Source: Patescibacteria group bacterium | Lineage (GTDB): Bacteria; Patescibacteriota; Patescibacteriia; GWA2-46-9 | DNA: 64,000 nt | NCBI GenBank assembly: GCA_041660005.1 | Contig: JBAZXG010000006.1 | Span: forward strand, 1,879 to 65,878 | Direction of reading: 5' to 3' | Part shown: piece by piece, positions 1 through 64,000 of the stretch | Position numbering within the stretch: position 1 is the first letter of the stretch | Layout of the letters: the number at the start of each line of letters is the position of its first letter | Notes under the pieces: generated by a model | Told to the model about the DNA's origin: nothing | Database searches by the model: none | The model's input: only the letters and a program-made list of their open reading frames with translations | Position numbers and translations under genes: made by a program

Positions 1-3000
1 ACTGTTCCATTGAATATGAGTACAAGGTGCTGCCGAGTCGTCTCCGGTACTGCCGGCGCTATTACTAAAACTGTTAGCAACGGTAACCTCTGTTTTCTTC
101 AGTTGGAAAACGCGCAGCTGGAAACCGGTTTCTTCCGACCCTTCCCAGGTGTAGAACGTACCACCGTCGCTACCGCCCGATTTCTCGCAAAACTGCAACT
201 GCTGATAATACTCACGCGCTTCACCGCCAGACGCCTCTTTGTCAAGGTTCGTAAATTCGTCACAGCCAACAGCGGCGGCACTACATTGCTTGGCCGTCGT
301 TGGTATCAAGTCAACAAACTTTGCCTGCTCAAAAAAGGTTGTACCAGCAGTATAGGTATCAAACCCAACGCATTCGCGCGGGCACATCTCCCCACTTATT
401 GCAGTGATGGCTGATGTTCCGTTCGTCGGAGTGTAACGTGCACAACCCACTTCTTGCGGCAAACAATAGCGCGCGTACGGTGCGCAAACCGGTTGATCGG
501 CGTTCGCATCCGCAGCATTGGTCGCTACTCCTGTTGGTCGACAACTGAGTGTGTCTTCGCTCGGTGCTTTGTAATTTGCATCCTTCTCCGATCGATAATA
601 TGGCGCACGTTTAATGTGCGTCAATGTTGTAGCATATGGCAAATACGTACCTGGCGCCTGACCGACTGTCAGCGTAAGTGCGTCAATATCTGTTCCTTCA
701 GGAACCTGCAGAGTGAGCTTCGCAGTATTTGAAGAAGTCGTAACAGGGAACGAAGTCGTTCCCTCAAACCTTGCCCAAGTGTCAGTGAGTGGTTGGTCTG
801 GTGTTGTGAACGAGGTACTTTCGCTGTCCCCGACTATGCTATAAGAGATCGTCCCTGTACCACTCGCCTGCTTGGCATAGAAGCTAAAACCTAATGTTTG
901 AGCACTCAGCGGTCCCGTTAAAATAGTAGATTGACTCAGCTCAGCATTAGCAGTGAGTGCGTGCAAATACCGCTCACCGTTATACACTCCGGAATCTTTG
1001 GTTGGGACAAATGCCCCTGTATTGTACGACCAGCCTTCTGGACTATCGTCGGTAGACGATATCACTGCCTCAAAACTGGCGTTGCGCAGTAAATTATTTT
1101 TTTCTGCCATGGCAACACCTGCGCCGGTACGCACAAAAGCACGGCAACCGTCGTTCTTGTCGTCACACGTCTTGGCTTGCGCATTCAAATAAACCGTAGC
1201 CGCCGGATCAAGACTCCACTGCTCATTACCAAGGTTCTGAAGACTGTAACGATGACACCCAACGGAACTGGCGTCACAACCATCGAAGTCAACGGTATTC
1301 AAAAGGTAAGAAACAGACGCTCCTGATTCCACATTCGACAATGTTGTGCAACTCGCAAATTGCGGCTGACAATCTGCCCGCCCAAAATCCCAGGTTCGTT
1401 TCTCTTCAGTGCAGTAACCATAGAATTGACAGTTTCCTGCGCTATCCCGCTGAATGCACGTTTGCTCGTCAGCACAATAATTATCATCGCGCGTTATGTT
1501 CAGAGTTGGCGGCTCGTCTCCGGGCGACACGTAGAGACCGTCACCATCAGCATCTGTACCTGCACTAACGTTGCGTGAAATGATTTTCGGACCCGGTCCT
1601 TGCAGACGACAGAATGCATCGGGTGGCACAAAAACCCAATTGGGATCAACGAGGTGATAGAAAGGATTACTCACATCCTTAGTTGGAGCCGTGTCGTAAG
1701 CATCAATAAGCTGTCGCAACGTAACGCGCTGTTGGCCGAAATGCTGAATATAACGGGCCGCCAGCTCCCAACCAACCGGCACAATGCGGTACTTTCGTAG
1801 AATTAAAATAGTGCGGTAGGGAATCCCGTCATTGTAACTCGGTTCGATGGGCTGTGGATTCCAACCGACGAAGCCAAAAGGAGTATCACCGTTAACGAGA
1901 CCTTTCTCAACCGCCTCACTGACAGTCAATTTTTGCGTTATGGCAGTTCTAAAGTTGTCGTTGATAACGCAGTCCGTAGGACCAACGTTGGAGCTATCGT
2001 CGCAAGAAACAAGTTTCGAAAGAACATCATAGCGGCCTGGCGTGCTGAAGTCCGGTCTTATTTCTTGCGCGAGACGAGTTTTTGCGCCAAGAACACCTTC
2101 GCCTGGTAGTTGTGCTTCGTAATTAGTCAAATTTGCCTTCTTGCTACCACTACCACCAGTGAACCCTTGCGTCAACAAGTTGTTAAGAAGAGTACTCGCT
2201 AATGTTTTGGTGAAGACATCAACGGCGTCGGCAATCACATTTCCGGTAAAGCTGATTTCGCCACCCTCAACAGTTCCAAATGTCTCTTTCCATAAATCCC
2301 GCACAGCGGTTCCAGGGAATGTAATAACCTCATTCACTTTCCCTGCCACATCTTTAAATCCGCCTCCACTTAATCGCGTCAGTGTGGCATTCAAGCCGGA
2401 TTGCCACTGTTTCGAAACAAGATTCGTTTGAACAGCAAGAGCGGTGCTGAGATCAGACTCACCCGGGTTAAACGAGCGATTAAACTCCGGAATAAAGTTT
2501 GCTTTGGTAATGGCCTGACTCCAGTTGTTTTTTAAAGTGCTAAATGTACAACGCGGTCGCGCTTGACCGGCATTGGTTAGACCTAAGTTAATCTTTAACC
2601 GCACGGTCAGGTTAGGCGCGCACAAATTTAATCCTTCCCAAATGCCCCCTTTGCCAGTCAGGTTGCCACCTTCTAACCAGTGACATGTAGCGCCCGCACC
2701 ATTAATCGGGTTACTGATACATGCATCAATATCTTTTACCAACGGCGTGGCAACGATGGTTCCGTTCCCGTTACGACACTCGCAACTACCTGCTCCAGAT
2801 TGCCCTGTAATCATACCGTCCAAGAAAACACCAGCCGTTTGGTCAGCTGCGTCAAGAAGGTATGCTCCCCATCCTTGTGTCTCAAAGAGTGGTTGTTGTC
2901 CTCGACCTCCGCTGGCAATCCAGGTAGCAGTATCTGCTGCAATTTTTCTCAAAAAGAACTTAACACCCTGACGGAAAGACAGAGCAGCTGAGGTCTTTAA

Positions 3001-3252
3001 ACTTTCGACTAATTTATTCCAACTGAAATTTTGTGCCCAAGATTTTAGATCGCTGGCAATCTGTTTCGGTGCATCTCCTACAATTACCGTCCCTTCTATA
3101 GGCACGTTTCCGCTTTGTGCGTAGGCATCTTTTGTTGAATACGCAAGACTAGAAACGAGAATAGTAGAATACGCAATACTAGAAACGAGAATAAACAAAA
3201 GCACTAAAGCAAAATGTTTTTTCTGTTTTTTGTTTGTGTTGTTTGGTTGCAT
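1..3252 (-). CDS. Large secreted/anchored Cys-rich surface protein, 5'-partial in window (>1083 aa; continues past position 1). N-terminus MQPNNTNKKQKKHF + hydrophobic stretch (signal/anchor), then Cys-rich, Gly/Thr/Asn-rich extracellular region
   Basis: Hand translation of the minus strand from ATG (complement of 3250-3252) down to position 1 in one frame gave no stop codons. Frame was verified at several spot-checked segments (e.g. 3001-3060 IASDLKSWAQNFSWNKLVES; 1501-1560 GTDADGDGLYVSPGDEPPTL; 1-60 SAGSTGDDSAAPCTHIQWNS). All plus-strand ORFs of the track in this span are short shadow ORFs. Not in the ORF track, presumably because no stop lies in the window. Confidence 0.75.
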   Translation of the reverse strand, partial: MQPNNTNKKQKKHFALVLLFILVSSIAYSTILVSSLAYSTKDAYAQSGNVPIEGTVIVGDAPKQIASDLKSWAQNFSWNKLVESLKTSAALSFRQGVKFFLRKIAADTATWIASGGRGQQPLFETQGWGAYLLDAADQTAGVFLDGMITGQSGAGSCECRNGNGTIVATPLVKDIDACISNPINGAGATCHWLEGGNLTGKGGIWEGLNLCAPNLTVRLKINLGLTNAGQARPRCTFSTLKNNWSQAITKANFIPEFNRSFNPGESDLSTALAVQTNLVSKQWQSGLNATLTRLSGGGFKDVAGKVNEVITFPGTAVRDLWKETFGTVEGGEISFTGNVIADAVDVFTKTLASTLLNNLLTQGFTGGSGSKKANLTNYEAQLPGEGVLGAKTRLAQEIRPDFSTPGRYDVLSKLVSCDDSSNVGPTDCVINDNFRTAITQKLTVSEAVEKGLVNGDTPFGFVGWNPQPIEPSYNDGIPYRTILILRKYRIVPVGWELAARYIQHFGQQRVTLRQLIDAYDTAPTKDVSNPFYHLVDPNWVFVPPDAFCRLQGPGPKIISRNVSAGTDADGDGLYVSPGDEPPTLNITRDDNYCADEQTCIQRDSAGNCQFYGYCTEEKRTWDFGRADCQPQFASCTTLSNVESGASVSYLLNTVDFDGCDASSVGCHRYSLQNLGNEQWSLDPAATVYLNAQAKTCDDKNDGCRAFVRTGAGVAMAEKNNLLRNASFEAVISSTDDSPEGWSYNTGAFVPTKDSGVYNGERYLHALTANAELSQSTILTGPLSAQTLGFSFYAKQASGTGTISYSIVGDSESTSFTTPDQPLTDTWARFEGTTSFPVTTSSNTAKLTLQVPEGTDIDALTLTVGQAPGTYLPYATTLTHIKRAPYYRSEKDANYKAPSEDTLSCRPTGVATNAADANADQPVCAPYARYCLPQEVGCARYTPTNGTSAITAISGEMCPRECVGFDTYTAGTTFFEQAKFVDLIPTTAKQCSAAAVGCDEFTNLDKEASGGEAREYYQQLQFCEKSGGSDGGTFYTWEGSEETGFQLRVFQLKKTEVTVANSFSNSAGSTGDDSAAPCTHIQWNS

Positions 3253-3256
3253 ACGG

Positions 3257-3988
3257 CTACGGCTTCTGCGATATCTTTAGTTGTTCAAGCGTCTGCTGAT
3301 ATAACTGCAAGAGTTCCGCATCAGTAACTTCGGAAAGCGTTGCGTCGTCAATTCCGTCTTGTTTCAACAAAGCACGCAGCTCAGACGGAGAAAGATTTTG
3401 TATCTTTTGAGCTGCCGCATTTTGCTGTTGCGTTGCTAGCGCCTGCTGGTAACTCGCTATGAGCTGTGCGTCAGTGAGACCCGCAATTTCTTGCTCCGAC
3501 ATTCCGGATTGCTTCAGTAGTGCCCGCAACTCTGTAGGTGTCGGCGTCGGAGTAGTCGCAGTAGGATTTGCTCCTGTGATCGGCACAATGGCTGTCCCGG
3601 CACCAGCAGCCGGCGCAGGCGAAGAACAGTCTTGCCCTGTCGGACAGTTTGGATCAGTACTATTGGCAATTTCCTGCCCATCAGGAATGCCGTCTGAGTC
3701 TGAATCAGCTAAATATGGACTTGTTTTGTAAACATTTACTTCGTCAGCGTCCGACAGACCGTCTCCGTCAGTATCAATGTTAGAGTTCGTGATGCTACCA
3801 TTTGCTGCTGCAAAAATATCTTGATTTTGGCCATCAGAAGAGACTGCAAAAGGCGCATAGACTGATTTACGGATACTGATTCCGCCAAGAATAATTGCGC
3901 TCCCCCCAATAATAAAAATGGTCGTTAAAAGAAGCCCTTGTGTATGGCGAGACAGTTGGCGCTTGATGACTTTTTTAAAACTCAACAT
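3257..3988 (-). CDS. Membrane-anchored protein with thrombospondin-type-3-like Ca-binding Asp repeats (DTDGDGLSDADE, DSDSDGIPDGQE) and two ~32 aa internal repeats (ELRALLKQ.G...)
   Basis: ORF track 243 aa with N-terminal TM helix and DxDxDG motifs. Its stop codon lies 4 nt before the start of the downstream giant CDS (same strand), suggesting translational coupling. Confidence 0.65.
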   Translation of the reverse strand: MLSFKKVIKRQLSRHTQGLLLTTIFIIGGSAIILGGISIRKSVYAPFAVSSDGQNQDIFAAANGSITNSNIDTDGDGLSDADEVNVYKTSPYLADSDSDGIPDGQEIANSTDPNCPTGQDCSSPAPAAGAGTAIVPITGANPTATTPTPTPTELRALLKQSGMSEQEIAGLTDAQLIASYQQALATQQQNAAAQKIQNLSPSELRALLKQDGIDDATLSEVTDAELLQLYQQTLEQLKISQKP

Positions 3989-4020
3989 TTGAGACAGATA
4001 ATCTCGTAAAATAGGCCAAT

Positions 4021-4050
4021 TGATTTATTCATTATAGCAGAGAACGACCT
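4021..4050 (-). promoter_or_regulatory. Sigma70-like promoter (TTGACT-N18-TATAAT on minus strand) upstream of the 243 aa / giant-protein gene pair
   Basis: Reverse complement of 4021-4050 reads TTGACTttgcaggtcgttctctgcTATAAT, ~35 nt upstream of the ATG at 3988. A hairpin at 4052-4086 lies just upstream. Confidence 0.35.
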
Positions 4051-4131
4051 GCAAAGTCAAAGAGAGTGGAGATGACTCCACTCTCTTTTTGTTTCTTTAA
4101 TGAAAAAGGACAAAATGTCTTTGTTCAGTAT

Positions 4132-4488
4132 TTAATATGCCCACCAACGGGTTGCTTGAAATGCAGATCCCGGAGCACCAAGTCCAAGAACCCAACCGCC
4201 CGGTCGAGGCTGAGGAAGACCTCCGGCTCTCGTTGCAGGATTAACCGCAACAAAATCCTGTGAACCCATGCCGCTCACAACCGTATAGGGTGTCATGAGG
4301 CCCCAGGGTGTACAAGGATTAGCAGGAGGTACGGTACAAACAACAATTGCTCCTACCCGTTGATAAAAAGGCATACCAGCACCATTAGCAAGCTTAACAC
4401 CCACACCAATGACGACCAAAATAACGAGAAGCATTCCCAAGGAAACTTCGCTCAATGGTTTAACCCAACGCTTTGGAATAATTTGCAT
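4132..4488 (-). CDS. Small membrane-anchored hypothetical protein (Pro/Gly-rich, 2 Cys)
   Basis: ORF track 118 aa with a hydrophobic segment LGMLLVILVVIGVGV, in the same co-directional gene string. Confidence 0.4.
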   Translation of the reverse strand: MQIIPKRWVKPLSEVSLGMLLVILVVIGVGVKLANGAGMPFYQRVGAIVVCTVPPANPCTPWGLMTPYTVVSGMGSQDFVAVNPATRAGGLPQPRPGGWVLGLGAPGSAFQATRWWAY

Positions 4489-4499
4489 ATAGCTATAGA

Positions 4500-5354
4500 C
4501 TATCGCACCTTATGCTCTTTTTCAATGGTGCTGAGGTAACACGCAAGATCATGCCAAGACTTAACCGACAGCTCTTGGGCTCTGGCTTTAGCGGATATTT
4601 TTGCAGCGACAAATGCAGCATCAATTGTTTCTCTCTTTAGCAAAAGTCCACCCGTGAGGTTATTGTGTAGTTGTTTGCGCTTTTTTGAAAAACCAATTTT
4701 TACAACTCGCCAAAAGAACTTTTCTGTAACGTCTTTATAAGGGAAAGAATGCACGGTATCAATTTGCAAAAGTACGCTGTCCACCGCCGGCTGCGGCGTA
4801 AAACACTCACGCGAAACTTGACGAACGATTCGCGCCTTGGCGTAGAGCTGAACGCTCAGCCCGAGTAAGCTGAGCGTTCCAGGTGTTGCTACGACTCTCT
4901 CTCCCACTTCTCGTTGCACGAGTAGGGTCATGCTTTTGGGTCGGAGGTCATCAGCTAAAAACTTTTTCAATATTGCTGCGGTAATGTTATAAGGAATGTT
5001 CGCCACAATTTTGTAGGGCTGCGTAATGCCATGCGCTGCAACTGAGTGGGCGAGTACATCACCATGAACAAGTTTAATATTTTCAGTCTTTGAAAACCGC
5101 TCTTGCAAAACCCGAAACAGCCGCGCATCGATTTCAATTGCGGTAACTGAGCCAGCACGTTCAGCCAAACGTGCAGTGAGCGTACCGAGGCCCGGACCAA
5201 CTTCTAAAACCGCGTCGCGCGCCGTAACTCCAGCACTCCCTAAAATGTCTTCATAAACTGTGTCATCAACTAAAAAATGCTGACCGCGGCGCTTGTCGGC
5301 AGTAATGGCATTCTGAGCACACAGTTGACGCACTTCTTTGAGGGATTTCTGCAT
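4500..5354 (-). CDS. rsmA: 16S rRNA (adenine1518/1519-N6)-dimethyltransferase RsmA/KsgA
   Basis: QHFL, VLEVGPGLGTLT (SAM-binding) and NIPYNI motifs. The track ORF starts at 5402; the start at MQKSL (5354) is more likely. Confidence 0.85.
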   Translation of the reverse strand: MQKSLKEVRQLCAQNAITADKRRGQHFLVDDTVYEDILGSAGVTARDAVLEVGPGLGTLTARLAERAGSVTAIEIDARLFRVLQERFSKTENIKLVHGDVLAHSVAAHGITQPYKIVANIPYNITAAILKKFLADDLRPKSMTLLVQREVGERVVATPGTLSLLGLSVQLYAKARIVRQVSRECFTPQPAVDSVLLQIDTVHSFPYKDVTEKFFWRVVKIGFSKKRKQLHNNLTGGLLLKRETIDAAFVAAKISAKARAQELSVKSWHDLACYLSTIEKEHKVR

Positions 5355-5358
5355 AGTA

Positions 5359-6522
5359 TTACTGCAACAAATATAACAGCGAAACAAACCCGGTGAGCAC
5401 AAACACCATCGGCCACGCTACTGCGGTCGAAAAAAAGATAAAAATAGAAAAAGCAACAGCGATAAACAGCAGGCGACCAAGTAATGTACTCATTTCGTAC
5501 AGCACGGCGGTGCGCATCGTATGATGACGGCTGCGCCCGCGCTCATATACCAACGCCAACTGAGGAACTTGCAAAATGGTATGGGTGAGTCGCGATGACA
5601 TGTCGGCAATAAATATGCCGCCGAGACTCGGCAAAAAGGGGCGCAACCACCAGCTCAGTGCGTACAGCAAGGTTGTGGGTTTGAGAATGCTCCGTTTATT
5701 TTTGTGATCCGCCAAACGGCCAATATATAAAACGGCAAGCATAGTAACAAGTGAACTTACTCCAACAAGACTGCCGAGCGTAAAAGGATTACTACCAAGA
5801 AAGAGAAACAAAAAAAGCGGCCAAAGTACCCGTAAACTGATTAACTCAGCGTTACCGGTCATCGCCAAAACAAAGCGCCACTTTAACGCGCTAAACATAC
5901 GGCGCATCGCATCAACATAAGGGAAATGATGAACTTCAATAACGGTTCTATCAAATAAAAGCGGAATACAGGAGAGCAGCATTACTAACGAAGCGACAAT
6001 AAAGAGCACCGTAAAGGAGCTCAAAATGAGGATGAGTCCGCCCAAAAATGGGGCAAGTGCATCAGCAATAATTTCCAACACGACCCGAGCGCTGACTTCC
6101 CGACCGCTCTCCTGGTCTCTTCCAAACTGGGCATACTCAAAATGAAACGCAGGCCAATAAAAAGTATGGTTGGCAGCATTTGCTATGAGTGCAATTGGCA
6201 GGGCAAGTGGCGTAATGCCGAGTGCAAACAGTGACGCGTAGTAAACAATCTCTAGGAGCGAACTCAAAATGAGAGAGCGCTGGTGTCCATACCGCAACAC
6301 AAACTTGCCACCGAGTGGGGACATAAAGAAGCACAGTGCAAAAAACGCACCATAGAACAAAAGTATCTCAGCTATACTGAACCCCAACTTATGAAAATAA
6401 ATCGGCTCAAACAGTGAAAACAACGAAGTGCCGAAATGAATGAGCGCTGTGTTGACATACAAGTCCTTTAAAGGCTCCGACAAGTGCCGTGGAATAAATT
6501 TTCTTATCAAAGATGCAATCAT
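5359..6522 (-). CDS. MFS-type transporter (12-TM-like integral membrane protein)
   Basis: Many predicted TM helices. GRLADHKNKRSIL matches MFS motif A (G-x-L-a-D-r-x-G-r-k). Confidence 0.6.
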   Translation of the reverse strand: MIASLIRKFIPRHLSEPLKDLYVNTALIHFGTSLFSLFEPIYFHKLGFSIAEILLFYGAFFALCFFMSPLGGKFVLRYGHQRSLILSSLLEIVYYASLFALGITPLALPIALIANAANHTFYWPAFHFEYAQFGRDQESGREVSARVVLEIIADALAPFLGGLILILSSFTVLFIVASLVMLLSCIPLLFDRTVIEVHHFPYVDAMRRMFSALKWRFVLAMTGNAELISLRVLWPLFLFLFLGSNPFTLGSLVGVSSLVTMLAVLYIGRLADHKNKRSILKPTTLLYALSWWLRPFLPSLGGIFIADMSSRLTHTILQVPQLALVYERGRSRHHTMRTAVLYEMSTLLGRLLFIAVAFSIFIFFSTAVAWPMVFVLTGFVSLLYLLQ

Positions 6523-7133
6523 GAGTGAATCAAATACTTAGCAGCGATGCGCACGCTTCCTTGCCTCAACACCGTCAGCAGGTTGCCATGAACACGCAAA
6601 ATAGTTGAAGGACGACGTCGAGGTAATGAGCCACTAGCGAGAAAAAAAACATTATCAGCACGGTCAGCAAATGCGGAAAAAACTGCTCGCTCAGTATAGG
6701 AATCAATCGCGCCACTTCTGTTGGCGCTGGTCGCAGTGATGACACCTCCAACCATACGCGCAAGAGAACGAGCTTGTCGCAACTCCGAAACGCGAATTGC
6801 AATGGTTCCATCTTTTGAACCGAGACGTTTCGCAAACAACTTTTGACGTGCTGGCAAAATTAATGTGAGTGCACCTGGCCAATTTTTTTTTGCAAGCGAT
6901 AGAGACCACGGTGAAAATGAAACATAACGCTTGGCATCCGCCAAGGAAGCAGCGATGAGTGAGAGTGGTTTACTACGATCTCTACCCTTGATGGCAAAAA
7001 TACGCTTCAACGCTACTTGTGAAGATGGGTCTACGCCAAGGCCGTAGCTCGTTTCTGTTGGATAGACAACCATCTCTCCGGAGCGCATGAGTTTTGCTGC
7101 CTCAGCAACTGAATGAACAAAAATAACCGGCAT
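6519..7133 (-). CDS. tsaC: L-threonylcarbamoyladenylate synthase TsaC/YrdC family (t6A biosynthesis)
   Basis: YPTETSYGLG hallmark of the YrdC/Sua5 domain; 204 aa. Confidence 0.8.
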   Translation of the reverse strand: MPVIFVHSVAEAAKLMRSGEMVVYPTETSYGLGVDPSSQVALKRIFAIKGRDRSKPLSLIAASLADAKRYVSFSPWSLSLAKKNWPGALTLILPARQKLFAKRLGSKDGTIAIRVSELRQARSLARMVGGVITATSANRSGAIDSYTERAVFSAFADRADNVFFLASGSLPRRRPSTILRVHGNLLTVLRQGSVRIAAKYLIHS

Positions 7134-7139
7134 AGCAAT

Positions 7140-9635
7140 CTACTCTGTAACAACAAAATTTACCAACTTCCCTGGACGTACGATTGTTTTTTGAATAGTT
7201 TTTCCTAGAAACCACCGCGCCACATTTTCATTACCATGCGCAGCAGCAATATACTCTTCTTCGGTTGCGCCGATCGACAAGCGAACGGTTCCGCGCAGTT
7301 TGCCGTTTACTTGAACAGCAACGACGACTTCATCTTCAACAATGTCTTCTTCTTTATATCTTGGCCACGGAGCAAGCCAAACAACTACCTGCTCTTTACT
7401 TACCCGCTCCCAGAGTTCTGCGGTTAAATGCGGCGCGAACGGTTGCAATACCACCAGTAAAACCTTAAGTGCTTCGAGAGGAATGGGCGTCTTTGCTGAT
7501 TCACATGCATAGGCGTAATTCACAAACTCCATCATAGCTGCAATGGCGGTGTTAAACCGAAACGCTTCAATATCTTCGGTTACCTTCTTAATCAATTTCG
7601 CTACATGACGCTTTGTTGTGTCGCTTGTCTGACCGCGCTCTGCCTCATTTTCATAAGGCAGTGCTAAATACCAAACGCGATCGAGAAAACGACGAACGCC
7701 GCTAATACCTTGCGTGTTCCACGGAGCTGCATCCGCAAAAGGACCAATGAAAAGCTCATACACACGTATCGTGTCCGCACCGTACGTCGTAATAACGTCG
7801 TCAGGGTTCACTACATTTCCACGGGACTTCGACATTTTTTGACCATCTTCACCGAGCACCATACCGTGTGAAGTTCGCTTGGCATAGGGTTCAGACGTCG
7901 GTACAACTTTGATATCAAACAAGAACTTGTGCCAGAAGCGCGAGTAGAGCAGATGGAGCGTGGTGTGCTCCATACCGCCGTTGTACCAGTCGACCCCGCC
8001 TTCGCACTTCGTGCTACGGGAGGGCGAGTTCGGTGTACATAACCAGTACTTTAGTTTCTCCGGCGAAGCAAGCTGTTTACTGTTGTGCGGGTCGCAATAC
8101 CGCAAAAAATACCAGGAACTCCCCGCCCAGTTCGGCATGGTGTCGGTTTCACGTTCAGCTTCACCCTTACACTTCGGACACGTTGTTTTAACCCAATCAC
8201 GCATTGCAGCCAAAGGCGACTCGCCAGTGTCTGTAGGTTCGTACTTTTCAACTTGCGGCAACAAAATAGGTAAATCTTTTTCTGGCACCGGTACCCAGCC
8301 CGAAGATGCTGATCCTGTCGCAGCACAATTTTTGCAGTAAACCATGGGAATCGGCTCTCCCCAATATCGTTGGCGAGAAAACACCCAGTCGCGAAGTTTG
8401 TATTGAACAGAGGGCTGGCCAAATTTTTTTGCCATCTTTGGTATGGCTTCATCGCTCGTTAATCCAGAAAATTCCTCCGAATCGTACAGTACACCTTTTT
8501 CAGAAAAACAAATTTCTAACTTTCTAATCTCTGTATCGTCACTTCCGTCAATGGGTTTAATGGTGGTTTTCAGGGGGATATTATATTTTTTTGCAAACAT
8601 AAAGTCACGTTCGTCATGCGCATCAGCAAACACTATTCCTGTTCCGTACCCCATTAGGACAAAATCTGCTATCCAAATCGGAATTGCTTCATTGGTAGCG
8701 GGGTTAATGGCAAAGCTACCAGTAAAAACTCCAGTTTTGTCTTTATCTTCAGCTTTGCGCTCAAGTTCTGTTTTGCTTCTCGTTGCTCCGATATAGTCAT
8801 CAACTGCAATTTTCTGCTCTGCGGTAACGAGGTTTTCCAGCAATGGATGTTCGGGAGCCATCACAATAAATGTTCCACCAAATAATGTATCAAGCCGCGT
8901 CGTAAATACCTTAATTTTTAATTCGCTATCCGTAATTTTAAAATTGACAGTATACCCTTCCGATTTTCCAATCCAATTTTGTTGCTGTGTTTTTATGCGC
9001 GATGCATAGTCAACGGTTTCAAGATCGGCCAATAATCGATCAGCATATTCAGTAATCTTTAACATCCACTGCTCTTTTTCCCGCTGCTCAACTTGAGTAC
9101 CACAGCGCTCGCATTTTCCGTCTACCACCTCTTCGTGCGCCAAGCCAATTTTGCACGATGGACACCAGTTAATGACGGCCTTCGCTTTATAAGCTAGGTT
9201 GTGCTTGTAGAGCTGCAAAAAAATCCATTGCGTCCAGCGGTAGTAAGACGGGTCAGTGGTAACGACCTCACGCGACCAATCAAACGAGTAGCCCAAACTT
9301 TTTAACTGCCGACGAAAATTATCAATATTTTGCTTCGTGATGACCGCAGGGTGCTGCCCGGTTTTAATGGCATAGTTTTCTGCGGGCAAACCAAAAGCGT
9401 CGAACCCCATGGGGTAAAGAACATTTTCACCATTCGCGCGACGCTTCCTGGCGAGTACGTCCATGGCGGTATAGGAACGCGGATGCCCAACATGCAAACC
9501 TTCCGCCGAAGGGTAAGGAAATTCAACCAAAAGATATGTTTTTTTCTTACCAGTATCTTCGGTAACAACAAAAGCGCTGGTACGTTCCCAGAGTTCCTGC
9601 CACTTTTTTTCAATAGATTTGTGGTCGTAGACCAT
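7140..9635 (-). CDS. leuS: Leucine--tRNA ligase
   Basis: 831 aa; HIGH motif (HVGHPRSY), KMSKS motif, editing domain, class I LeuRS architecture. Confidence 0.95.
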   Translation of the reverse strand: MVYDHKSIEKKWQELWERTSAFVVTEDTGKKKTYLLVEFPYPSAEGLHVGHPRSYTAMDVLARKRRANGENVLYPMGFDAFGLPAENYAIKTGQHPAVITKQNIDNFRRQLKSLGYSFDWSREVVTTDPSYYRWTQWIFLQLYKHNLAYKAKAVINWCPSCKIGLAHEEVVDGKCERCGTQVEQREKEQWMLKITEYADRLLADLETVDYASRIKTQQQNWIGKSEGYTVNFKITDSELKIKVFTTRLDTLFGGTFIVMAPEHPLLENLVTAEQKIAVDDYIGATRSKTELERKAEDKDKTGVFTGSFAINPATNEAIPIWIADFVLMGYGTGIVFADAHDERDFMFAKKYNIPLKTTIKPIDGSDDTEIRKLEICFSEKGVLYDSEEFSGLTSDEAIPKMAKKFGQPSVQYKLRDWVFSRQRYWGEPIPMVYCKNCAATGSASSGWVPVPEKDLPILLPQVEKYEPTDTGESPLAAMRDWVKTTCPKCKGEAERETDTMPNWAGSSWYFLRYCDPHNSKQLASPEKLKYWLCTPNSPSRSTKCEGGVDWYNGGMEHTTLHLLYSRFWHKFLFDIKVVPTSEPYAKRTSHGMVLGEDGQKMSKSRGNVVNPDDVITTYGADTIRVYELFIGPFADAAPWNTQGISGVRRFLDRVWYLALPYENEAERGQTSDTTKRHVAKLIKKVTEDIEAFRFNTAIAAMMEFVNYAYACESAKTPIPLEALKVLLVVLQPFAPHLTAELWERVSKEQVVVWLAPWPRYKEEDIVEDEVVVAVQVNGKLRGTVRLSIGATEEEYIAAAHGNENVARWFLGKTIQKTIVRPGKLVNFVVTE

Positions 9636-9675
9636 AATTGCGAATTTCGAATTGAGTATTAAGAATTATTACACA

Positions 9676-10056
9676 CTATGCTGCTTTTGACTTTCTATAG
9701 GTGTCGAGATAGCGAATGAAACCACCGATTTCTTTTCCCAATTTTAGAAACATATCGTTTAAATCCTCGAACAAGTTAGTAGAAACATAACCAATATTAC
9801 GGGCTATATAAAGCTGATTTCTAACTTCACCCGTAGAACCTTTGGCGATCCGTAAATATCGAATTAACTCATTCGTACTGTTTTTCTCAAAACCCTCTAC
9901 TATGTTGGAGCTTATTGAAACTGTGGCTCTACGAATTTGATCTCGCAGTCCGAAATCTTTCGACCAACTCCCCCTTGATGTTATGTCGTATATCTTTGTA
10001 GTAACCTCAATAGCTGAAATCCAGACTGGTAATTCTTCAAAGCGGCTATATTTCAT
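9676..10056 (-). CDS. Four-helix-bundle protein (23S rRNA intervening-sequence-protein family, TIGR02436-like)
   Basis: 126 aa; VSISSNIVEGFEKNS...LRIAKGSTGEV motif typical of this family. Confidence 0.75.
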   Translation of the reverse strand: MKYSRFEELPVWISAIEVTTKIYDITSRGSWSKDFGLRDQIRRATVSISSNIVEGFEKNSTNELIRYLRIAKGSTGEVRNQLYIARNIGYVSTNLFEDLNDMFLKLGKEIGGFIRYLDTYRKSKAA

Positions 10057-10117
10057 ATAATTCTAATCGTCGTCCTTAATTTTCAATCTGTAATGCTTAA
10101 TCCGTAATTCGTAATCC

Positions 10118-12934
10118 TTAATTCCTAAATGCCTTCTTCAAGTACTGCCCCGTATACGACCCATGTACTTTGGCTACATCATGCGGCGTACCCGCAGCCA
10201 CCACTTCGCCGCCAGCAATGCCACCTTCTGGACCGAGGTCAATAACCCAGTCTGCTGACTTAATCACATCCAAATTGTGCTCGATAACTAATATAGAATT
10301 TCCTTTATCAACCAACCGCTGCAAAATAGTGAGGAGATGTTTCACATCCTCAAAATGCAGACCTGTTGTCGGCTCGTCTAAAATGTAGAGGGTTTTACCC
10401 GTGGCGCGACGCGATAACTCAGTAGCTAGTTTTACCCGCTGTGCTTCTCCGCCAGACAGAGTCGTCGCCGGTTGACCAAGGTGGATGTACCCAAGCCCGA
10501 CGTCATAGAGTGTATCGAGTTTGGCTTTAATGGCTGGAATATTCTGAAAAAAGTCTCTCGCCTCTTCAACCATCATATTGAGGACCTCTGCAATATTTTT
10601 ACCACGGTAGTGAATCTCCAACGCCGAAGCATTGTAGCGGGTCCCATGACACTCGTCGCAATCAACGTAGACGTCAGACAAAAATTGCATCTCAATGGCT
10701 ACCTGACCCTCACCCTGACAAGCTTCACATCTGCCACCTTTAACATTAAAACTAAAACGTCCGGGTTTATAGCCGCGAATATTCGACTCGGGAAGCGCAG
10801 CAAAGAGATCACGAATTGGCGTAAAGAGCCCAGAGTAGGTCGCAGGGTTTGAGCGCGGGGTACGACCAATCGGCGACTGGTCGATAGTGATAACTTTATC
10901 AAGATGTTCGAGACCGCGAATGGCTCTGTGTTTCCCGGGATTATCTTTTGTTCGGTAAAACTTCTGCGCGAGCGCCTTGGAAAGAATTTCTGTAACGAGC
11001 GTCGACTTGCCGGAACCGGAAACACCGGACACCACCACTAGTTTCCCTAAAGGAATGGTAACATCAACATTTTTCAAGTTAAACTCTGATGCACCAAGAA
11101 TGGTAAGCTCTTTACCGTTGCCTTTACGACACGCTTTCGGCGCACTGATCACCCGCTTACCCGAAAGATACTGGCCGGTAAGCGAACGAGGATTTTTTGC
11201 CACAGCACTTGGTGTACCTTGTGCGACAATGCGACCACCGTGCTTGCCCGCACCCGGACCAATATCAATAAGTTCGTCTGCGGCCAGCATTGTTTCTTCG
11301 TCGTGCTCCACCACGATCACCGTATTCCCTAAATCACGAAGCGACTTTAAGGTTGCAATAAGCCGTGCGTTGTCTCGCTGATGAAGACCGATCGACGGCT
11401 CATCAAGTATATAGATGACGCCGACAAGGCTCGAACCAATTTGCGTTGCCAAACGAATACGCTGCGCTTCACCGCCGGAAAGCGTTGTAGCAGAACGATC
11501 CAGCGTTAGGTAGTCAAGGCCGACGTTATGCAAAAACGTGAGTCGCGCGCGAATTTCTTTCAAGATTTGTTTGGCTATTTCCTGTTCTTTTTTTGTGAGT
11601 AACGTTTCCTTACTATCAAGGCCAGCAAAAAAATCTATCGCCCGATCGATACTGAGCATGGTCACGTCAGCAATAGAACGATTAGATACCGTCACCCCAA
11701 GTACCTCTGGCTTCAAACGTTTGCCGCCACAGCTCGGGCAAGGAGTAACCCGCATGTATCCTTCAATCTCGCTTCGGAAATAGTCAGAGTCAGTATCCTG
11801 ATAACGTCGCTCGAGGAATGGTATAACGCCCTCGAAGTCGTTTTCTGCATCACCGTAAAATACATAGTCGAGTTCGCTTTTTTTCATGCTACTCACCGGA
11901 ACGGTCAATACAAAATGTCGTCGCTTGGCTACTGTCTCGAGTTTAGACATATGCCAATACTGACTTGCTGCAGAACGCGACCATGGTCGAATTGCCCCCT
12001 CGGCAATAGAGAGGCGCGGGTTTGGGATGACAAGCTCTGGATCAATCTCCTGCTTGGTGCCAAGTCCGGTACATTTAGGACAAGCACCGTGCGGGCTGTT
12101 GAATGAAAAGTTTCTTGGTTCAAGTTCGGGCAAATCAATGCCACAAGTGGCACAGGCCAAGTGTTCGCTCATGAGATGATCGGTTTCACTAGCAACTTCG
12201 TGCACGATAACTAGACCGTTACCGAGATCAAGCGACTGCTCAATTGCTTCTCTGAGTCGTGTGGCGAGTTCACCACTTGCCGCTTTCCCCTGAAGCGGTA
12301 ACTCTAGCCGATCAACTACCACATCAAGACTGTGTTTCTTTTGCTTATCAACGGGCAATGCTTCCGCTTCTTGCAGTGTGTAGAAAAAGCCATCAAAACG
12401 AACCCGAGCGTATCCTGCTTTTTCAACTTCTTTCAATACTTTCTTGTGCTCTCCCTTCTGATCACGGACAACCGGTGCAAGCACCATAATACGTTCCGTG
12501 TTGAGCTTGAGTACTCGCCCCACGATTTGCGCAGTGGTTTGTCGAGAAATTTCTTGACCACATTTCGGGCAGTGAGGGTGACCCGCGCGAGCATACAACA
12601 AACGAAGATAGTCATAAATTTCAGTAACCGTACCAACGGTTGATCGCGGGTTATGGGAAACTGATTTCTGATCAATCGATATAGCCGGCGACAAACCGTC
12701 AATTTGGTCGACATCTGGTTTGTCCATGAGCCCCAAAAACTGTCGAGCGTAGGCAGAGAGCGACTCGACGTAACGGCGCTGACCTTCTGCGTAAATCGTA
12801 TCAAATGCGAGCGACGACTTGCCTGAACCAGAGAGACCCGTCAGCACGACAAGCTTGTCACGAGGAATCGTAACGTCAATATTTTGCAGATTGTGCACCC
12901 GCGCACCTTTAATGACAATGTTACTAGACAGCAT
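10118..12934 (-). CDS. uvrA: Excinuclease ABC subunit A
   Basis: 938 aa, two ABC ATPase modules ([10 protein letters not shown] / [18 protein letters not shown] x2), Zn-finger Cys clusters. Confidence 0.95.
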
Positions 12935-12940
12935 AAGACA

Positions 12941-13990
12941 CTAGTAACTGGTGCGGGCGCACACGCCAAGGTCTGGCGTATTATCGTAGTGAACATCGCG
13001 CGCATTACAAATTAGGCCAGCTGCGCAGTCACCATGATCGTCACCAATGATTCCATCATTTAAACAGGGTTCTCCTTCTCTCGCCATAGGGAGGCAACAA
13101 CCAGCAAAATCTGAAGGCCATGACAGTAAGGTATAAGGAATTGAGGTCCTTTGTTGGGGTGACTCTTGACTGAAAGGCGCGCAAGACCAGGCCTTATTGC
13201 AAGCATACCCATGCACCGTATCGCACTGAACATCGGCCAAACAATATCCTGCTTGTTTTTGTTCCTTTAACTGAGCTTGGCATTGTGCAAGATTAGAACA
13301 GCTACCTTTCGCACTATTCAGCTGGCAAGTGCTACCGGGATTATTCTTTTGACATATAGACAATGCCGCTTGTTGGCGTTCAGTCTCGCCATAGGAAGCA
13401 AAAGTGCAGGATGGATCAATAGTTTGGCATTCTGCCTGACTTATTGTTTTCTTCTGCACGTTATTTGGACAGGTGCAATCACCGAGTATCGTCGCAGGCG
13501 CATCGGTGCAAGTAGTCGCATTGGCAGTACTGTTACATAAACAACAATAGGTTTCCTGATCAATAACAGGTATACCAACATGACCGATGTTCATTATCTG
13601 ATCGAGCGGTTTAAAAGTTACCAGCGCAGGATTGATTGTATTTAAAAGTACCCAGGAAACAAGCAGCAAAACATAGCCTGAAAGCGCCCCATTAATGTAA
13701 CTTTTTGCCCGTTCAATTTGCGTCGTGTTACCAGCAGACGTTAGCCATAAAAAACCGCCAACAGCCAAAATTATGCCAGCTAACACCCCTGCAGCGTATA
13801 CGGAAAACGTGTAGACCGATAAAATATACTTTCCAATGGTGTCGTTTGCTATGTTAACGGTTGAATTGGCATTTCCAAAACCTGGCAAACCGACTTGCAA
13901 TTTCAGCGATACCGCCAACACTTGGCTGCCAGCCATCAATCCAACAAAAACAAATAGTATAAATAATTGCAGCGCTCTTTTTTTTGTCAT
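12941..13990 (-). CDS. Signal peptide + two-TM TrbC/VirB2-like pilin-type N-terminus with a long Cys-rich (~40 Cys) extracellular C-terminal domain
   Basis: 349 aa; N-terminal [26 protein letters not shown], two further TM helices, then a Cys-dense region. Assigning it to the TrbC/VirB2 family is inference from topology only. Confidence 0.55.
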
Positions 13991-13992
13991 AA

Positions 13993-14742
13993 TTACTGCT
14001 TTGTTGAAGTAAGAAGCATATCGACAACTTGTTGGAACAAATCCTTCGGAATCGCCCCAGCAATTTTATGACCGTTAATAAACCACGTTGGAGTACCCTC
14101 TACGCCGAGCGCCGTACCGTCTGCAATATCTCGCTCAACAACACTTTTATACCGATGACCCGAGAAGCAGGTAGTAAAGCGCTGACTATCGGCTCCAACC
14201 TGGCGTGCGTACGTAAGCAAGCTTGTCTCGTCAAGTGCCGATTGATTAAGAAACAGCCGGTCGTGGTATGGCAAAAATTTATCTTGCTCGGCTGCGCACA
14301 TTGAGGCCTCTGCCGCCAACATTGCGTCTGGATGCAGTGATGCCACAGGAAATTGCCGATACACAAACCTCAAACCATCCGGATACTGTGCCATTAAAGA
14401 CCGTATAATAGGAAAAGACTCCTCACAAAATGGACATTGGAAGTCTCCAAACTCAACGACCGTTACTGGTGCATCGGATCGGCCCACTACCAGACTATCG
14501 CTCCGTATCAACTTTTCTGCGTCGCTCGCGCTTACCGCCGGCGGGAGACTACTTTCGCTAAAAGGGTTTTGATTTTGGCCTGTTGTTGACTGAGATAACC
14601 GAGCGTAAATCCGAGAACTAATAGAGAGAACTAAAAGCACTACTCCGCCCAAAATAAAAAGCAGTGCAATTCCCCACCACCGACGCCACCATGGTTTTGG
14701 TGTTGAAACAGCAGAATAGGATGGAGATAAAAAATCGTTCAC
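13993..14742 (-). CDS. Membrane-anchored DsbA-family thiol:disulfide oxidoreductase (thioredoxin fold, CPFC active site)
   Basis: 249 aa, N-terminal TM, VVEFGDFQCPFC motif, GTPTWFING near C-terminus. Confidence 0.75.
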   Translation of the reverse strand: MNDFLSPSYSAVSTPKPWWRRWWGIALLFILGGVVLLVLSISSRIYARLSQSTTGQNQNPFSESSLPPAVSASDAEKLIRSDSLVVGRSDAPVTVVEFGDFQCPFCEESFPIIRSLMAQYPDGLRFVYRQFPVASLHPDAMLAAEASMCAAEQDKFLPYHDRLFLNQSALDETSLLTYARQVGADSQRFTTCFSGHRYKSVVERDIADGTALGVEGTPTWFINGHKIAGAIPKDLFQQVVDMLLTSTKQ

Positions 14743-14868
14743 GTGTTGCCTAATAATGCTCTAAATAGCTACACTATAAGAACCACTGTAACATTCCACA
14801 TACTTTACGGTAAGTATAATAGCGGTGTCCTAGTCTAACATGTTCACCGGGTGCTGTCTACCAATTAT

Positions 14869-15030
14869 ATGAAAAGAAAGGCAACAAAAGAGAATGAATA
14901 TGCAATACCGCAAAATCAAGCGGCTCGTTGGAAACGTCGCGACCGTAAACGTAATCCTACAATGCAGGTCAGCGGTAGAGGAGTAAAACGCTTAGCAGCA
15001 CTGCTGGAAAACAAGAAAAAGTTTGGTTGA
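14869..15030 (+). CDS. Small basic ORF (53 aa, MKRKATKENEYAIPQNQAARWKRRDRKRNPTMQVSGRGVKRLAALLENKKKFG); possibly a real small protein or leader peptide
   Basis: ATG-to-TGA ORF found by hand in the intergenic region upstream of secG (below the track's 60 aa cut-off). No recognisable family. Confidence 0.2.
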   Translation: MKRKATKENEYAIPQNQAARWKRRDRKRNPTMQVSGRGVKRLAALLENKKKFG

Positions 15031-15055
15031 CAGCAGAGGTACAATATGCTACAGT
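15027..15055 (+). promoter_or_regulatory. Sigma70-like promoter TTGACA-N17-TACAGT (extended -10 TGn) for secG
   Basis: Sequence ttgacaGCAGAGGTACAATATGCtacagt located ~60 nt upstream of the secG ATG. Confidence 0.4.
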
Positions 15056-15112
15056 CATCACTGAGTAATCGTACTTAATTTGCACTGCCCGCAGGGCTTT
15101 TCTTTTTTACCT

Positions 15113-15340
15113 ATGAATCAACTTAAAGCAGCACTCCCGATAATCCAAATAGTTCTCTCGGTACTTCTTATTATTACGGTGCTTCTTCAACAGAGAGGGA
15201 GCGAAGTTGGTGGCGCATTTGGCGGAGCTGGTGGCGCAGTGTATCGAACAAAACGTGGTATTGAAAAAACACTATTTCGCGCGACAATTGTTCTTGGAAT
15301 ACTGTTCGCGGGCGCCTCTCTTCTGCGTCTACTCATTTAG
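15113..15340 (+). CDS. secG: Preprotein translocase subunit SecG
   Basis: MNQLKAALPIIQIVLSVLLIITVLLQQRGSE...GGAGG motif typical of SecG. The track ORF begins at a TTG (15080); ATG 15113 is preferred. Confidence 0.8.
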   Translation: MNQLKAALPIIQIVLSVLLIITVLLQQRGSEVGGAFGGAGGAVYRTKRGIEKTLFRATIVLGILFAGASLLRLLI

Positions 15341-15374
15341 GTCTTAGCAAACCGCATGGTTTGCAGGGAACTTA

Positions 15375-17201
15375 TTGAGTACTAAACCTATGAAACAAAG
15401 GGAACCTTTTGATGGCCAAAACACTGAACCGGCGAACCCGGCTTCAGCAAGACGGCACATGGTTTTGCTAAATCAAATTCGTAACCTCTACCAATCTACC
15501 AAGAGCAAACTTCCCACAGTACGGCAACTGGCTCACTGTGGTCTCGTTTTCTCTAAACGAGAACGACAGCTTTTGGCAGGATGCTTTGCTATTATTACCG
15601 CTTCTCTCATTTGGCTCGGGGTTAACCAAGTCAGCGCTCACCTTGTAATAAATCCTGCGGTTGGCGGCGCTTACCAAGAAGCTATTGTCGGTCAACCAAG
15701 CTTTCTCAATCCCATCTTTGCCAACGCACGGGCCGTTGATGTTGATCTTACGCGACTCACCTTTTCCGGATTGATGCGCTACGATGTAAACCTCAAGCCA
15801 GTACCCGACCTCGCTGATTCAGTTACGGTGAGCGACGATGGCAAAACATACACGTTCACCCTTCACGACAACTTGCTTTGGCACGACAACGAAGCACTCA
15901 CCGTTGATGACGTCATCTTCACCTACGAAAGCTTAACTGATCCGGAACTTCGAAGCCCACTCAGCACCACCTTTCGCGGTGTAGTTGTAGAACGCGTAAA
16001 CGACAAAACAGTCCGATTCACTTTGAAAGAACCCTACGCTGACTTTTTAGATACTTTAACTGTCGGAATTATTCCGCAGCACATTTGGGGGAAGATCCCA
16101 GCAGCACAATGGCGACTCGCTGACTTTAATATCCGCCCTGTCGGCAGCGGTCCATGGCAATTCGCTAGTCTCAACCAAGACCGTGATGGTTTTATTAAAA
16201 GCTATACCATGACGCGCGCCGATAGTCGCCCTGTGGCCGGGTATCTTGACCGCCTCGTTTTTAAATTTTTCACCGACGAACCCAGCGCCATCAGCGCCTT
16301 ACGTAACCACAGCGTTGATGGATTCACCCTTCTTTCTTCTGACGGCTTTCGTGAGTTCGCCCGTCGAGATGGCGGCTTTACTCACTACGACCTCCATCTG
16401 CCAGCAGTAAGCGCTGTCTTCTTTAATCTCGGTCAATCAGGACCACTCGGCACTCTCGCTATTCGACAAGCACTTGATTTAGCAGTTGACCGACGCGCTC
16501 TCGTACTAGATACATTGCCCGGAGAAGCCGCTGTCAGCACCGGACCACTGCCAACAATTTCCTACGATGCTGAGACCAAAGAGAGTCCGCATTTTGATAA
16601 AGAGGGTGCAGAAAAATTACTGGACCAAGCTGGCTGGAAACTTGACGGCAATACCAGAAAAAATAAAAAAGGCGATGCACTAGAGATAACGCTCACTATT
16701 CTCGACCGGGATCCCGACCGAACCGCCGGCCAATTTATTCAGACTGCTTGGCAAGCAATCGGCGTTAACACAAAAATTGACCTCATCTCCCCCGCAACAC
16801 CCATGAACGTGCAGAGAACCGTTCTCCGACCGCGCGCTTATCAAGCACTACTCTACACCATTGTCTACGGGGCGCGACCTGATCCTTACCCGTTTTGGCA
16901 TTCATCGCAGCGTGTCGACCCAGGTCTTAACTTATCGCTTTTTAATGATAGCGATGCCGACAAAGCGATAGAAAAAATTCGTCGCTCTAACGACGAAGCA
17001 ATAAGAAACCAAGGATATGATGATCTACGTAAAGCCATCGGCAATGCAGTCCCTGCCGTCTTCCTGTATACGCCAACCAAGGAGTATATTATCAACGATG
17101 ACGTACGCGGTATAACGGTTAACGCTATTGCTAGCTTAGCTGACCGACTCAATAATCTTGACTCCTGGTACATTAAAACAACTCAGCATATCATTTGGTA
17201 A
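15375..17201 (+). CDS. ABC transporter substrate-binding protein, family 5 (oligopeptide/dipeptide OppA/DppA-like), N-terminal membrane anchor
   Basis: 608 aa; DDGKTYTFTLHDNLLWHDNEALTVDDVIFTYE is typical of the SBP_bac_5 fold. No cognate permease genes adjacent. Confidence 0.65.
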   Translation: MSTKPMKQREPFDGQNTEPANPASARRHMVLLNQIRNLYQSTKSKLPTVRQLAHCGLVFSKRERQLLAGCFAIITASLIWLGVNQVSAHLVINPAVGGAYQEAIVGQPSFLNPIFANARAVDVDLTRLTFSGLMRYDVNLKPVPDLADSVTVSDDGKTYTFTLHDNLLWHDNEALTVDDVIFTYESLTDPELRSPLSTTFRGVVVERVNDKTVRFTLKEPYADFLDTLTVGIIPQHIWGKIPAAQWRLADFNIRPVGSGPWQFASLNQDRDGFIKSYTMTRADSRPVAGYLDRLVFKFFTDEPSAISALRNHSVDGFTLLSSDGFREFARRDGGFTHYDLHLPAVSAVFFNLGQSGPLGTLAIRQALDLAVDRRALVLDTLPGEAAVSTGPLPTISYDAETKESPHFDKEGAEKLLDQAGWKLDGNTRKNKKGDALEITLTILDRDPDRTAGQFIQTAWQAIGVNTKIDLISPATPMNVQRTVLRPRAYQALLYTIVYGARPDPYPFWHSSQRVDPGLNLSLFNDSDADKAIEKIRRSNDEAIRNQGYDDLRKAIGNAVPAVFLYTPTKEYIINDDVRGITVNAIASLADRLNNLDSWYIKTTQHIIW

Positions 17202-17302
17202 AAGCAGACAGCGTCTGGTGTTCGTGCTATCGTAGGCGCAGAACATGATTGACCGTGAGCCGTAGCTGCACTCCCCTAACTAATCGCATCTAACAATACT
17301 GC

Positions 17303-17389
17303 GCAGGCGTGGCGGAACTGGTATACGCGTACGCTTCAGGAGCGTATGGGAGTAATCCCGTGAGGGTTCGAGTCCCTCCGCCTGCACCA
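17303..17389 (+). tRNA. tRNA-Leu (anticodon CAG), type II with long variable arm, CCA encoded
   Basis: Acceptor GCAGGCG/CGCCTGC, anticodon arm TACGC-TTCAGGA-GCGTA, T-arm GAGGG-TTCGAGT-CCCTC. Confidence 0.85.
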
Positions 17390-17580
17390 AAAGGTTAAGG
17401 CAAACCTTCCGGTTTTCCTTAATATTCCTTTCTCTCAGCAGAGGACGTGAAGTAATCATTCCGTGCGCAAGCAGGCAAGCCCTACGGCCTGCGTACTCAT
17501 TCTTACTTCACTCGCGAAGAACAGTTCGAGACAACATCATGCCTGTCCGCCTTTGGCGGAGTTTTCTCGAATATCTATTC
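17390..17580 (+). repeat. Copy 1 of modular tRNA-flanking structured repeat family (modules A-D-C), starting 5 nt after tRNA-Leu(CAG)
   Basis: Shares long near-identical blocks with 23354-23690, 37380-37805 (reverse complement) and 52795-52875. One module is gtgaagtaatcattccgtgcgcaagcaggcaagccctacggcctgcgtactcattcttacttcac (nested hairpins); another is ttcgagacaacatcatgcctgtccgcctttggcggagttttctcgaa. Confidence 0.6.
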
Positions 17581-17684
17581 CCTTCCCATTAATTTTTCTT
17601 CGTAATTTATTCTTATTTATTTTATTTTTGGCTGCATCATCCCTGTGAGAACAGCGAGACGCATGCCACCACAACTACATACGT

Positions 17685-19511
17685 ATGACTGAACAGCATA
17701 AGTTCAAAAGCCGCCCACCTCGTGGGCAAGGCCGCCATCGTTACCATGGCGCAAAAACAGTGAGCGGTAACAAAGAGCACCACAAGGAAGAACAAAAAGA
17801 AGACAGCAACCGATTGAGCAAACCGGTCTTGACGAGCGCCACGCCAAAAGGAACCCTACGGGTAATTCCGATTGGTGGTCTCGAAGAAATTGGCCGCAAC
17901 TGCACCGTGTTTGAATATGGCGATGATATCATCGTTGTCGATATGGGCATTCAGTTCCCCGAAGAAGACATGCCGGGTATCGACTTTATTATTCCAAATT
18001 TAAGCTACCTCAAAGGCAAGGAGAAGCGTATTCGAGGTGTCTTTATCACGCACGGACACATGGATCACCTCGGGGCTATACCGTACCTCTTTCAACAAAT
18101 TGGTAATCCACCGGTCTACAGTGCACCACTGACGCTCGGCATCATCCAGCGACGCCAGGAAGAATTTCCGCGTGCACCAAAACTGCACCTGATAAAAATT
18201 GACTCAACGAAACGTGTACCAATAGGCAAGCACTTTGTCATTGAACCGTTCCACGTCAATCACAACATCACCGATTCATTCGGGCTCCTCATTCATACAC
18301 CCGTCGGCACGATTGCTCATACTGGTGACTTTAAGTTTGACTATACCCCGGTTGATGAAAAACCTGCTGAGATTGCACGACTGGCAGAAATTGGTAACAA
18401 AGGTGTTTTGGCGCTCATGGCTGACAGCACCAATGCTACCTCGCCGGGATACCAAATCTCTGAAAAAGACGTCGGGGAAAATCTTGAACAGCTTATTCGA
18501 AAAGCTGATGGACGCATCATTATTGGTGCATTTGCTTCCCTCTTAACACGTCACCAACAAATCATCGACATTGCCGAAAAAGTTGGACGAAAAGTACTTC
18601 TCCTCGGGCGTAGTATTCACAACTACGTTGAAATTGCTCAGCGTCTCAAATACTTTAAGGTACCCAAAGGCATTCTCATTGAAGACGCTGACTTCAATAA
18701 GCTGCCCGACAATAAGGTCCTAGTCATTTGCACGGGCGCCATGGGGCAAAAAAACTCTGCACTTATGCGCATCGCCAGTAACGAACACCGTCTCATTACC
18801 TTAAAAAAGGGCGATACCATTCTCTTTTCCTCCTCGGTTATTCCAGGTAACGAGCGTACCGTTGAACGCCTACAGGATTCGTTGGTGCGCAAAGGCGCTA
18901 ACGTCTATAACAACGCCATGATGGACATTCACTCCGGTGGTCACGCCAAGCAAGAGGATCTCAAACTGCTCCAGCGCCTCATTCGACCCAAATACTTCAT
19001 CCCGATTCACGGTAACCACTTCCGCCTAAAAATTCACGGCGAGCTGGCAACTGAAACGGGCGTTGAACAAAAAAATGTGTTCATTGCAGACAACGGGCAA
19101 GTGATTGAATTCACCAAAGCTGGCGGTCAACTTACGAAAAAACATGTCCCGGCGGATCACGTATTCGTCGACGGACTGGGAGTTGGCGACGTCTCAAATG
19201 TGGTTCTCCGAGAACGTCAGGCCATGGCTGAAGAGGGTATGTTTGTCATTATTACAACGATCGATAATAAGACCGGAAAACTGGTCGGCGAACCCGATAT
19301 TATTTCCCGAGGATTTATCTACATGAAAGAGAACCCTCGATTAATAGAAAAAGTACGCGACAAGGTTAAAAAAATTCTCGAGGACTCAAAAACCGACACG
19401 CCTGCCTTTGACGCTTACATCAAAGAAAAAATTCGCAACGAAGTTGGCCAACTCCTCTACGCGCATACGCGCCGACGACCAATGGTACTGCCAGTAGTAA
19501 ACGAAGTTTAG
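17685..19511 (+). CDS. rnj: Ribonuclease J (metallo-beta-lactamase/beta-CASP RNase)
   Basis: 608 aa; HGHMDHLGAIPYL motif, beta-CASP motifs, basic N-terminal extension. Confidence 0.9.
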   Translation: MTEQHKFKSRPPRGQGRHRYHGAKTVSGNKEHHKEEQKEDSNRLSKPVLTSATPKGTLRVIPIGGLEEIGRNCTVFEYGDDIIVVDMGIQFPEEDMPGIDFIIPNLSYLKGKEKRIRGVFITHGHMDHLGAIPYLFQQIGNPPVYSAPLTLGIIQRRQEEFPRAPKLHLIKIDSTKRVPIGKHFVIEPFHVNHNITDSFGLLIHTPVGTIAHTGDFKFDYTPVDEKPAEIARLAEIGNKGVLALMADSTNATSPGYQISEKDVGENLEQLIRKADGRIIIGAFASLLTRHQQIIDIAEKVGRKVLLLGRSIHNYVEIAQRLKYFKVPKGILIEDADFNKLPDNKVLVICTGAMGQKNSALMRIASNEHRLITLKKGDTILFSSSVIPGNERTVERLQDSLVRKGANVYNNAMMDIHSGGHAKQEDLKLLQRLIRPKYFIPIHGNHFRLKIHGELATETGVEQKNVFIADNGQVIEFTKAGGQLTKKHVPADHVFVDGLGVGDVSNVVLRERQAMAEEGMFVIITTIDNKTGKLVGEPDIISRGFIYMKENPRLIEKVRDKVKKILEDSKTDTPAFDAYIKEKIRNEVGQLLYAHTRRRPMVLPVVNEV

Positions 19512-19519
19512 CCCTGAAT

Positions 19520-19660
19520 TTTTCGACTTTCACCATTCGCTATTTGCGATTAGCTATTTGCTATTAGCCATTCGCGATTAGTTCCGACGATTAGTCGGAA
19601 CCCCGATTCAATAAATTTTTCTAATCTAGCGTCGGGGCTATTTGCCATTTGCTATCTGCT
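19520..19660. repeat. Degenerate tandem (C/T)ATT(T/C)GC(G/T)ATTAG heptamer/12-mer repeats plus hairpin ttccgacgattagtcggaa, in the convergent gap rnj / PBP gene
   Basis: cattcgctatttgcgattagctatttgctattagccattcgcgattag ... ctatttgccatttgctatctgc. The same TATTTGC/CATTTGC motif recurs inside the 16S expansion segment (~27355-27385). Confidence 0.4.
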
Positions 19661-20791
19661 ACTGGACGCGTAAGGTACAAGCGCTCCTTGCTTGACGCGA
19701 TAGAGTGCGAAGTTCGAAAGTATATCCCCGTTACCGTCGAAGGTGATCTGACCACTTGCACCTTTATAGCCAGAGACACTGCTTAGCCCATCACGAACAC
19801 AAGACCCTGAAACCGAGGTACAAGACCGTGCGATGCGTCCGACAATTTCCAGTGCATCAAAGGCCCGTGCCGCGTAAATATGCTCTGGCCGAACAGGTTC
19901 ATGGTAGGTCTTCAAATAAAGGTCCTTGAACCTGTCCACGCTTGCTGACCCTTCAAAAGGAGCACCTACAACCAACAAACCCTCAGCTGCCGTACCAGCA
20001 GCATCAAAAAAGCCCTGTGCACCAAGGAGGGCTGTTGAAGAGATGAACTGCATAGTCAATCCGAGCTCCCGAGCTTGTCGCAAAATGAGCGCCCCTTCAT
20101 TTGGATAACTCGCAAGATAAATCACCTGAGAATTTTTTTGTTTCAACTTTGTTAACTGCATCCGAAAATCCGTATCTCCAATGGTGAATAGCTCCCTGTC
20201 GTTAACAACACCACCTGCTTTTTCAAAAGCATCAGAAAGTGCTTGACTAACACCAACTCCATAATCGTTATTCACTGACAAAAGAGAAATATTTTTTTGA
20301 TTCAGTGTACTCAAAAGGGCATCCGCTACATAACTACCTTCAGCTGACGCTGACGGATAATTTCTAAATGTAAAGTCACTTAGCGTACTATAAAGCGGGG
20401 TTGCTGTTGCCACTCCCATCTGTACAACACGATCGTTATTTACAATCGGAGTAAGCGCCGTACCAACACCAGAACCCCAGGTAAAAACGAGTGGAAATGC
20501 ATACCGAGTTTTTAAACTATTGTATTCACTGATTGCCACCGTTGAATCGCCACCCTGACTATCGCCGTAAACAATGCGAACAGGGGGTCCAGACTGTGCG
20601 TTGAGATCATTTGCTGCAAGCTCTAACCCTCGACGTACCCACTCTCCTTGATCGGCACCGTTGCCTGATAAAGGAAGAATGGCAGCAAGTATAATTTCAG
20701 ACTTCGTTCGTGACCTATACCTTGTCACTACAAATACTGCACTACTCGCTAATAACAAAAGAACAACAAGCAGTAACAACCTCTTATTCAT
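19652..20791 (-). CDS. Periplasmic-binding-protein type 1 (LivJ/branched-chain amino acid-binding-like) lipo/anchored protein
   Basis: 379 aa, N-terminal hydrophobic anchor, ILPLSGNGADQGEWVRRGLELA is typical of the Peripla_BP_6 fold. Confidence 0.65.
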   Translation of the reverse strand: MNKRLLLLVVLLLLASSAVFVVTRYRSRTKSEIILAAILPLSGNGADQGEWVRRGLELAANDLNAQSGPPVRIVYGDSQGGDSTVAISEYNSLKTRYAFPLVFTWGSGVGTALTPIVNNDRVVQMGVATATPLYSTLSDFTFRNYPSASAEGSYVADALLSTLNQKNISLLSVNNDYGVGVSQALSDAFEKAGGVVNDRELFTIGDTDFRMQLTKLKQKNSQVIYLASYPNEGALILRQARELGLTMQFISSTALLGAQGFFDAAGTAAEGLLVVGAPFEGSASVDRFKDLYLKTYHEPVRPEHIYAARAFDALEIVGRIARSCTSVSGSCVRDGLSSVSGYKGASGQITFDGNGDILSNFALYRVKQGALVPYASSSR

Positions 20792-21575
20792 CTTTCTTTC
20801 CTAAAATCTTTTTGATCACTCTTCTCAGTTCCTCTTCGCTATAAAAATGAATGGTAAGCGCGCCTGAGCCTTCGTGATCATTGATTTCTACCTTTGTGGC
20901 AAGCTCGCCCTCAAGGAGTCCTCGGTAGTGGTCGAGTAAATCATCCCCATCGTCTTCATTGGACGATGTGGCGTTACTTTTTTGACGCAATTTACGAACT
21001 GCTTGCTCAGTCTCTCTCACTGAAAAATTTCCCGCTACTAAACGGTCAAAAAAACGAATCTGCTGCGGTTCCGGAAGACCGGCGATAACCTTGGCATGAC
21101 CCTCACTGATACGATTGGTACGTAGCGCCTCCTGTATCTGCTCTGGCAAATCGAGCAAGCGCAGCGCATTGGCAACCGCGGAACGCGTTTTTCCAACTTT
21201 TTCAGCAGCGGCAGCCTGCGTCAGTTTAAATTCTTGCATGAGCCGACGAAACGCTTCTGCTCGCTCAATAGGGTTTAAATCTTTACGTTGAATATTCTCA
21301 ACAATAGCCAACGAGAGACGCTCTTGTTCGTCGGCTTTGCGGACAATGACAAAAACTTTTGAAAGCCCAGCTTGCTTTGCTGCTCTAAAGCGGCGCTCGC
21401 CTGCAATAAGTTGGTAGCGACCATTGGGCTCTTCAGTAACAACAAGTGGCTGCAAAATACCGTGCTCTTTAATGGACTGGGCTAGACCAGTAAGCTCCTC
21501 GGCGTTGAACTCTTGGCGTGGCTGCCACGGGTTGGCATCAATGGACGCAAGCGTAATAGATCGCATTTCAGACAT
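20784..21575 (-). CDS. parB: Chromosome partitioning protein ParB/Spo0J
   Basis: GILQPLVVTE..YQLIAGERRFRAAKQAGL ParB box, HTH; no parA seen adjacent in window. Confidence 0.85.
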   Translation of the reverse strand: MSEMRSITLASIDANPWQPRQEFNAEELTGLAQSIKEHGILQPLVVTEEPNGRYQLIAGERRFRAAKQAGLSKVFVIVRKADEQERLSLAIVENIQRKDLNPIERAEAFRRLMQEFKLTQAAAAEKVGKTRSAVANALRLLDLPEQIQEALRTNRISEGHAKVIAGLPEPQQIRFFDRLVAGNFSVRETEQAVRKLRQKSNATSSNEDDGDDLLDHYRGLLEGELATKVEINDHEGSGALTIHFYSEEELRRVIKKILGKKDE

Positions 21576-21682
21576 ACAGAGAGATTGATAACATTAAGTA
21601 TGATCAGTATATAGAGTTATCGGCCGCTTTGACAACGGCAGCATTCACCAATAGAATAACCGAACCCTGATTGATTGACGAA

Positions 21683-21710
21683 ATGCACACCTGATGCCGC
21701 GGTGGCGGAA
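21683..21710 (+). repeat. Partial 5' copy of tRNA-Leu(CAA) (first 15 nt of the tRNA plus 12 nt of its 5' flank) 51 nt upstream of the intact gene
   Basis: tgcacacctgatGCCGCGGTGGCGGAA vs tgtacacttgatGCCGCGGTGGCGGAA at 21735-21761. Confidence 0.5.
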
Positions 21711-21746
21711 AATAAAATACAAAAAAAGACGAAGTGTACACTTGAT

Positions 21747-21833
21747 GCCGCGGTGGCGGAACTGGTATACGCGCAGGACTCAAAATCCTGTGGGGGCAAC
21801 CTCGTGAGGGTTCGATTCCCTCCCGCGGCACCA
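21747..21833 (+). tRNA. tRNA-Leu (anticodon CAA), type II, CCA encoded
   Basis: Acceptor GCCGCGG/CCGCGGC, anticodon arm CAGGA-CTCAAAA-TCCTG, long variable arm, T-arm GAGGG-TTCGATT-CCCTC. Confidence 0.85.
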
Positions 21834-21878
21834 AGTGTACGTTTCATAAGAAATACGCGTCCCGGCACAAAGCCGGGA

Positions 21879-21921
21879 TGGGGGCAACCTCGTGAGGGTT
21901 CGATTCCCTCCCGCGGCACCA
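21879..21921 (+). repeat. Exact 43-nt direct repeat of the 3' end of tRNA-Leu(CAA) (variable-arm end + T-arm + acceptor + CCA), 45 nt downstream of the gene. att-site-like scar
   Basis: tgggggcaacctcgtgagggttcgattccctcccgcggcacca identical to 21791-21833. Intervening 45 nt contain hairpin cccggcacaaagccggg. AAGTGTAC direct repeats flank the tRNA (21732-21740, 21833-21840). Confidence 0.6.
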
Positions 21922-21922
21922 A

Positions 21923-21958
21923 AAAGTTCCTGACCCAAATTGGGTCAGGAACTTTTTT
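21923..21958 (+). terminator. Rho-independent terminator (perfect 12-bp stem GTTCCTGACCCA/TGGGTCAGGAAC + T6)
   Basis: aaaaGTTCCTGACCCAaatTGGGTCAGGAACtttttt; A-tract upstream means it may act bidirectionally. Confidence 0.7.
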
Positions 21959-22108
21959 ATGTATAGTCAGAGGGAATCGAACGGGCAAGACACTCAAAAT
22001 AAGTTTGGCGAAGTGACCTATGTTGAGCTTATTGAGTCAGTCGGGAAAAGCTTTGCCCTTCGACTCACTTCGTTCGCTCAGGACACTTCGACTCGAGAAG
22101 AGTCGAAG

Positions 22109-22185
22109 TGGTGGGCGCGGATGGACTCGAACCATCGACCTCTTCATTATCAGTGAAGTGCTCTAACCAGCTGAGCTACGCGCCC
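22109..22185 (-). tRNA. tRNA-Ile (anticodon GAT), CCA encoded
   Basis: Reverse complement GGGCGCGTAGCTCAGCTGGTTAGAGCACTTCACTGATAATGAAGAGGTCGATGGTTCGAGTCCATCCGCGCCCACCA. It is not in an rRNA spacer here. Confidence 0.85.
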
Positions 22186-22330
22186 TTATTGTTGAATTTT
22201 ACGTGCGGGCACTATAGCAAGGTGAGTCGGGAGTGTAAAGTATACAATATCTCAAATTCCAGGGAATTTGAATCGAGGTTGTTCGTTTCTAGGATTCCTT
22301 GGTCTTCTATTTTCTGCTAAGATAGTGACC

Positions 22331-23155
22331 ATGAATAAGCTTATTGGTTTTATCGGACAAGGATTTATCGGCAAAGCGTATGCCGATGATTTTGAAGCGC
22401 GCGGTTTTAAAGTTGTGCGCTACAGTCAAGAACCTGAATATATCGCTAATAAAGAAAAAATCGCTGATTGCGACATTGTTTTTATTGCCGTACCAACGCC
22501 AACAACTCGAGAAGGTTTTGATGACCGAATATTAATTTCGGTTATGCCAGTCGTTGGCAAGGGTAAGGTAGCGGTTATTAAATCCACCATTACGCCTGCA
22601 ACTGTAGATAAACTAGAAAAATTGTATCCGGACATTTTTATTATCCATTCTCCAGAATTCTTGCGTGCAGCCACGGCTACTGAGGACGCCAAACACCCTC
22701 ACCGCAATATTGTTGGCGTTACAGAAAAATCAAAACCGTTTGCTGAAGAAGTGTTGAGCGTTTTACCCCAGGCCCCGTACAATAAAATAGTCGATGCCAA
22801 AACGGCCGCACTGATTAAGTATGGTGGCAACGTTTTCCGCTATTTTAAAATTCTTTTTGTGAATTCGCTTTATGAATTGTGCCAAGCCGAAGGAGTTGAT
22901 TACGAAAAAGTTCGTGAGGCATTGGTTGCTGATCCTTTTATCGAAGAATCTTTTACGCAAGCAGTTCACGAAGGAGGGCGGGGGGTTGGTCGACACTGTC
23001 TCATCAAGGACTTTGCGGCTTATAGGGCTCTACTACAAGAAACGTCTCACGATCCAAAACTTATAGACTTTTTACTATCAGCAGAAAACTATAATAAGGA
23101 ACTATTAGAAAATTCAGGAAAAGATATTGATATACTTAAAGGAGTATATTCTTAG
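22331..23155 (+). CDS. Short UDP-glucose/GDP-mannose dehydrogenase-family-like NAD-binding protein (Rossmann GxGxxG)
   Basis: IGFIGQGFIGKAYA ... VFIAVPTP resembles the N-terminal and central parts of nucleotide-sugar dehydrogenases. Only ~275 aa, so possibly a truncated or divergent family member. The track ORF starts upstream (22268) at an alternative codon. Confidence 0.5.
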   Translation: MNKLIGFIGQGFIGKAYADDFEARGFKVVRYSQEPEYIANKEKIADCDIVFIAVPTPTTREGFDDRILISVMPVVGKGKVAVIKSTITPATVDKLEKLYPDIFIIHSPEFLRAATATEDAKHPHRNIVGVTEKSKPFAEEVLSVLPQAPYNKIVDAKTAALIKYGGNVFRYFKILFVNSLYELCQAEGVDYEKVREALVADPFIEESFTQAVHEGGRGVGRHCLIKDFAAYRALLQETSHDPKLIDFLLSAENYNKELLENSGKDIDILKGVYS

Positions 23156-23276
23156 TTTTCACAAATGTCTCATTTAGTTTCTTATTTCGGCAACCTTGAT
23201 TTTTTCGGCGATTTTTAATACTATTGGGTAACGTCCGGCGCCATTCGGCCGCCGGTTTAAAGTCTCTTTAAACTTT

Positions 23277-23351
23277 GCCGAGGTAGCTCAGTGGTAGAGC
23301 AGTGGTCTGAAGAACCACGTGTCGTCAGTTCGATTCTGACCCTCGGCACCA
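23277..23351 (+). tRNA. tRNA-Phe (anticodon GAA), CCA encoded
   Basis: GCCGAGGTAGCTCAGTGGTAGAGCAGTGGTCTGAAGAACCACGTGTCGTCAGTTCGATTCTGACCCTCGGCACCA. Confidence 0.85.
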
Positions 23352-23353
23352 AG

Positions 23354-23690
23354 CCTTTCGAGACAACCACTTGGTTTTCTCGAATAACTCTTTCCTTCCA
23401 GAGAGGACGCAACTATTTTTCTCCGCTTCCACAACTAGCCAAGCAAGATTGTGGTTCTCGAAAAAAAGTTGCTCGAAGTTTGTTCTTTTGAGCCAACCTT
23501 CCGGCGACCAAGGGAGGTCCCTGTGGGATTTTCCTTAATATTCCTTTCCCTCAGCATGAGGTCGTTCAAAAATTATTTTGTGCGTCAGCGAACAAAGTTC
23601 TACGGCCGACGTACTCATAATTTTTTCACTCGCGAATGTTCCCTCTTTGCCGAGAAGTCGTTCTGTATCGCCCATGAAGTAGTTTGCCTT
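23354..23690 (+). repeat. Copy 2 of the modular tRNA-flanking repeat family (modules C'-B-A-E/D'), filling the whole tRNA-Phe / tRNA-Pro spacer
   Basis: Long identities to 37380-37805 (reverse complement), e.g. aaccttccggcgaccaagggaggtccctgtgggattttccttaatattcctttccctcagcatgaggtcgttcaaaaattatt. It ends with agtttgcctt, an inverted copy of the aaggcaaacct start motif, which is TIR-like. Confidence 0.6.
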
Positions 23691-23692
23691 AT

Positions 23693-23769
23693 CGGGCTGT
23701 AGCGCAGTTGGCTAGCGCGTCTGCTTTGGGAGCAGAAGGTCGCGAGTTCGAGTCTCGCCAGCCCGACCA
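23693..23769 (+). tRNA. tRNA-Pro (anticodon TGG), CCA encoded
   Basis: CGGGCTGTAGCGCAGTTGGCTAGCGCGTCTGCTTTGGGAGCAGAAGGTCGCGAGTTCGAGTCTCGCCAGCCCGACCA; G37 is consistent with a TrmD substrate. Confidence 0.85.
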
Positions 23770-23792
23770 TTGATTGTCAGGACAAACAACTT

Positions 23793-24212
23793 ATGGACTA
23801 CACAATAATTCTCACGGCTATAACTGCGGTAATAAGTGCTGCTCTTTCTTCTTGGCTGACTTACACATTTGCTGTCAAGAAAATAAAGAGCGAATCTGCG
23901 TTGAGGTTTAAAGAAGAGAAATACGCAAATCTTCTATCGTTAATGCAGGGATTTATAGGTCAGACTACTTCAGGTGAAACAAAAAAGAAGTTTTTTGAAG
24001 AACAGTATAAATCTTGGCTTTACTCATCTGATGAGGTAGTTCTAGCAGTTAATGACCTTGTTAAATTACTTATTGCAGAAAGAGGAAAAGCCCCTGATCC
24101 CGAAAAAGGTAGAGAAGTTGTGGGAAGCATTGTTTTACAAATGAGAAAAGATCTTTATGGAAAAACAAAGTTAAAATACAACGACTTTAGTTACACAGAT
24201 GTTCTGAATTAG
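23793..24212 (+). CDS. Hypothetical protein with N-terminal TM helix
   Basis: ORF track 139 aa, no recognisable motif; located in the tRNA-rich accessory patch. Confidence 0.35.
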   Translation: MDYTIILTAITAVISAALSSWLTYTFAVKKIKSESALRFKEEKYANLLSLMQGFIGQTTSGETKKKFFEEQYKSWLYSSDEVVLAVNDLVKLLIAERGKAPDPEKGREVVGSIVLQMRKDLYGKTKLKYNDFSYTDVLN

Positions 24213-24220
24213 AAAGTAAC

Positions 24221-24406
24221 TTACCTAAAAATACCTTTCAAAAAATTTACATCCGAATCCTTCCCGATCAAGTACACCCTCAAATCCTTAATCGCCATGT
24301 CTATTGTTTTATCCCCAACTTCCAATAACCTTTTGGCACTTGGTTCGAGTTGTGGTTTGAAAGCCCGACCATTCGACTCGCTTTCGATAAACTCAGGCTC
24401 GCTCAT
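24221..24406 (-). CDS. Small hypothetical ORF (61 aa)
   Basis: ORF only; could be non-coding. Confidence 0.2.
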   Translation of the reverse strand: MSEPEFIESESNGRAFKPQLEPSAKRLLEVGDKTIDMAIKDLRVYLIGKDSDVNFLKGIFR

Positions 24407-24420
24407 GGTAAACTATCCAT

Positions 24421-24684
24421 ATGGAATCTATTGAGCAACAGATTCAACAAATTCAGGAACGCAATAAAAGGGTTGAAGTGGACAAGGCCTGGGAAACGAG
24501 TTTAGCTCGAAAAATAATTGTCGCAATTCTTACCTATTTTATAATTGTTCTATTTTTTACTTTTGTTGATCTTCCTAAACCGTTTGTTAATGCCACTATT
24601 CCAACTTTGGCATTTATCCTTTCAACATTTTCGTTGCCACTATTTAAAAAAATGTGGTTGAAATATTTTTATAAACAGGATTAA
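24421..24684 (+). CDS. Small hypothetical membrane protein (87 aa, two hydrophobic helices)
   Basis: ORF track; N-terminal coiled-coil-like QQIQQIQERNKRVE then TM helices. Confidence 0.3.
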   Translation: MESIEQQIQQIQERNKRVEVDKAWETSLARKIIVAILTYFIIVLFFTFVDLPKPFVNATIPTLAFILSTFSLPLFKKMWLKYFYKQD

Positions 24685-24763
24685 ATATTATATGTAAACA
24701 ATTCTCTCACTCTGGTGTCTCGTGTTATAACCATCACCTCTCCACAAGGAGAGTTTTTTGTTT

Positions 24764-25615
24764 CTACCAACCAATGATATGAATAACTTCAAGTAAGCCC
24801 CATGCGGCAATACCGATAAAAGCGACTGAACCGAACAGTGCAATAACCGGGTTCTTGACGGCTTGGATCGTCCGGCTTGGCGAAAGGTAAAGAAAAATAT
24901 TTAAAATCATGTGCCCGACAAAAACACCAATAGCAAACCCAAAAACATTCACGACATTAAAAAGTGTTACATAACCTGCAAAGTCGTCTAACCCAAGAAT
25001 AAAAGGCACAGAAAACGCCAGTGAAAAAACAGCGGCGAATGTTCCTCGCCCCACACTTTTCATTTTTAGATCAGGCAAAATATATTGCACTATTGGCAAA
25101 AAGAGACGATTGATTGGTCGCAAGAACCGTTCAATGGCTCTAGCTATGATAACTACCCAGGAAGAAGCAAGTGGTGCGTCCCGCTTCGTAGCGTGTTCAA
25201 GACTGTCTTCGGCGAGACGTAACAGCACAAAGGAAGCAATAGTGACCATGAGCGCCAACAGCCAACGAACCTCTTTAAAGAATGCCCAAACAACAAGAAT
25301 TGCCATGGTTCCAACACCATTGCCAAGCGCTGTGCCGATTTCGATAGCAACGCGATTCTTCCACCCGTGGTGTTTCGCCATGAGATTTCCTATGTAGATG
25401 GCAAAATCAACTGACGTTTTGAGATATATTGTTAAACCAATAGCGACGTCCCACCAACGAATCTCTAAATGTACCGGGGTTAACGTGAACTGGTTGACCA
25501 AAGTAATTTCAACCCATAAAAGACTAACAAGAACGCCACAAACAAAAACTGTCAATGACAGCGGTATGACTTGTGCTTGTAAAACGGTTTCTTGCGAAGT
25601 CGGAGAATCTGACAT
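24764..25615 (-). CDS. Polytopic integral membrane protein (7-9 TM), family not assigned
   Basis: 283 aa, hydrophobic throughout; ends 260 nt before the 16S 3' end. Confidence 0.55.
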   Translation of the reverse strand: MSDSPTSQETVLQAQVIPLSLTVFVCGVLVSLLWVEITLVNQFTLTPVHLEIRWWDVAIGLTIYLKTSVDFAIYIGNLMAKHHGWKNRVAIEIGTALGNGVGTMAILVVWAFFKEVRWLLALMVTIASFVLLRLAEDSLEHATKRDAPLASSWVVIIARAIERFLRPINRLFLPIVQYILPDLKMKSVGRGTFAAVFSLAFSVPFILGLDDFAGYVTLFNVVNVFGFAIGVFVGHMILNIFLYLSPSRTIQAVKNPVIALFGSVAFIGIAAWGLLEVIHIIGW

Positions 25616-25707
25616 GACTAAAGTCTACATAAAAAACAACAAAAAGAGAACTTAGCAACGATCTTGCGCTGCAAACTTGCTCAAGCACCACATTTTTTTA
25701 CATACAA

Positions 25708-25737
25708 CAAACCCTTCGACATAAGTCGAAGGGTTTG
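25708..25737 (-). terminator. Hairpin (13-bp stem CAAACCCTTCGAC/GTCGAAGGGTTTG) downstream of the 16S rRNA; likely rRNA transcript terminator
   Basis: On the minus strand the hairpin is followed by ttgttgtatgtaaaaaaa (weak T tract). Confidence 0.45.
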
Positions 25738-25878
25738 TGATTCACAATTGCAAAGTGGTAAGAAATTCTCCGTGTCTATTTCGTATGTTTTGTGCCACCC
25801 CTTGCGGGGACTCCGATATATACCGGAGGTCGACTGGCTGTGTACCAACGTGAGATCGGTACACGTAAATCTCCTTAG

Positions 25879-27465
<1,587 letters not shown>

Positions 27466-27559
27466 TTAATCCTCTTTGCTCCGAAGAACAAAGAGGGGTG
27501 GTTGCGATATAGACACACCGTCTATACCAACAACCGAAAAGAAATTTAACGGAGGTTTC

Positions 27560-27592
27560 TTACCACTTTGCAATTGTTAATGTTCGAACTTC
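27560..27592 (-). promoter_or_regulatory. 16S leader half of the leader/trailer processing stem (pairs with 25750-25781 downstream of the 16S)
   Basis: The leader sequence caattgcaaagtggtaagaaacctccg is the near-exact reverse complement of the trailer cggagaatttcttaccactttgcaattg. This is the classic RNase III-type pre-16S stem. Confidence 0.6.
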
Positions 27593-27789
27593 CGTCAGAG
27601 CAGTTGCTAGCCCTACTTCGTTTTTGAAAACGAAGCTACTCAAGGACTTTTTACGCTACCGCTGTTGTCGGAAGAAAAAAGAGAGAAACCTAGGTTTCGC
27701 CCTTTTTCCTTCCCCCGAACTATGCTCGGAGACACGCGCTAAAGTTGCTTAAAAGGTATGGTCGGTAAGTTGTTAACTAATGAATGAGC

Positions 27790-27826
27790 TACATAATAAT
27801 AAAACCCCTTAGCGGGGTTGTCAAGG
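27790..27826 (-). promoter_or_regulatory. Candidate rRNA promoter TTGACA-N17-TATTAT on the minus strand, ~330 nt upstream of the 16S
   Basis: Minus-strand sequence cccTTGACAaccccgctaaggggtttTATTATgtagc. Confidence 0.35.
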
Positions 27827-28347
27827 GTCATTTTTGCCGAGTCCGAGGAGGGAGACAAGCTACGACTTCTGTCGCACTTGCTCCCTCCAGGGCTCGGTTT
27901 TGCCTCTAAGAAGAGGGCTGCGGCTTTTCCCTTGCCCGACGGGCTGCGAGCGATCGCTCGCTCATCCATCCAAGAAGAAAGGGTAAGCCATTTGCCACAT
28001 AGAGTGCGGCGTTCAACAACAACTGGTCGTGAGCCATGACTGAAAACCTCCTCCGGTTGATTGCAAAGTATATTACAGAGAATTATTAAAAGAGTCAATA
28101 GTTGTGGCGAGGCCGAAGGAAAACGCGCGTGCGCTTCCTCCGGCCTCAAAAAACGCTACCCGTAAATCCGGTGGTAGATGATGTCTACGTCCCGGAAGTA
28201 ATTCCTCAGCGCCCGCCATCGAGCGCGAATCTTTGCCGAGTAGATACGGACAACATATGCAATCGCGATTGCGCTCATGACGGACACCTCCATCGTATTC
28301 CCGGCCGTTGCCAGGTATTATTATCCTAGAGACAGCAGTTCCCCTGG

Positions 28348-29049
28348 TCAAGCACCCTTTTTGCGTTTATTTTTTCTCCACTTATCAATGTTGCTATGGT
28401 CGCCGCTCAACAATACCTTCGGTACACGATATTTTTTGCCTTTCCAAATGAGTACTTCAGGACGGGTATAATGTGGGTATTCCAATTGGCAATTTTCTTC
28501 TGTCTCTTCCTTAACCAAAGCGTCCCCGTGTGATTCTTCGGCAAGCGATTCCTCGCGAATAACTCCAGGAACTAAACGCGCCACCGCAGAAACGAGTACC
28601 ATGGCGGCAACATCCCCATCGGTGGTAATGTACGGCCCAATAGAAACTTCTTCGGCTTTTAAAATTTTTGTTACCCGCTCATCGATACCTTCATAGCGCC
28701 CGCTTATAAAAATGAGTTCGTCATAATTCTTTGCATAGCGATAAGCTAACGTTTGTGAAAATGGCTTTCCCTTTGCAGAGAGAACGACTACCTTTCGCCT
28801 CAATTTTCGCTTCCCATCTTTGTGAACGATCATAGCGACGGTTTTTAAAATGGGTTCCGCCATCATCACCATGCCAGCGCCGCCGCCATAGGGTCGGTCG
28901 TCGGTGGTGTGATGCCGATCAACGGTATAATCACGAATGTTATGAATACAAACTTCTACTAAACTACTCTGCCGAGCACGCTTCAAAATAGACTCATTAA
29001 AGTATGAATCAAAAATGTGTGGGAAGAGAGTTACGATATCAATGCGCAT
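28348..29049 (-). CDS. trmD: tRNA (guanine37-N1)-methyltransferase TrmD
   Basis: 233 aa; SPOUT-fold TrmD motifs (IDIVTLFP, RPYGGGAGMV, SGRYEGIDER). Confidence 0.9.
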   Translation of the reverse strand: MRIDIVTLFPHIFDSYFNESILKRARQSSLVEVCIHNIRDYTVDRHHTTDDRPYGGGAGMVMMAEPILKTVAMIVHKDGKRKLRRKVVVLSAKGKPFSQTLAYRYAKNYDELIFISGRYEGIDERVTKILKAEEVSIGPYITTDGDVAAMVLVSAVARLVPGVIREESLAEESHGDALVKEETEENCQLEYPHYTRPEVLIWKGKKYRVPKVLLSGDHSNIDKWRKNKRKKGA

Positions 29050-29125
29050 GACAAAATGCTAACAGGAAAAGATGTCCTTGCACAGAGTCCACTTCAAAAA
29101 TAATTTTTGAGCTGGTCTCTCGTTA

Positions 29126-29160
29126 CAGCAAAACAGGCGACCCAAAGGCCGCCTGTTTTG
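29126..29160. terminator. Bidirectional-looking hairpin (AAACAGGCG.../...CGCCTGTTT + T run) between KH gene and trmD; possible attenuator inside the rpsP-KH-trmD cluster
   Basis: aaaacaggcgacccaaaggccgcctgttttg. Confidence 0.35.
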
Positions 29161-29175
29161 TAATTGAGACAATCC

Positions 29176-29553
29176 TTAAATTCTCAGGTCGTCGACTGCA
29201 CTGGTATCGACATCTTCCAGCTCATTCCTTACTGGGGCTGGAGCCGATGCCGGACGTCGTGGCGCGATGCCACTTGCCTCACGCTGCTCTTGACGGGCTC
29301 GACGAATTTCTTCCGGTTCGTAAATCTTAAGATTTACCCGGGCATTATTCTTGGCACCAACAATGCGAAGCAAAGTTCTGAGCGAGCGAGCAGTTTGCCC
29401 GCTGCGTCCAATGATGTAGCCCATGTCTTCTTTATCAACATGCAGCGTAATCAAAACGCCCATCTCGTCGACGGTTCGCTCGGTCCTTACCGCTTCCGGC
29501 TTATTGACCAATGCCTTTACCATGTACTCGACAAATTCTTGATCTTTTTCCAT
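29176..29553 (-). CDS. KH-domain RNA-binding protein (YlqC/UPF0109-like) with Ala/Pro/Arg-rich acidic C-terminal tail
   Basis: 125 aa; VLITLHVDKEDMGYIIGRSGQTARSLRTLL has a KH GxxG loop. Typical position between rpsP and trmD. Confidence 0.7.
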   Translation of the reverse strand: MEKDQEFVEYMVKALVNKPEAVRTERTVDEMGVLITLHVDKEDMGYIIGRSGQTARSLRTLLRIVGAKNNARVNLKIYEPEEIRRARQEQREASGIAPRRPASAPAPVRNELEDVDTSAVDDLRI

Positions 29554-29734
29554 TATTTTCGTTTACTAATCTATACTGTTGTAACTTCCAGTACTGTCGA
29601 CCTATTTTTTATGATCTGGCCAAAAGCCGATCCATCCAGTCTGGTGCATCGAAAGTAGCATCAAATACGCTAACCGTCAACGACAAAGCCCCGGACAACC
29701 CGGGGCTTTGGTTTTTATCGCAGTATAATGAATC

Positions 29735-30181
29735 CTAAACAGTGGCCTCTTTAACCTCTTCTGCTGGTGATTCTTTGGTTTCAGCAGCTGCTACTTCAGC
29801 CGCCGCAGCGTCATCTTTTGCCTTCTTTGCCGCTTGCTCTTTCGCTTCAAGCGCTGCTTCTGTTTCTTTCTGCTTGGCTGCGACTGCAATTACTGCCGCT
29901 TGTTTCTTCCGACTAATTTTAACGATACGGCTCTTTTCACCTTGAATGATTTTTTGATCAATAAGAATGTTCCGAACCGTGTCTGATGTTGTCGCCCCCT
30001 GACCGAGCCAGTACTTGATACGATCCTCTTTCAAAACAAAGGTACGAGGATTCGTTCGAGGATTAAAGTGGCCTAAAATTTCTATATGCTTTCCCCACGG
30101 ATCGCGCCCTTTTTCCTGGGCGACAAACCGGTACGTTGGCTGTTTTCTTTTTCCAATGCGTGTCAATCGAATAGTTACCAT
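29735..30181 (-). CDS. rpsP: 30S ribosomal protein S16 with Lys/Ala/Glu-rich C-terminal extension
   Basis: MVTIRLTRIGKRKQPTYRFVAQEKGRDPWGKHIEILGHFNPRT. Confidence 0.9.
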   Translation of the reverse strand: MVTIRLTRIGKRKQPTYRFVAQEKGRDPWGKHIEILGHFNPRTNPRTFVLKEDRIKYWLGQGATTSDTVRNILIDQKIIQGEKSRIVKISRKKQAAVIAVAAKQKETEAALEAKEQAAKKAKDDAAAAEVAAAETKESPAEEVKEATV

Positions 30182-30277
30182 AAAAACATTAAGTTACAAG
30201 TTCCCGCACTATAAAGGAAAAACGAAACTTCGTCAACTAGCTAGGGATGCTCCTCAACGGTTATGCTACCCTTTGTG

Positions 30278-32497
30278 CTATTTTTTCTGAATGTCCTCCA
30301 ATTTCAAGGAAAGCACTTTTGATGCACCTTCCTCCCCCATAGTAATGCCATAGAGAATATTTGCTTGCTGCATACTAGCGCGATTGTGGGTAATTACGAT
30401 GAACTGGGTGCGGTGAGAGAGTTGATCAATGATCTCTGCGAATCGCACTGAGTTTGCTTCGTCAAGCGCGGCGTCGACTTCGTCTAAAACAACGAACGGG
30501 GATGGATTTGAAGAAATGATAGCGCAGATAAGCGCCAGTGACGTCAGCGCTCGTTCACCACCAGAAAGCATACTAATATTTTTTAACCGCTTGCCGGGAG
30601 GTGTTGCTTGAATATCAATGCCAAGACGTTCTGTCGATGCACTGCTCGCAACAACTTCACCGTCTTCGTCTCCTTCATCGTCAGCATCTACCGCACCGCC
30701 ACCAACCGTAGGTAGTGCTACGCGCACCAATTTAGCCATACCACCACTAAATAGAATTTTGAAAAATCGCTCAAAGTCAACACTGATCCGATGAAACGAC
30801 TCGTTAAATTTCCTTTGAATCGTCTCGTCAAGTTCTCGGATTATTTTGCGCAGGTCAACAATGGCGCGCCGCAGGTCATCAGATTCAGCGACCAAGAAGT
30901 CATTGCGTTTTTTTGTCTCCTCGTACTCTTTCGCCGTTTCCTCGTCAATGGTCCCTATCTCCGCTAGACGGCATTTTAAACCTTCAATTTGCTGACGCAT
31001 ATTACCCTTCTCAGGAGACGAATAAACGGTAGTGTCCGGCTCTGGGACAACGCCACTCAACTCCTCGGCAATCTCTCGATCAAGTGCTTCTTTCTCAGCG
31101 GTTAAACGAGCCAGCATCACGTTATGTTCGTTCTCTCTGTCAATGAGGGCGCGCAATGAGTCTCGTGTCTGTCGAATCTTTCGTTCAAGTTCAAACACCG
31201 CCTTATTCTTCTTCTGCTCCTCCTCATGAAACCGTTTCATGTCGTCCCCGAGAGCGGTCAGTGTGGCAGCTATTTTTCCTTCTTCATCCTGTAATTTGGC
31301 TACCTCCTGTTCAAGTGCACTGCGCTCTACTGTTGACGCGCTATCGTCCCCTAACACTTGCTGTTTCAAGCGTCGTATATGATTGGTTAACCGCTCGAGC
31401 GATCGGCGCAATATTGCATGGGCCTCATCTGGTGACTGCTCAGCCGCAATAACGAGCTCTTTTACCGCGGCTTCCAGGTCGTAGTAAATGCCCGCGAGCT
31501 CCTCTGGCGAAGACTCCCCTTTACGCTGCCGCTTCACCTCGGAGGTCAAAACGGTTCGTGCTTCAACAAGTTTTTCCCTGAGAACGGTGCGGGCATCCCA
31601 TAGACGTTGATGATCTGCTTCTAGTTTTTTAAAACGCTCATCAACTGATGTTGCTTGCTCTAACTTAGCAAACGACTCTTCTAACTGCGCGAGCTCACGC
31701 TCAGCTGCTTCACGCTTTGCTTGCGCCTCATTTTTTTCCTTACGACTACGGGTAAGCGCCGAACTGTTTTCATAGCACACCGAACCATAATATTTTTTAC
31801 GCGCGAGATCGAGCTCCTGCATCACCGCTTCACGACGTTCTAAGCGGTGCACCTGTCGCGTCAATGATCTCAGCCGTGGGGTTATTTCTTGGATAAGCAC
31901 TTCACCCTGACGAAGGTTATCTTCTGTTTGTTCAAGTTTGTGCTCGGCATCTTCACGCTTCAACTGCAATGGACGTGTACCAGATGCCTCATCAAAATAA
32001 ACTTTTCGCTCGAGTGGGCTCGCCATTAAAATTGCATCGACCATTCCCTGTCCAATGATGCTGTACGTTTTTTGACCAAAGCTTGCCTCTGCAAGCAGCA
32101 TGGTAACATCTTGCAGGCGAACACGTTTCTTATTGACAAGATATTCTGATTCTCCACTTCGGAACAACCGACGAGTAATGACCACCTGACTATAGTCGAT
32201 AGGCGCCTGCTTATCTTCATTATTGAGGTAGAGGGAAACTTCGGCCAAACCGACACGAGAAAGTTTTTCGGTGCCAGAAAAAATAACATCCTCTGATTTT
32301 TTTCCTCTGAGCGACTTCAAACTCTGCTCACCCATGACCCAACGCAGCGCATCGGCGAAATTCGATTTTCCTGATCCGTTTGGGCCAACAATTGCCGCAA
32401 CACCACGCCGCTCACCCCCACGTGGTTGCGGAAAATTAAGCGTCGTTTTATGTACGAAAGTTTTAAATCCCTGTAACTCAAGTTTCTCTAAATGCAC
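30278..32497 (-). CDS. SMC-family ATPase (short, 739 aa; Walker A N-terminus, long coiled coil, C-terminal LSGGE signature/Walker B), possibly a minimal chromosome-condensation SMC
   Basis: GPNGSGKSN near N-terminus; LSGGERALTSLALICAIISSNPSPFVVLDEVDAALDEAN near C-terminus. No obvious hinge-length middle domain. Confidence 0.7.
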   Translation of the reverse strand: MHLEKLELQGFKTFVHKTTLNFPQPRGGERRGVAAIVGPNGSGKSNFADALRWVMGEQSLKSLRGKKSEDVIFSGTEKLSRVGLAEVSLYLNNEDKQAPIDYSQVVITRRLFRSGESEYLVNKKRVRLQDVTMLLAEASFGQKTYSIIGQGMVDAILMASPLERKVYFDEASGTRPLQLKREDAEHKLEQTEDNLRQGEVLIQEITPRLRSLTRQVHRLERREAVMQELDLARKKYYGSVCYENSSALTRSRKEKNEAQAKREAAERELAQLEESFAKLEQATSVDERFKKLEADHQRLWDARTVLREKLVEARTVLTSEVKRQRKGESSPEELAGIYYDLEAAVKELVIAAEQSPDEAHAILRRSLERLTNHIRRLKQQVLGDDSASTVERSALEQEVAKLQDEEGKIAATLTALGDDMKRFHEEEQKKNKAVFELERKIRQTRDSLRALIDRENEHNVMLARLTAEKEALDREIAEELSGVVPEPDTTVYSSPEKGNMRQQIEGLKCRLAEIGTIDEETAKEYEETKKRNDFLVAESDDLRRAIVDLRKIIRELDETIQRKFNESFHRISVDFERFFKILFSGGMAKLVRVALPTVGGGAVDADDEGDEDGEVVASSASTERLGIDIQATPPGKRLKNISMLSGGERALTSLALICAIISSNPSPFVVLDEVDAALDEANSVRFAEIIDQLSHRTQFIVITHNRASMQQANILYGITMGEEGASKVLSLKLEDIQKK

Positions 32498-32635
32498 AAT
32501 AACTGACGACTAGGTAATAATCCGCCCCGTGATACCGACAGCGGTCTTCTGCTAGTAGTATACGGGAAAAAGTGGTTTTCCGTCGAGAGCATATCGCCTG
32601 CAAAACTGGTTGCTGTATGATACAATGAGGCCAGT

Positions 32636-33400
32636 ATGTTTTTAGCAATTCAGAACATCGGCATTTTAGTAAATGCTTTTATCTGCGCAACAGTTGCTGG
32701 CACTGCTTTTGCGCTCACTCTTGCCCTCTTCCTGAGAAGAGAGCAGCAAAATCCTGCAACCGAAGCCTACGCTTGGTTTTGGTGGTTTACGGCTCTCGTC
32801 TGGTCATTCTCGGCAATACGCTACGTTGCCGTAAGCTTTGGCTACACAGGCGTATGGGTTGAGCACACTGATGTTCTCGTGCAAGCTTCCGTTTTTTTAG
32901 GGGGACCTGCCCTTTTCTATTACCTCCTAACACGCGTCTTTGGTTCAGCGAAAATTGCCTACATCGGCAGTTCGTGTTCGCTCGTTGCGGGTCTCATCGC
33001 TCTCGGACTTGCTTTACAGCAGGGCGGGGTACCGCTTGGTGACGTTACTCACTTTTCAGCTGAATCTACCATCAACGCCAAGTCCTTTGCTATCTTTGGT
33101 GCTGAAATCGCTTTTATTATACCGCTTGCCATCTTTGATCTCATACATAGGTTACGTGCATGGGGAAAACAAAAACGTTCAGTTCTTCTTTACGACGCAC
33201 TCCACACAGCCCCTCTTTTGCTGTACGTACTACTCGGTGCCATTGATGAATCAAAAATCATTACTTCCTGGCCTTTAGTCATTTTCCGCATTCTCTACGT
33301 TGCAGGTTTTCTCTTCGTTTATATTGTCATTACGCAGGAAGAAGTTCTAAAGGAGGACTACCTTTTCCAAAAAACTGAGACGACAGCGACCTATGCCTGA
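32636..33400 (+). CDS. 7-TM integral membrane protein, co-transcribed with (4-nt overlap) the downstream histidine kinase; possible membrane sensor module
   Basis: 254 aa, seven hydrophobic helices. Confidence 0.5.
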   Translation: MFLAIQNIGILVNAFICATVAGTAFALTLALFLRREQQNPATEAYAWFWWFTALVWSFSAIRYVAVSFGYTGVWVEHTDVLVQASVFLGGPALFYYLLTRVFGSAKIAYIGSSCSLVAGLIALGLALQQGGVPLGDVTHFSAESTINAKSFAIFGAEIAFIIPLAIFDLIHRLRAWGKQKRSVLLYDALHTAPLLLYVLLGAIDESKIITSWPLVIFRILYVAGFLFVYIVITQEEVLKEDYLFQKTETTATYA

Positions 33401-34661
33401 AACAACAATTGTCGAAAAAGTAGAGCCACGTAATCCTCCAGAGCTTCCTGAAAACCCATTCACTGTCGCTTCTCCTACACCAACACTACCAACAAGAAAG
33501 GCGGTAATGCACGACAGTCGGCGCCGTTCCGTTTTTTTAAGAATTTTAATTACCTTCTTTTTGCTTTCGGTAACACCGATTGCAATATCTGCAGGGCTAA
33601 CAGCTACCGTATATCAAAGCTCTATCCGCCAATTTTTGCCAGCAACAAGCGTTGACCAAGTTGAACAAGTACTTTTAGCACAAAACATTCTCATACTCAT
33701 CCTGGTTGTAATCATGGTTATTTTTGCCGGAAGTCTCATCTCTGCGTCGCTCGTCCGCCCACTGAACCGGCTCGTCAAACTAACGCACCTGGTTGGCGAA
33801 GGAGAGCTTCGGTATCGCCTTAAGGCAACCTCACGCGACGAAATTTCAGAACTTACGGAAGCATTTAACATCATGGTTGATCGGCTAGAAGAGCAGCGCC
33901 GTCGCGAACGTCTCATTAGTCAAATGAAATCAGAATTTATTTCTATTGCCGCACATCAACTGCGTACACCGCTCTCTGCCGTCAAATGGACGTTGCGCAT
34001 GCTTGAGGAGGGTGATATTGGTCCGCTCTCAGAAGAACAGCGTGAATTTATTGAGCGCGGATATCGAGTTAACGAGCGCATGATTCGCCTGGTCGGGGAT
34101 CTCCTTAATGTTGCCCGTATTGAAGAGGGGCGATTCGGCTACGAACGTATTGCAACTGATTTTCTTGCTTACCTTTCGCAAACGGTTGAAAAGTTCCGCG
34201 TGGAAGCGGCAGCTCAAGGTGTCGGCTTGTCCTACGAAAAACCGAACTTCACCCTACCGAAACTGCTTATTGACCCAGCGAAGATGGAGCTTGCAATACA
34301 AAACATTATTGAAAACGCCATTAAATATTCACAACCCGGCGGTCTCATTAATGTTGGCGTTACCCGTAAGACCGACAAAATCGAAGTAACGATCGAGGAC
34401 CACGGCGTCGGTATTCCAGAACATCAGATGCACCGCCTTTTTACCAAGTTCTTTAGGGCTGACAATGTCGTGCGTATGCAGACCGAAGGATCGGGTCTTG
34501 GTCTTTTCATTGTGAAGAACATTATAAAAAATCACGGCGGAGATATCCGCGCTGAATCGAAAGAAGGCCAGGGAACAAAAATGATATTCAATCTTCCTCT
34601 CTCCGCTACCGCAATTCCACAAAAAGAAACGACTTTCGAAGAATTTGTCGGCGGTCTCTAG
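33393..34661 (+). CDS. Sensor histidine kinase (2 TM + HAMP-like + HisKA + HATPase_c); no response regulator nearby
   Basis: H-box ISIAAHQLRTPLSAV, N-box NAIKYS, G-boxes DHGVGIP / GSGLGL. Confidence 0.8.
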   Translation: MPETTIVEKVEPRNPPELPENPFTVASPTPTLPTRKAVMHDSRRRSVFLRILITFFLLSVTPIAISAGLTATVYQSSIRQFLPATSVDQVEQVLLAQNILILILVVIMVIFAGSLISASLVRPLNRLVKLTHLVGEGELRYRLKATSRDEISELTEAFNIMVDRLEEQRRRERLISQMKSEFISIAAHQLRTPLSAVKWTLRMLEEGDIGPLSEEQREFIERGYRVNERMIRLVGDLLNVARIEEGRFGYERIATDFLAYLSQTVEKFRVEAAAQGVGLSYEKPNFTLPKLLIDPAKMELAIQNIIENAIKYSQPGGLINVGVTRKTDKIEVTIEDHGVGIPEHQMHRLFTKFFRADNVVRMQTEGSGLGLFIVKNIIKNHGGDIRAESKEGQGTKMIFNLPLSATAIPQKETTFEEFVGGL

Positions 34662-34681
34662 TAGTGAACTCACTATGCTGG

Positions 34682-37345
34682 TTAGGCCGTAGCGTAACGC
34701 GGTGATTCGGTCACCGACCAGGTTCTTGTAAAACGTTTAACAATTTCAATGGTTGTGATATCAAAAACCGCCACACCAACAATGAAGAGTAGATGACTTG
34801 GAACAAGCGGAACAGTGCCTAGTAAATAATTAAAGAACGGCATGTAGATTGTGGCCAGAGCAATGAGAAGACTTCCGGCGGTGGTGAACAACAAGAAGCG
34901 GTTTCCGTTAATACCCGTAACCCAAATAGGCCGATCCAACGAACGCAGTGAGAAAATGTAAAGCAACGGATTAATAGCGATAATAGCAAACATGATGGTT
35001 CGCGCGTACGGTATATCAACGCCAAGACGCTGTGCAAAGTATCCGAAACCAGCAAGGAGAAGCAGATCCCGAACGATAGCAGTACCAAATACGATAATCT
35101 GACCCTGTGCTGTTAAAATAGGCGCCGTTCTTCCGACGGGAGCACGCTGCATAACATTCGGCTCTCCTGGTTCAAAGGCAAGAGAAAAGGTTGGCAAACC
35201 GTCTTGAATCATATTTGCCCAAAGAATCATTACCGGTGTTAACGGCAACGGTAGACCAAGGAGCAAGGTTCCAAGAATTAAAATAAGCTCGGTAAACGAT
35301 GCGGAGAGTAAGAAGAGGGTCACCTTGCGTATATTGTCAAACGTAATCCGTCCCTCTTTTACCGCAGCAGTAATGGTGCTCAGTCCATTATTCAGCAAAA
35401 CCAGGTCGGCAGCTTCTTTGGTGGCGTCAGTAGCAGACACCGTTGCTACGCCGATATCAGCAGCTCGCAATGCCGGAGCGTCATTAATACCGTCACCCGT
35501 CATGGCCACTGATTCTCCATTAGCCATGAGCGCGCGTACGATGCGTAACTTATGCTCGGCAGTAACGCGGCAGTAGATAGCAACATCATGAACGACGCGA
35601 CGTAACTGCTCGTCTGATAATGTATCAAGAAAGGCACCAGTAACAACACTTTCTTCTGTTGTTGTGGAAAAACCAAGTTCCCGACCGATCGCCGTTGCGG
35701 TGAGCAGATGATCGCCAGTTATCATAAGAACGCGTATACCCGCTTTCCTGGTAACCGCCAAGGTTTCTTTTACATCAGAGCGGATTGGATCGCGTAATGC
35801 CACAATGCCGCGAAAATGCAGTTCAGAAACAAGCGCCCGCAATTTTGTAACATGGTTCACAGGTGTATTTCTTGGTAAGACTCTGTCAGCGATGCCAATA
35901 AGTCGATACCCCTCGGATGCCAGACGCTCCTGGAGAACGAGTAGATTCTTTCGGTCCTCCTCTTTCAATACAGCGGCGTTCCCGAGAAACTTTGAGGAAG
36001 TTAGCAACAACTCAGGAGCACCCGTAACTAGACAGTGCAGAGCGTCTGGTTTTTCTTTGTCGTTAACAAATGCGGCAATGTATTTGGTATGTGAGGTAAA
36101 TGGCAAAAAGGCAACCTCACTAAAGCGTACCCTGTTTTGCACTAAATCAGCGTTTTCTTTTAAAACAAACTCAAGCTTGGCTCGATCGGTGGCACCACCG
36201 CGAAAGACGAACGAGTCTCCATCTTTTTCGCTCACTGCTTCATTGGCAAGAGCCAAAGCAAGAAGAGCAGTCTCGTGGTCTCCTTCCAAAAAAGCTTGCT
36301 CAACCTTCATCACACCTTCGGTTAAAGTACCGGTTTTGTCGGCGCAAATAACGGTCGTCGACCCCAACGTCTCGGCGGCAATTGGTTGGCGAACAAGTCC
36401 TTTCTGCTTAAGGATCCGTGTTGTTGAAACAGCGAGTACCACAGAAAGTGCCGCCACTAAACCTTCAGGAATAGCTGCCACTGCCACCGCTACTGCAGTT
36501 TCAAATGAGGCAAAAAATCCTAACCCCCCAAAAGCACCGACAGAAATAATAATGATTCCAACCGCTACAACAGCGATACTGATACGATTGGCTAAATGCC
36601 GCAAACGAATTTGCAAAGGAGTGAGGTGGTTGTCAGCAAGGGCGGTCAACGTCGCAATTCGACCGAGCTCTGTATTGGCACCAGTTGCCACAACGACAAC
36701 CTGACCACTACCGCGTTCAACAACCGTACCCATCCACACCATATTCGATTGGTCGGCGAGCGGAGTTTTCTGGGAAACAGGATCAGTATTTTTTTTCACC
36801 AAGGTCGATTCCCCGGTCAAAATAGCCTCGTTTGTTTCAAGATCACGTGTTTGAATAATTCTGCTGTCAGCTGGTATCATCGCGCCGGCTTTAAGGTGCA
36901 CGAAGTCTCCGGGTACAAGATCTCTGGCGTCAATCTCGCGGAGCATACCCTCTCGCCACACCAAAGCAGAAACACGCACAATGCGACGTAAGGAAACTAA
37001 CGTTTTTTCTGAACGGTGCTCCTGGTAAAAACCAATAGCGGCATTCAAAACGACAACCATTAATATGACGGCGGTGTCCCCATATTCTTGCAGCCAAAAA
37101 GTCAGAGCGGCCGCAACTAACAAAATATAAATGAGCGGACTTACAAACTGATGCGCAAGCAAACGAAACCAACTAAACTTTTTTCCCACTGGCAGTTCGT
37201 TGGCTCCATAGAGTGACCGCCGATCGAGAACTTCATTGTTGGTTAATCCTGTTTCTTTGCTCGTGCGTAACGATGAGAGTACCTCGCTACCAGAAAGCGC
37301 ATGCCAGAAAATTGAACTGTTTAACTGCCCCGTGGTATTCGCCAT
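34682..37345 (-). CDS. Cation-transporting P-type ATPase (P2-type, Ca2+/Mg2+-transporting-like)
   Basis: 887 aa; TGES, ICADKTGTLT (phosphorylation site), MITGD, MTGDGINDAPAL, 10 TM. Confidence 0.9.
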   Translation of the reverse strand: MANTTGQLNSSIFWHALSGSEVLSSLRTSKETGLTNNEVLDRRSLYGANELPVGKKFSWFRLLAHQFVSPLIYILLVAAALTFWLQEYGDTAVILMVVVLNAAIGFYQEHRSEKTLVSLRRIVRVSALVWREGMLREIDARDLVPGDFVHLKAGAMIPADSRIIQTRDLETNEAILTGESTLVKKNTDPVSQKTPLADQSNMVWMGTVVERGSGQVVVVATGANTELGRIATLTALADNHLTPLQIRLRHLANRISIAVVAVGIIIISVGAFGGLGFFASFETAVAVAVAAIPEGLVAALSVVLAVSTTRILKQKGLVRQPIAAETLGSTTVICADKTGTLTEGVMKVEQAFLEGDHETALLALALANEAVSEKDGDSFVFRGGATDRAKLEFVLKENADLVQNRVRFSEVAFLPFTSHTKYIAAFVNDKEKPDALHCLVTGAPELLLTSSKFLGNAAVLKEEDRKNLLVLQERLASEGYRLIGIADRVLPRNTPVNHVTKLRALVSELHFRGIVALRDPIRSDVKETLAVTRKAGIRVLMITGDHLLTATAIGRELGFSTTTEESVVTGAFLDTLSDEQLRRVVHDVAIYCRVTAEHKLRIVRALMANGESVAMTGDGINDAPALRAADIGVATVSATDATKEAADLVLLNNGLSTITAAVKEGRITFDNIRKVTLFLLSASFTELILILGTLLLGLPLPLTPVMILWANMIQDGLPTFSLAFEPGEPNVMQRAPVGRTAPILTAQGQIIVFGTAIVRDLLLLAGFGYFAQRLGVDIPYARTIMFAIIAINPLLYIFSLRSLDRPIWVTGINGNRFLLFTTAGSLLIALATIYMPFFNYLLGTVPLVPSHLLFIVGVAVFDITTIEIVKRFTRTWSVTESPRYATA

Positions 37346-37379
37346 AATGGTTTATTAAACCAGTATAGCATAGAGATTA

Positions 37380-37805
37380 CGGCTGCTTGACGCACGGAAT
37401 AATTTTTGAACGACCTCATACTGAGGGAAACCTGCCCGACTGTGTCATTCAGGCGGGGGAACATTAAGGAAAATCCCACACCCTAAACAATCCGCCTGCG
37501 AGTGAAGTAATCATGAGCACGCAGGCCGTAGGGCTTGCCTGCTTGCGCGCGGAATAATTACTTCACGACCTCACGCAGAGGGAAAGAGTTATTCGAGAAA
37601 ACTCCGCCAAAGGCGGACAGGCATAATGTTGTCTCGAAAGAGCTATTACTGAGTGAGAACTTTTCGAGAACCACAATCTGTCTATGACAGTTGTGGAAGC
37701 GGAGAAAAGTTCGAACGTCCTCTGCTGAGGGAAAGGAACATTAAGGAAAATCCCACAGGGACTTCCGTTGGTCGCCGGAAGGTTTGCCTTAACTCTTGAA
37801 AGGAG
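37380..37805 (-). repeat. Copy 3 (longest, modules A-B-C-D-A'-E) of the tRNA-flanking repeat family, immediately 3' of tRNA-His on the minus strand
   Basis: The reverse complement matches copies 1 and 2 module by module (e.g. gtgaagtaattattccgcgcgcaagcaggcaagccctacggcctgcgtgctcatgattacttcac). It begins gttaaggcaaaccttccgg just 3' of the tRNA, as at tRNA-Leu(CAG). Confidence 0.6.
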
Positions 37806-37809
37806 CCAC

Positions 37810-37885
37810 TGGGGCGGCCAGAGGGAGTTGAACCCTCACCGAAAGGTCCACAACCTTTTGTGCTAACCGCTACACCATGGCCGCC
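37810..37885 (-). tRNA. tRNA-His (anticodon GTG) with encoded G-1 and CCA
   Basis: Reverse complement G-GCGGCCA-TG-GTGT-AGCGGTTA-GCAC-A-AAAGG-TTGTGGA-CCTTT-CGGT-GAGGG-TTCAACT-CCCTC-TGGCCGC-C-CCA. G-1:C73 is the hallmark of tRNA-His. Confidence 0.8.
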
Positions 37886-37974
37886 CCACTAGCACCTTTC
37901 TTAAAGTGTGCTTCATCATAACGTTTCAGACGACAAACTGTAAAGGTTGACACGAAGCTTCCATACTTTAAGAT

Positions 37975-38472
37975 ATGTCCATCAAGCGAAGGAGGCCTAG
38001 CATGGGCAAGTCAGGAGACGCCCCACATGATGTCCATAACAAGGTCGTCGGGTGGGTGAAGCGAAGAATCAGGAACATCGGCTATGAGGTCCGAGCACCT
38101 AACGGTCGCAGTAACTCGTGCTGCTGCTGCGACCTATTGGTGAGCCATAACGGAAACCGTCCGCTGAGGGTAGCAATCAAAGCTGTGACGATGAGGAGGT
38201 ACACGAATCGCCAAATCAATGGCAACGGCAGTACGCGAAAGTACCACTACCGTGCAGCAAGAACAAACCTACACGACTGCCGGCTATCACGGAGGGCGTC
38301 TGCCGAAGTAGCAGTCATTTGCGTCTTGGAAGACGACCGTATCGTGGTCAGCTACGTTCTTCCATGGCGCGAACTGAGACGAAGGCGGAGCGTGTTCATT
38401 CAACCCGCAGAGACCGTCAGTGGCACGAAGTGGTATGACCAGTATGAGGAGACCTGGTCGCTACTGGGCTGA
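37975..38472 (+). CDS. Hypothetical basic protein, markedly GC-richer than its surroundings, with a CCCC tetracysteine; likely horizontally acquired
   Basis: ORF track 165 aa (start may be the internal MGKSGD). No family recognised. Lies between tRNA-His/repeat and the dikinase operon. Confidence 0.35.
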   Translation: MSIKRRRPSMGKSGDAPHDVHNKVVGWVKRRIRNIGYEVRAPNGRSNSCCCCDLLVSHNGNRPLRVAIKAVTMRRYTNRQINGNGSTRKYHYRAARTNLHDCRLSRRASAEVAVICVLEDDRIVVSYVLPWRELRRRRSVFIQPAETVSGTKWYDQYEETWSLLG

Positions 38473-38496
38473 GTGTAGCTCTCCTCTAACAACCAA

Positions 38497-38529
38497 GCGA
38501 CCCCCTGCAAAGCACAAGCAGGGGGTCGC
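38497..38529. terminator. Strong bidirectional terminator hairpin (12-bp GC stem GCGACCCCCTGC/GCAGGGGGTCGC)
   Basis: Between convergent genes 37975-38472(+) and 38546-39526(-). Confidence 0.6.
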
Positions 38530-38545
38530 ACACGTTTACCAATAA

Positions 38546-39526
38546 TTAATGTAGGGTCGTAATCGGTCGCGACTGAGTGATGTAAAACTTTTTCTTATAC
38601 AACGCCCATTCAATATCTTGTGGGTGTTTATAATGGCGTTCAATCAATACGCAAATTTTTGCGAGTTCTATAATTTGTTTACCTGTGAGCTTTTGCTTGC
38701 CACCAACCTTCGGACTTAACTTTTTTTCTATAGTACCTTTTTGCGCTCTAACAATCGCCATTCTTTGCTCAGATACATTAATGTCGAGAAGTGAATAATT
38801 TTTCTTCAAAATAACGTAGGTGTCAGGGGTGACCTGTCCAGAAACAATCGCTTCTCCTAACCCAAAGCCAGCTTCAATGACTATTTGATCTCGATCGTTC
38901 GTTACAGGATGAGTAGTGAAGGCAATGCCAGAAACTTCAGATTGCACCATTTGCTGCACCACAACAGCGACGGATACAGGCACACGATGCAGTTTTTTCT
39001 CAAAACGATAAAAGATCGCGCGTGGGGTGAATAACGACGACCAACATTTCATTACTGATTGAGTAAGATTTTTTTCAGATACGTTCAAGTATGTTTCTAA
39101 CTCACCTGCCCAGGAAGCAACTTTTGAGTCTTCGGCTGTGGCAGATGAACGCACTGCAACAAGAATTTTTTTGCCTTTGCTTAACTGTTTATACGCTGCC
39201 TTAACTTCTCTTTGCAAGTTTAATGGCATTTTCTCTCGGTGTATAATGTCACGAATTTTAACCGACGCCTTTTCGACCGAGTTAATATCTTTGGGCTTCA
39301 CACTGTGCAAAATGTTTTCGAGTTCAATATTAATGTCTGTTTCTGCCATAAACGCATCAAAAGCAGATGCTAGCACAACAAAACCAGGCGGCACGAATCC
39401 CTGGGCTTGCCCGCCGAATCCTTGGAGAAGGTGGGTCATTTCGCCCAAGGAAGCACCTTTGCCACCAGCGATTTTTACGTCACTATTAGTTATTTTTTCA
39501 AAAACTTTTGTGAACAATAAACTCAT
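38546..39526 (-). CDS. Stand-alone PEP synthase/pyruvate phosphate dikinase N-terminal ATP-grasp (PPDK_N) nucleotide-binding domain protein; last gene of the operon
   Basis: 326 aa; GGKGASLGEM, VPPGFVVLASAF, VAVRSSATAEDS..SWAGELETYLNV, QDIEWA..FYITQSRPIT. These are the canonical PPDK_N blocks, with no His or PEP-binding domains. Confidence 0.85.
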   Translation of the reverse strand: MSLLFTKVFEKITNSDVKIAGGKGASLGEMTHLLQGFGGQAQGFVPPGFVVLASAFDAFMAETDINIELENILHSVKPKDINSVEKASVKIRDIIHREKMPLNLQREVKAAYKQLSKGKKILVAVRSSATAEDSKVASWAGELETYLNVSEKNLTQSVMKCWSSLFTPRAIFYRFEKKLHRVPVSVAVVVQQMVQSEVSGIAFTTHPVTNDRDQIVIEAGFGLGEAIVSGQVTPDTYVILKKNYSLLDINVSEQRMAIVRAQKGTIEKKLSPKVGGKQKLTGKQIIELAKICVLIERHYKHPQDIEWALYKKKFYITQSRPITTLH

Positions 39527-41034
39527 ACTTTTTTTATTATACCTCTATTCGCATCAACCTCAATAATATCGCCCTCCTTAATTTGTTCTAAAACGCCCTG
39601 CGCACCAACAACCGCCGGTATTTTTAACTCCCGCGACACAATTGCCGCGTGCGAAGTAATACCTCCTTCTTCCGTCACAATACCACCAGCAATTTTCATA
39701 ACGGGTATATACTCTGGGCGAGTGTTTGGCGCAACAAGAATGTCGCCACGTTGGAACTTTTTAAAATCTTTTTGACTAAGCACAATCTTGGCAGTACCAA
39801 TAACTTTACCAGGATACGCCGTTCGACCAACTACGTTATCAGTAACAACCAAACTATTCATAAACTGTAATAACGCCTTTGCTTCCCGACCGCTGACAAA
39901 CTGAAGAGTTGTTTTTTTAGGAATAGCAACAAAAATCCCTCGCCTACGTGTTTGTAATATCTTACGATACTGTGATGTCGGCGAAAGTAATTTTTCCGCC
40001 TCCCAATACAAGGCGTACTCCGCTTCACGTAATGGCACACGACTTCTTCTAGTAAATTCTTGAAGGTACCGCTTCAGTAGTTCGTTCCCCATTTGGTTCA
40101 TAGCTTTTCGCTCATCCCGCCAGGTGGCAACAATACTGATCATGTTCGCTACCAACAAAACGGCATGCGGAATTTTCATGCGGCGAATAAATACTTTTTT
40201 CTTTAATAAGTCCCTCTTCAAAACAGCAGGCAATCGTAACTCATTATTTAATTTCTTAGGATTTTTTAGCAGTTCACGAATTGTATTTAAAAAATGACTT
40301 GATGTCAGGCGACGTACAAACGCATAATCACTGAGTGACCAAAAATATGTATCAGTGTGTGCTTTAATTTTCTGAACAAAAAATGGAAACCGCTTAGTAA
40401 TAACACCAATACTTGCACCTTTTTTAATCAAACCCTGAAGAGCAGGATTTCTTTCTGCAGCGGCGGCAAGGCGAGCAATATCTAGACGTTCAATTTGTGT
40501 TGGTAGCAAATAAGGACTCTGAACTAGTAGGTCAACTTCGGCTGAAGTTAGACGCACTCCTGCTTTATCGCACACGTTGTAAATAAGTGTCTCTCCGAAC
40601 ACATCAAAAGCATCATGAAACATTGATTCGCGCCAGAGAGAGTGATACTTTTCAATTTCAACATAGTAGCACTTCAAAAGTTCTGCATTACTTAATTGTT
40701 GTATGCCAGCCCACGGCAGTCCTTTAACGACCGAATCTTGAAACTGTTTATATGATTTACGCCATTTTTGGTAGCGACTCCACATATCACCGGGAATGTT
40801 TTGCTCACGATGTAAAAAATAGTTTGTAACTCGCTTCGCATCTTTCTTGGAAAAAAACAGGGTTGCATAATCGTTACTAAAGTAGGTTAAAAAACAAAGC
40901 TGCAAATCCACTGTTTTTTGATCTACGGTCATAGCGACACAGCTACTGTATGGTGGCGAAATATACAAAATTTTAACTGCGGCACCTTGACGGTACCATT
41001 TCAGTTTTGCCAGCTCTTTTTGGACAAATTTCAT
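39523..41034 (-). CDS. Paralog 6: divergent ~410 aa N-terminal domain + C-terminal PEP-utilizing-enzyme phosphohistidine (swivel) domain
   Basis: C-terminus RGDILVAPNTRPEYIPVMKIAGGIVTEEGGITSHAAIVSRELKIPAVVGA (TSHAAI catalytic His). ATGA overlap with the downstream ATP-grasp gene. Confidence 0.8.
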   Translation of the reverse strand: MKFVQKELAKLKWYRQGAAVKILYISPPYSSCVAMTVDQKTVDLQLCFLTYFSNDYATLFFSKKDAKRVTNYFLHREQNIPGDMWSRYQKWRKSYKQFQDSVVKGLPWAGIQQLSNAELLKCYYVEIEKYHSLWRESMFHDAFDVFGETLIYNVCDKAGVRLTSAEVDLLVQSPYLLPTQIERLDIARLAAAAERNPALQGLIKKGASIGVITKRFPFFVQKIKAHTDTYFWSLSDYAFVRRLTSSHFLNTIRELLKNPKKLNNELRLPAVLKRDLLKKKVFIRRMKIPHAVLLVANMISIVATWRDERKAMNQMGNELLKRYLQEFTRRSRVPLREAEYALYWEAEKLLSPTSQYRKILQTRRRGIFVAIPKKTTLQFVSGREAKALLQFMNSLVVTDNVVGRTAYPGKVIGTAKIVLSQKDFKKFQRGDILVAPNTRPEYIPVMKIAGGIVTEEGGITSHAAIVSRELKIPAVVGAQGVLEQIKEGDIIEVDANRGIIKKV

Positions 41035-42548
41035 AACTTTCTTACTAATCCTTGATCACTATCAATTTCGACAAAATCACCATTCTTTAATACTTTCGTG
41101 GCGACTTTGGTGCCAATTATACAAGGGATGTTCAGTTCACGGGCAATAATTGCTGCATGGCACGTTATACCACCTTCGTCGGTAATAATGGCCCTGGCTT
41201 GACGCACAAGCGGCATAAATTCCGGCCGCGTCATTGTTGTTACCAAAATTGAACCTTTTCTAAATTTCGATTTACTGACCTCAAGCACTACCTGAACACG
41301 ACCTTGAATTTTTTTTACTGGCGAAGCAACAACTTGCCCTTTAATTTCTTTTTTACTTGCTTGGTTAATAAAAATAACACTCCAAATTTTTTTTGCACTG
41401 CTACCTGTATAAATATGTTCATAATTTATACCATTTCGTTTTGTCTGAACGAAAGCTGAAAACTTGCGACGTAGAGCTAATTCGCGTTTATTTGGTATTT
41501 TACCGCCACGCAATAACTGATGACGTTCTTCAATACTCAAATATTTTATCTCCCAAATATTTAGCTTGCTCCGCCGTTCAAGTTCGTTAGCATAAACCTC
41601 AAAATACAGATTAGCAATTAGTGCCAAATGCTTCCTTTCGTCTATCCAACTCATCCAAAAAGACAGTAGTTTAAAGGCAGTTTTTAATTCGTAAGAAAGT
41701 CTAAATTGTTTACGTAAGCGGAACTGTGCTAATCTTAGTCTCTTTATTTTTGATAGTAAATTATACAACTCGACTTTTAACTTTTTTTGAGAGTTCTCTT
41801 CGCATTGTCGTCGTACCTCTTTATAAAGAATGCTAGGAATCAATAAATTGGATTTCTTATAGTTTGAATTAAGCCAGAAATATTTTTTTGATAACAGATT
41901 GACAGTTTTTTGAAGCGCTGTCGGACTTTTTGACAAAGAACTGAATCTACGAACTACGCCGTACCATCGAACGGCTACTTCTAGAACTTCACATTGATAC
42001 TCCTCAAGAAAACTTAACTTTAATGGTTGCGATAAAGTTGCCATGATATTTGTTACCTCCGCTGGTGTAAGCTGCGGTAGCTCCCGAGATAGTAACTTCG
42101 GTAATTCATACGTTGTAAAAACATCTGCCGATTCTAATACCCAAGTAATTCGCCAATGGTCAAGAACGAGCCGATTAAAACGGTCCATGGATTTGATTAC
42201 TTCCTGATCGCTCAACCCATTTCTTGATTTAATAAAAAAATCTCCCTCTCTATTAATACCACGCCTAACTTCCCGCCAGAGTTCATAATTCTTTCGCTGC
42301 AATGTTGAACCTCTTTGATACTTTTTCCAAAGATAATGCCAGATTGCCAATTTTTGATCCTCGGGTGTCTCTTCAAATACAAAATCCGATTTGAAAAATG
42401 CTACCATAAAGTTTGGCAACGTTGGATGCCAAAATTTTGACTGCTCAACAAAAGCACGAACCCAAATAGAAAACATGGGCACCGCTGGTGCCTCCTCCGA
42501 CCAGTAAGTATGTTTTTTTGTTTCTTTCAACGTTCTTTCTAAACTCAT
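41031..42548 (-). CDS. Paralog 5: N-terminal unknown domain + PEP-utilizing swivel domain
   Basis: C-terminus KGSILVTTMTRPEFMPLVRQARAIITDEGGITCHAAIIARELNIPCIIGT; ATGA overlap both sides. Confidence 0.8.
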   Translation of the reverse strand: MSLERTLKETKKHTYWSEEAPAVPMFSIWVRAFVEQSKFWHPTLPNFMVAFFKSDFVFEETPEDQKLAIWHYLWKKYQRGSTLQRKNYELWREVRRGINREGDFFIKSRNGLSDQEVIKSMDRFNRLVLDHWRITWVLESADVFTTYELPKLLSRELPQLTPAEVTNIMATLSQPLKLSFLEEYQCEVLEVAVRWYGVVRRFSSLSKSPTALQKTVNLLSKKYFWLNSNYKKSNLLIPSILYKEVRRQCEENSQKKLKVELYNLLSKIKRLRLAQFRLRKQFRLSYELKTAFKLLSFWMSWIDERKHLALIANLYFEVYANELERRSKLNIWEIKYLSIEERHQLLRGGKIPNKRELALRRKFSAFVQTKRNGINYEHIYTGSSAKKIWSVIFINQASKKEIKGQVVASPVKKIQGRVQVVLEVSKSKFRKGSILVTTMTRPEFMPLVRQARAIITDEGGITCHAAIIARELNIPCIIGTKVATKVLKNGDFVEIDSDQGLVRKL

Positions 42549-43996
42549 ATTTTCCTCACAACTCCGGTGTTTCCGTTTACTTCAATTCTGTCACCCGTTT
42601 TAAATACAGCTGTAGCTATCTCTGTTCCCGTAACGCAGGGTATCCTAAGTTCACGAGAAATAATGGCTGCGTGCACGGTTACTCCACCTTCGTTCGTTAC
42701 CACGGCCACAGCTTTTTTCATGGCCGGAACAAAATCAGGGGTCGTCATTGGTGTAACTAAAATGTCTCCCTTTTTCAAAAATTTTATGGCTCGGCGAGGG
42801 TCCTCGGTCACAAATGCCCTACCGGTCGCGATACCAGCCGAGGCTGGTGCACCTTTAACAGAGGTTAGATTATTATTCTTTAATTTCAACTTATTATCAA
42901 TAAAGCGTAACGCTTGTTTACCGGTTTTTTCTAATTTTTTTGAGCCGTTCATAACAACCAAATAACCAGATTTACGATCAATTACTGTACGCTTTGGAAT
43001 TTTGCCGGTTCGAATAACACGACGCAGCTCATTTGGTTTCAGCCAAACGAGATCGGCCATTTTTAAACTATACGTCCGAGCAACTTTTCTTCTAATTTCA
43101 TCCATTAAAAAGAGCGAGCGCATCTGAATTTCTTTTCTTTGATCGTGCATGCGAGCGATCTTGTCAAGAACCGTCAAATAAGGTCGCACTACTTTTTCCG
43201 GCACTTGAAAACGCTTAAGAACGGCACGCCTATTTTCAGCAATTCTTTTTGCGTAGTCTAAAATATACTTTCTCTCTTGTTGATATTCTATTGATGTCAA
43301 TTTCGCACAAGCTCGAGTTTCTTGTTTTATTTTTTTTCGGGTCAACACCCCTCTTCCACCCCAACCTATAGTCAACCAATAATACTTTCGATAAATGTGC
43401 TCGACGTCTTGAGCGCTGACTAGAAATTTTTTATTTTTGATTTTTTTAGAGAGTTCAAGTATGGCCAATTTATAATTCAAAACTTCACTTCTGTACGCTG
43501 GTTGTAAAACCTTGGACCAGGCATCTTTGTCGTCTACTAAGTTCGGATATCCCTGACGTGAAACTTCTCTGGTCACTATTTCTTCAAAAAAGTCATCGAA
43601 CGCATCAATGCCAACACCAACGATACGGCAATGTTCAACAGCTAAGTCATGTATGGTTGTGTACACTTTGATTAAAGCTTCTGTGTTTTTCGGCAAAGTG
43701 GAAGAAATCAATAACGAAAAATACGCCAGAGCATTTTTGTAGTGCTTATTTTCCACTCTATAAAATCTTCCGTTCACACCACTTGTTATCATTTTTTGAA
43801 CCCACTTTACCCCAACATTTTTATACTCAGGCATCCCATAGGCCCAATAAATATGCGACCCCTTAAGCGCAACGGCTAAACGTGGAGCAATATGATACTC
43901 GACGCCGCGCATGGGTTTTGCCATAGATTCAAAGTATGGCTGAAGCGCTGCAAAGGTTACGCCATCCCGTTCATAAAGTTTGTACTGTGCATTCAT
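42545..43996 (-). CDS. Paralog 4: N-terminal unknown domain + PEP-utilizing swivel domain
   Basis: C-terminus KGDILVTPMTTPDFVPAMKKAVAVVTNEGGVTVHAAIISRELRIPCVTGT. Confidence 0.8.
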   Translation of the reverse strand: MNAQYKLYERDGVTFAALQPYFESMAKPMRGVEYHIAPRLAVALKGSHIYWAYGMPEYKNVGVKWVQKMITSGVNGRFYRVENKHYKNALAYFSLLISSTLPKNTEALIKVYTTIHDLAVEHCRIVGVGIDAFDDFFEEIVTREVSRQGYPNLVDDKDAWSKVLQPAYRSEVLNYKLAILELSKKIKNKKFLVSAQDVEHIYRKYYWLTIGWGGRGVLTRKKIKQETRACAKLTSIEYQQERKYILDYAKRIAENRRAVLKRFQVPEKVVRPYLTVLDKIARMHDQRKEIQMRSLFLMDEIRRKVARTYSLKMADLVWLKPNELRRVIRTGKIPKRTVIDRKSGYLVVMNGSKKLEKTGKQALRFIDNKLKLKNNNLTSVKGAPASAGIATGRAFVTEDPRRAIKFLKKGDILVTPMTTPDFVPAMKKAVAVVTNEGGVTVHAAIISRELRIPCVTGTEIATAVFKTGDRIEVNGNTGVVRKI

Positions 43997-45465
43997 ACTT
44001 TTTTGACCGTGCCTGTTTTGGTATTAACTTCGACAATATCACCATCTTTAAATACTTTAGTCGCCGCACCAGTGCGAACAAGGCAAGGGATACCCAGTTC
44101 ACGAGATACCACGGCTGCATGAGAGGTCATACCGCCAGTATCTGTAACAACTGCGGCTGCTTTTCGCATCAAAATAACAAACTCTGGAGATGTCATTGGG
44201 GCCACGAGAATATCCCCCTTTTTCATCTTTTTTTGATCTTTAAAGGGGTCTCTAATTATTTTGACTGCCCCTCTAACGTTGTAACCGTTTCCCCGACTAA
44301 CAACCAACCCCCTCACTTCTTTTATACTTTGACTGACTCTTGAGTCATACTTTTTTAGTAACGACTCGGCTTGCTTCCCGTAATATTCTTTTACTTTTTC
44401 TTTTCCAGAAACCCAACAGTAAACTTTAGCTCGAGAGATTATTTTTTTATAATCAAGTTTCTGCCTTTGTGCTAATTGCGTAACCTCCCACGGCCAACAC
44501 CAAACAATATCGTTAAATTTCCAATTGTTTCGCCAAGCAATTTCCTTCACTAACTTGTCTGTGTAAAACTGCATCCTCCAAATGTACATTTTGCGTAAAT
44601 CCTGCCACCAAATTGAGTTGCTGAGTTGTTCAGCCGTGAACTGAACATTTTTCGAAAGTCCGACATTTTTAACTAATGCTCTTTTCTTTTTTTGAGCGTC
44701 GATCATTCGACCCTCAATTTTTCTTATTCTTTTCTGCACATCGGATCGTGACGACAATCTCTTCACCTTTTTTTCAAAATATTGCTCACTCAAAATCTTA
44801 CTTCCCGCATAGTTACTCAGTAGCAAACGATATAGCTCTGCATGTTTCAAAAAAGCATTCAGCCGCTTTTTTTTGTTTTTTATCAATGCCAACCGTAACA
44901 AATCAAGCTCCTCCTGTTGAGTAAAGGAAAGTTTTGTGAGCGCTGACAAAGTTTCTAAATAATCTTCGGCCTTGTTTGCATCAATTTTTTTCAGACTATC
45001 ATAAAGAATTTTTTCTCCTCCCCAATTGGCAATCTCTGGTATATGCACAATACACCACAATGCATCCATGCAAACGTACGTAATCTCATAGAGAAGCAAT
45101 AAATCTTTGTCTGACAATCTTTTTACATCAACCGCTTCTAAAAAACTTATAATTTTCCTGGATTCGAGTACCCACCTTTCCCACCGTGACCAAAGCAACT
45201 GATAATTTTTTTTGTTTAAAAAATATTTTATAAAATACTTCTGACCCGTTTGTTCAAGGATGTTGTATTCAACAATCCCTACAATTTTTCCATCTTGAAA
45301 AGCCGCTACCATAGATGGCCATGGCCAAGGATAATCTTTCTTATTTTTTCTTCCTGGACCTTTTAAGGTATCACCCCAAATTCCAACGTACAATGGACGA
45401 CCCTCTACGGGTCCCCATTTAAAGAGTGACCTTTGCGGATTCACCATATAAGACGACCGGTGCAA
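43993..45465 (-). CDS. Paralog 3: N-terminal unknown domain + PEP-utilizing swivel domain
   Basis: C-terminus KGDILVAPMTSPEFVILMRKAAAVVTDTGGMTSHAAVVSRELGIPCLVRT. Confidence 0.8.
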   Translation of the reverse strand: MHRSSYMVNPQRSLFKWGPVEGRPLYVGIWGDTLKGPGRKNKKDYPWPWPSMVAAFQDGKIVGIVEYNILEQTGQKYFIKYFLNKKNYQLLWSRWERWVLESRKIISFLEAVDVKRLSDKDLLLLYEITYVCMDALWCIVHIPEIANWGGEKILYDSLKKIDANKAEDYLETLSALTKLSFTQQEELDLLRLALIKNKKKRLNAFLKHAELYRLLLSNYAGSKILSEQYFEKKVKRLSSRSDVQKRIRKIEGRMIDAQKKKRALVKNVGLSKNVQFTAEQLSNSIWWQDLRKMYIWRMQFYTDKLVKEIAWRNNWKFNDIVWCWPWEVTQLAQRQKLDYKKIISRAKVYCWVSGKEKVKEYYGKQAESLLKKYDSRVSQSIKEVRGLVVSRGNGYNVRGAVKIIRDPFKDQKKMKKGDILVAPMTSPEFVILMRKAAAVVTDTGGMTSHAAVVSRELGIPCLVRTGAATKVFKDGDIVEVNTKTGTVKKV

Positions 45466-45468
45466 TAA

Positions 45469-46479
45469 CTAATGCTGTGCATCTTCGGCTTCAAACTTCG
45501 TTTGTGCCGCCGCAGCTAACTCAATTATTTTATCCCAATCTAAAGAAACTTTTTTACCCTCAAAAAGCTTTGCGCGCGCTGGGTCGGTAAACTCACAAGA
45601 AATTTCCGTATCTCGAGTAAAATCAGCAATATTTCGAGGATCGCCAAGCCGAGTATCCCTTTGAAGCTTAAGACGTAAGGCTGTCGCTTGGCTTGTAAAG
45701 CCGCCAATTTCGTCAACATCATCAAAGCCAATTTTTCTCTCTCCCGTTTTTTCATCCTCAACAACTAAAGCATATTTGTATAAAGATTCAGCGAACATAC
45801 CACTGCCGACAATTGGAATGGCTTTTGTTTCTCCTCCCTTCACTCCACGGCGAGAAAGTTCTAGGGTCTTCATGAGCTCATATGCCTCATTTTCTGCCAT
45901 AGTCCTAACTTCGGGTTCCTTTTGCATGGCTTTTCTGAAAGCAATGTTTTGTGCCATCTCCACATATTTCACTCTAAATTCTGGGTCCTGCTTAAATCTC
46001 TCCTGCTCTTCCGGACTTAGACCAGAAACCAGTCGACTAATCTCTGTACTCACAAGTTCCATTTCAGCTCTAAATTTATCAAGAAGACCCGCCCCCTTAT
46101 AGTCAACACCAATGCCACGACGCGTACCAATCACTTTACCTTTTCCATTACGCACTCGAGCTGGGCCGAGATCTTTTGACAGTCTTCCGACACCAAACCG
46201 TCCGCTCCCTTTTAATATATCTTCCCCTGTCTCACCATGGCGCGACTCGTCTCCGCCTCTTGGATGAACGAGAGTCACTTCTGGTGGGTAGGCCTCACCA
46301 AATTCTCTAGACATTTGTTTACCGGCAGGGGTCAAATCTGTTGGATCTTTGAAAGTAATAATACTGCCATCACTGAACGTAATCTTTCTCTCTCCTCCAT
46401 AACGACTACCGTGTCGTCCTAGGTCAATATAGGTAGTTGCAACAAATTGTTTTTCAGCCTCTGGGTTTCTTTCTACCAT
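45469..46479 (-). CDS. Hypothetical protein, possibly histidine-phosphatase-like (RHG motif: IDLGRHGSRYGGE)
   Basis: 336 aa. The family call is weak and rests on one motif. Confidence 0.35.
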   Translation of the reverse strand: MVERNPEAEKQFVATTYIDLGRHGSRYGGERKITFSDGSIITFKDPTDLTPAGKQMSREFGEAYPPEVTLVHPRGGDESRHGETGEDILKGSGRFGVGRLSKDLGPARVRNGKGKVIGTRRGIGVDYKGAGLLDKFRAEMELVSTEISRLVSGLSPEEQERFKQDPEFRVKYVEMAQNIAFRKAMQKEPEVRTMAENEAYELMKTLELSRRGVKGGETKAIPIVGSGMFAESLYKYALVVEDEKTGERKIGFDDVDEIGGFTSQATALRLKLQRDTRLGDPRNIADFTRDTEISCEFTDPARAKLFEGKKVSLDWDKIIELAAAAQTKFEAEDAQH

Positions 46480-46480
46480 A

Positions 46481-47074
46481 TTAAAAGATGCTAAATAAAT
46501 CTTTTTTAAGTTGGCCTACTGACGTATAGAGTAGCACTTTCATACCCGCATCGTTAGCACCTTGCACCCTTTCAGGGCGATCGTCAATATAGACGGCCTC
46601 TTCTCCTTTAACCCCTGCCCTTGCAAGGGCTAAATCAAAAATTCTTTTGTCCGGCTTTCGAATATGGTCGAACCCCGACACCGTTTTTACGGTAAACAAA
46701 TTGTCCCATCCGTAGCTACTGTTTAAATACTCAAACCACTCCTTGGGATTATTGGATATCACTCCGAGAATGAATTTTCCTTTCAATGTCTTTATAAATT
46801 CATAGAGCTCAGTATTGGGAGCAAAATGTCCGTAGATGTTTTTATTTAGCTCAACAATATTGAGTTCACCCTTAAAATCTTTTTTTAGTTCTTCGTAATA
46901 TTTTTTTTCAGAAATATTCCCTAGGGTAAACTCCTTCCAATACGGCCGATCGTGGGCTGAGGCGTAAAGCTCGCCCGCGTTTAAACCATGTGACTCTTCA
47001 TACTGCCGAATACCGGGATTATACCCTTCGGTCACTAACACACTACCGGAATCGAAGAATATTGCCTTCACCAT
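46481..47074 (-). CDS. HAD-superfamily-like hydrolase/phosphatase
   Basis: 197 aa; motif I-like IFFDSGSVL, motif II VISNN, motif III/IV K...VYIDDRPE. Confidence 0.55.
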   Translation of the reverse strand: MVKAIFFDSGSVLVTEGYNPGIRQYEESHGLNAGELYASAHDRPYWKEFTLGNISEKKYYEELKKDFKGELNIVELNKNIYGHFAPNTELYEFIKTLKGKFILGVISNNPKEWFEYLNSSYGWDNLFTVKTVSGFDHIRKPDKRIFDLALARAGVKGEEAVYIDDRPERVQGANDAGMKVLLYTSVGQLKKDLFSIF

Positions 47075-47086
47075 ACTGTTTAGGCT

Positions 47087-48583
47087 CTATTTTGCCCGTT
47101 CAAGAATACGGACGATTCCTTTTTGCGCATCAACTTCCAATAAATCATTGTCACGAATAATGCGCGTGCCATTCTCTGTAGCGATAACGCACGGCACGCC
47201 GAGTTCGCGCGAAACAATTGCCGCATGTGATGAAAGCCCACCCTGATCTGCCACAACTGCCGCCGCTTTTTCCATAGCTGGTACAAAATCTGGCGTAGTG
47301 AATTGAGCAACGAGAATATCACCCCGGTTTACTTTGCCGATTTCACTTTTGTCCAGACACACCTTGGCTCTTCCTTTGATGATTCCACCAAGACAAGCCA
47401 TTCTTCCAAAAATTTCTTCTTCTTGTTTAACATCAACATAATACTTTTTTTCTAACTGCTTAATCCTTGCAGGATCAGTAATCAGTTCAGTAACGGCATT
47501 CCTAACCAGCATTGCATAGTCGCGAAGTCGCCGTTGCATCTCAGATATGTTCGGCAGTGATTTACCCTTGAGCGCACCAAACATTTCTGGCACCGACACC
47601 TCCATTATCCAGTCTTCATTAAACTTGGAACGCTTGGCAACTTCGGCATACATGAAACTTGCGCCATAGTCAGCATTAAAAAAAGCTTCCACTCTGCGGT
47701 TACGCATATACGAATGCATTCTTGCTTGCTTGATGATATGTAGAAAATCCTTTTTGGGTTTAATTTTCTTTAACGCCCACTTATAGTCATCTTTAATTTT
47801 CTGCTCAGAAGCTTGGTAAATTAAATCGCTGATAGACTCCCCCGCACTAATCTGCTTCTTTATTTCCTTTAACCTATCCACGATGTCCTTGAAGTTGTAC
47901 GGCTTACTTGTTGCGAGCCCCCTGTTAATATACGCAAATTTATCTAAATGCTTCTCAATAATTCCTGTTGCTTTTTTTGACAAGTGGCTAAGATCTTCTT
48001 TTCTTTCGGCAAATACTTTGGCGATACGGACAAGCTTCCACCGCTCTTCGGCGACATCGGTCATGTCCTCTGGGTCGGTAAAGATCAGCACATATTTCCT
48101 AAAATCCGGATTATCGGCAGATATATAGGACAACAATTGTTCTTCAATTAATCCTTCAAAATAAATATCAAGTGAATACTGTGCGTACCATGCGCACATT
48201 AGTGGACTATACTCTTCGAGGAGTGTCTTAAGAACGGACTCCATTTGTTTATTCGTCTTTTTGCTCCAGTCAACCTTTTTAAGTGCGAGTCCTTTTTTAT
48301 ACAAATGCTCGGCCCTCTTTAATTGCTGCTTAGCATATTTTTCAAACCAGCCGTCATTCTTTTTCATGTGACCAAGAAGCTCTTCTTCGAAAGGATTATA
48401 CTCTTCAGCTGACCAATACATCATGTGGTGCAAATATGCTCTATTAGGCAAGGTACGAGTGAAATAAGATTTTTTCGCGTTTTCGGCAGTGAACGACGCA
48501 TTAATGATAAACCTGATAAAAATCGGCAGTTTCCCCGATGGTTTGATTCTCCATTTTCCCGAATGCATAACAGCTCCAATCAT
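47087..48583 (-). CDS. Paralog 2: N-terminal unknown domain + PEP-utilizing swivel domain
   Basis: C-terminus RGDILVAQFTTPDFVPAMEKAAAVVADQGGLSSHAAIVSRELGVPCVIAT. Confidence 0.8.
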   Translation of the reverse strand: MIGAVMHSGKWRIKPSGKLPIFIRFIINASFTAENAKKSYFTRTLPNRAYLHHMMYWSAEEYNPFEEELLGHMKKNDGWFEKYAKQQLKRAEHLYKKGLALKKVDWSKKTNKQMESVLKTLLEEYSPLMCAWYAQYSLDIYFEGLIEEQLLSYISADNPDFRKYVLIFTDPEDMTDVAEERWKLVRIAKVFAERKEDLSHLSKKATGIIEKHLDKFAYINRGLATSKPYNFKDIVDRLKEIKKQISAGESISDLIYQASEQKIKDDYKWALKKIKPKKDFLHIIKQARMHSYMRNRRVEAFFNADYGASFMYAEVAKRSKFNEDWIMEVSVPEMFGALKGKSLPNISEMQRRLRDYAMLVRNAVTELITDPARIKQLEKKYYVDVKQEEEIFGRMACLGGIIKGRAKVCLDKSEIGKVNRGDILVAQFTTPDFVPAMEKAAAVVADQGGLSSHAAIVSRELGVPCVIATENGTRIIRDNDLLEVDAQKGIVRILERAK

Positions 48584-48601
48584 ATATTTCAGTTGAATTG
48601 A

Positions 48602-49171
48602 TTAAAGTAGTTTGTCGAAACAATGCGGATGTTCTATATAATATGAAAGCTCGCGCACAAAAGTTTCTACTAAGTTAATTTTGTTTTGTTGATGTAGTGC
48701 CCAAACTTCCTGTAGGTCGAAGGCATCAAAATCACTAATTTCAACTTTATTCGGAACGAATGGGCCGTCTGTTTGTCCTATGTACCAATATACCATGATG
48801 CCTCCTATCGATAAATCGGGCATGGGCAAAATTTTAAATAGGGTAATTTCTGTGTCGATCGACAGCTCCTCAGACAATTCACGCTTTGCTTCTTCTAGAA
48901 TTTCCTCTTTCGTGCTCGCGCCTGCGCCTACAAAACCACCGACTGCATACGACCAGCAATTGGGCTGTAAGTCTTTTGTAGCGCTACGCTGTTGTAGCCA
49001 AAATTTCCCGTCAGTATTACGTAACCAAATATGGGCTGACCGTCTCATTATTTTTTTGTTTGTTAAAAACTCTCTCCTACTCGCTCGACCAATGACCCTG
49101 TCGTTCATGTCAACAATATCATGAAGCTCTTCCAGCGAGTCAGTGGTATTGGTTAAGTTGACTTGACTCAT
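48602..49171 (-). CDS. NUDIX hydrolase
   Basis: Nudix box GGFVGAGASTKEEILEEAKRELSEELSI (GX5EX7REUXEEXGU). Confidence 0.8.
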   Translation of the reverse strand: MSQVNLTNTTDSLEELHDIVDMNDRVIGRASRREFLTNKKIMRRSAHIWLRNTDGKFWLQQRSATKDLQPNCWSYAVGGFVGAGASTKEEILEEAKRELSEELSIDTEITLFKILPMPDLSIGGIMVYWYIGQTDGPFVPNKVEISDFDAFDLQEVWALHQQNKINLVETFVRELSYYIEHPHCFDKLL

Positions 49172-49174
49172 AAA

Positions 49175-49813
49175 CTATTCGTGTAATTTTTGTTCTACGT
49201 CTTGCAGGTCATACAGATTTCCTATTTCTGCATAACCTTGCTTCACTCTGGCACCTTTATTGTCGTTTTGTATATGATAGGTGCGGTATGTAAAATCAGG
49301 GAGTTCACTAATCAATTCATCGGCAGCTTCGATAAACGACTGGCAGTTAATTACCCTGTCGTCGGTATAGACAACTGTCTTAAATCCTTCATTATATTTT
49401 CTTTTTAATAAGTCCTTCAACATCTCTTTTGTTTTGCAGTTAGTGTCTCCGTAATCAAACGTGCTATTAATTTCTTCTATGAAATCACGAAAATCAAACC
49501 CGCAACGAGGATTCAAATATTCTGCACGCCAATCAAGTTGCTCGCGGTTACCTTGAGTAAAAACAATATTATTTTTTGTCCATGTTAAAACATCTTTAAA
49601 TCCTTTATTCGGACCCAATTTGAACATCCCTTTTTTGTAAGGTTTTTCATAAAGCCACTCATAGTCACGCGGGCTAATTGTTTTTAAGTCATATCCTAAG
49701 GATTCGACATACGCGCCCATGTTCGAAAAACCTGTACCCTCAGCATCCCAAGGTTCGAGTATGATGGTATTTGCAATGTCCCAAATATAGAGGGTTTTAC
49801 TCTCGCTCGTCAT
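49175..49813 (-). CDS. Hypothetical protein, weakly HAD-like (LYIWDIANTII ... VVYTDDRV), paralogous to 46481-47074
   Basis: 212 aa; motif resemblance only. Confidence 0.35.
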   Translation of the reverse strand: MTSESKTLYIWDIANTIILEPWDAEGTGFSNMGAYVESLGYDLKTISPRDYEWLYEKPYKKGMFKLGPNKGFKDVLTWTKNNIVFTQGNREQLDWRAEYLNPRCGFDFRDFIEEINSTFDYGDTNCKTKEMLKDLLKRKYNEGFKTVVYTDDRVINCQSFIEAADELISELPDFTYRTYHIQNDNKGARVKQGYAEIGNLYDLQDVEQKLHE

Positions 49814-49815
49814 AT

Positions 49816-51348
49816 TTATATTTTTTTCACCACTCCATGATTTGCGTTAACTTCTACAAGGTCTCCGTCTTTCAAAACCTCTGTGGCTATTTTAGTTCCA
49901 ATAATACAAGGTATTCCGAGTTCCCTCGAAATAATTGCGGCGTGTGAAGTAACGCCACCTTCGTCAGTTACAATCGCAGCAGCTAACTTCATGGCAGATA
50001 TGTAATCAGGCCTCGTCATAACGGCTACCAGAATATCGCCTCTCTGAATCTTATTAACTTCTTTTACGCTTTTTAGCACCTTAACTCTCCCAACGACTTT
50101 TCCAGTAGAAGCAGCTAACCCTCTGAATTCGTTCATACCTGATACATCGGTACTGCCGAAAATTTTTTCTTTTACGGCATCCGCATCGTGACCAGACAAT
50201 GCTTCATGGCCTTCTTTGTCCCAATAAAAAACACAACCTTTTCTCCTCTCCCTTAACTCTTTTACCTTTGGCTTTTCCTGAAAAATTTTCGACACCTCTC
50301 TCGGGCTCAAATACTTAAGCTCTTCCAAGGGAATTCTTACCCTGCGGCTAATCTCTCCCAAAATTAAACTCATGTAATGCATTGTCCAAAACACCGCCTT
50401 TTTACGATCATCCTGCCACTTAGTAAAATCTTCTGAAATAGTGATCATTGCTTTGAGCTCACTCGATAGCTGCAATTTTTTCATCATTTCTTGCTTCTTT
50501 TTCTTATTCAACGCTGGCGTTTCTTTAACCCTTTTGAGTTCCTCTTTTATATTAAGCTTCAGTTTTTTAAGATTCGCTATTTCTTTTTTAAAATAGTCAA
50601 CACTCAACACATGATGATCCACATAATTATTATGAATCCAGAAGTAACTTTGCTGATGCTTTTTTAATGCTTCCCGACCCCCCTGCAGCGCAACGCTAAG
50701 TAAGCTCACCTCTGCTTCATTAATAAAAGAAAGATGTACCGGAGCGGTTAAAATAGAAAAAACATCTGTAAAACGGTGAGTGTTTTTTATCTTGGACTGG
50801 TTATACGCCACTTGGATCTTTTTTGCCACCAACTCATCAGTGCCAAGAGCAAAAGCGTCAATTAAGGAACTAGAGCTATTTCTCTTTAATATAACTTCTA
50901 CAAAGTCATCATGGAGCTGCATCAACGCTCGATTATTGAGCTTTGTTAACTTCTTTTGTTTAACTTCTTTGCATTTCTGATAAAATGCTACCTCATCTTT
51001 TTTCCAGAGCTCCATAAAGTAACGACTGACATGGGGAATCTTTTTCGCTCTTTTAAGTATGGCAGTATATGTTCTTTTGATGTCTCGCATCAAAATGTAC
51101 CAACTCATCCCTCCATCTCTAAAAAAACCATAATGTACACTACAGTCACCACCGAGCTTCCTTTCTTTGTGTACCTGAATTTCTGCTTCCGCAATGAAGT
51201 GAACAAAGTAGGGCGAGGCATCAAATGCTTGAAGATACCACTGTTTCCGAGTCCACAAATGTAGTTTTCTTTTTGTTAACCCTTTAATGTATTGCATGAA
51301 ATTTTTATTGCCGAGGATAGCGAGTGAAGCGCAAATAGCAATTTGCAT
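49816..51348 (-). CDS. Paralog 1 (first gene of operon): N-terminal unknown domain + PEP-utilizing swivel domain
   Basis: C-terminus RGDILVAVMTRPDYISAMKLAAAIVTDEGGVTSHAAIISRELGIPCIIGT. A shared N-domain motif (S/K)YFW..NY is seen in several paralogs. Confidence 0.8.
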   Translation of the reverse strand: MQIAICASLAILGNKNFMQYIKGLTKRKLHLWTRKQWYLQAFDASPYFVHFIAEAEIQVHKERKLGGDCSVHYGFFRDGGMSWYILMRDIKRTYTAILKRAKKIPHVSRYFMELWKKDEVAFYQKCKEVKQKKLTKLNNRALMQLHDDFVEVILKRNSSSSLIDAFALGTDELVAKKIQVAYNQSKIKNTHRFTDVFSILTAPVHLSFINEAEVSLLSVALQGGREALKKHQQSYFWIHNNYVDHHVLSVDYFKKEIANLKKLKLNIKEELKRVKETPALNKKKKQEMMKKLQLSSELKAMITISEDFTKWQDDRKKAVFWTMHYMSLILGEISRRVRIPLEELKYLSPREVSKIFQEKPKVKELRERRKGCVFYWDKEGHEALSGHDADAVKEKIFGSTDVSGMNEFRGLAASTGKVVGRVKVLKSVKEVNKIQRGDILVAVMTRPDYISAMKLAAAIVTDEGGVTSHAAIISRELGIPCIIGTKIATEVLKDGDLVEVNANHGVVKKI

Positions 51349-51584
51349 TTCCGAGCGACGATAGAATCAAAGGGTTTAATACCCCGCGGCTACGCCGCGA
51401 TCCCTTTCTCAATCCGCCCACTGGCGGATTGATGGATCCAGGGCTTTGCCCTGGGGTTAATACCATTTATTTGCTTTTCTGTGAGATACCGTTACTTTAG
51501 CCGGTAATGAAAGTTTAGGCAAATCAAAAAACTACGAATTTTCTAAGAAAAACGGGCATTTTCTCAGTATTTTCCGCTTAACCA

Positions 51585-51613
51585 TTGACACATTTCAAGG
51601 GATGCGCTATGCT
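51585..51613 (+). promoter_or_regulatory. Sigma70-like promoter TTGACA-N17-TATGCT on the PLUS strand, reading into the ORF-free structured region
   Basis: accaTTGACAcatttcaagggatgcgcTATGCTact. Confidence 0.4.
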
Positions 51614-51619
51614 ACTTAG

Positions 51620-52580
51620 TTCCTTAAATGGAACATCCCGCTCTTTCATAGATTTAAAACCATACAGGGGAGAGAGACTCTGTAGAACCAAGGGCAGCGC
51701 ACGCTGTTTTTGGCGATACGCAAAAAGGCGTAACTCTCTCGAGTTGCGTCTTTTTGCTAAAGACGAGGTGACTACCGACTTCTGGGGCTAGACCTGTTCC
51801 GCTTTATGTGGACGGGATGGCTGACGGAAAGAATGGGCTGGTGCATAACTAGCTTGCTCCTTCTTTAAAGCCCCACACTTGGACGGCTTTCGAGCCAAAC
51901 CCAAGCCCTAGCCCGGAGGTCGGTGGACATCTCACAAGATGCACACTTTTGTGGTGGTCCTGTTATCAGGGCACCCACCGATGTGGAGGGTTAGAATCGT
52001 TCCGCCGACAGTGCGGACGATCGTTTTGAAGGAAGGATTGTTCTGGTTTATACTAGAACGCACCTTCTTGAGAAACATACCCAACGAATACCTTCGGGTA
52101 ACACGTTGGCCTAACCTCCAAATCGGTGGGTTTGTAAAAAACTCACAAACAGTGCGACGCGCGTGTGCGACGATAATCCACTCCTCATGGGAGGGAGAGT
52201 GGACAAGGGTCAGGAATACACAATTTTCCTACCCGCTCGCACACTACGCCGACGGATGTGGATGGCTCTGGCACACATCCCTTCCGTCGAAATTTGGCCA
52301 CATGGTCACGCTTCTAACCTGCTCTGAGGAGTACGGCTAAAGCCCGTCCGTGGCCAAAAGTTGAGAGACGACCGCATAATCGTCTCGCCAACATTGGAGG
52401 AGTCGTCTTGCTAATACCAAGCGACTCCTCCTACCACTTTATTTTTATAATAGGTACGTCGCCCTTTGCGATGAACGTCTCAATGCGTTAATCTCAGTGG
52501 GCGCCTAGTGCCTCCTTCGCGCAAAAGGGTGGCGGAGACGTGACCTTTACGCCTCCGCCACTCGCAAATCTTTTTTGCGG
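51620..52580 (+). ncRNA. Candidate large structured non-coding RNA (~0.95 kb), GC-enriched relative to coding flanks, ending at an intrinsic-terminator-like hairpin + T6 (52531-52576)
   Basis: No ORF >133 aa in any frame across 51349-53375; only short composition-biased ORFs. Dense local hairpins. Promoter at 51585-51613 and hairpin GGCGGAGACGTGACCTTTACGCCTCCGCC followed by ...tctttttt. No match to the rRNA, RNase P, tmRNA or SRP hallmarks I checked by eye. Confidence 0.3.
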
Positions 52581-52794
52581 CCTCCTCCCCTGAGGTCGCA
52601 AAGGGGGGAGGGTGCGCTTGTGCAAAACCGTGCATGTCGTGCCCTCCTCACCTCTCTTTTCTATACACCGGCGAGCTCGCACTCTCGCCTCTTCTCAAGG
52701 GGCAAGTAGTTCTCAAACACAAACGTCTCCTAAACAGGAAACGTATGCCGCGAGATAAATCTCTCTCCTCCTACTTGCCCCTTGAGAAGAAAAG

Positions 52795-52875
52795 CTTTAA
52801 AGGAAACCACACGGTTTCCTTTAATATTTCTTTCCCTCAGCATGAGGTCATTCAAAAATTATTCCGTGCGAGAAC
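52795..52875 (+). repeat. Copy 4 (fragment, modules A3'/E) of the tRNA-flanking repeat family, not next to a tRNA
   Basis: ggtttcctttaatatttctttccctcagcatgaggtcattcaaaaattattccgtgcg vs 23528-23590 and the reverse complement of 37386-37440. Confidence 0.55.
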
Positions 52876-53375
52876 ATTGTTACTCTTTTGCTTGTCCGAA
52901 TTTATTAACAAGAGCGAGTCCGCCGGAGGCGGATCCGCCTTCGGCGGAAAAATGACACCCGAAGGACTCGGCTGGGGGCTTGCTTCAGTGAGTGGGTCGA
53001 CGACCATGAACTTGTCGTCCGCACAATGGCGGACTCCTCAAACAGCATGGTCGTTTCTCGGCTCACTTTCCTCGCAAACTCCTACGCCGATCCTATAGGT
53101 AGTTTCACTCGGCTCTGACAAACCCCATCATCGACCGAGGAGAGCAGACAGACGAAACGAACACGAAAGAGCGGCAATGCTGTCTGAAGCGTAGCAAGTT
53201 CATTGCCGCCGTGTTCGTTTCGGCATGGCTGCCGACCAGGAGCGTCGATGCGGGGCGCCCTTCTTTTGGTTCGTTTTCTTGGGCGTGCAAGAAAATGAAC
53301 AACCGGCGGCCCTGCATCGCAGGACAAGTTTATTGAGCGAAAATTTTAGAAGGTTACGTTATAAAACGTATACCA

Positions 53376-54179
53376 TTAGCCAACCACTTCCACTTCTTCT
53401 CTTAATTGCTTAATGCTTAGCGCCTTTTGAGAATTCTCATCAATCTCTACCAACACCGCATTAACAATGCAGGTGCCTGATTCTGGAATTTCATGGCGCA
53501 CTGGCTGCTGCGTCAAAAAGCCATGAATAATGTTTTCCTTATCAACCCCAAGCACCGTTCCTTTGGCTCCAATCATGCCAGCGTCAGTTAGGTAGGCCGT
53601 ACCGCCTGGTAACACTTCTGCGTCACTGGTTGGAACATGAGTATGTGTTCCGAGCACAGCGCTTACTCGTCCATCAACATACAATCCAAAAGCAACTTTT
53701 TCACTCGTCGCTTCGGCGTGAAAATCAACAATCGTTCCTGCACGCTCAACATTTTTGTACTCTTCCAAAATGGCGTCTATGGCGCGGAATGGACAATCTA
53801 AATTCTCGTTCATGAATACCCGGCCCAAAAGATTCACCACCAACAATTTTTGAGTTCCCACCGTTACAAACACAACACCACGACCAGGAACTCCTGGCGG
53901 GTAGTTTGCCGGCCGCAACAATGCTATTTTTTCATCATCAATGATCTCGTAGACTTCGGGTTTCTTGAAGATATGGTTACCGCTTGTGAACACATTAACT
54001 CCAGCCGCCTGTATTTCACTAATTGTTGCCATTGTAACACCTTTGCCATGCGCCAAATTTTCTACATTTGCGATAATCAAGTCCGGTCGATAACGGTCTT
54101 TCCAGTGCGGCAGCACCGCAGCAACACCCCGCCGTCCAATCCGCCCCATAACGTCGCCGAAGAAAAGTATGCGAAGCAT
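53376..54179 (-). CDS. ymdB: YmdB-family metallophosphoesterase (2',3'-cyclic-nucleotide phosphodiesterase-like, TIGR00282)
   Basis: 267 aa; ILFFGDVMGRIGR, GNHIF, calcineurin-like metal ligands. Conserved partner downstream of rny. Confidence 0.8.
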   Translation of the reverse strand: MLRILFFGDVMGRIGRRGVAAVLPHWKDRYRPDLIIANVENLAHGKGVTMATISEIQAAGVNVFTSGNHIFKKPEVYEIIDDEKIALLRPANYPPGVPGRGVVFVTVGTQKLLVVNLLGRVFMNENLDCPFRAIDAILEEYKNVERAGTIVDFHAEATSEKVAFGLYVDGRVSAVLGTHTHVPTSDAEVLPGGTAYLTDAGMIGAKGTVLGVDKENIIHGFLTQQPVRHEIPESGTCIVNAVLVEIDENSQKALSIKQLREEVEVVG

Positions 54180-54318
54180 AAGTCAAAAGGCAAAAACCAA
54201 AAGTCAAAACTGCAACTTAAAACTTATCACTTCACTACTAAACCACTTACAACGTATCTGAAAACTAGTTTTGAATTTTGAATTGAAGTTTTGCATTCTA
54301 ACTTTTGAATTTTAATTT

Positions 54319-55842
54319 TTACCGAGCGTACTCCACAACTCTCGTCTCGCGAATACAGTTAACCTTGATTTCTCCGGGGTAGTTCAACTCCGCTTCAATG
54401 TTTCGCGCAATTTGCTGAGCAAGTTTTACCATGCCAAGATCATCAATTTCGGTCGGCGTAACGAATACGCGCACCTCACGTCCAGCCTGAATGGCGTAGG
54501 CCTTGGTTACACCAGGAATAGCCGTCGCCACTTTTTCAATCTCTTCAAGACGTTGAATGTAGCGCTCCACCGTATCGCGCCGCGCACCCGGTCGTGAACC
54601 AGAAATAGCATCAGCCGTGCGCACGATTACGCCTTCAATGGTTTCTGGACGATCTTCGTGGTGAGCAATTGCCATGTAGGCCATCTTTTCAGGAATGCCA
54701 TACTTCTTCATTAAACGGTACCCCAACTCAGTGTGAGCGCCCTGCACTTCATGGTCGACCGCTTTGCCGATGTCATGAAAGAGACCACCCTTTTTACAGA
54801 TAGTAACGTCCGCTCCCAGTTCTTCGGCAAGTAACCCAGAAAGCACGCCGACTTCAATTGAATGCTGTAGCACGTTTTGACCAAAACTCGTGCGGAATTT
54901 GAGGCGTCCTAAAATCTGCACAAGCTTCGGGTCAACCCCCGTAAGACCCAGTTGATACATAGCCTCTTCGCCTGCTTTTTTCATTTCGAGCGCCAATTCT
55001 CGCTTAGCTTCCTGTACGGCTTCTTCAATACGGGTCGGGTGAATTCGCCCATCGAGCATTAACCGCTCTATGGCGCGCTTTGCCAAATGACGGCGCACCA
55101 AGTTGAATCCAGAAATCATGATGCTCCCCGGCGTATCGTCAACAATAATTTCAACACCGGTCAACTGCTCCAACGCTTTAATGTTGCGCCCTTCTTTTCC
55201 AATAATGCGGCCCTTCATATCGTCGGACGGCAAATCAACGGTTGTGGTCATGGTGTCCGCGGCATGCGAAATAGCACAGCGCTGAATAACCATAGCGAGC
55301 ACTCGCTTTGCCTTTTCTTCAATTTCAACGGCGCCCTCATCCTGTAATTTGCGAATACGCACGACAATGTCTTCTTTCACTCCACTCTCAATGGTTGCCA
55401 TGAGCTGTTCCGTTGCTTCTTCACGACTGAGCTTTGCTACTCCTTCGAGTTTTGTAACCGCCTCTTTTTCGAGTACAACCAACTTAGCGGACTGCTCAAC
55501 AAGCGTCGCTTTTGCTACGTCGATCTTTTTTTCTTTTTCGTCAACGTCGAGGAGCTTCGTTTCAAAAAGAGCTTCACGCTTTTCTAACCGCTTGTGTTGC
55601 TCTTTTAACTCTTGCCGCTCGGTCGTAATTTCCTGCTTCGCTTCATCGATAATTTTTATCGACTTCTGCTTAGCCGACAAAACCGCTTCCTGCTCCTGGT
55701 GCTTTGCTGCCGCCAGAATTTCCTGCGCTTTCGTCTCTGCTGAATTGACTGTTCGTGCGCCAAGAAACTGACGCACGACATAACCAATGCCGAAACCAAT
55801 AGCTACTCCGGCTGAAACCGTAATTAATATATTTGCTGACAT
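54319..55842 (-). CDS. rny: Ribonuclease Y (N-terminal TM, coiled coil, KH and HD domains)
   Basis: 507 aa; KH GxxG (IIGKEGRNIKALE), HD motif (LFHDIGKAVDHE). Confidence 0.9.
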   Translation of the reverse strand: MSANILITVSAGVAIGFGIGYVVRQFLGARTVNSAETKAQEILAAAKHQEQEAVLSAKQKSIKIIDEAKQEITTERQELKEQHKRLEKREALFETKLLDVDEKEKKIDVAKATLVEQSAKLVVLEKEAVTKLEGVAKLSREEATEQLMATIESGVKEDIVVRIRKLQDEGAVEIEEKAKRVLAMVIQRCAISHAADTMTTTVDLPSDDMKGRIIGKEGRNIKALEQLTGVEIIVDDTPGSIMISGFNLVRRHLAKRAIERLMLDGRIHPTRIEEAVQEAKRELALEMKKAGEEAMYQLGLTGVDPKLVQILGRLKFRTSFGQNVLQHSIEVGVLSGLLAEELGADVTICKKGGLFHDIGKAVDHEVQGAHTELGYRLMKKYGIPEKMAYMAIAHHEDRPETIEGVIVRTADAISGSRPGARRDTVERYIQRLEEIEKVATAIPGVTKAYAIQAGREVRVFVTPTEIDDLGMVKLAQQIARNIEAELNYPGEIKVNCIRETRVVEYAR

Positions 55843-56126
55843 ACAGGTGTTCGTAGGAACACCATTCCGGCACTTGTGACGTGTTGGGGTAACGAAAAAC
55901 TCGGACCGTAATTACGTTCCGATACCTATCGTCTGACTTCTGCTAATAGTCGAATCATGGGAAGACAGAAAAAACCGCAACAACCGTCAACAAATAACCA
56001 AAACCGGTGTTCGTCGTCATTAATAGTTAAGAGGATGACTTGCGGCGCAACTGTACCATGATTGCCCGGTAAAGGCAAGCAGTAAAAAATGGCGTAGAAA
56101 CGCTATTCAAAAGATAATGACCTATC

Positions 56127-56726
56127 TTAACTCCTTGGGGTAGCCGAAATAATTTTATCAACAATACCGTACGTCAAAGCTTCTTTGGCGGTCATAAACC
56201 GATCTCGGTCGGTATCTTTCTCGACCTTACTAACCGGCTGCCCAGTATGACTGGCGAGAATTTTATTAAGTCGATCTTTGACACTGAGAATATGTTCGGC
56301 ACGAATTTTTACGTCAGATGCCTGCCCCTCGGCGCCACCCATTACCTGGTGCACCATGACTTCAGCATTCGGCAATATGAACCGTTTGCTCTTGGCTCCA
56401 GCAGCCAACAGTACCGCGCTCATGCTCGCCGCCATGCCAATGCAGATTGTTGAGACGTCCGCTTTTACATACTGCATCGTGTCGTAGATAGCGAGACCGG
56501 AGGTTACTGAACCACCGGGTGAGTTAATGTAGAGCTTAATGTCTTTTTTTGAACTGTCGGAGTCAAGAAAGAGCAGCTGCGCAATGACCGTGTTTGCCAC
56601 GGCGTCATCGACAACATCCCCGAGAAAAATGATGCGCTCTTTTAATAGGCGCGAGTAGATGTCGTAGGCACGCTCTCCAAAGTTCGATTTTTCAATCACG
56701 GTAGGTATCAGTGTCATAGTACGCAC
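56127..56726 (-). CDS. clpP: ATP-dependent Clp protease proteolytic subunit
   Basis: 199 aa; catalytic Ser motif [11 protein letters not shown], His (VMVHQ). Confidence 0.9.
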
Positions 56727-56793
56727 ATCCTAGCAGAATATGACCTTGGGGTAAAGCGAGAACCCATTTCAAAATTAGTTTTCGAGCTGGATT

Positions 56794-57765
56794 CTAAATA
56801 ACGCGCCACCCCTTACCATCGCGAACGATACGACCCGAAATGGTAAAACCTGCGGCCTTGCGATGCCCGCCTCCTCCTAACATTTGCGCCAAACGCCCAA
56901 CATTGACATCATCACGAGTGGTCCGAAAACTTCCCCGTACTTCTCCGTTCGGCAGCTCCTTTAGGATAAGTGCCGCGCGCATGTCACGAATACCATTTAA
57001 AAAATTGGCAAGTCCTTCGGTGGATTCGTCGTCAATCTGATGGTTCGAAAAATCTTCCTGCAAAATAACCGTGGTAACAATTCCTAACTTTTCATTCTTG
57101 GTGAGGCGCGCAAGAATATCTCCCCAGAGCTTTAAGGCATCGAAAGGTTTTGAGTGATAGAGTGCCTGAATGATGCGCCGATTCTCCGCCCCTTTGGCGT
57201 AGCAGTGCGCGGCAATCTCTAGGGCTCGAATAGTCGTACCACCATTTGAAAAATTCCCGGTATCCGCAATGATACCTGCTAAAATTGCAGTAGCGACGTC
57301 GCGAGTAATGTTCCAACCGCCTAGCTTTAAGACGTCATATACTAAAACGGTCGTGGCCGACGCTTCCGTATCGACTAAATTAGTGCTGCCAAACGGTGCA
57401 GCCATTTGATGATGATCAATATTTAACAATGGTACGCCAGAGTCACGCAGCGCTTTTAACTCCTCCTCAATGCCTGTTCGGCCGAGGTGACCAGCGTCTA
57501 CAACAGTGATGGCATCAATAGTCGAGCGGTTTATTTTAGAAAAATCCTGTACCAGTGGTATGCGTGGTTGCAAAAGAAATTGCAGCGATTCCGGGATCTC
57601 ACCAAGACAAAACAGCACCGGCGTTGATCCTTGCTCCTCCATGGCGTGTGCCATAGCCATAGTGGACCCTAGGGCGTCGGCATCAACATCCTTCAATAGC
57701 ACGAGCAGTGGATGACGTGCGTGGCGTAAGGTCTCAGCAACTTTTTGATATGCAGAAAAAGTCAT
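56794..57765 (-). CDS. nrnA: DHH/DHHA1 phosphoesterase, NrnA-like oligoribonuclease / pAp phosphatase
   Basis: 323 aa; DHH motif (NIDHHQ), DHHA1 GGGH motif (GGGGHRKAAG). Confidence 0.8.
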   Translation of the reverse strand: MTFSAYQKVAETLRHARHPLLVLLKDVDADALGSTMAMAHAMEEQGSTPVLFCLGEIPESLQFLLQPRIPLVQDFSKINRSTIDAITVVDAGHLGRTGIEEELKALRDSGVPLLNIDHHQMAAPFGSTNLVDTEASATTVLVYDVLKLGGWNITRDVATAILAGIIADTGNFSNGGTTIRALEIAAHCYAKGAENRRIIQALYHSKPFDALKLWGDILARLTKNEKLGIVTTVILQEDFSNHQIDDESTEGLANFLNGIRDMRAALILKELPNGEVRGSFRTTRDDVNVGRLAQMLGGGGHRKAAGFTISGRIVRDGKGWRVI

Positions 57766-58133
57766 GACGTCTTTATGGTGTCCTCCGGCGGCAAAGTGCG
57801 CGCTACTTGATTCAACAAAAGCTCCATCTCAGCGGCTTTCGTTTCAACATCATCCATCACAAAACGAACTTTGGGCACAATTTTAATTGGCAGTTCGTGA
57901 AAAAGAGACCGGTTAAGCGACGAAGAGAGGCGACGCAGTGCGGAGAGCGTGCCGCCGCGCTTCCCTTCAGGGAAAATGGTCACATACGCTACGGCATGTT
58001 TTAAATCCGCTGCTGTTTTTACGGTCGTCACCGTGCAGAGTACACCAACGGGTAGTTCTTCTTTGTGAGCAATGAGATACCTACTAATCTGCGACTGCAA
58101 CTCTGCGCTCATCTGGTCGGTCCGCCGCGACAT
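57762..58133 (-). CDS. rbfA: Ribosome-binding factor A
   Basis: 123 aa, KH-like fold signature; canonical position right after infB. Confidence 0.7.
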   Translation of the reverse strand: MSRRTDQMSAELQSQISRYLIAHKEELPVGVLCTVTTVKTAADLKHAVAYVTIFPEGKRGGTLSALRRLSSSLNRSLFHELPIKIVPKVRFVMDDVETKAAEMELLLNQVARTLPPEDTIKTS

Positions 58134-58135
58134 AG

Positions 58136-60121
58136 CTAGGCAATGAACCTGCGCTGCTCAACCTCGGTAAAGATATCCATCATGTCCCCCTCGGCTAGTT
58201 TGGGAGCACTGATAATTTCAAAGCCGCACTCGGATGAACTTGCAGCTTCCCGTATTTCTTCTTTCCCCGACTGAATTTTTTTAATAATACCAGTACCAAT
58301 ACGCTCGCCCTGCCGACGGATGGCAATTGTTGCATCTACCTTAGCGAGTCCTTTTGTTACCCGTACCCCAACCACCTGCCGCTTCGCCTCTTGAATGAAT
58401 ATTTTAAGGATTTTACCTTCGCCAAGATCGGTGTGAATTATTTCCGGTGTTAATTCGGCAGAAATTTTGGCTTTGAGATCATTGATAAGAGAATAAATAA
58501 CGTCATAGCGCTTGATATCAACTTTCAATTCATCAGCCAGCGCAGCAGCTTCTTTGGTCGTCTGCACTCGGAACGCTGCAATGAAGGCGTTCGCCGTTGC
58601 AGACGCGCGCTGTACATCACCCTCCGTGATGTTACCGAGGCCCTTACTAACGACCTGCACGCGAACCTCTGGCTGAGAAAGTTTTTCTATAGATTCCAAA
58701 ATTGCTTCCAAAGACCCCAGAACGTCAGTTTTTACTACCACTGGCATAACTTTCTGGCCAGCCGCCTCTGAGTCGTCACGGGGGGCAGTAATCGTCACGG
58801 CAGAACTCTGACGACGTAATCGTTTGCGTTTCGCTGTTTTGTACTCTTTCAGCGGATCACTAACCTCAAGTACATCACCAACCTCGGGCGCATCTTTCAA
58901 ACCAAGAATTCGAATAGGCGTTGAGGGCAACGCTTCGCGCACAACTTCTCCTAAATAATTTTTTAAAACGCGCGCCTTGCCGACAAACGAGTCACCGTGC
59001 ACTAACACATCATCCTGATGTAACGTTCCGTTCTGCACGAGCAGCGTTGCCACTGGACCTTCGCCGGGATCAACGCGCGCTTCAATCACCGAACCAAGCG
59101 CTGAGGCACCAGCGTCGGCAACAATACGTTCAGCATACAAGTCAGCGACCAGCAGTACCATCTCGAGTAGCTTATCAATATTCTCTCCGCTCTTTGCAGA
59201 AATTGGCACGCAAATTGTTTTTCCACCCCAATCTTCTGGCAACAAATTGATTGCCGCCAGTTCTTGTTTAACGCGTTCTATATTTGCTCCCGGCTTATCG
59301 GTTTTATTAATCGCCACAACAAAAGGAAGGCCAGCACCCTGAATCATGCCGAGTGCCTCATGGGTTTGCGGTTTCAACCCATCATCTGCGGCAACAACCA
59401 AAATCGCAATATCTGCCACTTTGGCTCCCCGAGAACGCATCGTACGAAAGGCCTCGTGGCCCGGTGTATCGATGAATGTTATAATTTTCCCTTCATGACG
59501 CACTTGGTAGGCACCAATGTGCTGCGTGATACCACCACTTTCGCGAGCAGCAACGTCGCTTTTCCGAATAGCATCAAGTAATGTTGTCTTACCGTGATCC
59601 ACATGACCCATAACAACGACCACCGGAGGACGAGGCTGCGTTTCTACGTTAAGTAACACTCTCTTTAAGGTTTCCGCGACGCCAACCGTCCCCTCGCCAG
59701 AACCGCTTTCGCCTTTCTCCTTAACGGTAAAACCAAGATCCTCAGCCACAACAGCGGCAGTCGCAAAATCAAGACGCTCGTTTACTGATGAAAGAATTCC
59801 GTTTTTTAAAAGCTCGGTCATCAGCAAAGGAACACTGATGCCAAGAGTTTCCGCGAGTTCCCGAACAGTAATCTCAGACGGCAAGGCAACGCCAGTACTG
59901 GCAGCAGCAACGGCTTCCTGAATTTCCGCTTGCTTCTTTTCTTCTTTTTGGCGATGCTCAATATCACGCATCGCGGCAGCATAAGTGCGCAAAATCTTCG
60001 TCGCCACCCGATCGTCAACCTTAATGGCTTTACGCCCAATATCAAAACCAAGCTTAGGAAGATTTTCCTTAAGGTCGTTGGGTGAGACTTTCAACCGTCT
60101 CGCGAGTTCGCTAAGATTCAT
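58136..60121 (-). CDS. infB: Translation initiation factor IF-2
   Basis: G-domain [29 protein letters not shown]. The track ORF extends to 60286 at an alternative start. The start at [10 protein letters not shown] (60121) is preferred because the IF2 N-domain begins there and this leaves room for the divergent truB. Confidence 0.85.
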
Positions 60122-60169
60122 AAGGTTTTGATTATAGAAGAAATATACCAAAACGTCAACAATTCTACT

Positions 60170-60889
60170 ATGACTCCCCAAGGTTTTCTCTTTGTTGATA
60201 AGCCAATCGGCCCAACTTCTCACGACGTGGTCGCTCATGTTCGCCGTGTACTGTCCGTCGGCAGTGGCAAGGTTAAAGTTGGTCACGCCGGCACACTCGA
60301 CCCACTAGCAAGTGGGCTCCTGATTCTTGGCATAGGAAGTGCTACTAAAGCGCTTGGTCTTCTGGTGGGACTCCCTAAACGCTACCAGTGTTCAATACGG
60401 CTAGGCGCAACAACGATTACGGACGATAGCGAGGCGCTTCCTGAACCAACAGAAGGCGCTCACGCACCAGGTAAACATGAAATCGATCAAGTACTCCAGC
60501 ATTTTATTGGCAAACAAGAACAGCGGCCACCTGTTTTCTCAGCAAAAAAACAACAAGGTACTCCGCTTTATAAATTGGCTCGCGCCGGAAAAAACGTTGA
60601 ACCTAAGAACCACTGGATTAGTATTACCGAACTATCCTGCGTAAATTTTGCCTACCCAAAGCTCGACATTGACGTTGCCTGTTCATCTGGAACCTACATT
60701 CGCTCTCTAGCACGAGACATTGGCGAATCTCTGAAAACGGGAGGATATGTTCAAAAACTACGCCGAACCGTAATTGGTCCTTTTGAGGTAACCGCAAGTG
60801 TCCCCTATGAACAGCTAACCTTTGAAACAATCATGAAAAACTTAATAACACCTGAAAATGTACTTATTATTGCGAATAAGGCGAAGTAG
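60170..60889 (+). CDS. truB: tRNA pseudouridine(55) synthase TruB
   Basis: FLFVDKP..., catalytic Asp in GHAGTLDPLASGLL. The track ORF starts at 60128 and the preferred start is MTPQGF at 60170. Divergent from infB. Confidence 0.85.
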   Translation: MTPQGFLFVDKPIGPTSHDVVAHVRRVLSVGSGKVKVGHAGTLDPLASGLLILGIGSATKALGLLVGLPKRYQCSIRLGATTITDDSEALPEPTEGAHAPGKHEIDQVLQHFIGKQEQRPPVFSAKKQQGTPLYKLARAGKNVEPKNHWISITELSCVNFAYPKLDIDVACSSGTYIRSLARDIGESLKTGGYVQKLRRTVIGPFEVTASVPYEQLTFETIMKNLITPENVLIIANKAK

Positions 60890-60966
60890 TAAGAAAAAGA
60901 CGACTCGTGTTGACGTTGTACAAAAATCTGCTATGCTGATTCCTACCTTTATCCGTTATTAACTTT

Positions 60967-61230
60967 ATGCCTAATAAACCAAGCGCTGCAAAAGCCCTTC
61001 GTCAATCCATTAAAAAAACCGTTATCCATCTTAAGGTCAAGGATGAATTGAAGCGCTCTCTCAAGCGTGCCCGCCGCGCAGTTGAGGCAAAATCAGCCGA
61101 TGCAGAAATGGCAGTTAAAGAGGCCGCTCGTCTGATTGATCGCTCAATCAGAAAAAAAATACTGAAAAAAAATGCTGCAGCGCGAACAAAGTCGCGTCTG
61201 GTCAAACTTTTGCAGAAACGTAAGTCGTAA
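60967..61230 (+). CDS. rpsT: 30S ribosomal protein S20
   Basis: 87 aa, MPNKPSAAKALRQSIKKTV... highly basic helical protein typical of S20. Confidence 0.85.
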   Translation: MPNKPSAAKALRQSIKKTVIHLKVKDELKRSLKRARRAVEAKSADAEMAVKEAARLIDRSIRKKILKKNAAARTKSRLVKLLQKRKS

Positions 61231-62149
61231 GAAAACGTACCAGCGCGGTTTTTCCGTCTAACTGTCCAGTTTTAATTGCCAGGTCTACATCCGCTAACGC
61301 GGTGTAGGCCTCTTTTGTATGTAACGGATCTGCTGCACGCGCTACGTTTGTCAGCTTCTTAATAACATACGGATGCACGCCGAAAAGCGCTTTCTTATTG
61401 GTAGGTGATGAATCCGTCAGTAAAAAAATAATGCGTAGTTGCTGTTCCAGAAGTGTAATTAATAACTCAGGAGCCAACCCATTATCGAGTTGCTCACTCA
61501 AGCGCGGCAGAGCAGCAGCAAGATCCCCGGAAGTGATTGCCTCCACCAAACCAAAAATGTTGTCGTCAACGCTCGGAACACTGAGCTGCATTACTGTAGC
61601 AGTGTCCACTGCCGCGGCTCGCGGCAGGTAGGCGTCAATTTTCTGTATGGCATTGCTGAGGGCCCAAGGGTCATCACCTACACGGCGCAATAGGTCATCG
61701 ACAGCTGCTGGCACTATCTGACGTTCGCGATTATTAAATTCTTCTTTTACAAAACGTTGTAATTCAGCGTGTCCCATTTTCGGAAACGACTGGCAGTAAG
61801 CATGACGACGCAGCCAAGCCAAGAGTTTATGTTTAGTTTTTGGCTCATCTTCTTCATAAAAAATAATAACGTTGCCGTCTTTTACCTGTTGGCTAATTGC
61901 TTCTTCAACAGCATCAAATACGGCGAGCTTTTTTTGTGAGAATAAATTTTCAATAATGAGTAAGCGGCGGCGAGCAATCAGCGACCCCGTACTGAGGTGG
62001 TGTCGAACATCAGCAACTTCAAGCGTACTTCCGTCAATGGTACTACTCGAAAGGCCTGAACTATCAACCTCTGTATAGAACTTGTCACGCAAGGAAGCTA
62101 ACTTCTTACGCGCTCGATAACTATCGGGTCCGGTAATTAAAAAAACCAT
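61202..62149 (-). CDS. holA: DNA polymerase III subunit delta (HolA-like clamp-loader subunit)
   Basis: 315 aa; N-terminal MVFLITGPDSYRARKK and overall length/position next to polA. Convergent 29-nt overlap with rpsT. Confidence 0.65.
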   Translation of the reverse strand: MVFLITGPDSYRARKKLASLRDKFYTEVDSSGLSSSTIDGSTLEVADVRHHLSTGSLIARRRLLIIENLFSQKKLAVFDAVEEAISQQVKDGNVIIFYEEDEPKTKHKLLAWLRRHAYCQSFPKMGHAELQRFVKEEFNNRERQIVPAAVDDLLRRVGDDPWALSNAIQKIDAYLPRAAAVDTATVMQLSVPSVDDNIFGLVEAITSGDLAAALPRLSEQLDNGLAPELLITLLEQQLRIIFLLTDSSPTNKKALFGVHPYVIKKLTNVARAADPLHTKEAYTALADVDLAIKTGQLDGKTALVRFLTTYVSAKV

Positions 62150-62151
62150 AG

Positions 62152-64000
62152 TTATACGATATTGAAAGCTTTGAGATTACCCCAGCTGTCCCCTGCTTTC
62201 ATATTAACTTCAATCGGTGCGGCAAGAGAAGCAACAACAACCATAGAATCCCGCACAACTTTACCTACGAGAGCAACCTCTTCACGAGGAACCTCAAGAA
62301 CGAGTTCGTCGTGAACCTGGAGCACTAATTTTGTACGCGGCGAAATGCCAGGCAAAAGGTCAAAAACGCGAATCATAGCGAGCTTCATGATGTCCGCAGC
62401 TGTTCCTTGAACTGGCATATTTACCGCCATCCTCTCTCCGGACTGGCGCACCTGTGCTACTCCTGAATTCAATTCAGGTAAGTAGCGACGTCGTCCAAAA
62501 AGTGTTTCTGCGTATCCTAACTTTCGCGCCGACACAACCACCTCATCTAAGTATTGTTTAATGCCGTCAAACGTAGAAAAGTAACGATCAATAAACGACC
62601 GCGCTTCCTCATTTGAAAGGCCAGTTCTGGAAGCAAGCCCCCACGCTCCCATACCATAAAGAACGCCAAAGTTAACTTCTTTGGCAGCATAACGCATGGT
62701 GCTCGTAACCTCGGCTAGTGACACATTATTAATGCGGGCAGCGGTTGCCTGGTGAATATCTTCACCACGTTTAAAAATGCCGAGCATTGTTGCGTCATTA
62801 GCTAACGACGCAACAATACGCAGCTCAATTTGAGAATAGTCAGCGGACAAGAGCAGCATGCCGCTCTCGGCAATGAAAGCATTGCGAACTTCGGCACCCA
62901 GTTCGGTCCGAACCGGAATATTCTGGAGATTTGGCTCAGACGACGAAAGTCGCCCCGTTGCTGTTATGGTTTGGTTGAAACTGGTGTGGAGTCTGTTAGT
63001 CTTGCTGTCGATCATGGCAGGCAAGGCATCAAGGTAGGTCGACCGTAATTTTGCCAGTTCCCGATATTCAAGAATGGCATCAATAATAGGATGGGAGCCA
63101 CGCATCTTGTCCAATTCAGCTGCGGCAGTTGAAAATCCCGTCTTCGTTTTGCTGATGCCAGACGTTGAAAGCTTCATTTTTTCAAAAAGAATGTGACCCA
63201 ACTGTTTCGGGGAAGCTACATTGAAAGAAGTACCGGCAAGCGTGGTAATCTTCTGCTCAAGTTCCGTAAGCCGCTTACTAACGCGACTGCTCAAACGACC
63301 CAAAATAGCCGGATCAAGTTTGATACCATTTTCTTCCATGGTCGCCAAAACGGGTATGAGCGGCACCTCTATGGTAGCAAAAAGTTTCGCGAGGCCATTA
63401 TCTTGTAATGCTTGACCGAGTTTTTTAGACAACCGATAAGTGTAATCAGCATCTTCACAGGCGTACTCAGCTAGTTCATCAAGCGGTACATCCGCCATGC
63501 TCTTCTGCTCTCCCTTTGCTTCTCCAATAAGATGAGTAATAGGGATTTTTCGATGACCAAACTCAGTAAAAGTAACCGTATTTAAATCGTGCGACCGTGA
63601 TCCCGGATTCAATAAGTATGAAGCGACCATGGTATCTCCGGCTATACCCGCTAAAGAAACCCCAGCTTGCCGCAGCACTTCCATGTCATACTTAATGTTA
63701 TGCCCCCACTTTTTCACACTGCTACTTTCTAAAATGGGGCGCAATGCTTCCAAGTACTCTGCGTGCTTTGCGACGGCAATGTAATATGCTTCACCCTCAC
63801 TCCAAGAGAACGACAGACCAAGTAAGGTAGCCGCAAACGGGTTAATATCTGTTGTTTCAGTGTCGAGCGCGAAAATTTGCTGCTCTTTTATTTTCTTTAA
63901 TACCTGATCAAATGCTTTATCGTCGTTTACGAGCAAGTAGTGCTCTTGACGCTGACGGTCCTCGTGCGAGCCATTCTGACGCTCTCTTGTTTTTGCGCTC
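62152..64000 (-). CDS. polA: DNA polymerase I, 3'-partial view (3'-5' exo + polymerase domains in window; N-terminal part continues past 64000)
   Basis: Pol A motifs (DYSQIELR, RRxAKxxNFGxxYG, VHDE). The track ORF begins at a TTG at 63936, but the frame stays open to the window edge. Confidence 0.9.
   Translation of the reverse strand, partial: SAKTRERQNGSHEDRQRQEHYLLVNDDKAFDQVLKKIKEQQIFALDTETTDINPFAATLLGLSFSWSEGEAYYIAVAKHAEYLEALRPILESSSVKKWGHNIKYDMEVLRQAGVSLAGIAGDTMVASYLLNPGSRSHDLNTVTFTEFGHRKIPITHLIGEAKGEQKSMADVPLDELAEYACEDADYTYRLSKKLGQALQDNGLAKLFATIEVPLIPVLATMEENGIKLDPAILGRLSSRVSKRLTELEQKITTLAGTSFNVASPKQLGHILFEKMKLSTSGISKTKTGFSTAAAELDKMRGSHPIIDAILEYRELAKLRSTYLDALPAMIDSKTNRLHTSFNQTITATGRLSSSEPNLQNIPVRTELGAEVRNAFIAESGMLLLSADYSQIELRIVASLANDATMLGIFKRGEDIHQATAARINNVSLAEVTSTMRYAAKEVNFGVLYGMGAWGLASRTGLSNEEARSFIDRYFSTFDGIKQYLDEVVVSARKLGYAETLFGRRRYLPELNSGVAQVRQSGERMAVNMPVQGTAADIMKLAMIRVFDLLPGISPRTKLVLQVHDELVLEVPREEVALVGKVVRDSMVVVASLAAPIEVNMKAGDSWGNLKAFNIV

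Follow-up and report, generated by a model that had tools for sequence, protein, structure and literature searches.

The stretch of DNA analysed (64,000 nt, hereafter the window) begins inside a very large gene carried on the minus strand. Upstream on the same strand lie genes for two small membrane proteins and, at some distance, for a pilin-like protein and a thiol-disulfide oxidoreductase:

1..3252, minus strand: 5′ 37% (aa 1–1084) of a gene for a giant, predicted secreted protein (stop-free frame, proteins P0001 and P0189)
3118..3252, minus strand: predicted Sec-type signal peptide, aa 1–45 (sequence reading; layout common to the sampled family members)
1483..3075, minus strand: family-defining N-terminal domain, aa ~60–590 (alignments A1–A6, AF2 model)
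1756..1824, minus strand: most conserved block, IPYRTILILRKYRIVPVGWELAA, aa 477–499 (alignments of 14–87 sequences)
1144..1476, minus strand: Cys-rich module A, aa 593–703, 10 Cys (Cys columns invariant or nearly so family-wide)
628..1098, minus strand: CBM4/CBM22-like beta-sandwich 1, aa 719–875 (AF2, Foldseek)
1..543, minus strand: Cys-rich module B, aa 904–1084, cut by the window edge (AF2, family HMM, Cys columns)
3257..3988, minus strand: 243 aa single-pass membrane protein, TSP3 (PF18884, motifs, synteny)
4031..4060, minus strand: promoter-like TTGACT-18 nt-TATAAT with TG (consensus scan, 11/12; a pattern match only)
4132..4488, minus strand: 118 aa small membrane protein with a Cys pair (orthologues in close relatives)
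12941..13990, minus strand: VirB2-like T4SS pilin domain (aa ~49–119) with a ~220 aa extension (PF18895, NF045849, synteny)
13993..14742, minus strand: membrane-anchored DsbA-type thiol-disulfide oxidoreductase, CPFC (Pfam, synteny)

The minus strand from 3252 to 1 comprises 1084 codons with zero stops; an earlier note had read it as one uninterrupted frame, and independent translation confirmed this. The probability of such a run, given the region's own base composition, is 7.8e-26, and the longest open stretch in the remaining five frames of 1–3252 is 137 codons. An in-frame stop lies 8 codons 5′ of the ATG at 3252 with no ATG, GTG or TTG between them, so this ATG is the first possible start. 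As the earlier note had recognised, the ORF lister omitted the gene, because the frame runs off the window, and the ORFs listed within 1–3252, all on the plus strand, are shadow ORFs. A chance ORF is ruled out by the probability of ~8e-26 together with >1,000 homologous clusters. The housekeeping synteny and zero PHROG matches give no indication of a phage or plasmid origin.

The window translation matches, at 100% identity, an NCBI protein annotated as "partial" (P0001, 1710 aa). P0001 comes from a 77,962 bp Patescibacteria contig and is likewise truncated, since that contig stops ~1.9 kb past the window start. Colinear relatives are ~2,900 aa long, among them P0189 (2896 aa), to which the fragment is 65% identical along its length. 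Judged from this colinearity, the window ORF is the first third of a ~2,900-codon gene, of which the window holds ~37% (aa 1–1084). The claim of a protein of >1080 aa continuing past the window was thus right as to continuation and much understated the size. Only one other contig carries the 243 aa neighbour; at 6.5 kb it is shorter, and no extension of the gene was gained from it. The fragment is enriched, as had been claimed, in Cys (2.7 vs 1.3% in the housekeeping neighbours), Gly (9.1 vs 6.8%), Thr (9.7 vs 6.0%) and Asn (5.6 vs 2.8%).

Residues 1–45, read from the sequence, combine a Lys-rich n-region, a 26 aa hydrophobic core and an AYA|Q site, and AxA-type motifs close the hydrophobic segment across the sampled family members. 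In full-length relatives this N-terminal segment is the single hydrophobic one. No C-terminal LPXTG or TM segment was found in 13 relatives, 9 of them complete and of the long class; LPxT[GAN] occurs just once, at aa 281 of P0189, away from the C terminus. The AxA-type ends and the lack of a second TM segment or LPXTG in relatives argue for a probably cleaved Sec signal peptide, cut after AYA45, in place of the signal-anchor described earlier. The h-region being long, it may also be an uncleaved anchor.

The N-terminal domain of ~530 aa has an alpha/beta core (aa ~404–610) modelled by AF2 with pLDDT 84–97, and a helical N-part whose helices of 23–52 residues are of low confidence (pLDDT 35–65). 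Within IPYRTILILRKYRIVPVGWELAA, the columns R486, R489, P492, W495, E496 and A498 are invariant in alignments of 14–87 sequences. The domain has no match in Pfam, NCBIfam, PHROGs, PDB sequences, PDB folds or viral folds, and its profile found nothing in PDB. The window fragment as a whole gave nothing meaningful in Pfam, NCBIfam, PHROGs or PDB phmmer searches; those to spidroin (E=0.03), Plectin and EGF_alliinase are spurious.

After the N-domain, Cys-rich modules alternate with CBM4/22-like beta-sandwiches. Module A is 33–49% identical even to distant genomes. The model of beta-sandwich 1 (pLDDT 85–96 in AF2) matched CBM4-2, CBM22, CBM16 and CBM61 in Foldseek (prob 1.0, target TM 0.65–0.74), superposing with an rmsd of 3.3–4.2 Å over ~155–170 columns on 2y64, 2zew, 2xon, 4xuo and 8xmz. 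Modelling with AF2 and a Foldseek search, as the earlier note had suggested, found this CBM-like sandwich and left the N-domain without a match. Module B, with a confident beta-rich model, extends to ~aa 1195 (family HMM match at aa 960–1195), and the family HMM places a second CBM-like copy at aa 1210–1347. The copies of this protein are too diverged for Pfam: PF02018 (CBM_4_9) has no match at the Pfam cut-off in the window fragment or P0001, while in relatives it scores above the cut-off (P0005, 34.3 bits; P0026, 45.9 bits; P0171, 49.7 bits). Some family members also carry dockerin. Conservation of Cys in homologues is borne out by the Cys columns, which are invariant or nearly so in module A and conserved across the family in module B. 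The full-length giant would have ~90 Cys; complete long-class relatives have even counts of 78–120, and short-class (split-gene) relatives odd counts. These models suggest a Cys-rich scaffold carrying at least three CBM4/22-like lectin modules; a CBM-like predicted fold does not in itself prove sugar binding.

The giant gene starts exactly 4 nt past the stop of the 243 aa ORF (TAG-ccgt-ATG), as the earlier note had it. The upstream product matches PF18884 (TSP3_bac) in two stretches (36.4 bits, cut-off 25, 4.5e-9) and has DxDxDG calcium-binding motifs (DTDGDG at aa 72, DSDSDG at aa 95), a Cys pair and a Pro/Thr linker. It also carries two helical ELRALLKQ repeats at aa 151–184 and 201–234; the TSP3-like motifs and the repeats had both been noted, the latter as 32 aa long where they measure 34 aa. 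A TSP3 orthologue lies directly upstream of the giant in 71/71 informative species-representative loci, and also in L002–L009. The spacing differs between loci, from −1 nt to tens of nt with a median of ~22, and the giant start in the window shows no evident Shine-Dalgarno. The adjacency behind the proposed translational coupling is firm; the coupling itself is plausible only, given the variable gap and this lack of an evident Shine-Dalgarno. The promoter-like site falls within the 143 nt gap preceding the TSP3 gene and is possibly the start of a TSP3–giant transcription unit. The 118 aa protein has no family match; its orthologue in L004 is 67% identical, other matches occur only in L010 and L011, and at that position it is confined to the closest (Uhrbacteria-like) relatives.

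The Cys-rich pilin-like ORF and DsbA, which the earlier note had already linked to the giant, are present as described, and the linkage is conserved in relatives. The pilin-like ORF scores 24.8 bits with PF18895, just below the 26.6 cut-off, and E=0.002 with NF045849; its ~220 aa extension contains 22 Cys. Its orthologues adjoin DsbA in L004, L005 and L010, the L004 copy giving an equally weak PF18895 match. DsbA matches PF13462 (99.3 bits, 3.6e-28) and PF01323 (74.4 bits, 1.3e-20), and the orthologue at the matching L004 position is 67% identical.

Comparison of loci revealed the conserved order KsgA, TSP3 protein, giant, ~9-TM protein, ~450 aa protein, PrgI/VirB3, TraC-like and VirB4, with DsbA and the VirB2-like pilin further upstream in relatives, as in the window. 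From DsbA to the giant, an 11-gene order matches L004 and L010 at 57–68% identity; the housekeeping genes UvrA, LeuRS, Sua5, MFS and KsgA interrupt this upstream half. KsgA precedes the giant module in 63/80 loci, and the ~9-TM polytopic protein follows the giant in 39/42 species-representative loci. Downstream genes were counted in an independent metagenome sample for which the polytopic protein was the seed. In that sample, the ~450 aa partner follows it in 32/32 loci, PrgI, TraC and VirB4 occur within 11 kb in 20/32, 19/32 and 19/32, and a giant C-terminus lies upstream in 38/48. L004, L005/L006 and L009 have TSP3, giant, polytopic protein, PrgI, TraC-like and VirB4 in this order, VirB4 being 5–7 kb downstream of the giant; PrgI and TraC-like genes of relatives match PF12666 and PF26593. 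The same-strand module order recurs in most loci, among relatives only ~30% identical. About 40% of loci (e.g., L007 and L008) lack PrgI/TraC/VirB4 within 11 kb downstream, and the four-gene module is therefore separable from the ATPase genes. Its linkage to the T4SS could partly reflect a shared position near KsgA or the replication origin.

VirB4 was not found elsewhere in the 64,000-nt window. By comparison with relatives, the T4SS ATPase block of this genome probably falls outside the contig, which stops 1.9 kb beyond the window; this would be why the T4SS context was not visible to the earlier note. What was described there as a surface or adhesion neighbourhood typical of episymbionts is instead, most likely, the upstream half of a Patescibacteria T4SS-like locus; the earlier observation itself holds, its overall interpretation only in part. 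The polytopic protein, with a large hydrophilic C-terminal domain, has one precomputed PF19590 match in a single member. Its assignment to VirB6/TrbL was not reproduced (Pfam and PDB-profile searches negative, TrbL at E=3.8 in 1/6 members), and it is a candidate VirB6/TrbL analogue.

The N-domain family comprises 1,123 clusters at 50% identity (E<=1e-30) and occurs in 264 species genomes, the named ones being ABY1-type Patescibacteria. At E<=1e-3, 1,943 representative proteins match the domain, always at the N terminus. The family appears restricted to ABY1-type lineages, and the gene appears roughly single-copy. The N-domain and Cys modules diverge at the rate of KsgA and Sua5; the CBM-like modules evolve fastest and fall below BLAST detection between relatives.

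The locus resembles the MPF-FATA-like T4SS of Patescibacteria (Quinonero-Coronel et al., 2025, PMC12102498; Wang et al., 2023, PMC10633639): relatives share the VirB4-family ATPase, PrgI/VirB3, a TraC-like/TrsD-type protein and a VirB2-like pilin, and their loci adjoin KsgA in monoderm small-genome hosts, with no relaxase nearby. The published systems are likewise monoderm (MPF-FATA)-like, without relaxases and with VirB2-like pilins, KsgA being abundant near virB4 (PMC12102498). In contrast, the giant, TSP3, ~9-TM and ~450 aa proteins are not among the T4SS components listed in either study, and the accessible part of the PMC12102498 supplement makes no mention of PF02018, PF18884 or PF19590. 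The genetic work, in which the T4SS proved essential for epibiotic growth, was done in Saccharibacteria (PMC10633639), whereas the giant family is apparently of ABY1 type only.

The survey also stated that "no adhesins such as PrgB were detected" (PMC12102498). Like PrgB/Asc10 of pCF10, the giant is a large, presumably Sec-exported surface protein, encoded within a monoderm T4SS operon and presumed to act in cell–cell contact. It differs from PrgB/Asc10 in being three times larger and Cys-rich, in its CBM-like lectin modules and in lacking an LPXTG sortase anchor, and its locus, unlike the pCF10 operon, is chromosomal and not conjugative. Homology to the PrgB adhesin or Ig-like domains is not indicated by any sequence match of the giant in Pfam, NCBIfam or PDB. 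Its modules share the beta-jelly-roll and the NxxFE...W start motif with CBM4/CBM22/CBM16/CBM61 (PF02018), but are interleaved with disulfide-rich modules and have no recognisable glycoside hydrolase attached. Very large proteins with signal peptides and a proposed role in host recognition are known from Absconditicoccaceae (PMC13059738) and, as FhaB-type giants, from Patescibacterium danicum (PMC11809585). Those proteins carry FhaB, fn3 and integrin-like domains, have no reported fixed T4SS linkage and are lineage-specific, whereas the present family is conserved over hundreds of species. The alternation of beta-sandwiches with disulfide-rich modules also recalls reelin repeats and Elapor1 (Foldseek multi-domain), an architectural analogy and not homology (TM 0.12–0.17, rmsd above 20 Å).

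Taken together, we favour, at a probability of roughly 55%, the reading that the giant is a Sec-exported, DsbA-oxidised, glycan-binding contact component of a Patescibacteria T4SS-like apparatus. The protein would be exported by Sec, with cleavage most likely after AYA45; oxidation outside the cell, probably by the locus-encoded DsbA, would then lock its modules by disulfides into a rod. As it appears to lack its own anchor, its conserved N-domain could tie it to the cell surface through the TSP3 protein, the polytopic protein or both; with the ~450 aa protein, these are its partners in a fixed four-gene module. The fast-evolving lectin modules would then bind host envelope glycans. More tentatively, and on balance doubtfully, the four-gene module may form a previously unrecognised extracellular half of the ABY1-type T4SS, a host-docking organelle positioning a secretion/uptake channel on the host envelope. 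The giant would then be a disulfide-rich lectin rod of ~300 kDa with a new-fold N-domain, the TSP3 protein its calcium-binding anchor, and the ~9-TM protein would contribute a large ectodomain; if true, this could explain how a conjugation machine without a relaxase was repurposed to support episymbiosis.

Glycoside hydrolases are the usual carriers of CBM4/22 modules and dockerins. The CBM4/22-like folds, with dockerin in some members, would thus also suit a secreted enzyme whose lectin modules merely target the substrate, the N-domain being a new catalytic domain, e.g., a peptidoglycan or host-wall glycan hydrolase. Such an enzyme could supply the VirB1-like wall opening missing from most loci: VirB1 homologues are rare in Patescibacteria T4SS, and most genomes with VirB2 lack VirB1 (PMC12102498). 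Invariant charged residues, including E496, do lie in the confidently modelled core. Against this reading, the domain resembles no hydrolase of Pfam, NCBIfam or PDB in sequence or fold, a disulfide-rich scaffold of 2,900 aa far exceeds the needs of an enzyme, and several relatives already have LysM/M23 peptidase genes close by. We regard this as the most probable of the alternatives, and still an unlikely one.

S-layer proteins are normally Cys-poor and much smaller than the giant, which speaks against a general structural role, in the envelope or of S-layer type, in ABY1-type Patescibacteria, where T4SS adjacency would come from the conserved KsgA/LeuRS neighbourhood and not from shared function. 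The housekeeping-like slow evolution of the scaffold, the roughly single-copy gene following KsgA in most loci and the ~40% of loci with no adjacent ATPase block fit this explanation, next in rank and unlikely as well. It does not fit the tight same-strand order up to VirB4, recurring in most loci at ~30% identity, or the co-occurrence of the VirB2-like pilin and DsbA. Quite improbable is a VirB5-like tip or minor pilus subunit, in which the helical N-region would insert into the VirB2-like pilus, at its tip or its base, and the remainder would form an extended adhesive fibre. The long predicted helices and the pilin in the same locus are compatible with it, and these systems have no described VirB5 (PMC12857230); the helical region, however, is of low confidence, and Foldseek found no VirB5/TraC-type structure. 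It is moreover a special case of the contact-component reading, and no test separates the two.

The only Patescibacteria amenable to genetics cannot live as epibionts without their T4SS-like machines, and the giant is a strong, concrete candidate for the host-contact part of such a machine. Its large family (~2,000 clusters at 50% identity), with a signature domain that has no Pfam model, is locked into a T4SS locus, and three further unannotated partners travel with it across hundreds of species. With the lectin modules, N-domain and partner proteins named, the four-gene module can serve as a marker for finding such loci. In the present genome, the annotation "hypothetical protein, partial" hides ~9 kb of conserved coding sequence.

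Translation of the window confirms the claim of an earlier note that the minus strand from 3252 to 1 is one open frame: it yields 1084 residues without an in-frame stop, for which the chance probability at the base composition of the region is 7.8e-26, and the longest open run in the remaining five frames is 137 codons. The first possible start is the ATG at 3252, since an in-frame stop lies 8 codons 5' and no other start codon separates the two; the junction with the preceding ORF (3257-3988, minus strand), encoding a 243 aa thrombospondin-type-3 calcium-binding membrane protein (TSP3 protein), reads TAG-ccgt-ATG. The ORFs listed inside 1-3252 are all on the plus strand and, because they overlap a conserved gene on the opposite strand, are best read as shadow ORFs, as the note had held.

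At 100% identity the fragment matches P0001 (1710 aa), annotated as "hypothetical protein, partial" on an NCBI Patescibacteria MAG contig of 77,962 bp; therefore this giant gene also leaves the contig, ~1.9 kb past the window edge. A longer relative, P0189 (2896 aa), aligns colinearly with P0001 at 65% identity across 1,658 residues and extends ~1,200 residues past the aligned part. Complete giant genes at 55 species-representative loci have a median of ~2,900 codons, and thus the window holds roughly 37% of the gene. In a shorter class of relatives, 1,500-1,800 aa, the counterpart of the long form's C-terminal half lies in separate genes downstream. The protein is split across genes in this way at the relatives' loci L002 (8001-18631) and L003 (8001-21511), where the first gene (1,645-1,836 aa) matches the first ~1,600 aa of the long form, whose aa ~1,800-2,900 have their match in the downstream Cys-rich genes (1,644 aa; 798 + 395+ aa). 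Cys counts are even, 78-120, in complete long-class relatives and odd in the split-gene relatives.

The anatomy of the giant protein is as follows.

Features of the giant protein (residue numbering from the ATG at 3252)
aa 1-45, minus strand: probable signal peptide with Lys-rich n-region, hydrophobic core and AYA|Q; cleavage predicted
aa ~60-590, minus strand: signature N-terminal domain (N-domain) from family alignments, containing the invariant block RKYRIVPVGWELAA
aa 719-875, within the window, minus strand: beta-sandwich 1, predicted in the second AF2 model
aa 1198-1347 of P0001: beta-sandwich 2, predicted in the second AF2 model

The signal-peptide layout is common to the sampled family members. 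In the window the hydrophobic core (3135-3200, minus strand; aa 18-39) contains the near-duplicate LVSSIAYSTI / LVSSLAYST, which lengthens it to ~26 residues and may account for the signal-anchor proposed in the note. Full-length relatives have a single, N-terminal hydrophobic segment and no C-terminal LPXTG, and carry a conserved DNWGWC motif at the C-terminus. The computed composition bears out the description of the protein as Cys-, Gly-, Thr- and Asn-rich, and its Cys positions are kept across 46-87 sequences.

The AF2 model of the N-domain, built on a 46-sequence alignment, is only partly reliable (mean pLDDT 63.9): the alpha/beta core at aa ~404-610 is modelled confidently, the long helices in front of it with low confidence. 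The second model, of P0001 aa 641-1340 (pLDDT 77.6), contains both beta-sandwiches, which superpose on CBM4-2, CBM22, CBM16 and CBM61 modules with target TM 0.65-0.74, and confidently modelled Cys-rich beta modules between them. By fold, these putative lectin modules group with CBM4/22; PF02018 stays below the Pfam cut-off in the window protein and is above it in several relatives. According to a family HMM, full-length relatives contain three or more such sandwiches, and some members carry a dockerin.

On the minus strand of the window the order is DsbA, a putative VirB2-like pilin with a 22-Cys extension, UvrA, IVP, LeuRS, Sua5, MFS, KsgA, a 118 aa protein, the TSP3 protein and the giant. 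The closest full-length relatives keep this order and continue with a small 2-TM protein, a ~9-TM polytopic protein (1,029-1,246 aa), a ~450 aa protein, PrgI (VirB3-like), a TraC-like protein, a VirB4-family ATPase and a ~185 aa membrane protein; L009 has the same series, with the VirB4 ORF left uncalled. This T4SS block was read in relatives; the source contig of the window ends ~1.9 kb past it.

Among 80 species-representative loci, the TSP3 gene lies directly upstream of the giant in 71/71 informative cases (median gap ~22 nt, <=6 nt in 19 loci) and KsgA lies upstream in 63/80; on the downstream side, 39/42 have the polytopic gene. An independent metagenome sample, for which the polytopic protein was the seed, has the ~450 aa gene after the polytopic gene in 32/32 loci, with PrgI (20/32) and TraC and VirB4 (19/32) on the same strand within ~11 kb, and the C-terminus of the giant is found upstream of it in 38 of 48.

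The polytopic partner is only a candidate VirB6, and the two annotation sources disagree on it: precomputed annotation places PF19590 (TrbL_3) on L009 18291-20060 with no "weak" mark, and direct hmmscan of this interval against current Pfam returns nothing at E<=0.01. The protein of ~185-220 aa after VirB4, with one N-terminal TM segment, is conserved (L004 28016-28585, L005 26328-26885, L009 26610-27275); in length and place it would suit a VirB8/PrgL-like subunit, a component that a 2025 survey describes as hard to detect in Patescibacteria (PMC12102498).

Among representatives of 50% identity clusters, the N-domain profile has 1,943 protein matches at E<=1e-3, of which 1,123 reach E<=1e-30; in every case the domain is N-terminal in a protein of 1,500-3,800 aa. 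In one-genome-per-species data a relative is encoded in 264 genomes, whose informative titles are Ca. Uhr-, Falkow-, Buchanan-, Kerfeld-, Komeili- and Kuenenbacteria or "Parcubacteria/Patescibacteria group", lineages that we take to be ABY1-type (GTDB classes); the nearest relatives (70% and 53%) are Ca. Uhrbacteria. Many locus-bearing contigs are TPA assemblies titled "uncultured Gammaproteobacteria bacterium", and a few short ones bear Pirellulales, Zixibacteria or Methylomirabilis titles. Such titles (L012, L014, L016, L024, L030 and others; L075, L076; P0015, P0198) most likely reflect placeholder naming or contamination at binning rather than true occurrence outside Patescibacteria.

Identities taken between the same genome pairs show the N-domain and Cys-rich modules to be conserved to the same degree as KsgA and Sua5. 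Against L004 they are 68% (N-domain), 71% (CysA) and 75% (CysB), compared with 66% for LeuRS, 61% for Sua5 and 58% for KsgA; in distant genomes they are 27-49% versus 30-41% for housekeeping proteins. The CBM-like modules retain 52-65% identity in L004, and in almost every distant genome they escape detection. These identities have the pattern expected when a conserved scaffold bears fast-evolving putative binding modules.

We propose, with a probability of about 0.55, that the giant is the part of these bacteria's T4SS-like apparatus that contacts host or environmental glycans. It would be exported by Sec, oxidised by DsbA into a rod of ~300 kDa, and, as it has no anchor of its own, held at its N-domain by the TSP3 protein, the polytopic protein or both. 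We infer membership of the machine from the T4SS linkage, and possible binding of host glycans from the modelled CBM-like fold. T4SS of Patescibacteria are of the monoderm type, relaxase-poor, with VirB2-like pilins, and often near KsgA (PMC12102498; PMC12857230); no adhesin has been recognised in them (PMC12102498), and in Saccharibacteria the T4SS is essential for epibiotic growth (PMC10633639). The giant would resemble the PrgB-type adhesins of T4SS only in its role and its place in the operon, having neither their LPXTG nor homology to them.

An unlikely alternative is a CBM-targeted enzyme, with the N-domain as a novel catalytic domain substituting for VirB1. There is also a small chance that the giant is a general envelope protein whose T4SS linkage is merely positional; no ATPase block lies within 10 kb at L007 or L008. 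Placement at the pilus tip is improbable. Giant surface proteins already proposed as host-recognition factors in other Patescibacteria differ from this family in their domains and have no reported fixed T4SS linkage (PMC13059738; PMC11809585). No prior description of the family, or of the four-gene module of TSP3, giant, polytopic and ~450 aa proteins, was found in the searchable literature, the coverage of which is incomplete.

The gap 5' of the TSP3 gene contains a promoter-like site that is near-consensus (11/12 + TG) by pattern match only. Its -35 is abutted by a perfect palindrome with a 13 bp stem, AAAGAGAGTGGAG-ATGA-CTCCACTCTCTTT (4059-4088), between the 118 aa and TSP3 genes, which could be a terminator of the upstream unit or an operator. 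A gene of the PF05635 family ("23S rRNA intervening sequence protein") separates UvrA from LeuRS as an insertion (9676-10056, minus strand) and occurs at varying positions of the same conserved locus in relatives (L002 7098-7475 and 18761-19165; L009 23051-23401). L002 has two copies, 74% identical, one just 5' of the giant gene and the other flanked by the split second gene and the polytopic gene. In its behaviour this small gene resembles a mobile or often re-inserted one.

Elsewhere in the window, a low-GC block (38546-51348, minus strand; 0.38-0.42 versus ~0.47) encodes one PPDK_N ATP-grasp protein, then six ~483-510 aa paralogues, each with a PEP-utilizers mobile domain at its end. Genes for a HAD hydrolase, a NUDIX protein and two unknown proteins are scattered among them, and a similar PEP-utilizers run lies just downstream of the giant-gene module at L008. 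The 16S rRNA gene is complete (25879-27467, minus strand; 1,589 nt versus a 1,533-position model) and has no adjoining 23S or 5S; dispersed tRNA genes occur at 17.3-23.8 kb and at 37.8 kb.

Follow-up and report, generated by a model that had tools for sequence, protein, structure and literature searches.

The pneumococcal BOX elements (boxA-boxB-boxC) are modular, non-coding intergenic repeats that fold strongly and vary in the number of their inner modules. No transposase of their own and no association with tRNA genes is known for them. In E. coli, the tandem 178-bp repeats of tyrT (rtT RNA; RF00391) lie downstream of a tRNA, are co-transcribed with it and are released in tRNA processing; they occupy one locus in enterobacteria, and each unit carries a tRNA 3' fragment. 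Palindrome-associated elements derived from IS200/IS605 lack terminal inverted repeats and target-site duplications, have hairpin ends and insert in an orientation-specific manner.

In the BIMEs (bacterial interspersed mosaic elements) of enterobacteria, the REP units are palindromes of 20 to 40 nt that carry a GTAG/CGTC head and have a link to RAYT transposases (PMC3733652). In the archaeon Methanopyrus kandleri, the palindrome CGTTA(N)9TAACG is found about 10 bp downstream of about half of the tRNA genes, and a role as 3'-maturation signal was suggested by its authors (PMC5217627). TIGR arrays, which have been reported in CPR bacteria, are made of hairpin units that are conserved in some parts and variable in others; the arrays are long and regular, adjoin a Nop-domain Tas gene and contain box C/D motifs (PMC12045711).

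Here we report a previously undescribed repeat family, confined to one clade, in a small set of related uncultured "Uhrbacteria-like" CPR bacteria. Its members are non-coding, modular stem-loops in which two kinds of hairpin module (T1 and T2) alternate. Like BIME/REP, which have been proposed to act in termination and in protecting RNA ends, the family is an extragenic, non-coding hairpin mosaic and is probably transcribed; all four arrays described below combine a few module types in extragenic DNA. In contrast to REP, the modules are 54 to 78 nt long, lack the GTAG/CGTC head, follow a strict T1-T2 order and lie in one orientation at tRNA 3' ends. The set and order of modules differ from those of BOX, as compared by description, not by sequence. 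As with rtT, repeated units lie directly downstream of tRNA genes, but they are dispersed behind at least five tRNAs and have no Rfam match to rtT. The M. kandleri motif is likewise lineage-specific and palindromic, and it follows many tRNA genes at a short, constant spacing; it is, however, a single 19-nt palindrome rather than a two-module array of 130 to 460 nt with presence/absence variation. Unlike the IS200/IS605-derived elements, no TnpA/TnpB gene and no conserved target tetranucleotide were found here, and the regular array, the Tas gene and the box C/D motifs of TIGR-Tas are all absent.

The analysis covered sequence from three genomes (about 64, 32 and 65 kb), the first being the window, that is, the whole 64-kb stretch of DNA under study. 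Repeat search and blastn against the window recovered all four copies that had been noticed before (c1 to c4), with pairwise matches of 40 to 105 nt at 77 to 96% identity, and found no further copy of the family outside these loci. An assembly artefact was ruled out because L082, an independent assembly, is 100% identical across copy 2. Covariance models for T1 (R1) and T2 (R2) gave scores of 37 to 95 bits for full modules and 19.9 bits for the degenerate C module of c1. Table 1 lists the features.

The modules alternate strictly as T1 and T2, with one to three T1-T2 units per array, and the impression that blocks occur in differing orders was not borne out. T1 has the variants A, A-long, A', C and C'; T2 has the variants D, D' and B, the last of which had been left unnamed. 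Blocks A and C, formerly taken as separate, turned out to be variants of one module that differ by compensatory stem changes. The arrays read A-D-C in c1, C'-B-A(long)-D' in c2, A(long)-B-C-D-A'-D'(5' half) in c3 and A-D'(5' half) in c4, and those of c3 and c4 break off at the identical internal point of D'. A T1 module consists of a hairpin of 12 bp, whose apical insert varies, followed by the conserved CU-rich linker AAUAUUCCUUUCCCUC and a CCUC/GAGG mini-hairpin. A T2 module is a single branched hairpin; it has about 26 bp, and its junctions are conserved. Modules start with GTTAAGG, TTTCGAG or GTGAAGT.

Table 1. Positions, supporting evidence and parts of the repeat arrays and neighboring features in the window (bounds of copies are those of the repeat and blastn matches)
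Feature	Position	Strand	Evidence	Parts and remarks
tRNA-Leu(CAG), 3' end	17389
Copy 1 (c1)	17394-17590	+
c1 T1 (A, short form)	17394-17447	+	R1 77.4 bits; sequence; fold	12-bp hairpin TTAAGGCAAACC/GGTTTTCCTTAA; CU-rich linker TATTCCTTTCTCTC; mini-hairpin CTC-AGCA-GAG
c1 T2 (D)	17447-17519	+	R2 89.3 bits; pair counts	outer stem GTGAAGTAA/TTACTTCAC; inner stem GTGCGCA/TGCGTAC; tail CTCGCGAA
c1 T1 (C), without mini-hairpin	17525-17587	+	R1 19.9 bits; terminator-like site	stem TTCGAGACAAC/GTTTTCTCGAA; apical terminator-like hairpin TCCGCCTTTGGCGGA + GTTTTCT (17546-17560)
tRNA-Leu(CAA) 3'-half duplicate	21841-21922
tRNA-Phe, 3' end	23351
Phe-to-Pro spacer	23352-23692
Copy 2 (c2)	23355-23637	+
c2 T1 (C', short form)	23356-23409	+	R1 67.9 bits; sequence
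c2 T2 (B)	23409-23478	+	90-nt, 74% match to c3 A-linker/B region; fold	outer stem GCAACTATTTTTC/GAAAAAAAGTTGC; inner hairpin CCACAA...TTGTGG
c2 T1 (A-long)	23486-23563	+	R1 37.5 bits; 94% match to 37723-37787	apical insertion CCGGCGACCAAGGGAGGTCCCTGTGGGA
c2 T2 (D')	23564-23637	+	R2 95.3 bits; 89.5-91.2% identity to Ga0172380 species units
tRNA-Pro leader, 55 nt	23638-23692	+		partly conserved; directly 3' of c2 D'
P-type ATPase gene	34682-37345	-	Pfam	start codon 45 nt from c3 end
Copy 3 (c3)	37383-37793	-
c3 T1 (A-long)	37716-37793	-	R1 55.7 bits; sequence	core GACCRAMGGAAGTCCCTGTGGGATTTTC kept in orthologous His trailer of CG10 Uhrbacterium
c3 T2 (B)	37649-37716	-	inverted repeat; fold	outer stem GAACTTTTC/GAAAAGTTC
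c3 T1 (C)	37566-37639	-	R1 45.5 bits; terminator-like site	terminator-like apical hairpin 37603-37617
c3 T2 (D)	37494-37566	-	R2 92.1 bits	one compensatory change from c1 D, U-A to C-G, at pair 18-51
c3 T1 (A')	37411-37481	-	repeat matches	5' arm degenerate; linker split by 27-nt hairpin insertion
c3 T2 (D'), 5' half	37391-37410	-	95% match to 52831-52870	terminus ...TTCCGTGCG
tRNA-His gene	37810-37884	-
Three-helix hairpin, 101 nt, candidate small RNA	52690-52790	+	about 90% identity to CG10 Uhrbacterium ortholog; 5 compensatory pairs	conserved
Copy 4 (c4)	52795-52870	+
c4 T1 (A)	52796-52849	+	R1 72.6 bits	perfect 12-bp stem TTAAAGGAAACC/GGTTTCCTTTAA; bidirectional terminator-like by terminator scan
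c4 T2 (D'), 5' half	52850-52870	+	repeat matches

The view of the copies as extended stem-loops was confirmed by folding and by covariation. Three arrays had folding z-scores of -5.0, -4.4 and -5.5 against dinucleotide shuffles. In the T1 hairpin, 4 of the 12 pairs had changes on both sides and 93% of cells were paired; in T2, the figures were 7 of 26 pairs and 91.5% of cells, and one G-U pair was kept across all copies. Pairing in both modules was far above that of slid-partner controls. While the stems vary by compensatory change, the T1 linker and the T2 junctions (AUUCCGUGCG, CUACGGCC, CGUACUCAU and UCACUCGC) are constant. In six of seven arrays, folding of the antisense strand equals or exceeds that of the sense strand. 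This comparison does not separate RNA-level from DNA-level function, and the hairpins could therefore matter as DNA. Mimicry of an anti-Shine-Dalgarno sequence by the CU-rich linker was rejected, its likeness to the 16S 3' tail CACCUCCUUUCU being compositional only.

We then considered the position of the arrays. The earlier note described the family as lying beside tRNA genes; this holds for c1, c2 and c3, which follow tRNA-Leu(CAG), tRNA-Phe and tRNA-His, respectively, in the same orientation, but not for c4, which has no adjoining tRNA and starts 5 nt past the 101-nt hairpin that takes its place. The probability that at least three of the four loci would start no more than 20 nt past the 3' end of one of the six tRNAs, and in its orientation, was about 3e-9 under random placement and about 1e-6 when placement was restricted to intergenic DNA. 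The starts are 4, 4 and 16 nt past the tRNA 3' ends, rather than 5 to 14 nt as first reported. Among all seven loci of the window and its relatives, T1 begins 4 to 6 nt past the tRNA end in five (the others being 16 nt for tRNA-His and 5 nt for the 101-nt hairpin), and the array always runs in the same direction as the RNA gene that it follows; these genes comprise tRNAs of five species and one hairpin that is not a tRNA.

A strong hairpin was found 0 to 18 nt downstream of about 19 of the 29 tRNA genes tabulated for the clade and its close relatives. This hairpin is a canonical terminator, a T1, or a member of one of two repeated trailer families, named 'E' and 'F'. The T1-T2 units fill the slot where other tRNA genes of these genomes have the canonical terminator hairpin. 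Behind the CG10 ortholog of the 101-nt hairpin, a terminator-like hairpin occupies the site of the window's T1. The 101-nt hairpin itself had no Rfam match on the plus strand and only sub-threshold, chance-level matches on the minus strand.

The terminator scan flagged three kinds of hairpin as terminator-like: the T1 hairpin of c4, the apical one in both copies of module C and the inner one in A-long; the short T1 hairpins of c1 and L081 were not flagged. Promoter-like sites precede tRNA-His and the tRNA-Arg of L081; the arrays themselves contain none. Judged from these signals, the units are likely co-transcribed with the upstream tRNA. A true terminator in the Arg-to-Lys or Phe-to-Pro spacer would cut off the downstream tRNA, which speaks against punctuation in the form of a terminator. 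The sequences examined contain RNases J, Y and III, and no RNase E was seen in them.

A search of related genomes, which had been proposed as a check, yielded more copies in two related species (the Ga0172380 species and CG10), again directly behind tRNA 3' ends. A metagenome scan for the family returned two loci only. R1 and R2 had no match in 0.97 Mb of control genomes, and neither the models nor blastn of the modules matched in more than 80 loci from more distantly related Patescibacteria and Firmicutes. An exact-pattern scan for the T1 core in 185,579 species genomes, a collection that does not include the window species, gave no match, and scans of viral contigs and blastn against phages and plasmids gave no family match.

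The orthologous spacers differ in both the presence and the number of units. The Phe-to-Pro spacer has 341 nt and two units in the window, 187 nt and one unit in the Ga0172380 species, and 43 nt and no unit in CG10. The Arg-to-Lys spacer is 183 nt with T1-T2 in the Ga0172380 species, 130 nt with the 'E' family in CG10 and 27 nt with no unit in L099. The Leu-CAG trailer, which is A-D-C in the window, has no unit in the Ga0172380 species, L088 or L094. These comparisons favor gain and loss of units. Relatives make do with spacers of only 27 to 43 nt, so tRNA maturation does not depend on the modules, which speaks against a role as RNA punctuation.

The A-D' units are 89.5 to 93% identical between and within species. 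For the same pair of species (window and Ga0172380), the identity is 28% at four-fold degenerate sites of RNase J and 68% in the Phe-to-Pro spacer outside the units. The high identity of the units despite saturated synonymous sites favors either constraint or recent transfer. The two species come from adjacent samples of one metagenome series. The units of CG10 are about 72% identical although CG10 is the closer relative, whereas those of the more distant Ga0172380 species are about 90% identical; horizontal spread therefore fits at least as well as constraint.

Known classes of elements were also examined. In agreement with the earlier note, the family is not a CRISPR array: regular direct repeats are missing, as are cas domains among the scanned window ORFs. 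A TIGR array was rejected on the same lack of regularity and on the lack of a Nop-domain ORF in the window. The Rfam 15 scan of the window at gathering thresholds returned the 16S rRNA and six tRNAs only, and scans of the c2, c3 and c4 loci at E-values up to 5 returned chance-level matches. Identity with a ribozyme, riboswitch, T-box, HEARO or rtT was accordingly rejected for want of an Rfam match, and neither ARAGORN nor Rfam found a tRNA pseudogene or tRNA-like element. A coding reading failed on the copy 2 ORF (ATGAGGTCGTTC...), the only one: in L081 it lacks a start codon, and in L086 a 1-nt indel shifts its frame. Integron attC was rejected as well: on inspection, its core sites (RYYYAAC/GTTRRRY) have no counterpart in the arms, and IntI is lacking. 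As for rRNA-operon antitermination boxes, a single boxA-like string, TGTTCTTTTGAG (23481-23492), is present and does not recur.

Our tentative best explanation, which we hold with less than even confidence, is that the family is a non-autonomous, BIME/BOX-like mosaic hairpin repeat that resides in co-transcribed tRNA trailers and serves as RNA punctuation. The units would be transcribed together with the tRNA, and their RNA may act as a weak or conditional terminator, an exonuclease block or a double-stranded substrate, by which the tRNA would be separated from whatever lies downstream. At the DNA level, the units would behave as a BIME/BOX-type mosaic repeat that duplicates in tandem and is copied from one tRNA 3' flank to another. 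The gain and loss of units in the past are seen in the spacer comparison; we propose that orthologous spacers differ in the presence and number of units because of such duplication and copying.

Another possibility, though a rather unlikely one, is that the family is a transposable non-autonomous DNA element without host function. It would be moved in trans by a hairpin-recognizing recombinase, such as an IS200/IS605 TnpA, a RAYT-like single-strand transposase or an integrase, and would insert in one orientation at the hairpin/terminator slot directly 3' of tRNA genes, which would offer it a safe haven. The insertion polymorphism at the Phe-to-Pro, Arg-to-Lys and Leu-CAG sites agrees with this idea, and so do the roughly 90% identity between two species from adjacent samples with saturated synonymous sites, the more diverged units of the phylogenetically closer CG10, the equal folding of both strands and the identical internal end point of two arrays. 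In CG10, one unit lies between direct repeats that copy the final ~20 nt of tRNA-Lys. Selfish elements of other kinds also reside in these spacers: that between Phe and Pro in L094 holds a GIY-YIG ORF, and the remnant of a retroelement lies at tRNA-Lys in CG10.

The ends of the arrays bear on this idea in both directions. No terminal inverted repeat spans any array, the inverted repeats being the arms of hairpins within modules. The inverted end of copy 2, which had been called TIR-like, is a 9-mer (AAGGCAAAC, at 23682-23690) inside the partly conserved tRNA-Pro leader; copy 2 has no forward partner of it, and at least three such 9-mers per window occurred in 9 of 100 shuffles, which is within chance. 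The check for target-site duplications, also proposed earlier, revealed no direct repeat at the array borders when compared with empty or shorter orthologous spacers, as in CCA-AG/CC(array)...CACTCGC/GAATGTT versus CCA-AG-GAATGTT in CG10. The absence of both features, together with hairpin unit ends and a single orientation, is the signature of the IS200/IS605 type, but the 4 to 6 nt between CCA and T1 differ (AAAG, AGCC, AGAC, AACC and GAGACC) and share no target tetranucleotide. Among the 41 window ORFs scanned, no transposase, integrase or Nop-domain protein was found, nor was a transposase or integrase found in the flanks of the related loci; RAYT (Y1 transposase) and TnpA were not seen in the window, which is only part of the genome. 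With no inverted ends, no visible duplication and no transposase among these ORFs, the proposal of a MITE-like element was not supported. Further points against transposition are the lack of matches in phage, plasmid and viral collections and the pairing of covarying helices with single-stranded linkers and junctions that are conserved, a combination that resembles functional RNA; the 68% conservation of the adjoining non-repeat spacer makes vertical inheritance under constraint plausible.

A bolder reading, which we consider unlikely, is that T1 and T2 form a new class of CPR structured small RNAs that hitch-hike on tRNA genes for their promoter, their nucleases and a 5' end at CCA+4, with sub-families (A/C and D/D'/B) kept at about 90% identity by acting in trans on RNA or protein partners. 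In a variant of this reading, the family would be the first bacterial repeat with true insertion specificity for the tRNA 3' end or terminator slot, without TIR or TSD.

It is less probable still that T1, T2 or both are discrete, stable, trans-acting small RNAs made by the tRNA promoter and the tRNA-processing nucleases, in the manner of other tRNA-linked small RNAs; they would act, for example, through pairing of the CU-rich linker with purine-rich or Shine-Dalgarno-like sequences or through binding of a protein by the junctions. Covarying helices with invariant junctions and linkers are typical of functional RNAs, sub-families such as D' keep an identity of about 90% between species whose neutral sites are saturated, and the fixed 4-nt gap from the tRNA end would define a 5' end after tRNA 3' cleavage. 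Precedents of RNAs released from tRNA transcripts are the E. coli rtT and 3'ETS-leuZ RNAs. Plant tRNA-snoRNA dicistrons, which appear among the references of PMC12045711, are a further one. These points are countered by truncated units, variable unit numbers, orthologous sites of close relatives without units, an antisense strand that folds equally well and the lack of a linked partner protein gene; the linker resembles the 16S tail in composition only.

That the modules are scars (arm regions) of integrative elements that target tRNA 3' ends, and are repeated through visits to several tRNAs, is very unlikely. The window does contain a duplicate of the tRNA-Leu(CAA) 3' half, L086 has a repeated CCA-plus-terminator, and CG10 has two tRNA-Lys 3' fragments, one of them followed directly by a T1-T2 unit, with an island between them that holds bAvd and a reverse-transcriptase fragment. 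However, duplicates of a tRNA end do not frame any of the four arrays in the window (they do frame one CG10 unit), no integrase was seen, the same module lies behind five tRNA species and one non-tRNA hairpin, and decaying scars are not expected to show compensatory stems or strict T1/T2 alternation. Chance similarity, or a diverged duplicate of a tRNA operon spacer without conserved structure, has the shared tRNA context alone in its favor and is refuted, because further tRNA-linked copies were found and the structure is conserved through compensatory changes in T1 and T2, and because the flanking tRNAs and genes are unrelated, the loci match at 77 to 96% identity over 40 to 105 nt, and the models score 37 to 95 bits with no match in the controls.

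CPR/Patescibacteria genomes are about 1 Mb and have scant room for junk, and still this clade has 130 to 460 nt of conserved hairpin cassettes with covarying stems behind several of its tRNA genes. If the cassettes are RNA punctuation, they would show how tRNAs are separated from their neighbors in bacteria that have RNases J, Y and III and in which no RNase E was seen. If they are mobile, they would represent an unusual case of bacterial targeting of tRNA 3' flanks without TIR or TSD, and they may mark DNA exchange among co-resident CPR species. Whichever reading holds, R1 and R2 provide a handle for scanning CPR genomes and metatranscriptomes.

The window carries a clade-restricted, structured two-module repeat that lies in one orientation behind tRNA 3' ends and once behind another small structured RNA. 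Repeat search and blastn of the window found the four repeat loci where the earlier note had placed them, with matches of 40-105 nt at 77-96% identity among them and no further copies elsewhere in the 64 kb, and copy 2 was 100% identical in an independent assembly (L082). The hairpin richness claimed for the arrays was borne out in three of them by fold z-scores of -5.0, -4.4 and -5.5 against shuffled sequence. Three arrays start 4, 4 and 16 nt past the 3' ends of tRNA-Leu(CAG), tRNA-Phe and tRNA-His, each on the tRNA strand. With six tRNA genes in the window, such placement had a chance probability of ~3e-9, or ~1e-6 if intergenic DNA alone was counted. Copy 4 begins 5 nt after a 101-nt three-helix hairpin, not after a tRNA.

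Read side by side, the shared blocks were real, but their order was not random: two module types, T1 (A, A-long, A', C and C') and T2 (D, D' and B), alternate. T1 is a 12-bp hairpin followed by the linker (A)AUAUUCCUUUCCCUC or AAUAACUCUUUCCCUC and a mini-hairpin, CCUC-NNNN-GAGG. Modules A and C, previously named as separate blocks, do recur, but they are one type, set apart by compensatory changes in the hairpin stem (TTAAGG.../...CCTTAA vs TTCGAGA.../...TCTCGAA) and by an insert at the tip. The short forms lack this insert; in C it is the terminator-like CCGCC-TTT-GGCGG plus GUUUUCU, and in A-long it is CCGGCGACCAACGGAAGUCCCUGUGGGA. T2 has an outer stem of 13 bp, a middle stem of 9 bp and a tip of 4 bp, the invariant junctions AUUCCGUGCG, CUACGGCC and CGUACUCAU, and the tail UCACUCGC.

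The fold covaries in both types, with stems preserved through compensatory change. Among six short T1 copies, 4 of the 12 hairpin pairs changed on both sides and 93% of cells were paired; for the whole T1 structure 89.6% were paired, vs 36-62% with slid partners. Among five D/D' copies, 7 of 26 pairs changed on both sides and 91.5% of cells were paired (slid partners, 30-43%). A U-A to C-G switch separates two window D copies that are otherwise 92% identical, and one G-U pair is kept in every T2 copy. Covariance models built from these T1 and T2 alignments (R1 and R2) picked up all long and degenerate copies; they matched nothing further in 218 kb of clade sequence and nothing at all in 0.97 Mb of other genomes.

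The source organism is an uncultured Patescibacteria (CPR) bacterium near Candidatus Uhrbacteria. For its RNase J, identity was 100% to a protein encoded by a 77,962-bp contig of a 'Patescibacteria group bacterium' MAG, 88-89% to the RNase J of Ca. Uhrbacteria CG10_big_fil_rev_8_21_14_0_10_48_11 (CG10) and, in amino acids, 74-76% to a protein of Ga0172380_10000052 (245,978 bp). Syntenic loci from five related species were collected via a metagenome scan and orthologous-gene look-ups, and tRNA-associated copies were found in the Ga0172380 species and in CG10. Both Ga0172380 A-D' units begin 4-6 nt past a tRNA. In CG10, the trailer of tRNA-His contains diverged pieces of A-long, with two occurrences of GACCGAAGGAAGTCCCTGTG, followed by an A'-like part; a degenerate piece of A lies in the trailer of tRNA-Leu(CAG); and one clear T1-T2 unit, which scored 73 bits with R1 and 33.6 bits with R2, is located 4 nt past a displaced repeat of the tRNA-Lys 3' end (~20 nt).

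Coordinates of the repeats and neighboring features (window positions unless a fetched locus, L, is named)
Feature	Position	Strand	Content or setting
Copy 1	17394-17590	+	A-D-C
Copy 2	23355-23637	+	C'-B-A(long)-D'
Copy 3	37383-37793	-	A(long)-B-C-D-A'-D'(5' half)
Copy 4	52795-52870	+	A-D'(5' half)
A-D' unit, Ga0172380 species	L081 7749-7876		Between tRNA-Arg(TCG) and tRNA-Lys
A-D' unit, Ga0172380 species	L086 14050-14176		Phe-to-Pro spacer
101-nt hairpin	52690-52790	+	Window
101-nt hairpin, ortholog	L095 3685-3785	-	CG10
Hairpin-rich non-coding stretch (1 kb)	52340-53376		Beside ymdB and RNase Y genes; holds the 101-nt hairpin
E family, window	22055-22108	-	After tRNA-Ile
E family, relatives	L086 14898-14990; L098 11226-11320, 16114-16250; L083 ~9745-9830, ~15510-15600
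tRNA-Leu(CAA) locus	21677-21958		Rearranged
Doubled 5' leader and 5' end	21677-21710, 21728-21761		tRNA-Leu(CAA)
Repeated 3' half	21841-21922		8 nt past tRNA-Leu(CAA)
Canonical terminator	21921-21958		After the repeated 3' half
Inverted T-arm fragment	~21962		GGGAATCGAAC
CG10 island (4.5 kb)	L098 11431-16113		Bounded by tRNA-Lys(CTT) and, at the other end, by two displaced repeats of the final ~20 nt of that tRNA
~180-nt element, second occurrence	L086 13395-13585
RNase J	17685-19511
16S rRNA gene	25879-27467	-	Solitary
26-nt inverted repeat	25740-25765 / 27556-27581		Flanks 16S rRNA gene
Heptad repeats	19540-19670; 27354-27386; L081 7890-7925; L095 ~3230		GCAAATN / CTATTTGC
Co-oriented ORF run	38546-51348	-	At least 9 ORFs
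PPDK_N-domain ORF	38546-39526		In the ORF run
PEP-utilizer mobile domains	39523-41034; 49816-51348		Two paralogues in the ORF run
rve-type integrase ORF	L095 6895-7743		CG10
GIY-YIG endonuclease ORF (87 aa)	L094 14006-14269		Phe-to-Pro spacer, more distant relative

The repeats have conserved junctions, covarying helices and variable presence at orthologous sites. The Phe-to-Pro spacer is 341 nt in the window, 187 nt in Ga0172380 and 43 nt in CG10, while the Arg-to-Lys spacer is 183 nt with T1-T2 in Ga0172380, 130 nt with another hairpin family in CG10 and 27 nt in the L099 species. Clear T1-T2 units occur in the Leu-CAG trailer of the window species only. Four-fold degenerate sites of RNase J are saturated (28% identical between window and Ga0172380, 36% between window and CG10), and identity over the other 53 nt of the Phe-to-Pro spacer is 68%. 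Since A-D' units keep 89.5-93% identity both within the window and Ga0172380 species and from one to the other, although neutral sites are saturated, either strong constraint or recent spread is required. The unit in CG10, the closer relative, is more diverged (~72% identity), which, on one clear unit, leans toward spread.

For each tRNA gene of the fetched loci, the next 90 nt on the 3' side were tabulated. A strong hairpin lay 0-18 nt past the tRNA in ~19 of 29 tabulated genes of the clade and close relatives, and it was of four kinds: a canonical terminator (long perfect stem plus T-run), T1, an E family and an F family. The E family (CCA|TTCTTCGC...GCGAAGAATGTCCT...GAAGGAC) begins 0 nt after CCA with TTCTTCGC.../...GCGAAGAA or CTTCGACTC/GAGTCGAAG, then (A)TGTCCT ... 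GAAGGAC, and is seen after tRNA-Ile in three species and, in CG10, after tRNA-Arg. The F family (ATAAYGTYRGTTAYGACTTTGTCRTAACC ... AGTAGTCCCGC-loop-GCGGGGCACCA) lies behind CG10 tRNA-Leu(CAG) and tRNA-Leu(TAG). CCA is encoded in the window clade; several tRNA genes in the L088, L094 and L099 species do not encode it, including tRNA-Leu(CAG) in the first two and tRNA-Arg and tRNA-Lys in the third, while other L094 tRNAs do.

Copy 4 fits the same slot rule as the tRNA-linked arrays. The hairpin ahead of it is closed by a 20-bp stem that encloses two hairpins, and it is ~90% identical between window and CG10 despite saturated synonymous sites, with five compensatory pairs among the few differences. 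Rfam gave only sub-threshold, chance-level matches to it, and we regard it as a candidate for a new small RNA. In CG10 a terminator-like hairpin follows it at the position of T1 in the window. A simple scan rated as terminator-like the T1 hairpin of copy 4, the hairpin at the tip of module C and the one inside A-long, but not the short T1 hairpins of copy 1 and L081. Window tRNA-His and L081 tRNA-Arg have promoter-like sites upstream of them, and the arrays have none within.

We tentatively favor a reading in which the arrays would be transcribed together with the tRNA and may serve in the terminator slot as RNA punctuation, be it by weak termination, by end protection or as nuclease substrates. 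In the same reading they would spread as a BIME/BOX-like, non-autonomous mosaic repeat whose units are duplicated in tandem and copied from one tRNA flank to another. Two points weaken this reading: in six of seven arrays antisense folding matches or surpasses sense folding, and relatives manage without the modules.

A transposase-driven hairpin element specific for tRNA flanks is a somewhat less likely reading. The MITE-like reading of the earlier note, with its inverted termini, was not supported, as the arrays have no terminal inverted repeats and no target-site duplications were seen. Among 41 window ORFs scanned, none encodes a transposase, integrase, RAYT, Cas or Nop-domain protein, and phages, plasmids and viral contigs showed no similarity to the modules.

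That the modules are discrete tRNA-linked small RNAs acting in trans is still less probable.

Scars of integrative elements are very improbable; what suggests them are the tRNA-end duplicates that surround one CG10 unit and occur at window tRNA-Leu(CAA). The rearrangements at the latter look like integration or excision footprints, and the same tRNA in L086 has a ~330-nt insert flanked by CCA-plus-terminator repeats. The CG10 island holds a bAvd-like ORF together with a reverse-transcriptase C-terminal fragment of 131 aa and probably represents a diversity-generating retroelement that has decayed. Ahead of the first tRNA fragment lies a ~180-nt element (GGGAATCGAAC...GCGAGCGCCGATGGATGCGAG...GGAATTCCC). 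Chance or plain spacer duplication was refuted.

Other features of the window were also recorded. The 16S rRNA gene is unlinked, without 23S, 5S or spacer tRNAs nearby, and the 26-nt inverted repeat around it (96% complementary) is the usual processing stem. One run of short heptad repeats lies within this gene, which is ~56 nt longer than the Rfam model, and another directly upstream of tRNA-Lys in two species. The co-oriented ORF run has low G+C (0.38-0.43) and at least four paralogous ~500-aa ORFs with common conserved blocks, interspersed with NUDIX and HAD hydrolases; CG10 has fragments only, plus the integrase ORF.

Coding sequence was ruled out, with the start codon lost in one copy and the frame shifted in another. 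TIGR arrays occur in CPR bacteria and require an adjoining Tas gene and box C/D motifs (PMC12045711); neither is present. Rfam gave no family match to the arrays, either window-wide at the gathering threshold or at three loci with E-values of up to 5. The repeats failed the defining tests of MITE, REP, CRISPR, TIGR and every Rfam family, in agreement with the earlier view that they are neither CRISPR nor REP-like by sequence. The nearest known systems are BIME/REP and BOX mosaic repeats in behavior and, in position, the tyrT/rtT repeats of E. coli and a palindrome that lies 10 bp past tRNA genes of Methanopyrus kandleri (PMC5217627). The T1/T2 repeats are real and undescribed, and their linkage to tRNA 3' ends, in a minimal genome, is unusually strict, but as structured intergenic repeats of bacteria they fall into a broad, well-populated class.

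What the first reader, a model, noticed from the sequence alone, without database searches (positions are those of the whole stretch)
37380..52875. The dikinase operon lies in an island-like segment bracketed by tRNA-His and copies of a dispersed repeat, with a GC-rich foreign-looking ORF
Left boundary: tRNA-His (37810-37885) plus the longest copy of the repeat family (37380-37805). Next comes a GC-rich basic ORF with a CCCC motif (37975-38472) and a strong bidirectional terminator (38497-38529). Right boundary: the 2-kb ORF-free structured region (51349-53375) containing another repeat fragment (52795-52875). tRNA genes are classic integration hot-spots, and repeat copies at both ends suggest acquisition or rearrangement by recombination between repeats.
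Basis: inference. Interest (0 to 1): 0.55.

Follow-up and report, generated by a model that had tools for sequence, protein, structure and literature searches.

The report
Old variable dikinase locus, not mobile island
The AT-rich 13-kb "dikinase" operon sits in a chromosomal slot that several related Candidatus Uhrbacteria share, so it is an old accessory locus with changing gene content, not a recently inserted tRNA-targeted island. Its two "boundary" features are a tRNA gene and a previously undescribed structured RNA gene, each followed by the same 3'-flank sequence module.

Summary

**For island-like behaviour**
- The operon (38546-51348) has about 40% GC against 47-49% in the flanks, and its tetranucleotide distance from the flanks is z 3.3-6.6.
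- One related lineage (L036) has a clean empty site, with ymdB 62 nt from the ATPase gene.
- Gene content in the slot varies among relatives: 6, 4, 4, 3, 1 (decayed) or 0 carrier genes.

**Against a tRNA-integrated mobile island**
- There is no integrase or transposase.
- No part of tRNA-His is duplicated elsewhere in the window.
- The operon lies on the 5' side of the tRNA.
- The order ymdB, noncoding region, operon, tRNA-His, ATPase, HK recurs in three other lineages whose Rny+YmdB are only 70-84% identical to the window's.
- The GC-rich ORF has positional homologues in two of those lineages.

**What the "boundaries" are**
- The repeat is a module found directly 3' of stable-RNA genes, in their orientation. 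It follows tRNA-Leu, tRNA-Phe, tRNA-His and a new RNA.
- The "ORF-free region" holds a promoter-led structured RNA of roughly 1.2 kb with strong covariation and no Rfam match.

**The operon**
It encodes one ATP-grasp subunit and six rifampin-phosphotransferase-like carrier proteins. This is a split small-molecule dikinase array.

The parts
37346..37809 (-). tRNA-His 3' trailer. It carries 3-4 tandem copies of a modular repeat: a variable hairpin followed by a conserved tail, TTTTCCTTAATATTCCTTTCCCTCAGCAGAGGACG.
   Evidence: A shorter version follows tRNA-His in L029 and L120.
37810..37884 (-). tRNA-His(GUG). Its 3' end faces the ATPase gene and its 5' end faces the operon.
   Evidence: The same position relative to PPDK_N and the ATPase/HK genes is seen in L029, L118/L119, L120 and L122.
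37975..38472 (+). orf165, a small basic fast-evolving protein of unknown function. A promoter-like site lies at 37947-37974.
   Evidence: Positional homologues: L120 orf160 (31% id, E 3e-17) and L122 orf144 (29% to orf160, E 3e-7). It is an orphan in the 5.8-billion-protein search. The single-sequence model is weak (pLDDT 63) and gives only a nuclease-like hint.
38497..38529 (.). 12-bp GC-rich hairpin between convergent orf165 and PPDK_N.
   Evidence: -27.8 kcal/mol, z -7.8. An equivalent hairpin occupies the same place in L120 and L122.
38546..39526 (-). Stand-alone ATP-grasp (PPDK_N) component, equivalent to HpeI/PpsB and to the N-terminal domain of rifampin phosphotransferase.
   Evidence: Pfam PF01326 E 4.5e-93. 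PDB 5HV6/5FBS E 4e-60 over residues 9-326. 65-83% identical across Patescibacteria.
39523..45465 (-). Four carrier paralogues, mob1-mob4 (39523-41034, 41031-42548, 42545-43996, 43993-45465). Each has a ~400-aa N-terminal domain plus a C-terminal phospho-His swivel domain. Adjacent genes overlap by 4 nt.
   Evidence: The paralogues are 26-39% identical to one another.
45469..46479 (-). 336-aa protein of unknown function. It has an RHG motif by eye. Histidine-phosphatase membership is not established.
   Evidence: No Pfam, NCBIfam or PHROG hit. Weak similarity to the L029 294-aa accessory protein (E 0.019).
46481..47074 (-). HAD-family hydrolase.
   Evidence: Pfam PF00702/PF13419.
47087..48583 (-). 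Carrier paralogue mob5.
   Evidence: It has a 65% orthologue in L037.
48602..49171 (-). Nudix hydrolase.
   Evidence: Pfam PF00293 E 3.7e-10.
49175..49813 (-). 212-aa protein with only a weak HAD-IIIC hint.
   Evidence: NCBIfam TIGR01681 E 0.014, below cutoff. It has a 60% orthologue in L037.
49816..51348 (-). Carrier paralogue mob6, the one modelled. It is the first gene of the operon.
   Evidence: AF2 pLDDT 92.7, pTM 0.90. The only full-length structural matches are Listeria rifampin phosphotransferase (E 7e-14, about 560 aligned columns). His469 is invariant in 50 homologues.
51585..51613 (+). Promoter-like site (TTGACA, 17 nt, TATGCT) pointing away from the operon. The -35 box is identical in all four lineages.
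51618..52795 (+). Candidate structured non-coding RNA of roughly 1.2 kb. It has a 5' domain (51618-52115), a variable middle, and a 3' hairpin element (52685-52795, 20-bp stem). Transcript ends are inferred, not mapped.
   Evidence: 5' domain: 116 predicted pairs, 91% of cells paired against 37-50% when partners are slid, and 48 pairs with changes on both sides against 7-10 slid (0/500 shuffles reach this). The plus strand is favoured. 3' hairpin: -48.4 kcal/mol, z -8.4. nhmmer finds it in L029, L120 and L037, with the 3' element also in L033/L035. No Rfam family matches.
52797..52870 (+). 12-bp hairpin plus one copy of the repeat module, directly 3' of the RNA candidate and in its orientation.
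52871..53375 (.). Non-conserved spacer with local hairpins, running up to the ymdB stop codon.
   Evidence: It aligns poorly with L029.

Best explanation
The interval is a long-resident accessory locus of a Candidatus Uhrbacteria (Patescibacteria) lineage. It is AT-rich and occupies a fixed slot between ymdB and tRNA-His/ATPase.

**The operon.** Its core is a split small-molecule dikinase operon. One ATP-grasp protein would phosphorylate the swivel histidine of six different carrier proteins. Each carrier has a rifampin-phosphotransferase-like substrate domain and would pass the phosphate to its own small-molecule substrate. Two HAD-type proteins, a Nudix hydrolase and an unknown protein accompany them.

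**The borders.** The slot is bordered by two stable-RNA genes: tRNA-His and a previously undescribed structured RNA of roughly 1.2 kb, transcribed divergently from the operon. Both are followed by the same module (a hairpin plus a conserved tail), which also follows tRNA-Leu(CAG) and tRNA-Phe. That accounts for the 'repeat at both ends'.

**Turnover.** Gene content turns over between lineages by differential loss, and possibly by homologous replacement. One lineage has lost the whole segment or never had it.

**Shown:** anatomy, synteny, composition, protein fold, RNA covariation.
**Inferred:** phosphorelay from one ATP-grasp protein to six carriers, the substrates, the function of the repeat module, and the mode of turnover.
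For: **Synteny**
- L029 (Ca. Uhrbacteria GCA_002793855.1), L120 and L037/L122 all show Rny, YmdB, a 1.3-2.4 kb noncoding region, carrier genes, PPDK_N, tRNA-His, ATPase, HK.
- An antisense small ORF between PPDK_N and tRNA-His is present in L120 and L122 but not in L029.
- Rny+YmdB identity to the window is 84, 73 and 70%.

**Content**
- Carrier-gene counts are 6 (window), 4 (L037), 4 (L118), 3 (L120), 1 frameshifted beside an rve IS (L029) and 0 (L036).
- The window shares carrier orthologues with L037 (65, 46 and 43%) but none with the closer L120. L120's set matches L118's (81 and 71%).

**Composition**
- The locus is 6-12 GC points below its flanks in the window, L029, L120 and L037. The same holds in a Doudnabacteria cluster, L121.

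**No mobility signature**
- No integrase or transposase was found by Pfam.
- No second copy of either tRNA-His end exists in the window.

**Dikinase**
- PPDK_N matches the RPH ATP-grasp domain.
- The mob6 model matches RPH over its full length.
- NCBIfam aligns mob6 residues 296-508 to RPH model positions 648-862.
- The catalytic His is invariant.
- Biochemical precedent exists: the two-component dikinases HpeHI, CreHI and PpsAB are split RPH homologues (PMC12167813).

**RNA and repeat**
- RNA; repeat.
Against: - The polarity of the empty site is unresolved. In bootstrapped NJ trees of Rny+YmdB, L037 is basal in 57% and L036 in 36% of replicates. L036 could therefore be the ancestral state, and the segment an ancient insertion.
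- The persistent low GC in every lineage is hard to reconcile with simple long vertical residence. It may mean repeated import from AT-rich donors.
- Only a handful of relatives were available, all from metagenomes.
- No expression data exist for the RNA or the operon.
- One-to-six pairing of the ATP-grasp protein with the carriers is inferred from gene content only.
Confidence: 0.65

Rival explanations
1. Ancient single insertion. The whole segment (RNA gene, operon, small ORF) entered between ymdB and the ATPase gene in an ancestor, after the L036 lineage had split off. It has been inherited vertically since, so L036 shows the primitive empty site.
For: - L036 has a clean 62-nt ymdB-ATPase junction with no remnants.
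- L036 is basal in 36% of bootstrap trees.
- Low GC and deviant tetranucleotide usage fit foreign origin.
- The operon family is widespread in other Patescibacteria.
Against: - L037 is basal in 57% of replicates.
- L036 is itself rearranged. Its tRNA-His lies upstream of rny, and TatD replaces the DHH-ClpP context that the outgroups conserve.
- Secondary loss demonstrably happens. L035 retains only the RNA's 3' element, next to an IS1595 transposase.
Confidence: 0.3
2. A classical, recently acquired genomic island that integrated at tRNA-His through a site-specific recombinase.
For: - A tRNA lies at one border.
- Composition is atypical.
- Presence varies among relatives.
Against: - No integrase or transposase in 37-53 kb.
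- No duplicated tRNA-His fragment anywhere in the window.
- The operon lies 5' of the tRNA, whereas classical tRNA-targeted islands lie at the 3' end (established knowledge).
- The same arrangement occurs in lineages only 70-84% identical in Rny+YmdB.
- The carrier paralogues are old, at 26-39% identity to one another.
Confidence: 0.03
3. The flanking repeat copies are recombination substrates that created or mobilise the segment.
For: - Copies of one repeat family lie near both ends.
- Short-read contigs from another sample break inside or near them (L032 ends at window 53256, L123 at about 37595).
Against: - The two copies are inverted, so exchange between them would invert the segment, not excise it.
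- The right-hand copy is a single 56-nt module.
- Other copies lie after tRNA-Leu(CAG) and tRNA-Phe, always directly 3' of an RNA gene and in its orientation.
- The module follows tRNA-His in L120 as well.
- L122 has the full segment but no module after tRNA-His.
Confidence: 0.1
4. The low GC is intrinsic to these genes and is not a sign of foreign origin. Lysine-, asparagine- and isoleucine-rich proteins and weak selection on rarely expressed genes, under AT-biased mutation, would produce it.
For: - GC1 and GC2 are lowered as well as GC3.
- The deficit is present in every lineage, including ones with long shared synteny.
- Carrier genes evolve fast, with orthologues at 43-65% against 70% for housekeeping neighbours.
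Against: - PPDK_N is under strong constraint (65-83% identical across Patescibacteria) yet is also AT-rich, at 41% GC.
- The non-orthologous carrier sets in closely related lineages are easier to explain if some exchange occurs.
Confidence: 0.3

Closest known systems
Two-component small-molecule dikinases HpeHI, CreHI and phenylphosphate synthase PpsAB (split homologues of rifampin phosphotransferase; PMC12167813)
   Same: - The ATP-grasp protein is separate from the protein carrying the substrate-binding and swivel-His domains.
- The carrier's fold matches the rifampin-binding and swivel domains of RPH.
- The GGxTSHAA histidine motif is conserved.
   Different: - Here one ATP-grasp gene accompanies six divergent carrier genes rather than one.
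- The carriers are about 500 aa (roughly 58 kDa by length), against 71 kDa for HpeH.
- The partners are HAD and Nudix hydrolases, not aromatic-catabolism enzymes.
- The host is a reduced-genome Patescibacterium.
- Substrates are unknown.
Rifampin phosphotransferase RPH (PDB 5FBS, 5HV1; PMC4844700)
   Same: The domain set and order are the same once the two proteins are concatenated. RPH is the best and only full-length structural match.
   Different: - RPH is a single 865-aa chain.
- Sequence identity is only 15-17%.
- Nothing indicates rifamycin as a substrate.
tRNA-associated genomic islands
   Same: - Atypical composition.
- A tRNA gene at one edge.
- Presence or absence varies among relatives.
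   Different: - No integrase.
- No att duplication.
- The segment is on the 5' side of the tRNA.
- Its position is shared by lineages that diverged long ago.
Large structured bacterial RNAs of unknown function in Rfam (named from memory: OLE, ROOL, GOLLD, HEARO)
   Same: A long (over 500 nt), promoter-led, multi-helix RNA with covariation, lying in a variable genomic neighbourhood.
   Different: - No Rfam model matches at E<=5 beyond noise, in the window or in L120.
- It was found only in one Uhrbacteria clade.
- It was absent from the viral contig scan.

Membership tests
tRNA-integrated genomic island | Site-specific recombinase (integrase) gene at the tRNA-proximal end | tested here: not met
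   Pfam scans of all ORFs of 150 aa or more across 33-58 kb, plus the two non-conserved ORFs of 133 and 154 aa, give no integrase, transposase or recombinase.
tRNA-integrated genomic island | Direct repeat of the tRNA 3' end (attL/attR) at the far boundary | tested here: not met
   The 25-26-nt 3' and 5' ends of tRNA-His occur only once in the window at up to 3 mismatches.
tRNA-integrated genomic island | Island lies downstream (3') of the tRNA gene | tested here: not met
   The tRNA is on the minus strand with its 3' end at 37810, facing the ATPase gene. The operon lies on the 5' side.
tRNA-integrated genomic island | Atypical base composition | tested here: met
   GC 36-43% against 45-53%. 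Tetranucleotide distance z 3.3-6.6.
tRNA-integrated genomic island | Absent from the same site in close relatives | tested here: inconclusive
   Empty in L036 and disrupted in L035, but occupied in L029, L120 and L037/L122. Polarity is unresolved.
Two-component small-molecule dikinase (HpeHI/CreHI/PpsAB type) | Stand-alone ATP-grasp (PPDK_N) component | tested here: met
   326 aa. PF01326 E 4.5e-93. Aligns to RPH residues 8-317.
Two-component small-molecule dikinase (HpeHI/CreHI/PpsAB type) | Second component with an RPH-like substrate-binding domain plus a C-terminal swivel domain | tested here: met
   PF00391 is present in all six. The mob6 model (pLDDT 92.7) matches RPH over about 560 columns, E 7e-14, TM 0.50-0.54. 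Only mob6 was modelled.
Two-component small-molecule dikinase (HpeHI/CreHI/PpsAB type) | Conserved catalytic histidine in the T/SxxGGxxxH motif | tested here: met
   All six paralogues read GG(I/V/M/L)(T/S)xHAA. His469 is invariant in the 50-sequence alignment.
Two-component small-molecule dikinase (HpeHI/CreHI/PpsAB type) | ATP-dependent phosphorylation of a small molecule, yielding AMP and phosphate | not testable with these tools
   This requires enzyme assays.
Known RNA families (Rfam 15) | Covariance-model match for the 51.6-52.8 kb RNA | tested here: not met
   Only noise-level hits (E>=0.002, far below the gathering scores) in the window and in L120.
PD-(D/E)XK nuclease (considered for orf165) | Restriction-endonuclease-like fold with conserved D...(D/E)xK residues | tested here: inconclusive
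   The single-sequence model has pLDDT 63. The best Foldseek hit has E 0.014, though nucleases dominate the hit list. The candidate Asp is absent in orf144, and the Lys is Arg in orf160 and orf144.

The most novel reading that the evidence does not exclude
The slot is a cassette-exchange locus specific to Patescibacteria. A single, highly conserved ATP-grasp 'charger' serves an interchangeable array of substrate-specific phospho-histidine carrier kinases. The repertoire is reshuffled between lineages by recombination, anchored on the conserved PPDK_N gene at one end and on a new class of roughly 1.2-kb structured RNA at the other. That RNA is functionally tied to the operon.
Probability: 0.25. 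Interest if true: 0.75.

Novelty: new variant of a known kind. Interest (0 to 1): 0.55.

Why it matters
- **For genome scanning.** A tRNA plus repeats plus low GC can mimic an island when the region is in fact an old lineage-specific locus.
- **For Patescibacteria biology.** These are reduced-genome episymbionts with very limited metabolism. Here one ATP-grasp protein is paired with up to six rifampin-phosphotransferase-like carriers. This suggests a modular way to phosphorylate many small molecules, for salvage, detoxification or antibiotic inactivation, using few genes.
- **For RNA biology.** The neighbouring covarying RNA is a candidate new large structured RNA. The module shared by the 3' flanks of RNA genes may be a lineage-specific termination or processing signal.

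Tried and rejected
- **Genome-contig scan with YmdB.** It returned only relatives at 54% identity or less. Synteny stops at YmdB, so it says nothing about the slot.
- **Metagenome-contig scan with a YmdB alignment.** The derived patterns were too general. The best 80 loci were at most 56% identical, and none carried the operon or the left flank.
- **Exact look-up of the window's own YmdB and PPDK_N.** Only short contigs of the same strain were returned. They break inside or near the repeats.
- **Rfam.** Gathering and E-value modes found nothing for the RNA candidate or for the repeat.
- **Viral contig scan for the RNA's invariant 3' motif.** No match.
- **orf165.** No hit in Pfam, NCBIfam or PHROGs. 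Its L120 homologue has only an unannotated PHROG hit (E 2.9e-5). The homologue search found only the protein itself.
- **Homology of the 336-aa protein with the ~295-aa accessory proteins of relatives.** It is at best marginal.
- **Extra markers (ATPase, HK, o254, o739) to polarise L036 against L037/L122.** Distances to the window are about equal.
- **Literature searches.** None found a description of multi-carrier dikinase arrays in Patescibacteria.

Full report
**Observation**

- ARAGORN places tRNA-His(GUG) at 37810-37884 on the minus strand.
- A repeat family is real. Segments of 37388-37787 match 17413-17585 and 23375-23587 at 74-94%. A 56-nt piece at 52815-52870 matches 23529-23584 at 89%. 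Core motifs recur 3-4 times against about 0.02 expected by chance.
- The copy at 52.8 kb is inverted relative to the copy at 37.4 kb.
- The ORF at 37975-38472 encodes 165 aa, has 55% GC and 65% GC3, and contains CCCC.
- The hairpin at 38497-38529 is a perfect 12-bp stem (-27.8 kcal/mol, z -7.8). It has no U-tract.
- Region 51349-53375 has no conserved gene. Two mechanical ORFs of 133 and 154 aa exist there.
- GC falls to 36-43% over 39-51 kb against 45-53% elsewhere. Tetranucleotide distance from the rest of the window is z 3.3-6.6. The deviant part is the operon itself (38546-51348), not the tRNA, the small ORF or the noncoding region.

**Gene content**

The minus-strand operon encodes the following:
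- one stand-alone ATP-grasp PPDK_N protein;
- six ~500-aa paralogues that each end in a PEP-utilizers mobile domain;
- two HAD-type proteins (one of them only weakly HAD-like);
- a Nudix hydrolase;
- a 336-aa protein of unknown function.

Several neighbouring genes overlap by 4 nt. The paralogues are 26-39% identical to one another, so they are old duplicates. No integrase or transposase is present.

**Organism and relatives**

The best named YmdB relative (79%) is from Candidatus Uhrbacteria CG10_big_fil_rev_8_21_14_0_10_48_11. GTDB representative genomes gave nothing closer than 54%. Context look-ups of YmdB and PPDK_N homologues gave the comparison set below.

| Locus | Arrangement |
|---|---|
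| L029 (that Uhrbacteria genome) | ClpP, Rny, YmdB, 2.4 kb noncoding, one frameshifted mob4-like gene, an rve IS, a 294-aa gene, a truncated PPDK_N, tRNA-His, ATPase, HK |
| L120 | Rny, YmdB, 1.4 kb noncoding, three carrier genes, a 295-aa gene, PPDK_N, hairpin, antisense 160-aa ORF, tRNA-His, one repeat module, ATPase, HK, and the next two flank genes |
| L037/L122 | Same plan as L120, with four carrier genes and an antisense 144-aa ORF |
| L118/L119 | Four carrier genes, PPDK_N, tRNA-His, HK (no ATPase) |
| L036 | TatD, tRNA-His, Rny, YmdB, 62 nt, ATPase, HK, the next two flank genes. This is a clean empty site |
| L035 | After YmdB, only the 3' element of the noncoding RNA, then an IS1595 transposase and L21 |

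**Age and polarity**

- Rny+YmdB identity to the window is 84% (L029), 74% (L035), 73% (L120), 70% (L037) and 68% (L036).
- Bootstrapped NJ trees support (window, L029) at 100%, adding L120 at 98%, and adding L035 at 94%.
- The base of the clade is unresolved. L037 is basal in 57% of replicates and L036 in 36%. Four further flank markers do not help.
- Either way, the segment has held this slot since before lineages diverged to about 70% identity in housekeeping proteins.
- L036 is itself rearranged, because outgroups conserve DHH-ClpP-Rny-YmdB.
- L035 shows that secondary loss happens.
- I therefore favour ancestral presence with later loss, and keep 'ancient insertion after L036 split off' as a serious rival.

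**Why it is not a tRNA-targeted island**

- There is no recombinase.
- No part of tRNA-His is duplicated.
- The operon lies on the tRNA's 5' side. Classical islands lie at the 3' end (established knowledge).
- The small GC-rich ORF is a fast-evolving resident, not an import. It is 31% identical to L120's ORF (E 3e-17), which in turn matches L122's (E 3e-7).
- That ORF is otherwise an orphan. Its fold is undetermined, with only a weak nuclease-like hint.

**Why it is still island-like**

- The locus is 6-12 GC points below its flanks in every lineage examined. This includes an unrelated Doudnabacteria cluster, L121, which sits in a different context beside an rve fragment and toxin-antitoxin genes.
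- The carrier repertoire is mosaic. The window shares orthologues with the distant L037 (mob5 65%, mob4 46%, mob6 43%) but none with the closer L120. L120's set matches L118's (81 and 71%).
- L029 combines a mob4-like remnant with a 294-aa gene that is 88% identical to L118's.
- Differential loss from a larger ancestral array explains this. So does homologous replacement anchored on the very conserved PPDK_N (65-83% identical across Patescibacteria). I could not separate the two.

**The repeats**

- All four loci with the module lie directly 3' of a stable-RNA gene and in its orientation: tRNA-Leu(CAG), tRNA-Phe, tRNA-His and the RNA candidate described below.
- Each unit is a variable hairpin followed by a conserved T-rich tail and a small hairpin.
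- The module follows tRNA-His in L029 and L120 too, with a compensatory change in the small hairpin.
- I read it as a shared termination or processing flank of RNA genes. This reading is an inference.

**The 'ORF-free' region**

- Conservation with L029 begins exactly at a TTGACA-17-TATGCT promoter (51585-51613, plus strand) and runs about 570 nt at 74%. Gaps in the alignment are not multiples of three.
- Four lineages align across this region.
- RNAalifold on 51618-52115 predicts 116 pairs.
- 91% of cells are paired, against 37-50% when partners are slid. 48 pairs change on both sides, against 7-10 when slid. None of 500 shuffles reach the observed values.
- 63 G-U cells favour the plus strand. 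This comparison is biased, because the structure was predicted on that strand.
- A 3' element at 52685-52795 forms a 20-bp stem (-48.4 kcal/mol, z -8.4). It is conserved in five lineages.
- An invariant GGAGAGAGA near the 5' end is complementary to an invariant UCUCUCUCC in the 3' element. This pairing is untested.
- Rfam and the viral contigs hold nothing like it.
- Only four sequences support the structure, and the transcript ends are inferred.

**Operon mechanism**

- A confident model of mob6 (pLDDT 92.7, pTM 0.90) matches that enzyme over about 560 columns (E 7e-14, TM 0.50-0.54). All other hits cover only the swivel domain.
- NCBIfam extends the homology into the substrate domain.
- The catalytic histidine is invariant.
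- The N-terminal domain family has 1,444 cluster representatives, nearly all about 500 aa.
- The published two-component dikinases HpeHI, CreHI and PpsAB are split homologues of the same enzyme. In them the ATP-grasp protein charges the carrier's histidine (PMC12167813).
- By analogy, one ATP-grasp protein here would charge six carriers with different substrates. This is inferred. I found no description of such arrays.

**Verdict**

- The island interpretation is partly supported: the region is a flexible, compositionally odd locus, and an empty site exists in one relative.
- Its proposed mechanism (tRNA integration, repeat recombination, a foreign ORF) is not supported.
- The more interesting content is the one-to-six split dikinase array and the adjacent uncatalogued structured RNA.

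Noticed in passing
window 51585-52870 (+): A promoter-led structured non-coding RNA candidate of roughly 1.2 kb, with strong covariation. It has no Rfam match and is conserved next to ymdB in four Uhrbacteria lineages.
   Followed up: partly
window 17413-17585, 23375-23636, 37388-37787, 52797-52870: A modular repeat (variable hairpin plus a conserved ~56-nt tail). Every copy lies directly 3' of a stable-RNA gene and in that gene's orientation. It may be a lineage-specific terminator or processing flank.
   Followed up: partly
window 21677-21922: Around tRNA-Leu(CAA), the leader and 5' end are duplicated 51 nt apart (21677-21710 and 21728-21761). A copy of the tRNA's 3' half lies just downstream (21841-21922). 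This looks like a local duplication or a pseudo-tRNA.
   Followed up: no
window 23770-25000: A second AT-rich patch (36.6% GC at 24-25 kb, tetranucleotide z 3.5) lies directly 3' of tRNA-Pro. It holds two small ORFs that were not characterised (23793-24212 and 24421-24684). Its position fits the classical tRNA-island pattern better than the dikinase locus does.
   Followed up: no
window 25879-27467 (-): The 16S rRNA gene has no 23S rRNA gene anywhere in the 64-kb window. A membrane-protein ORF lies between it and tRNA-Ile(GAU). The rRNA genes appear to be unlinked.
   Followed up: no
window 19540-19670 and 27354-27386; L029 ~10900-11000: A short ATTTGC-rich repeated motif (CTATTTGCCATTTGC...) occurs at several places. 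One copy lies inside the 16S match, and another lies downstream of ymdB in the relative L029.
   Followed up: no
L029 13092-17402: In the closest named relative, the dikinase locus is decaying. It has a frameshifted mob4-like gene, an rve-family IS element, and a PPDK_N gene lacking its first ~60 codons.
   Followed up: partly
L120 1906-2289: A gene of the 23S_rRNA_IVP / bAvd family is inserted between rny and ymdB in this relative only.
   Followed up: no
L035 6501-7450: An IS1595-family transposase lies next to the remnant 3' element of the RNA candidate, where other lineages have the RNA body and the operon. This suggests IS-associated loss.
   Followed up: partly
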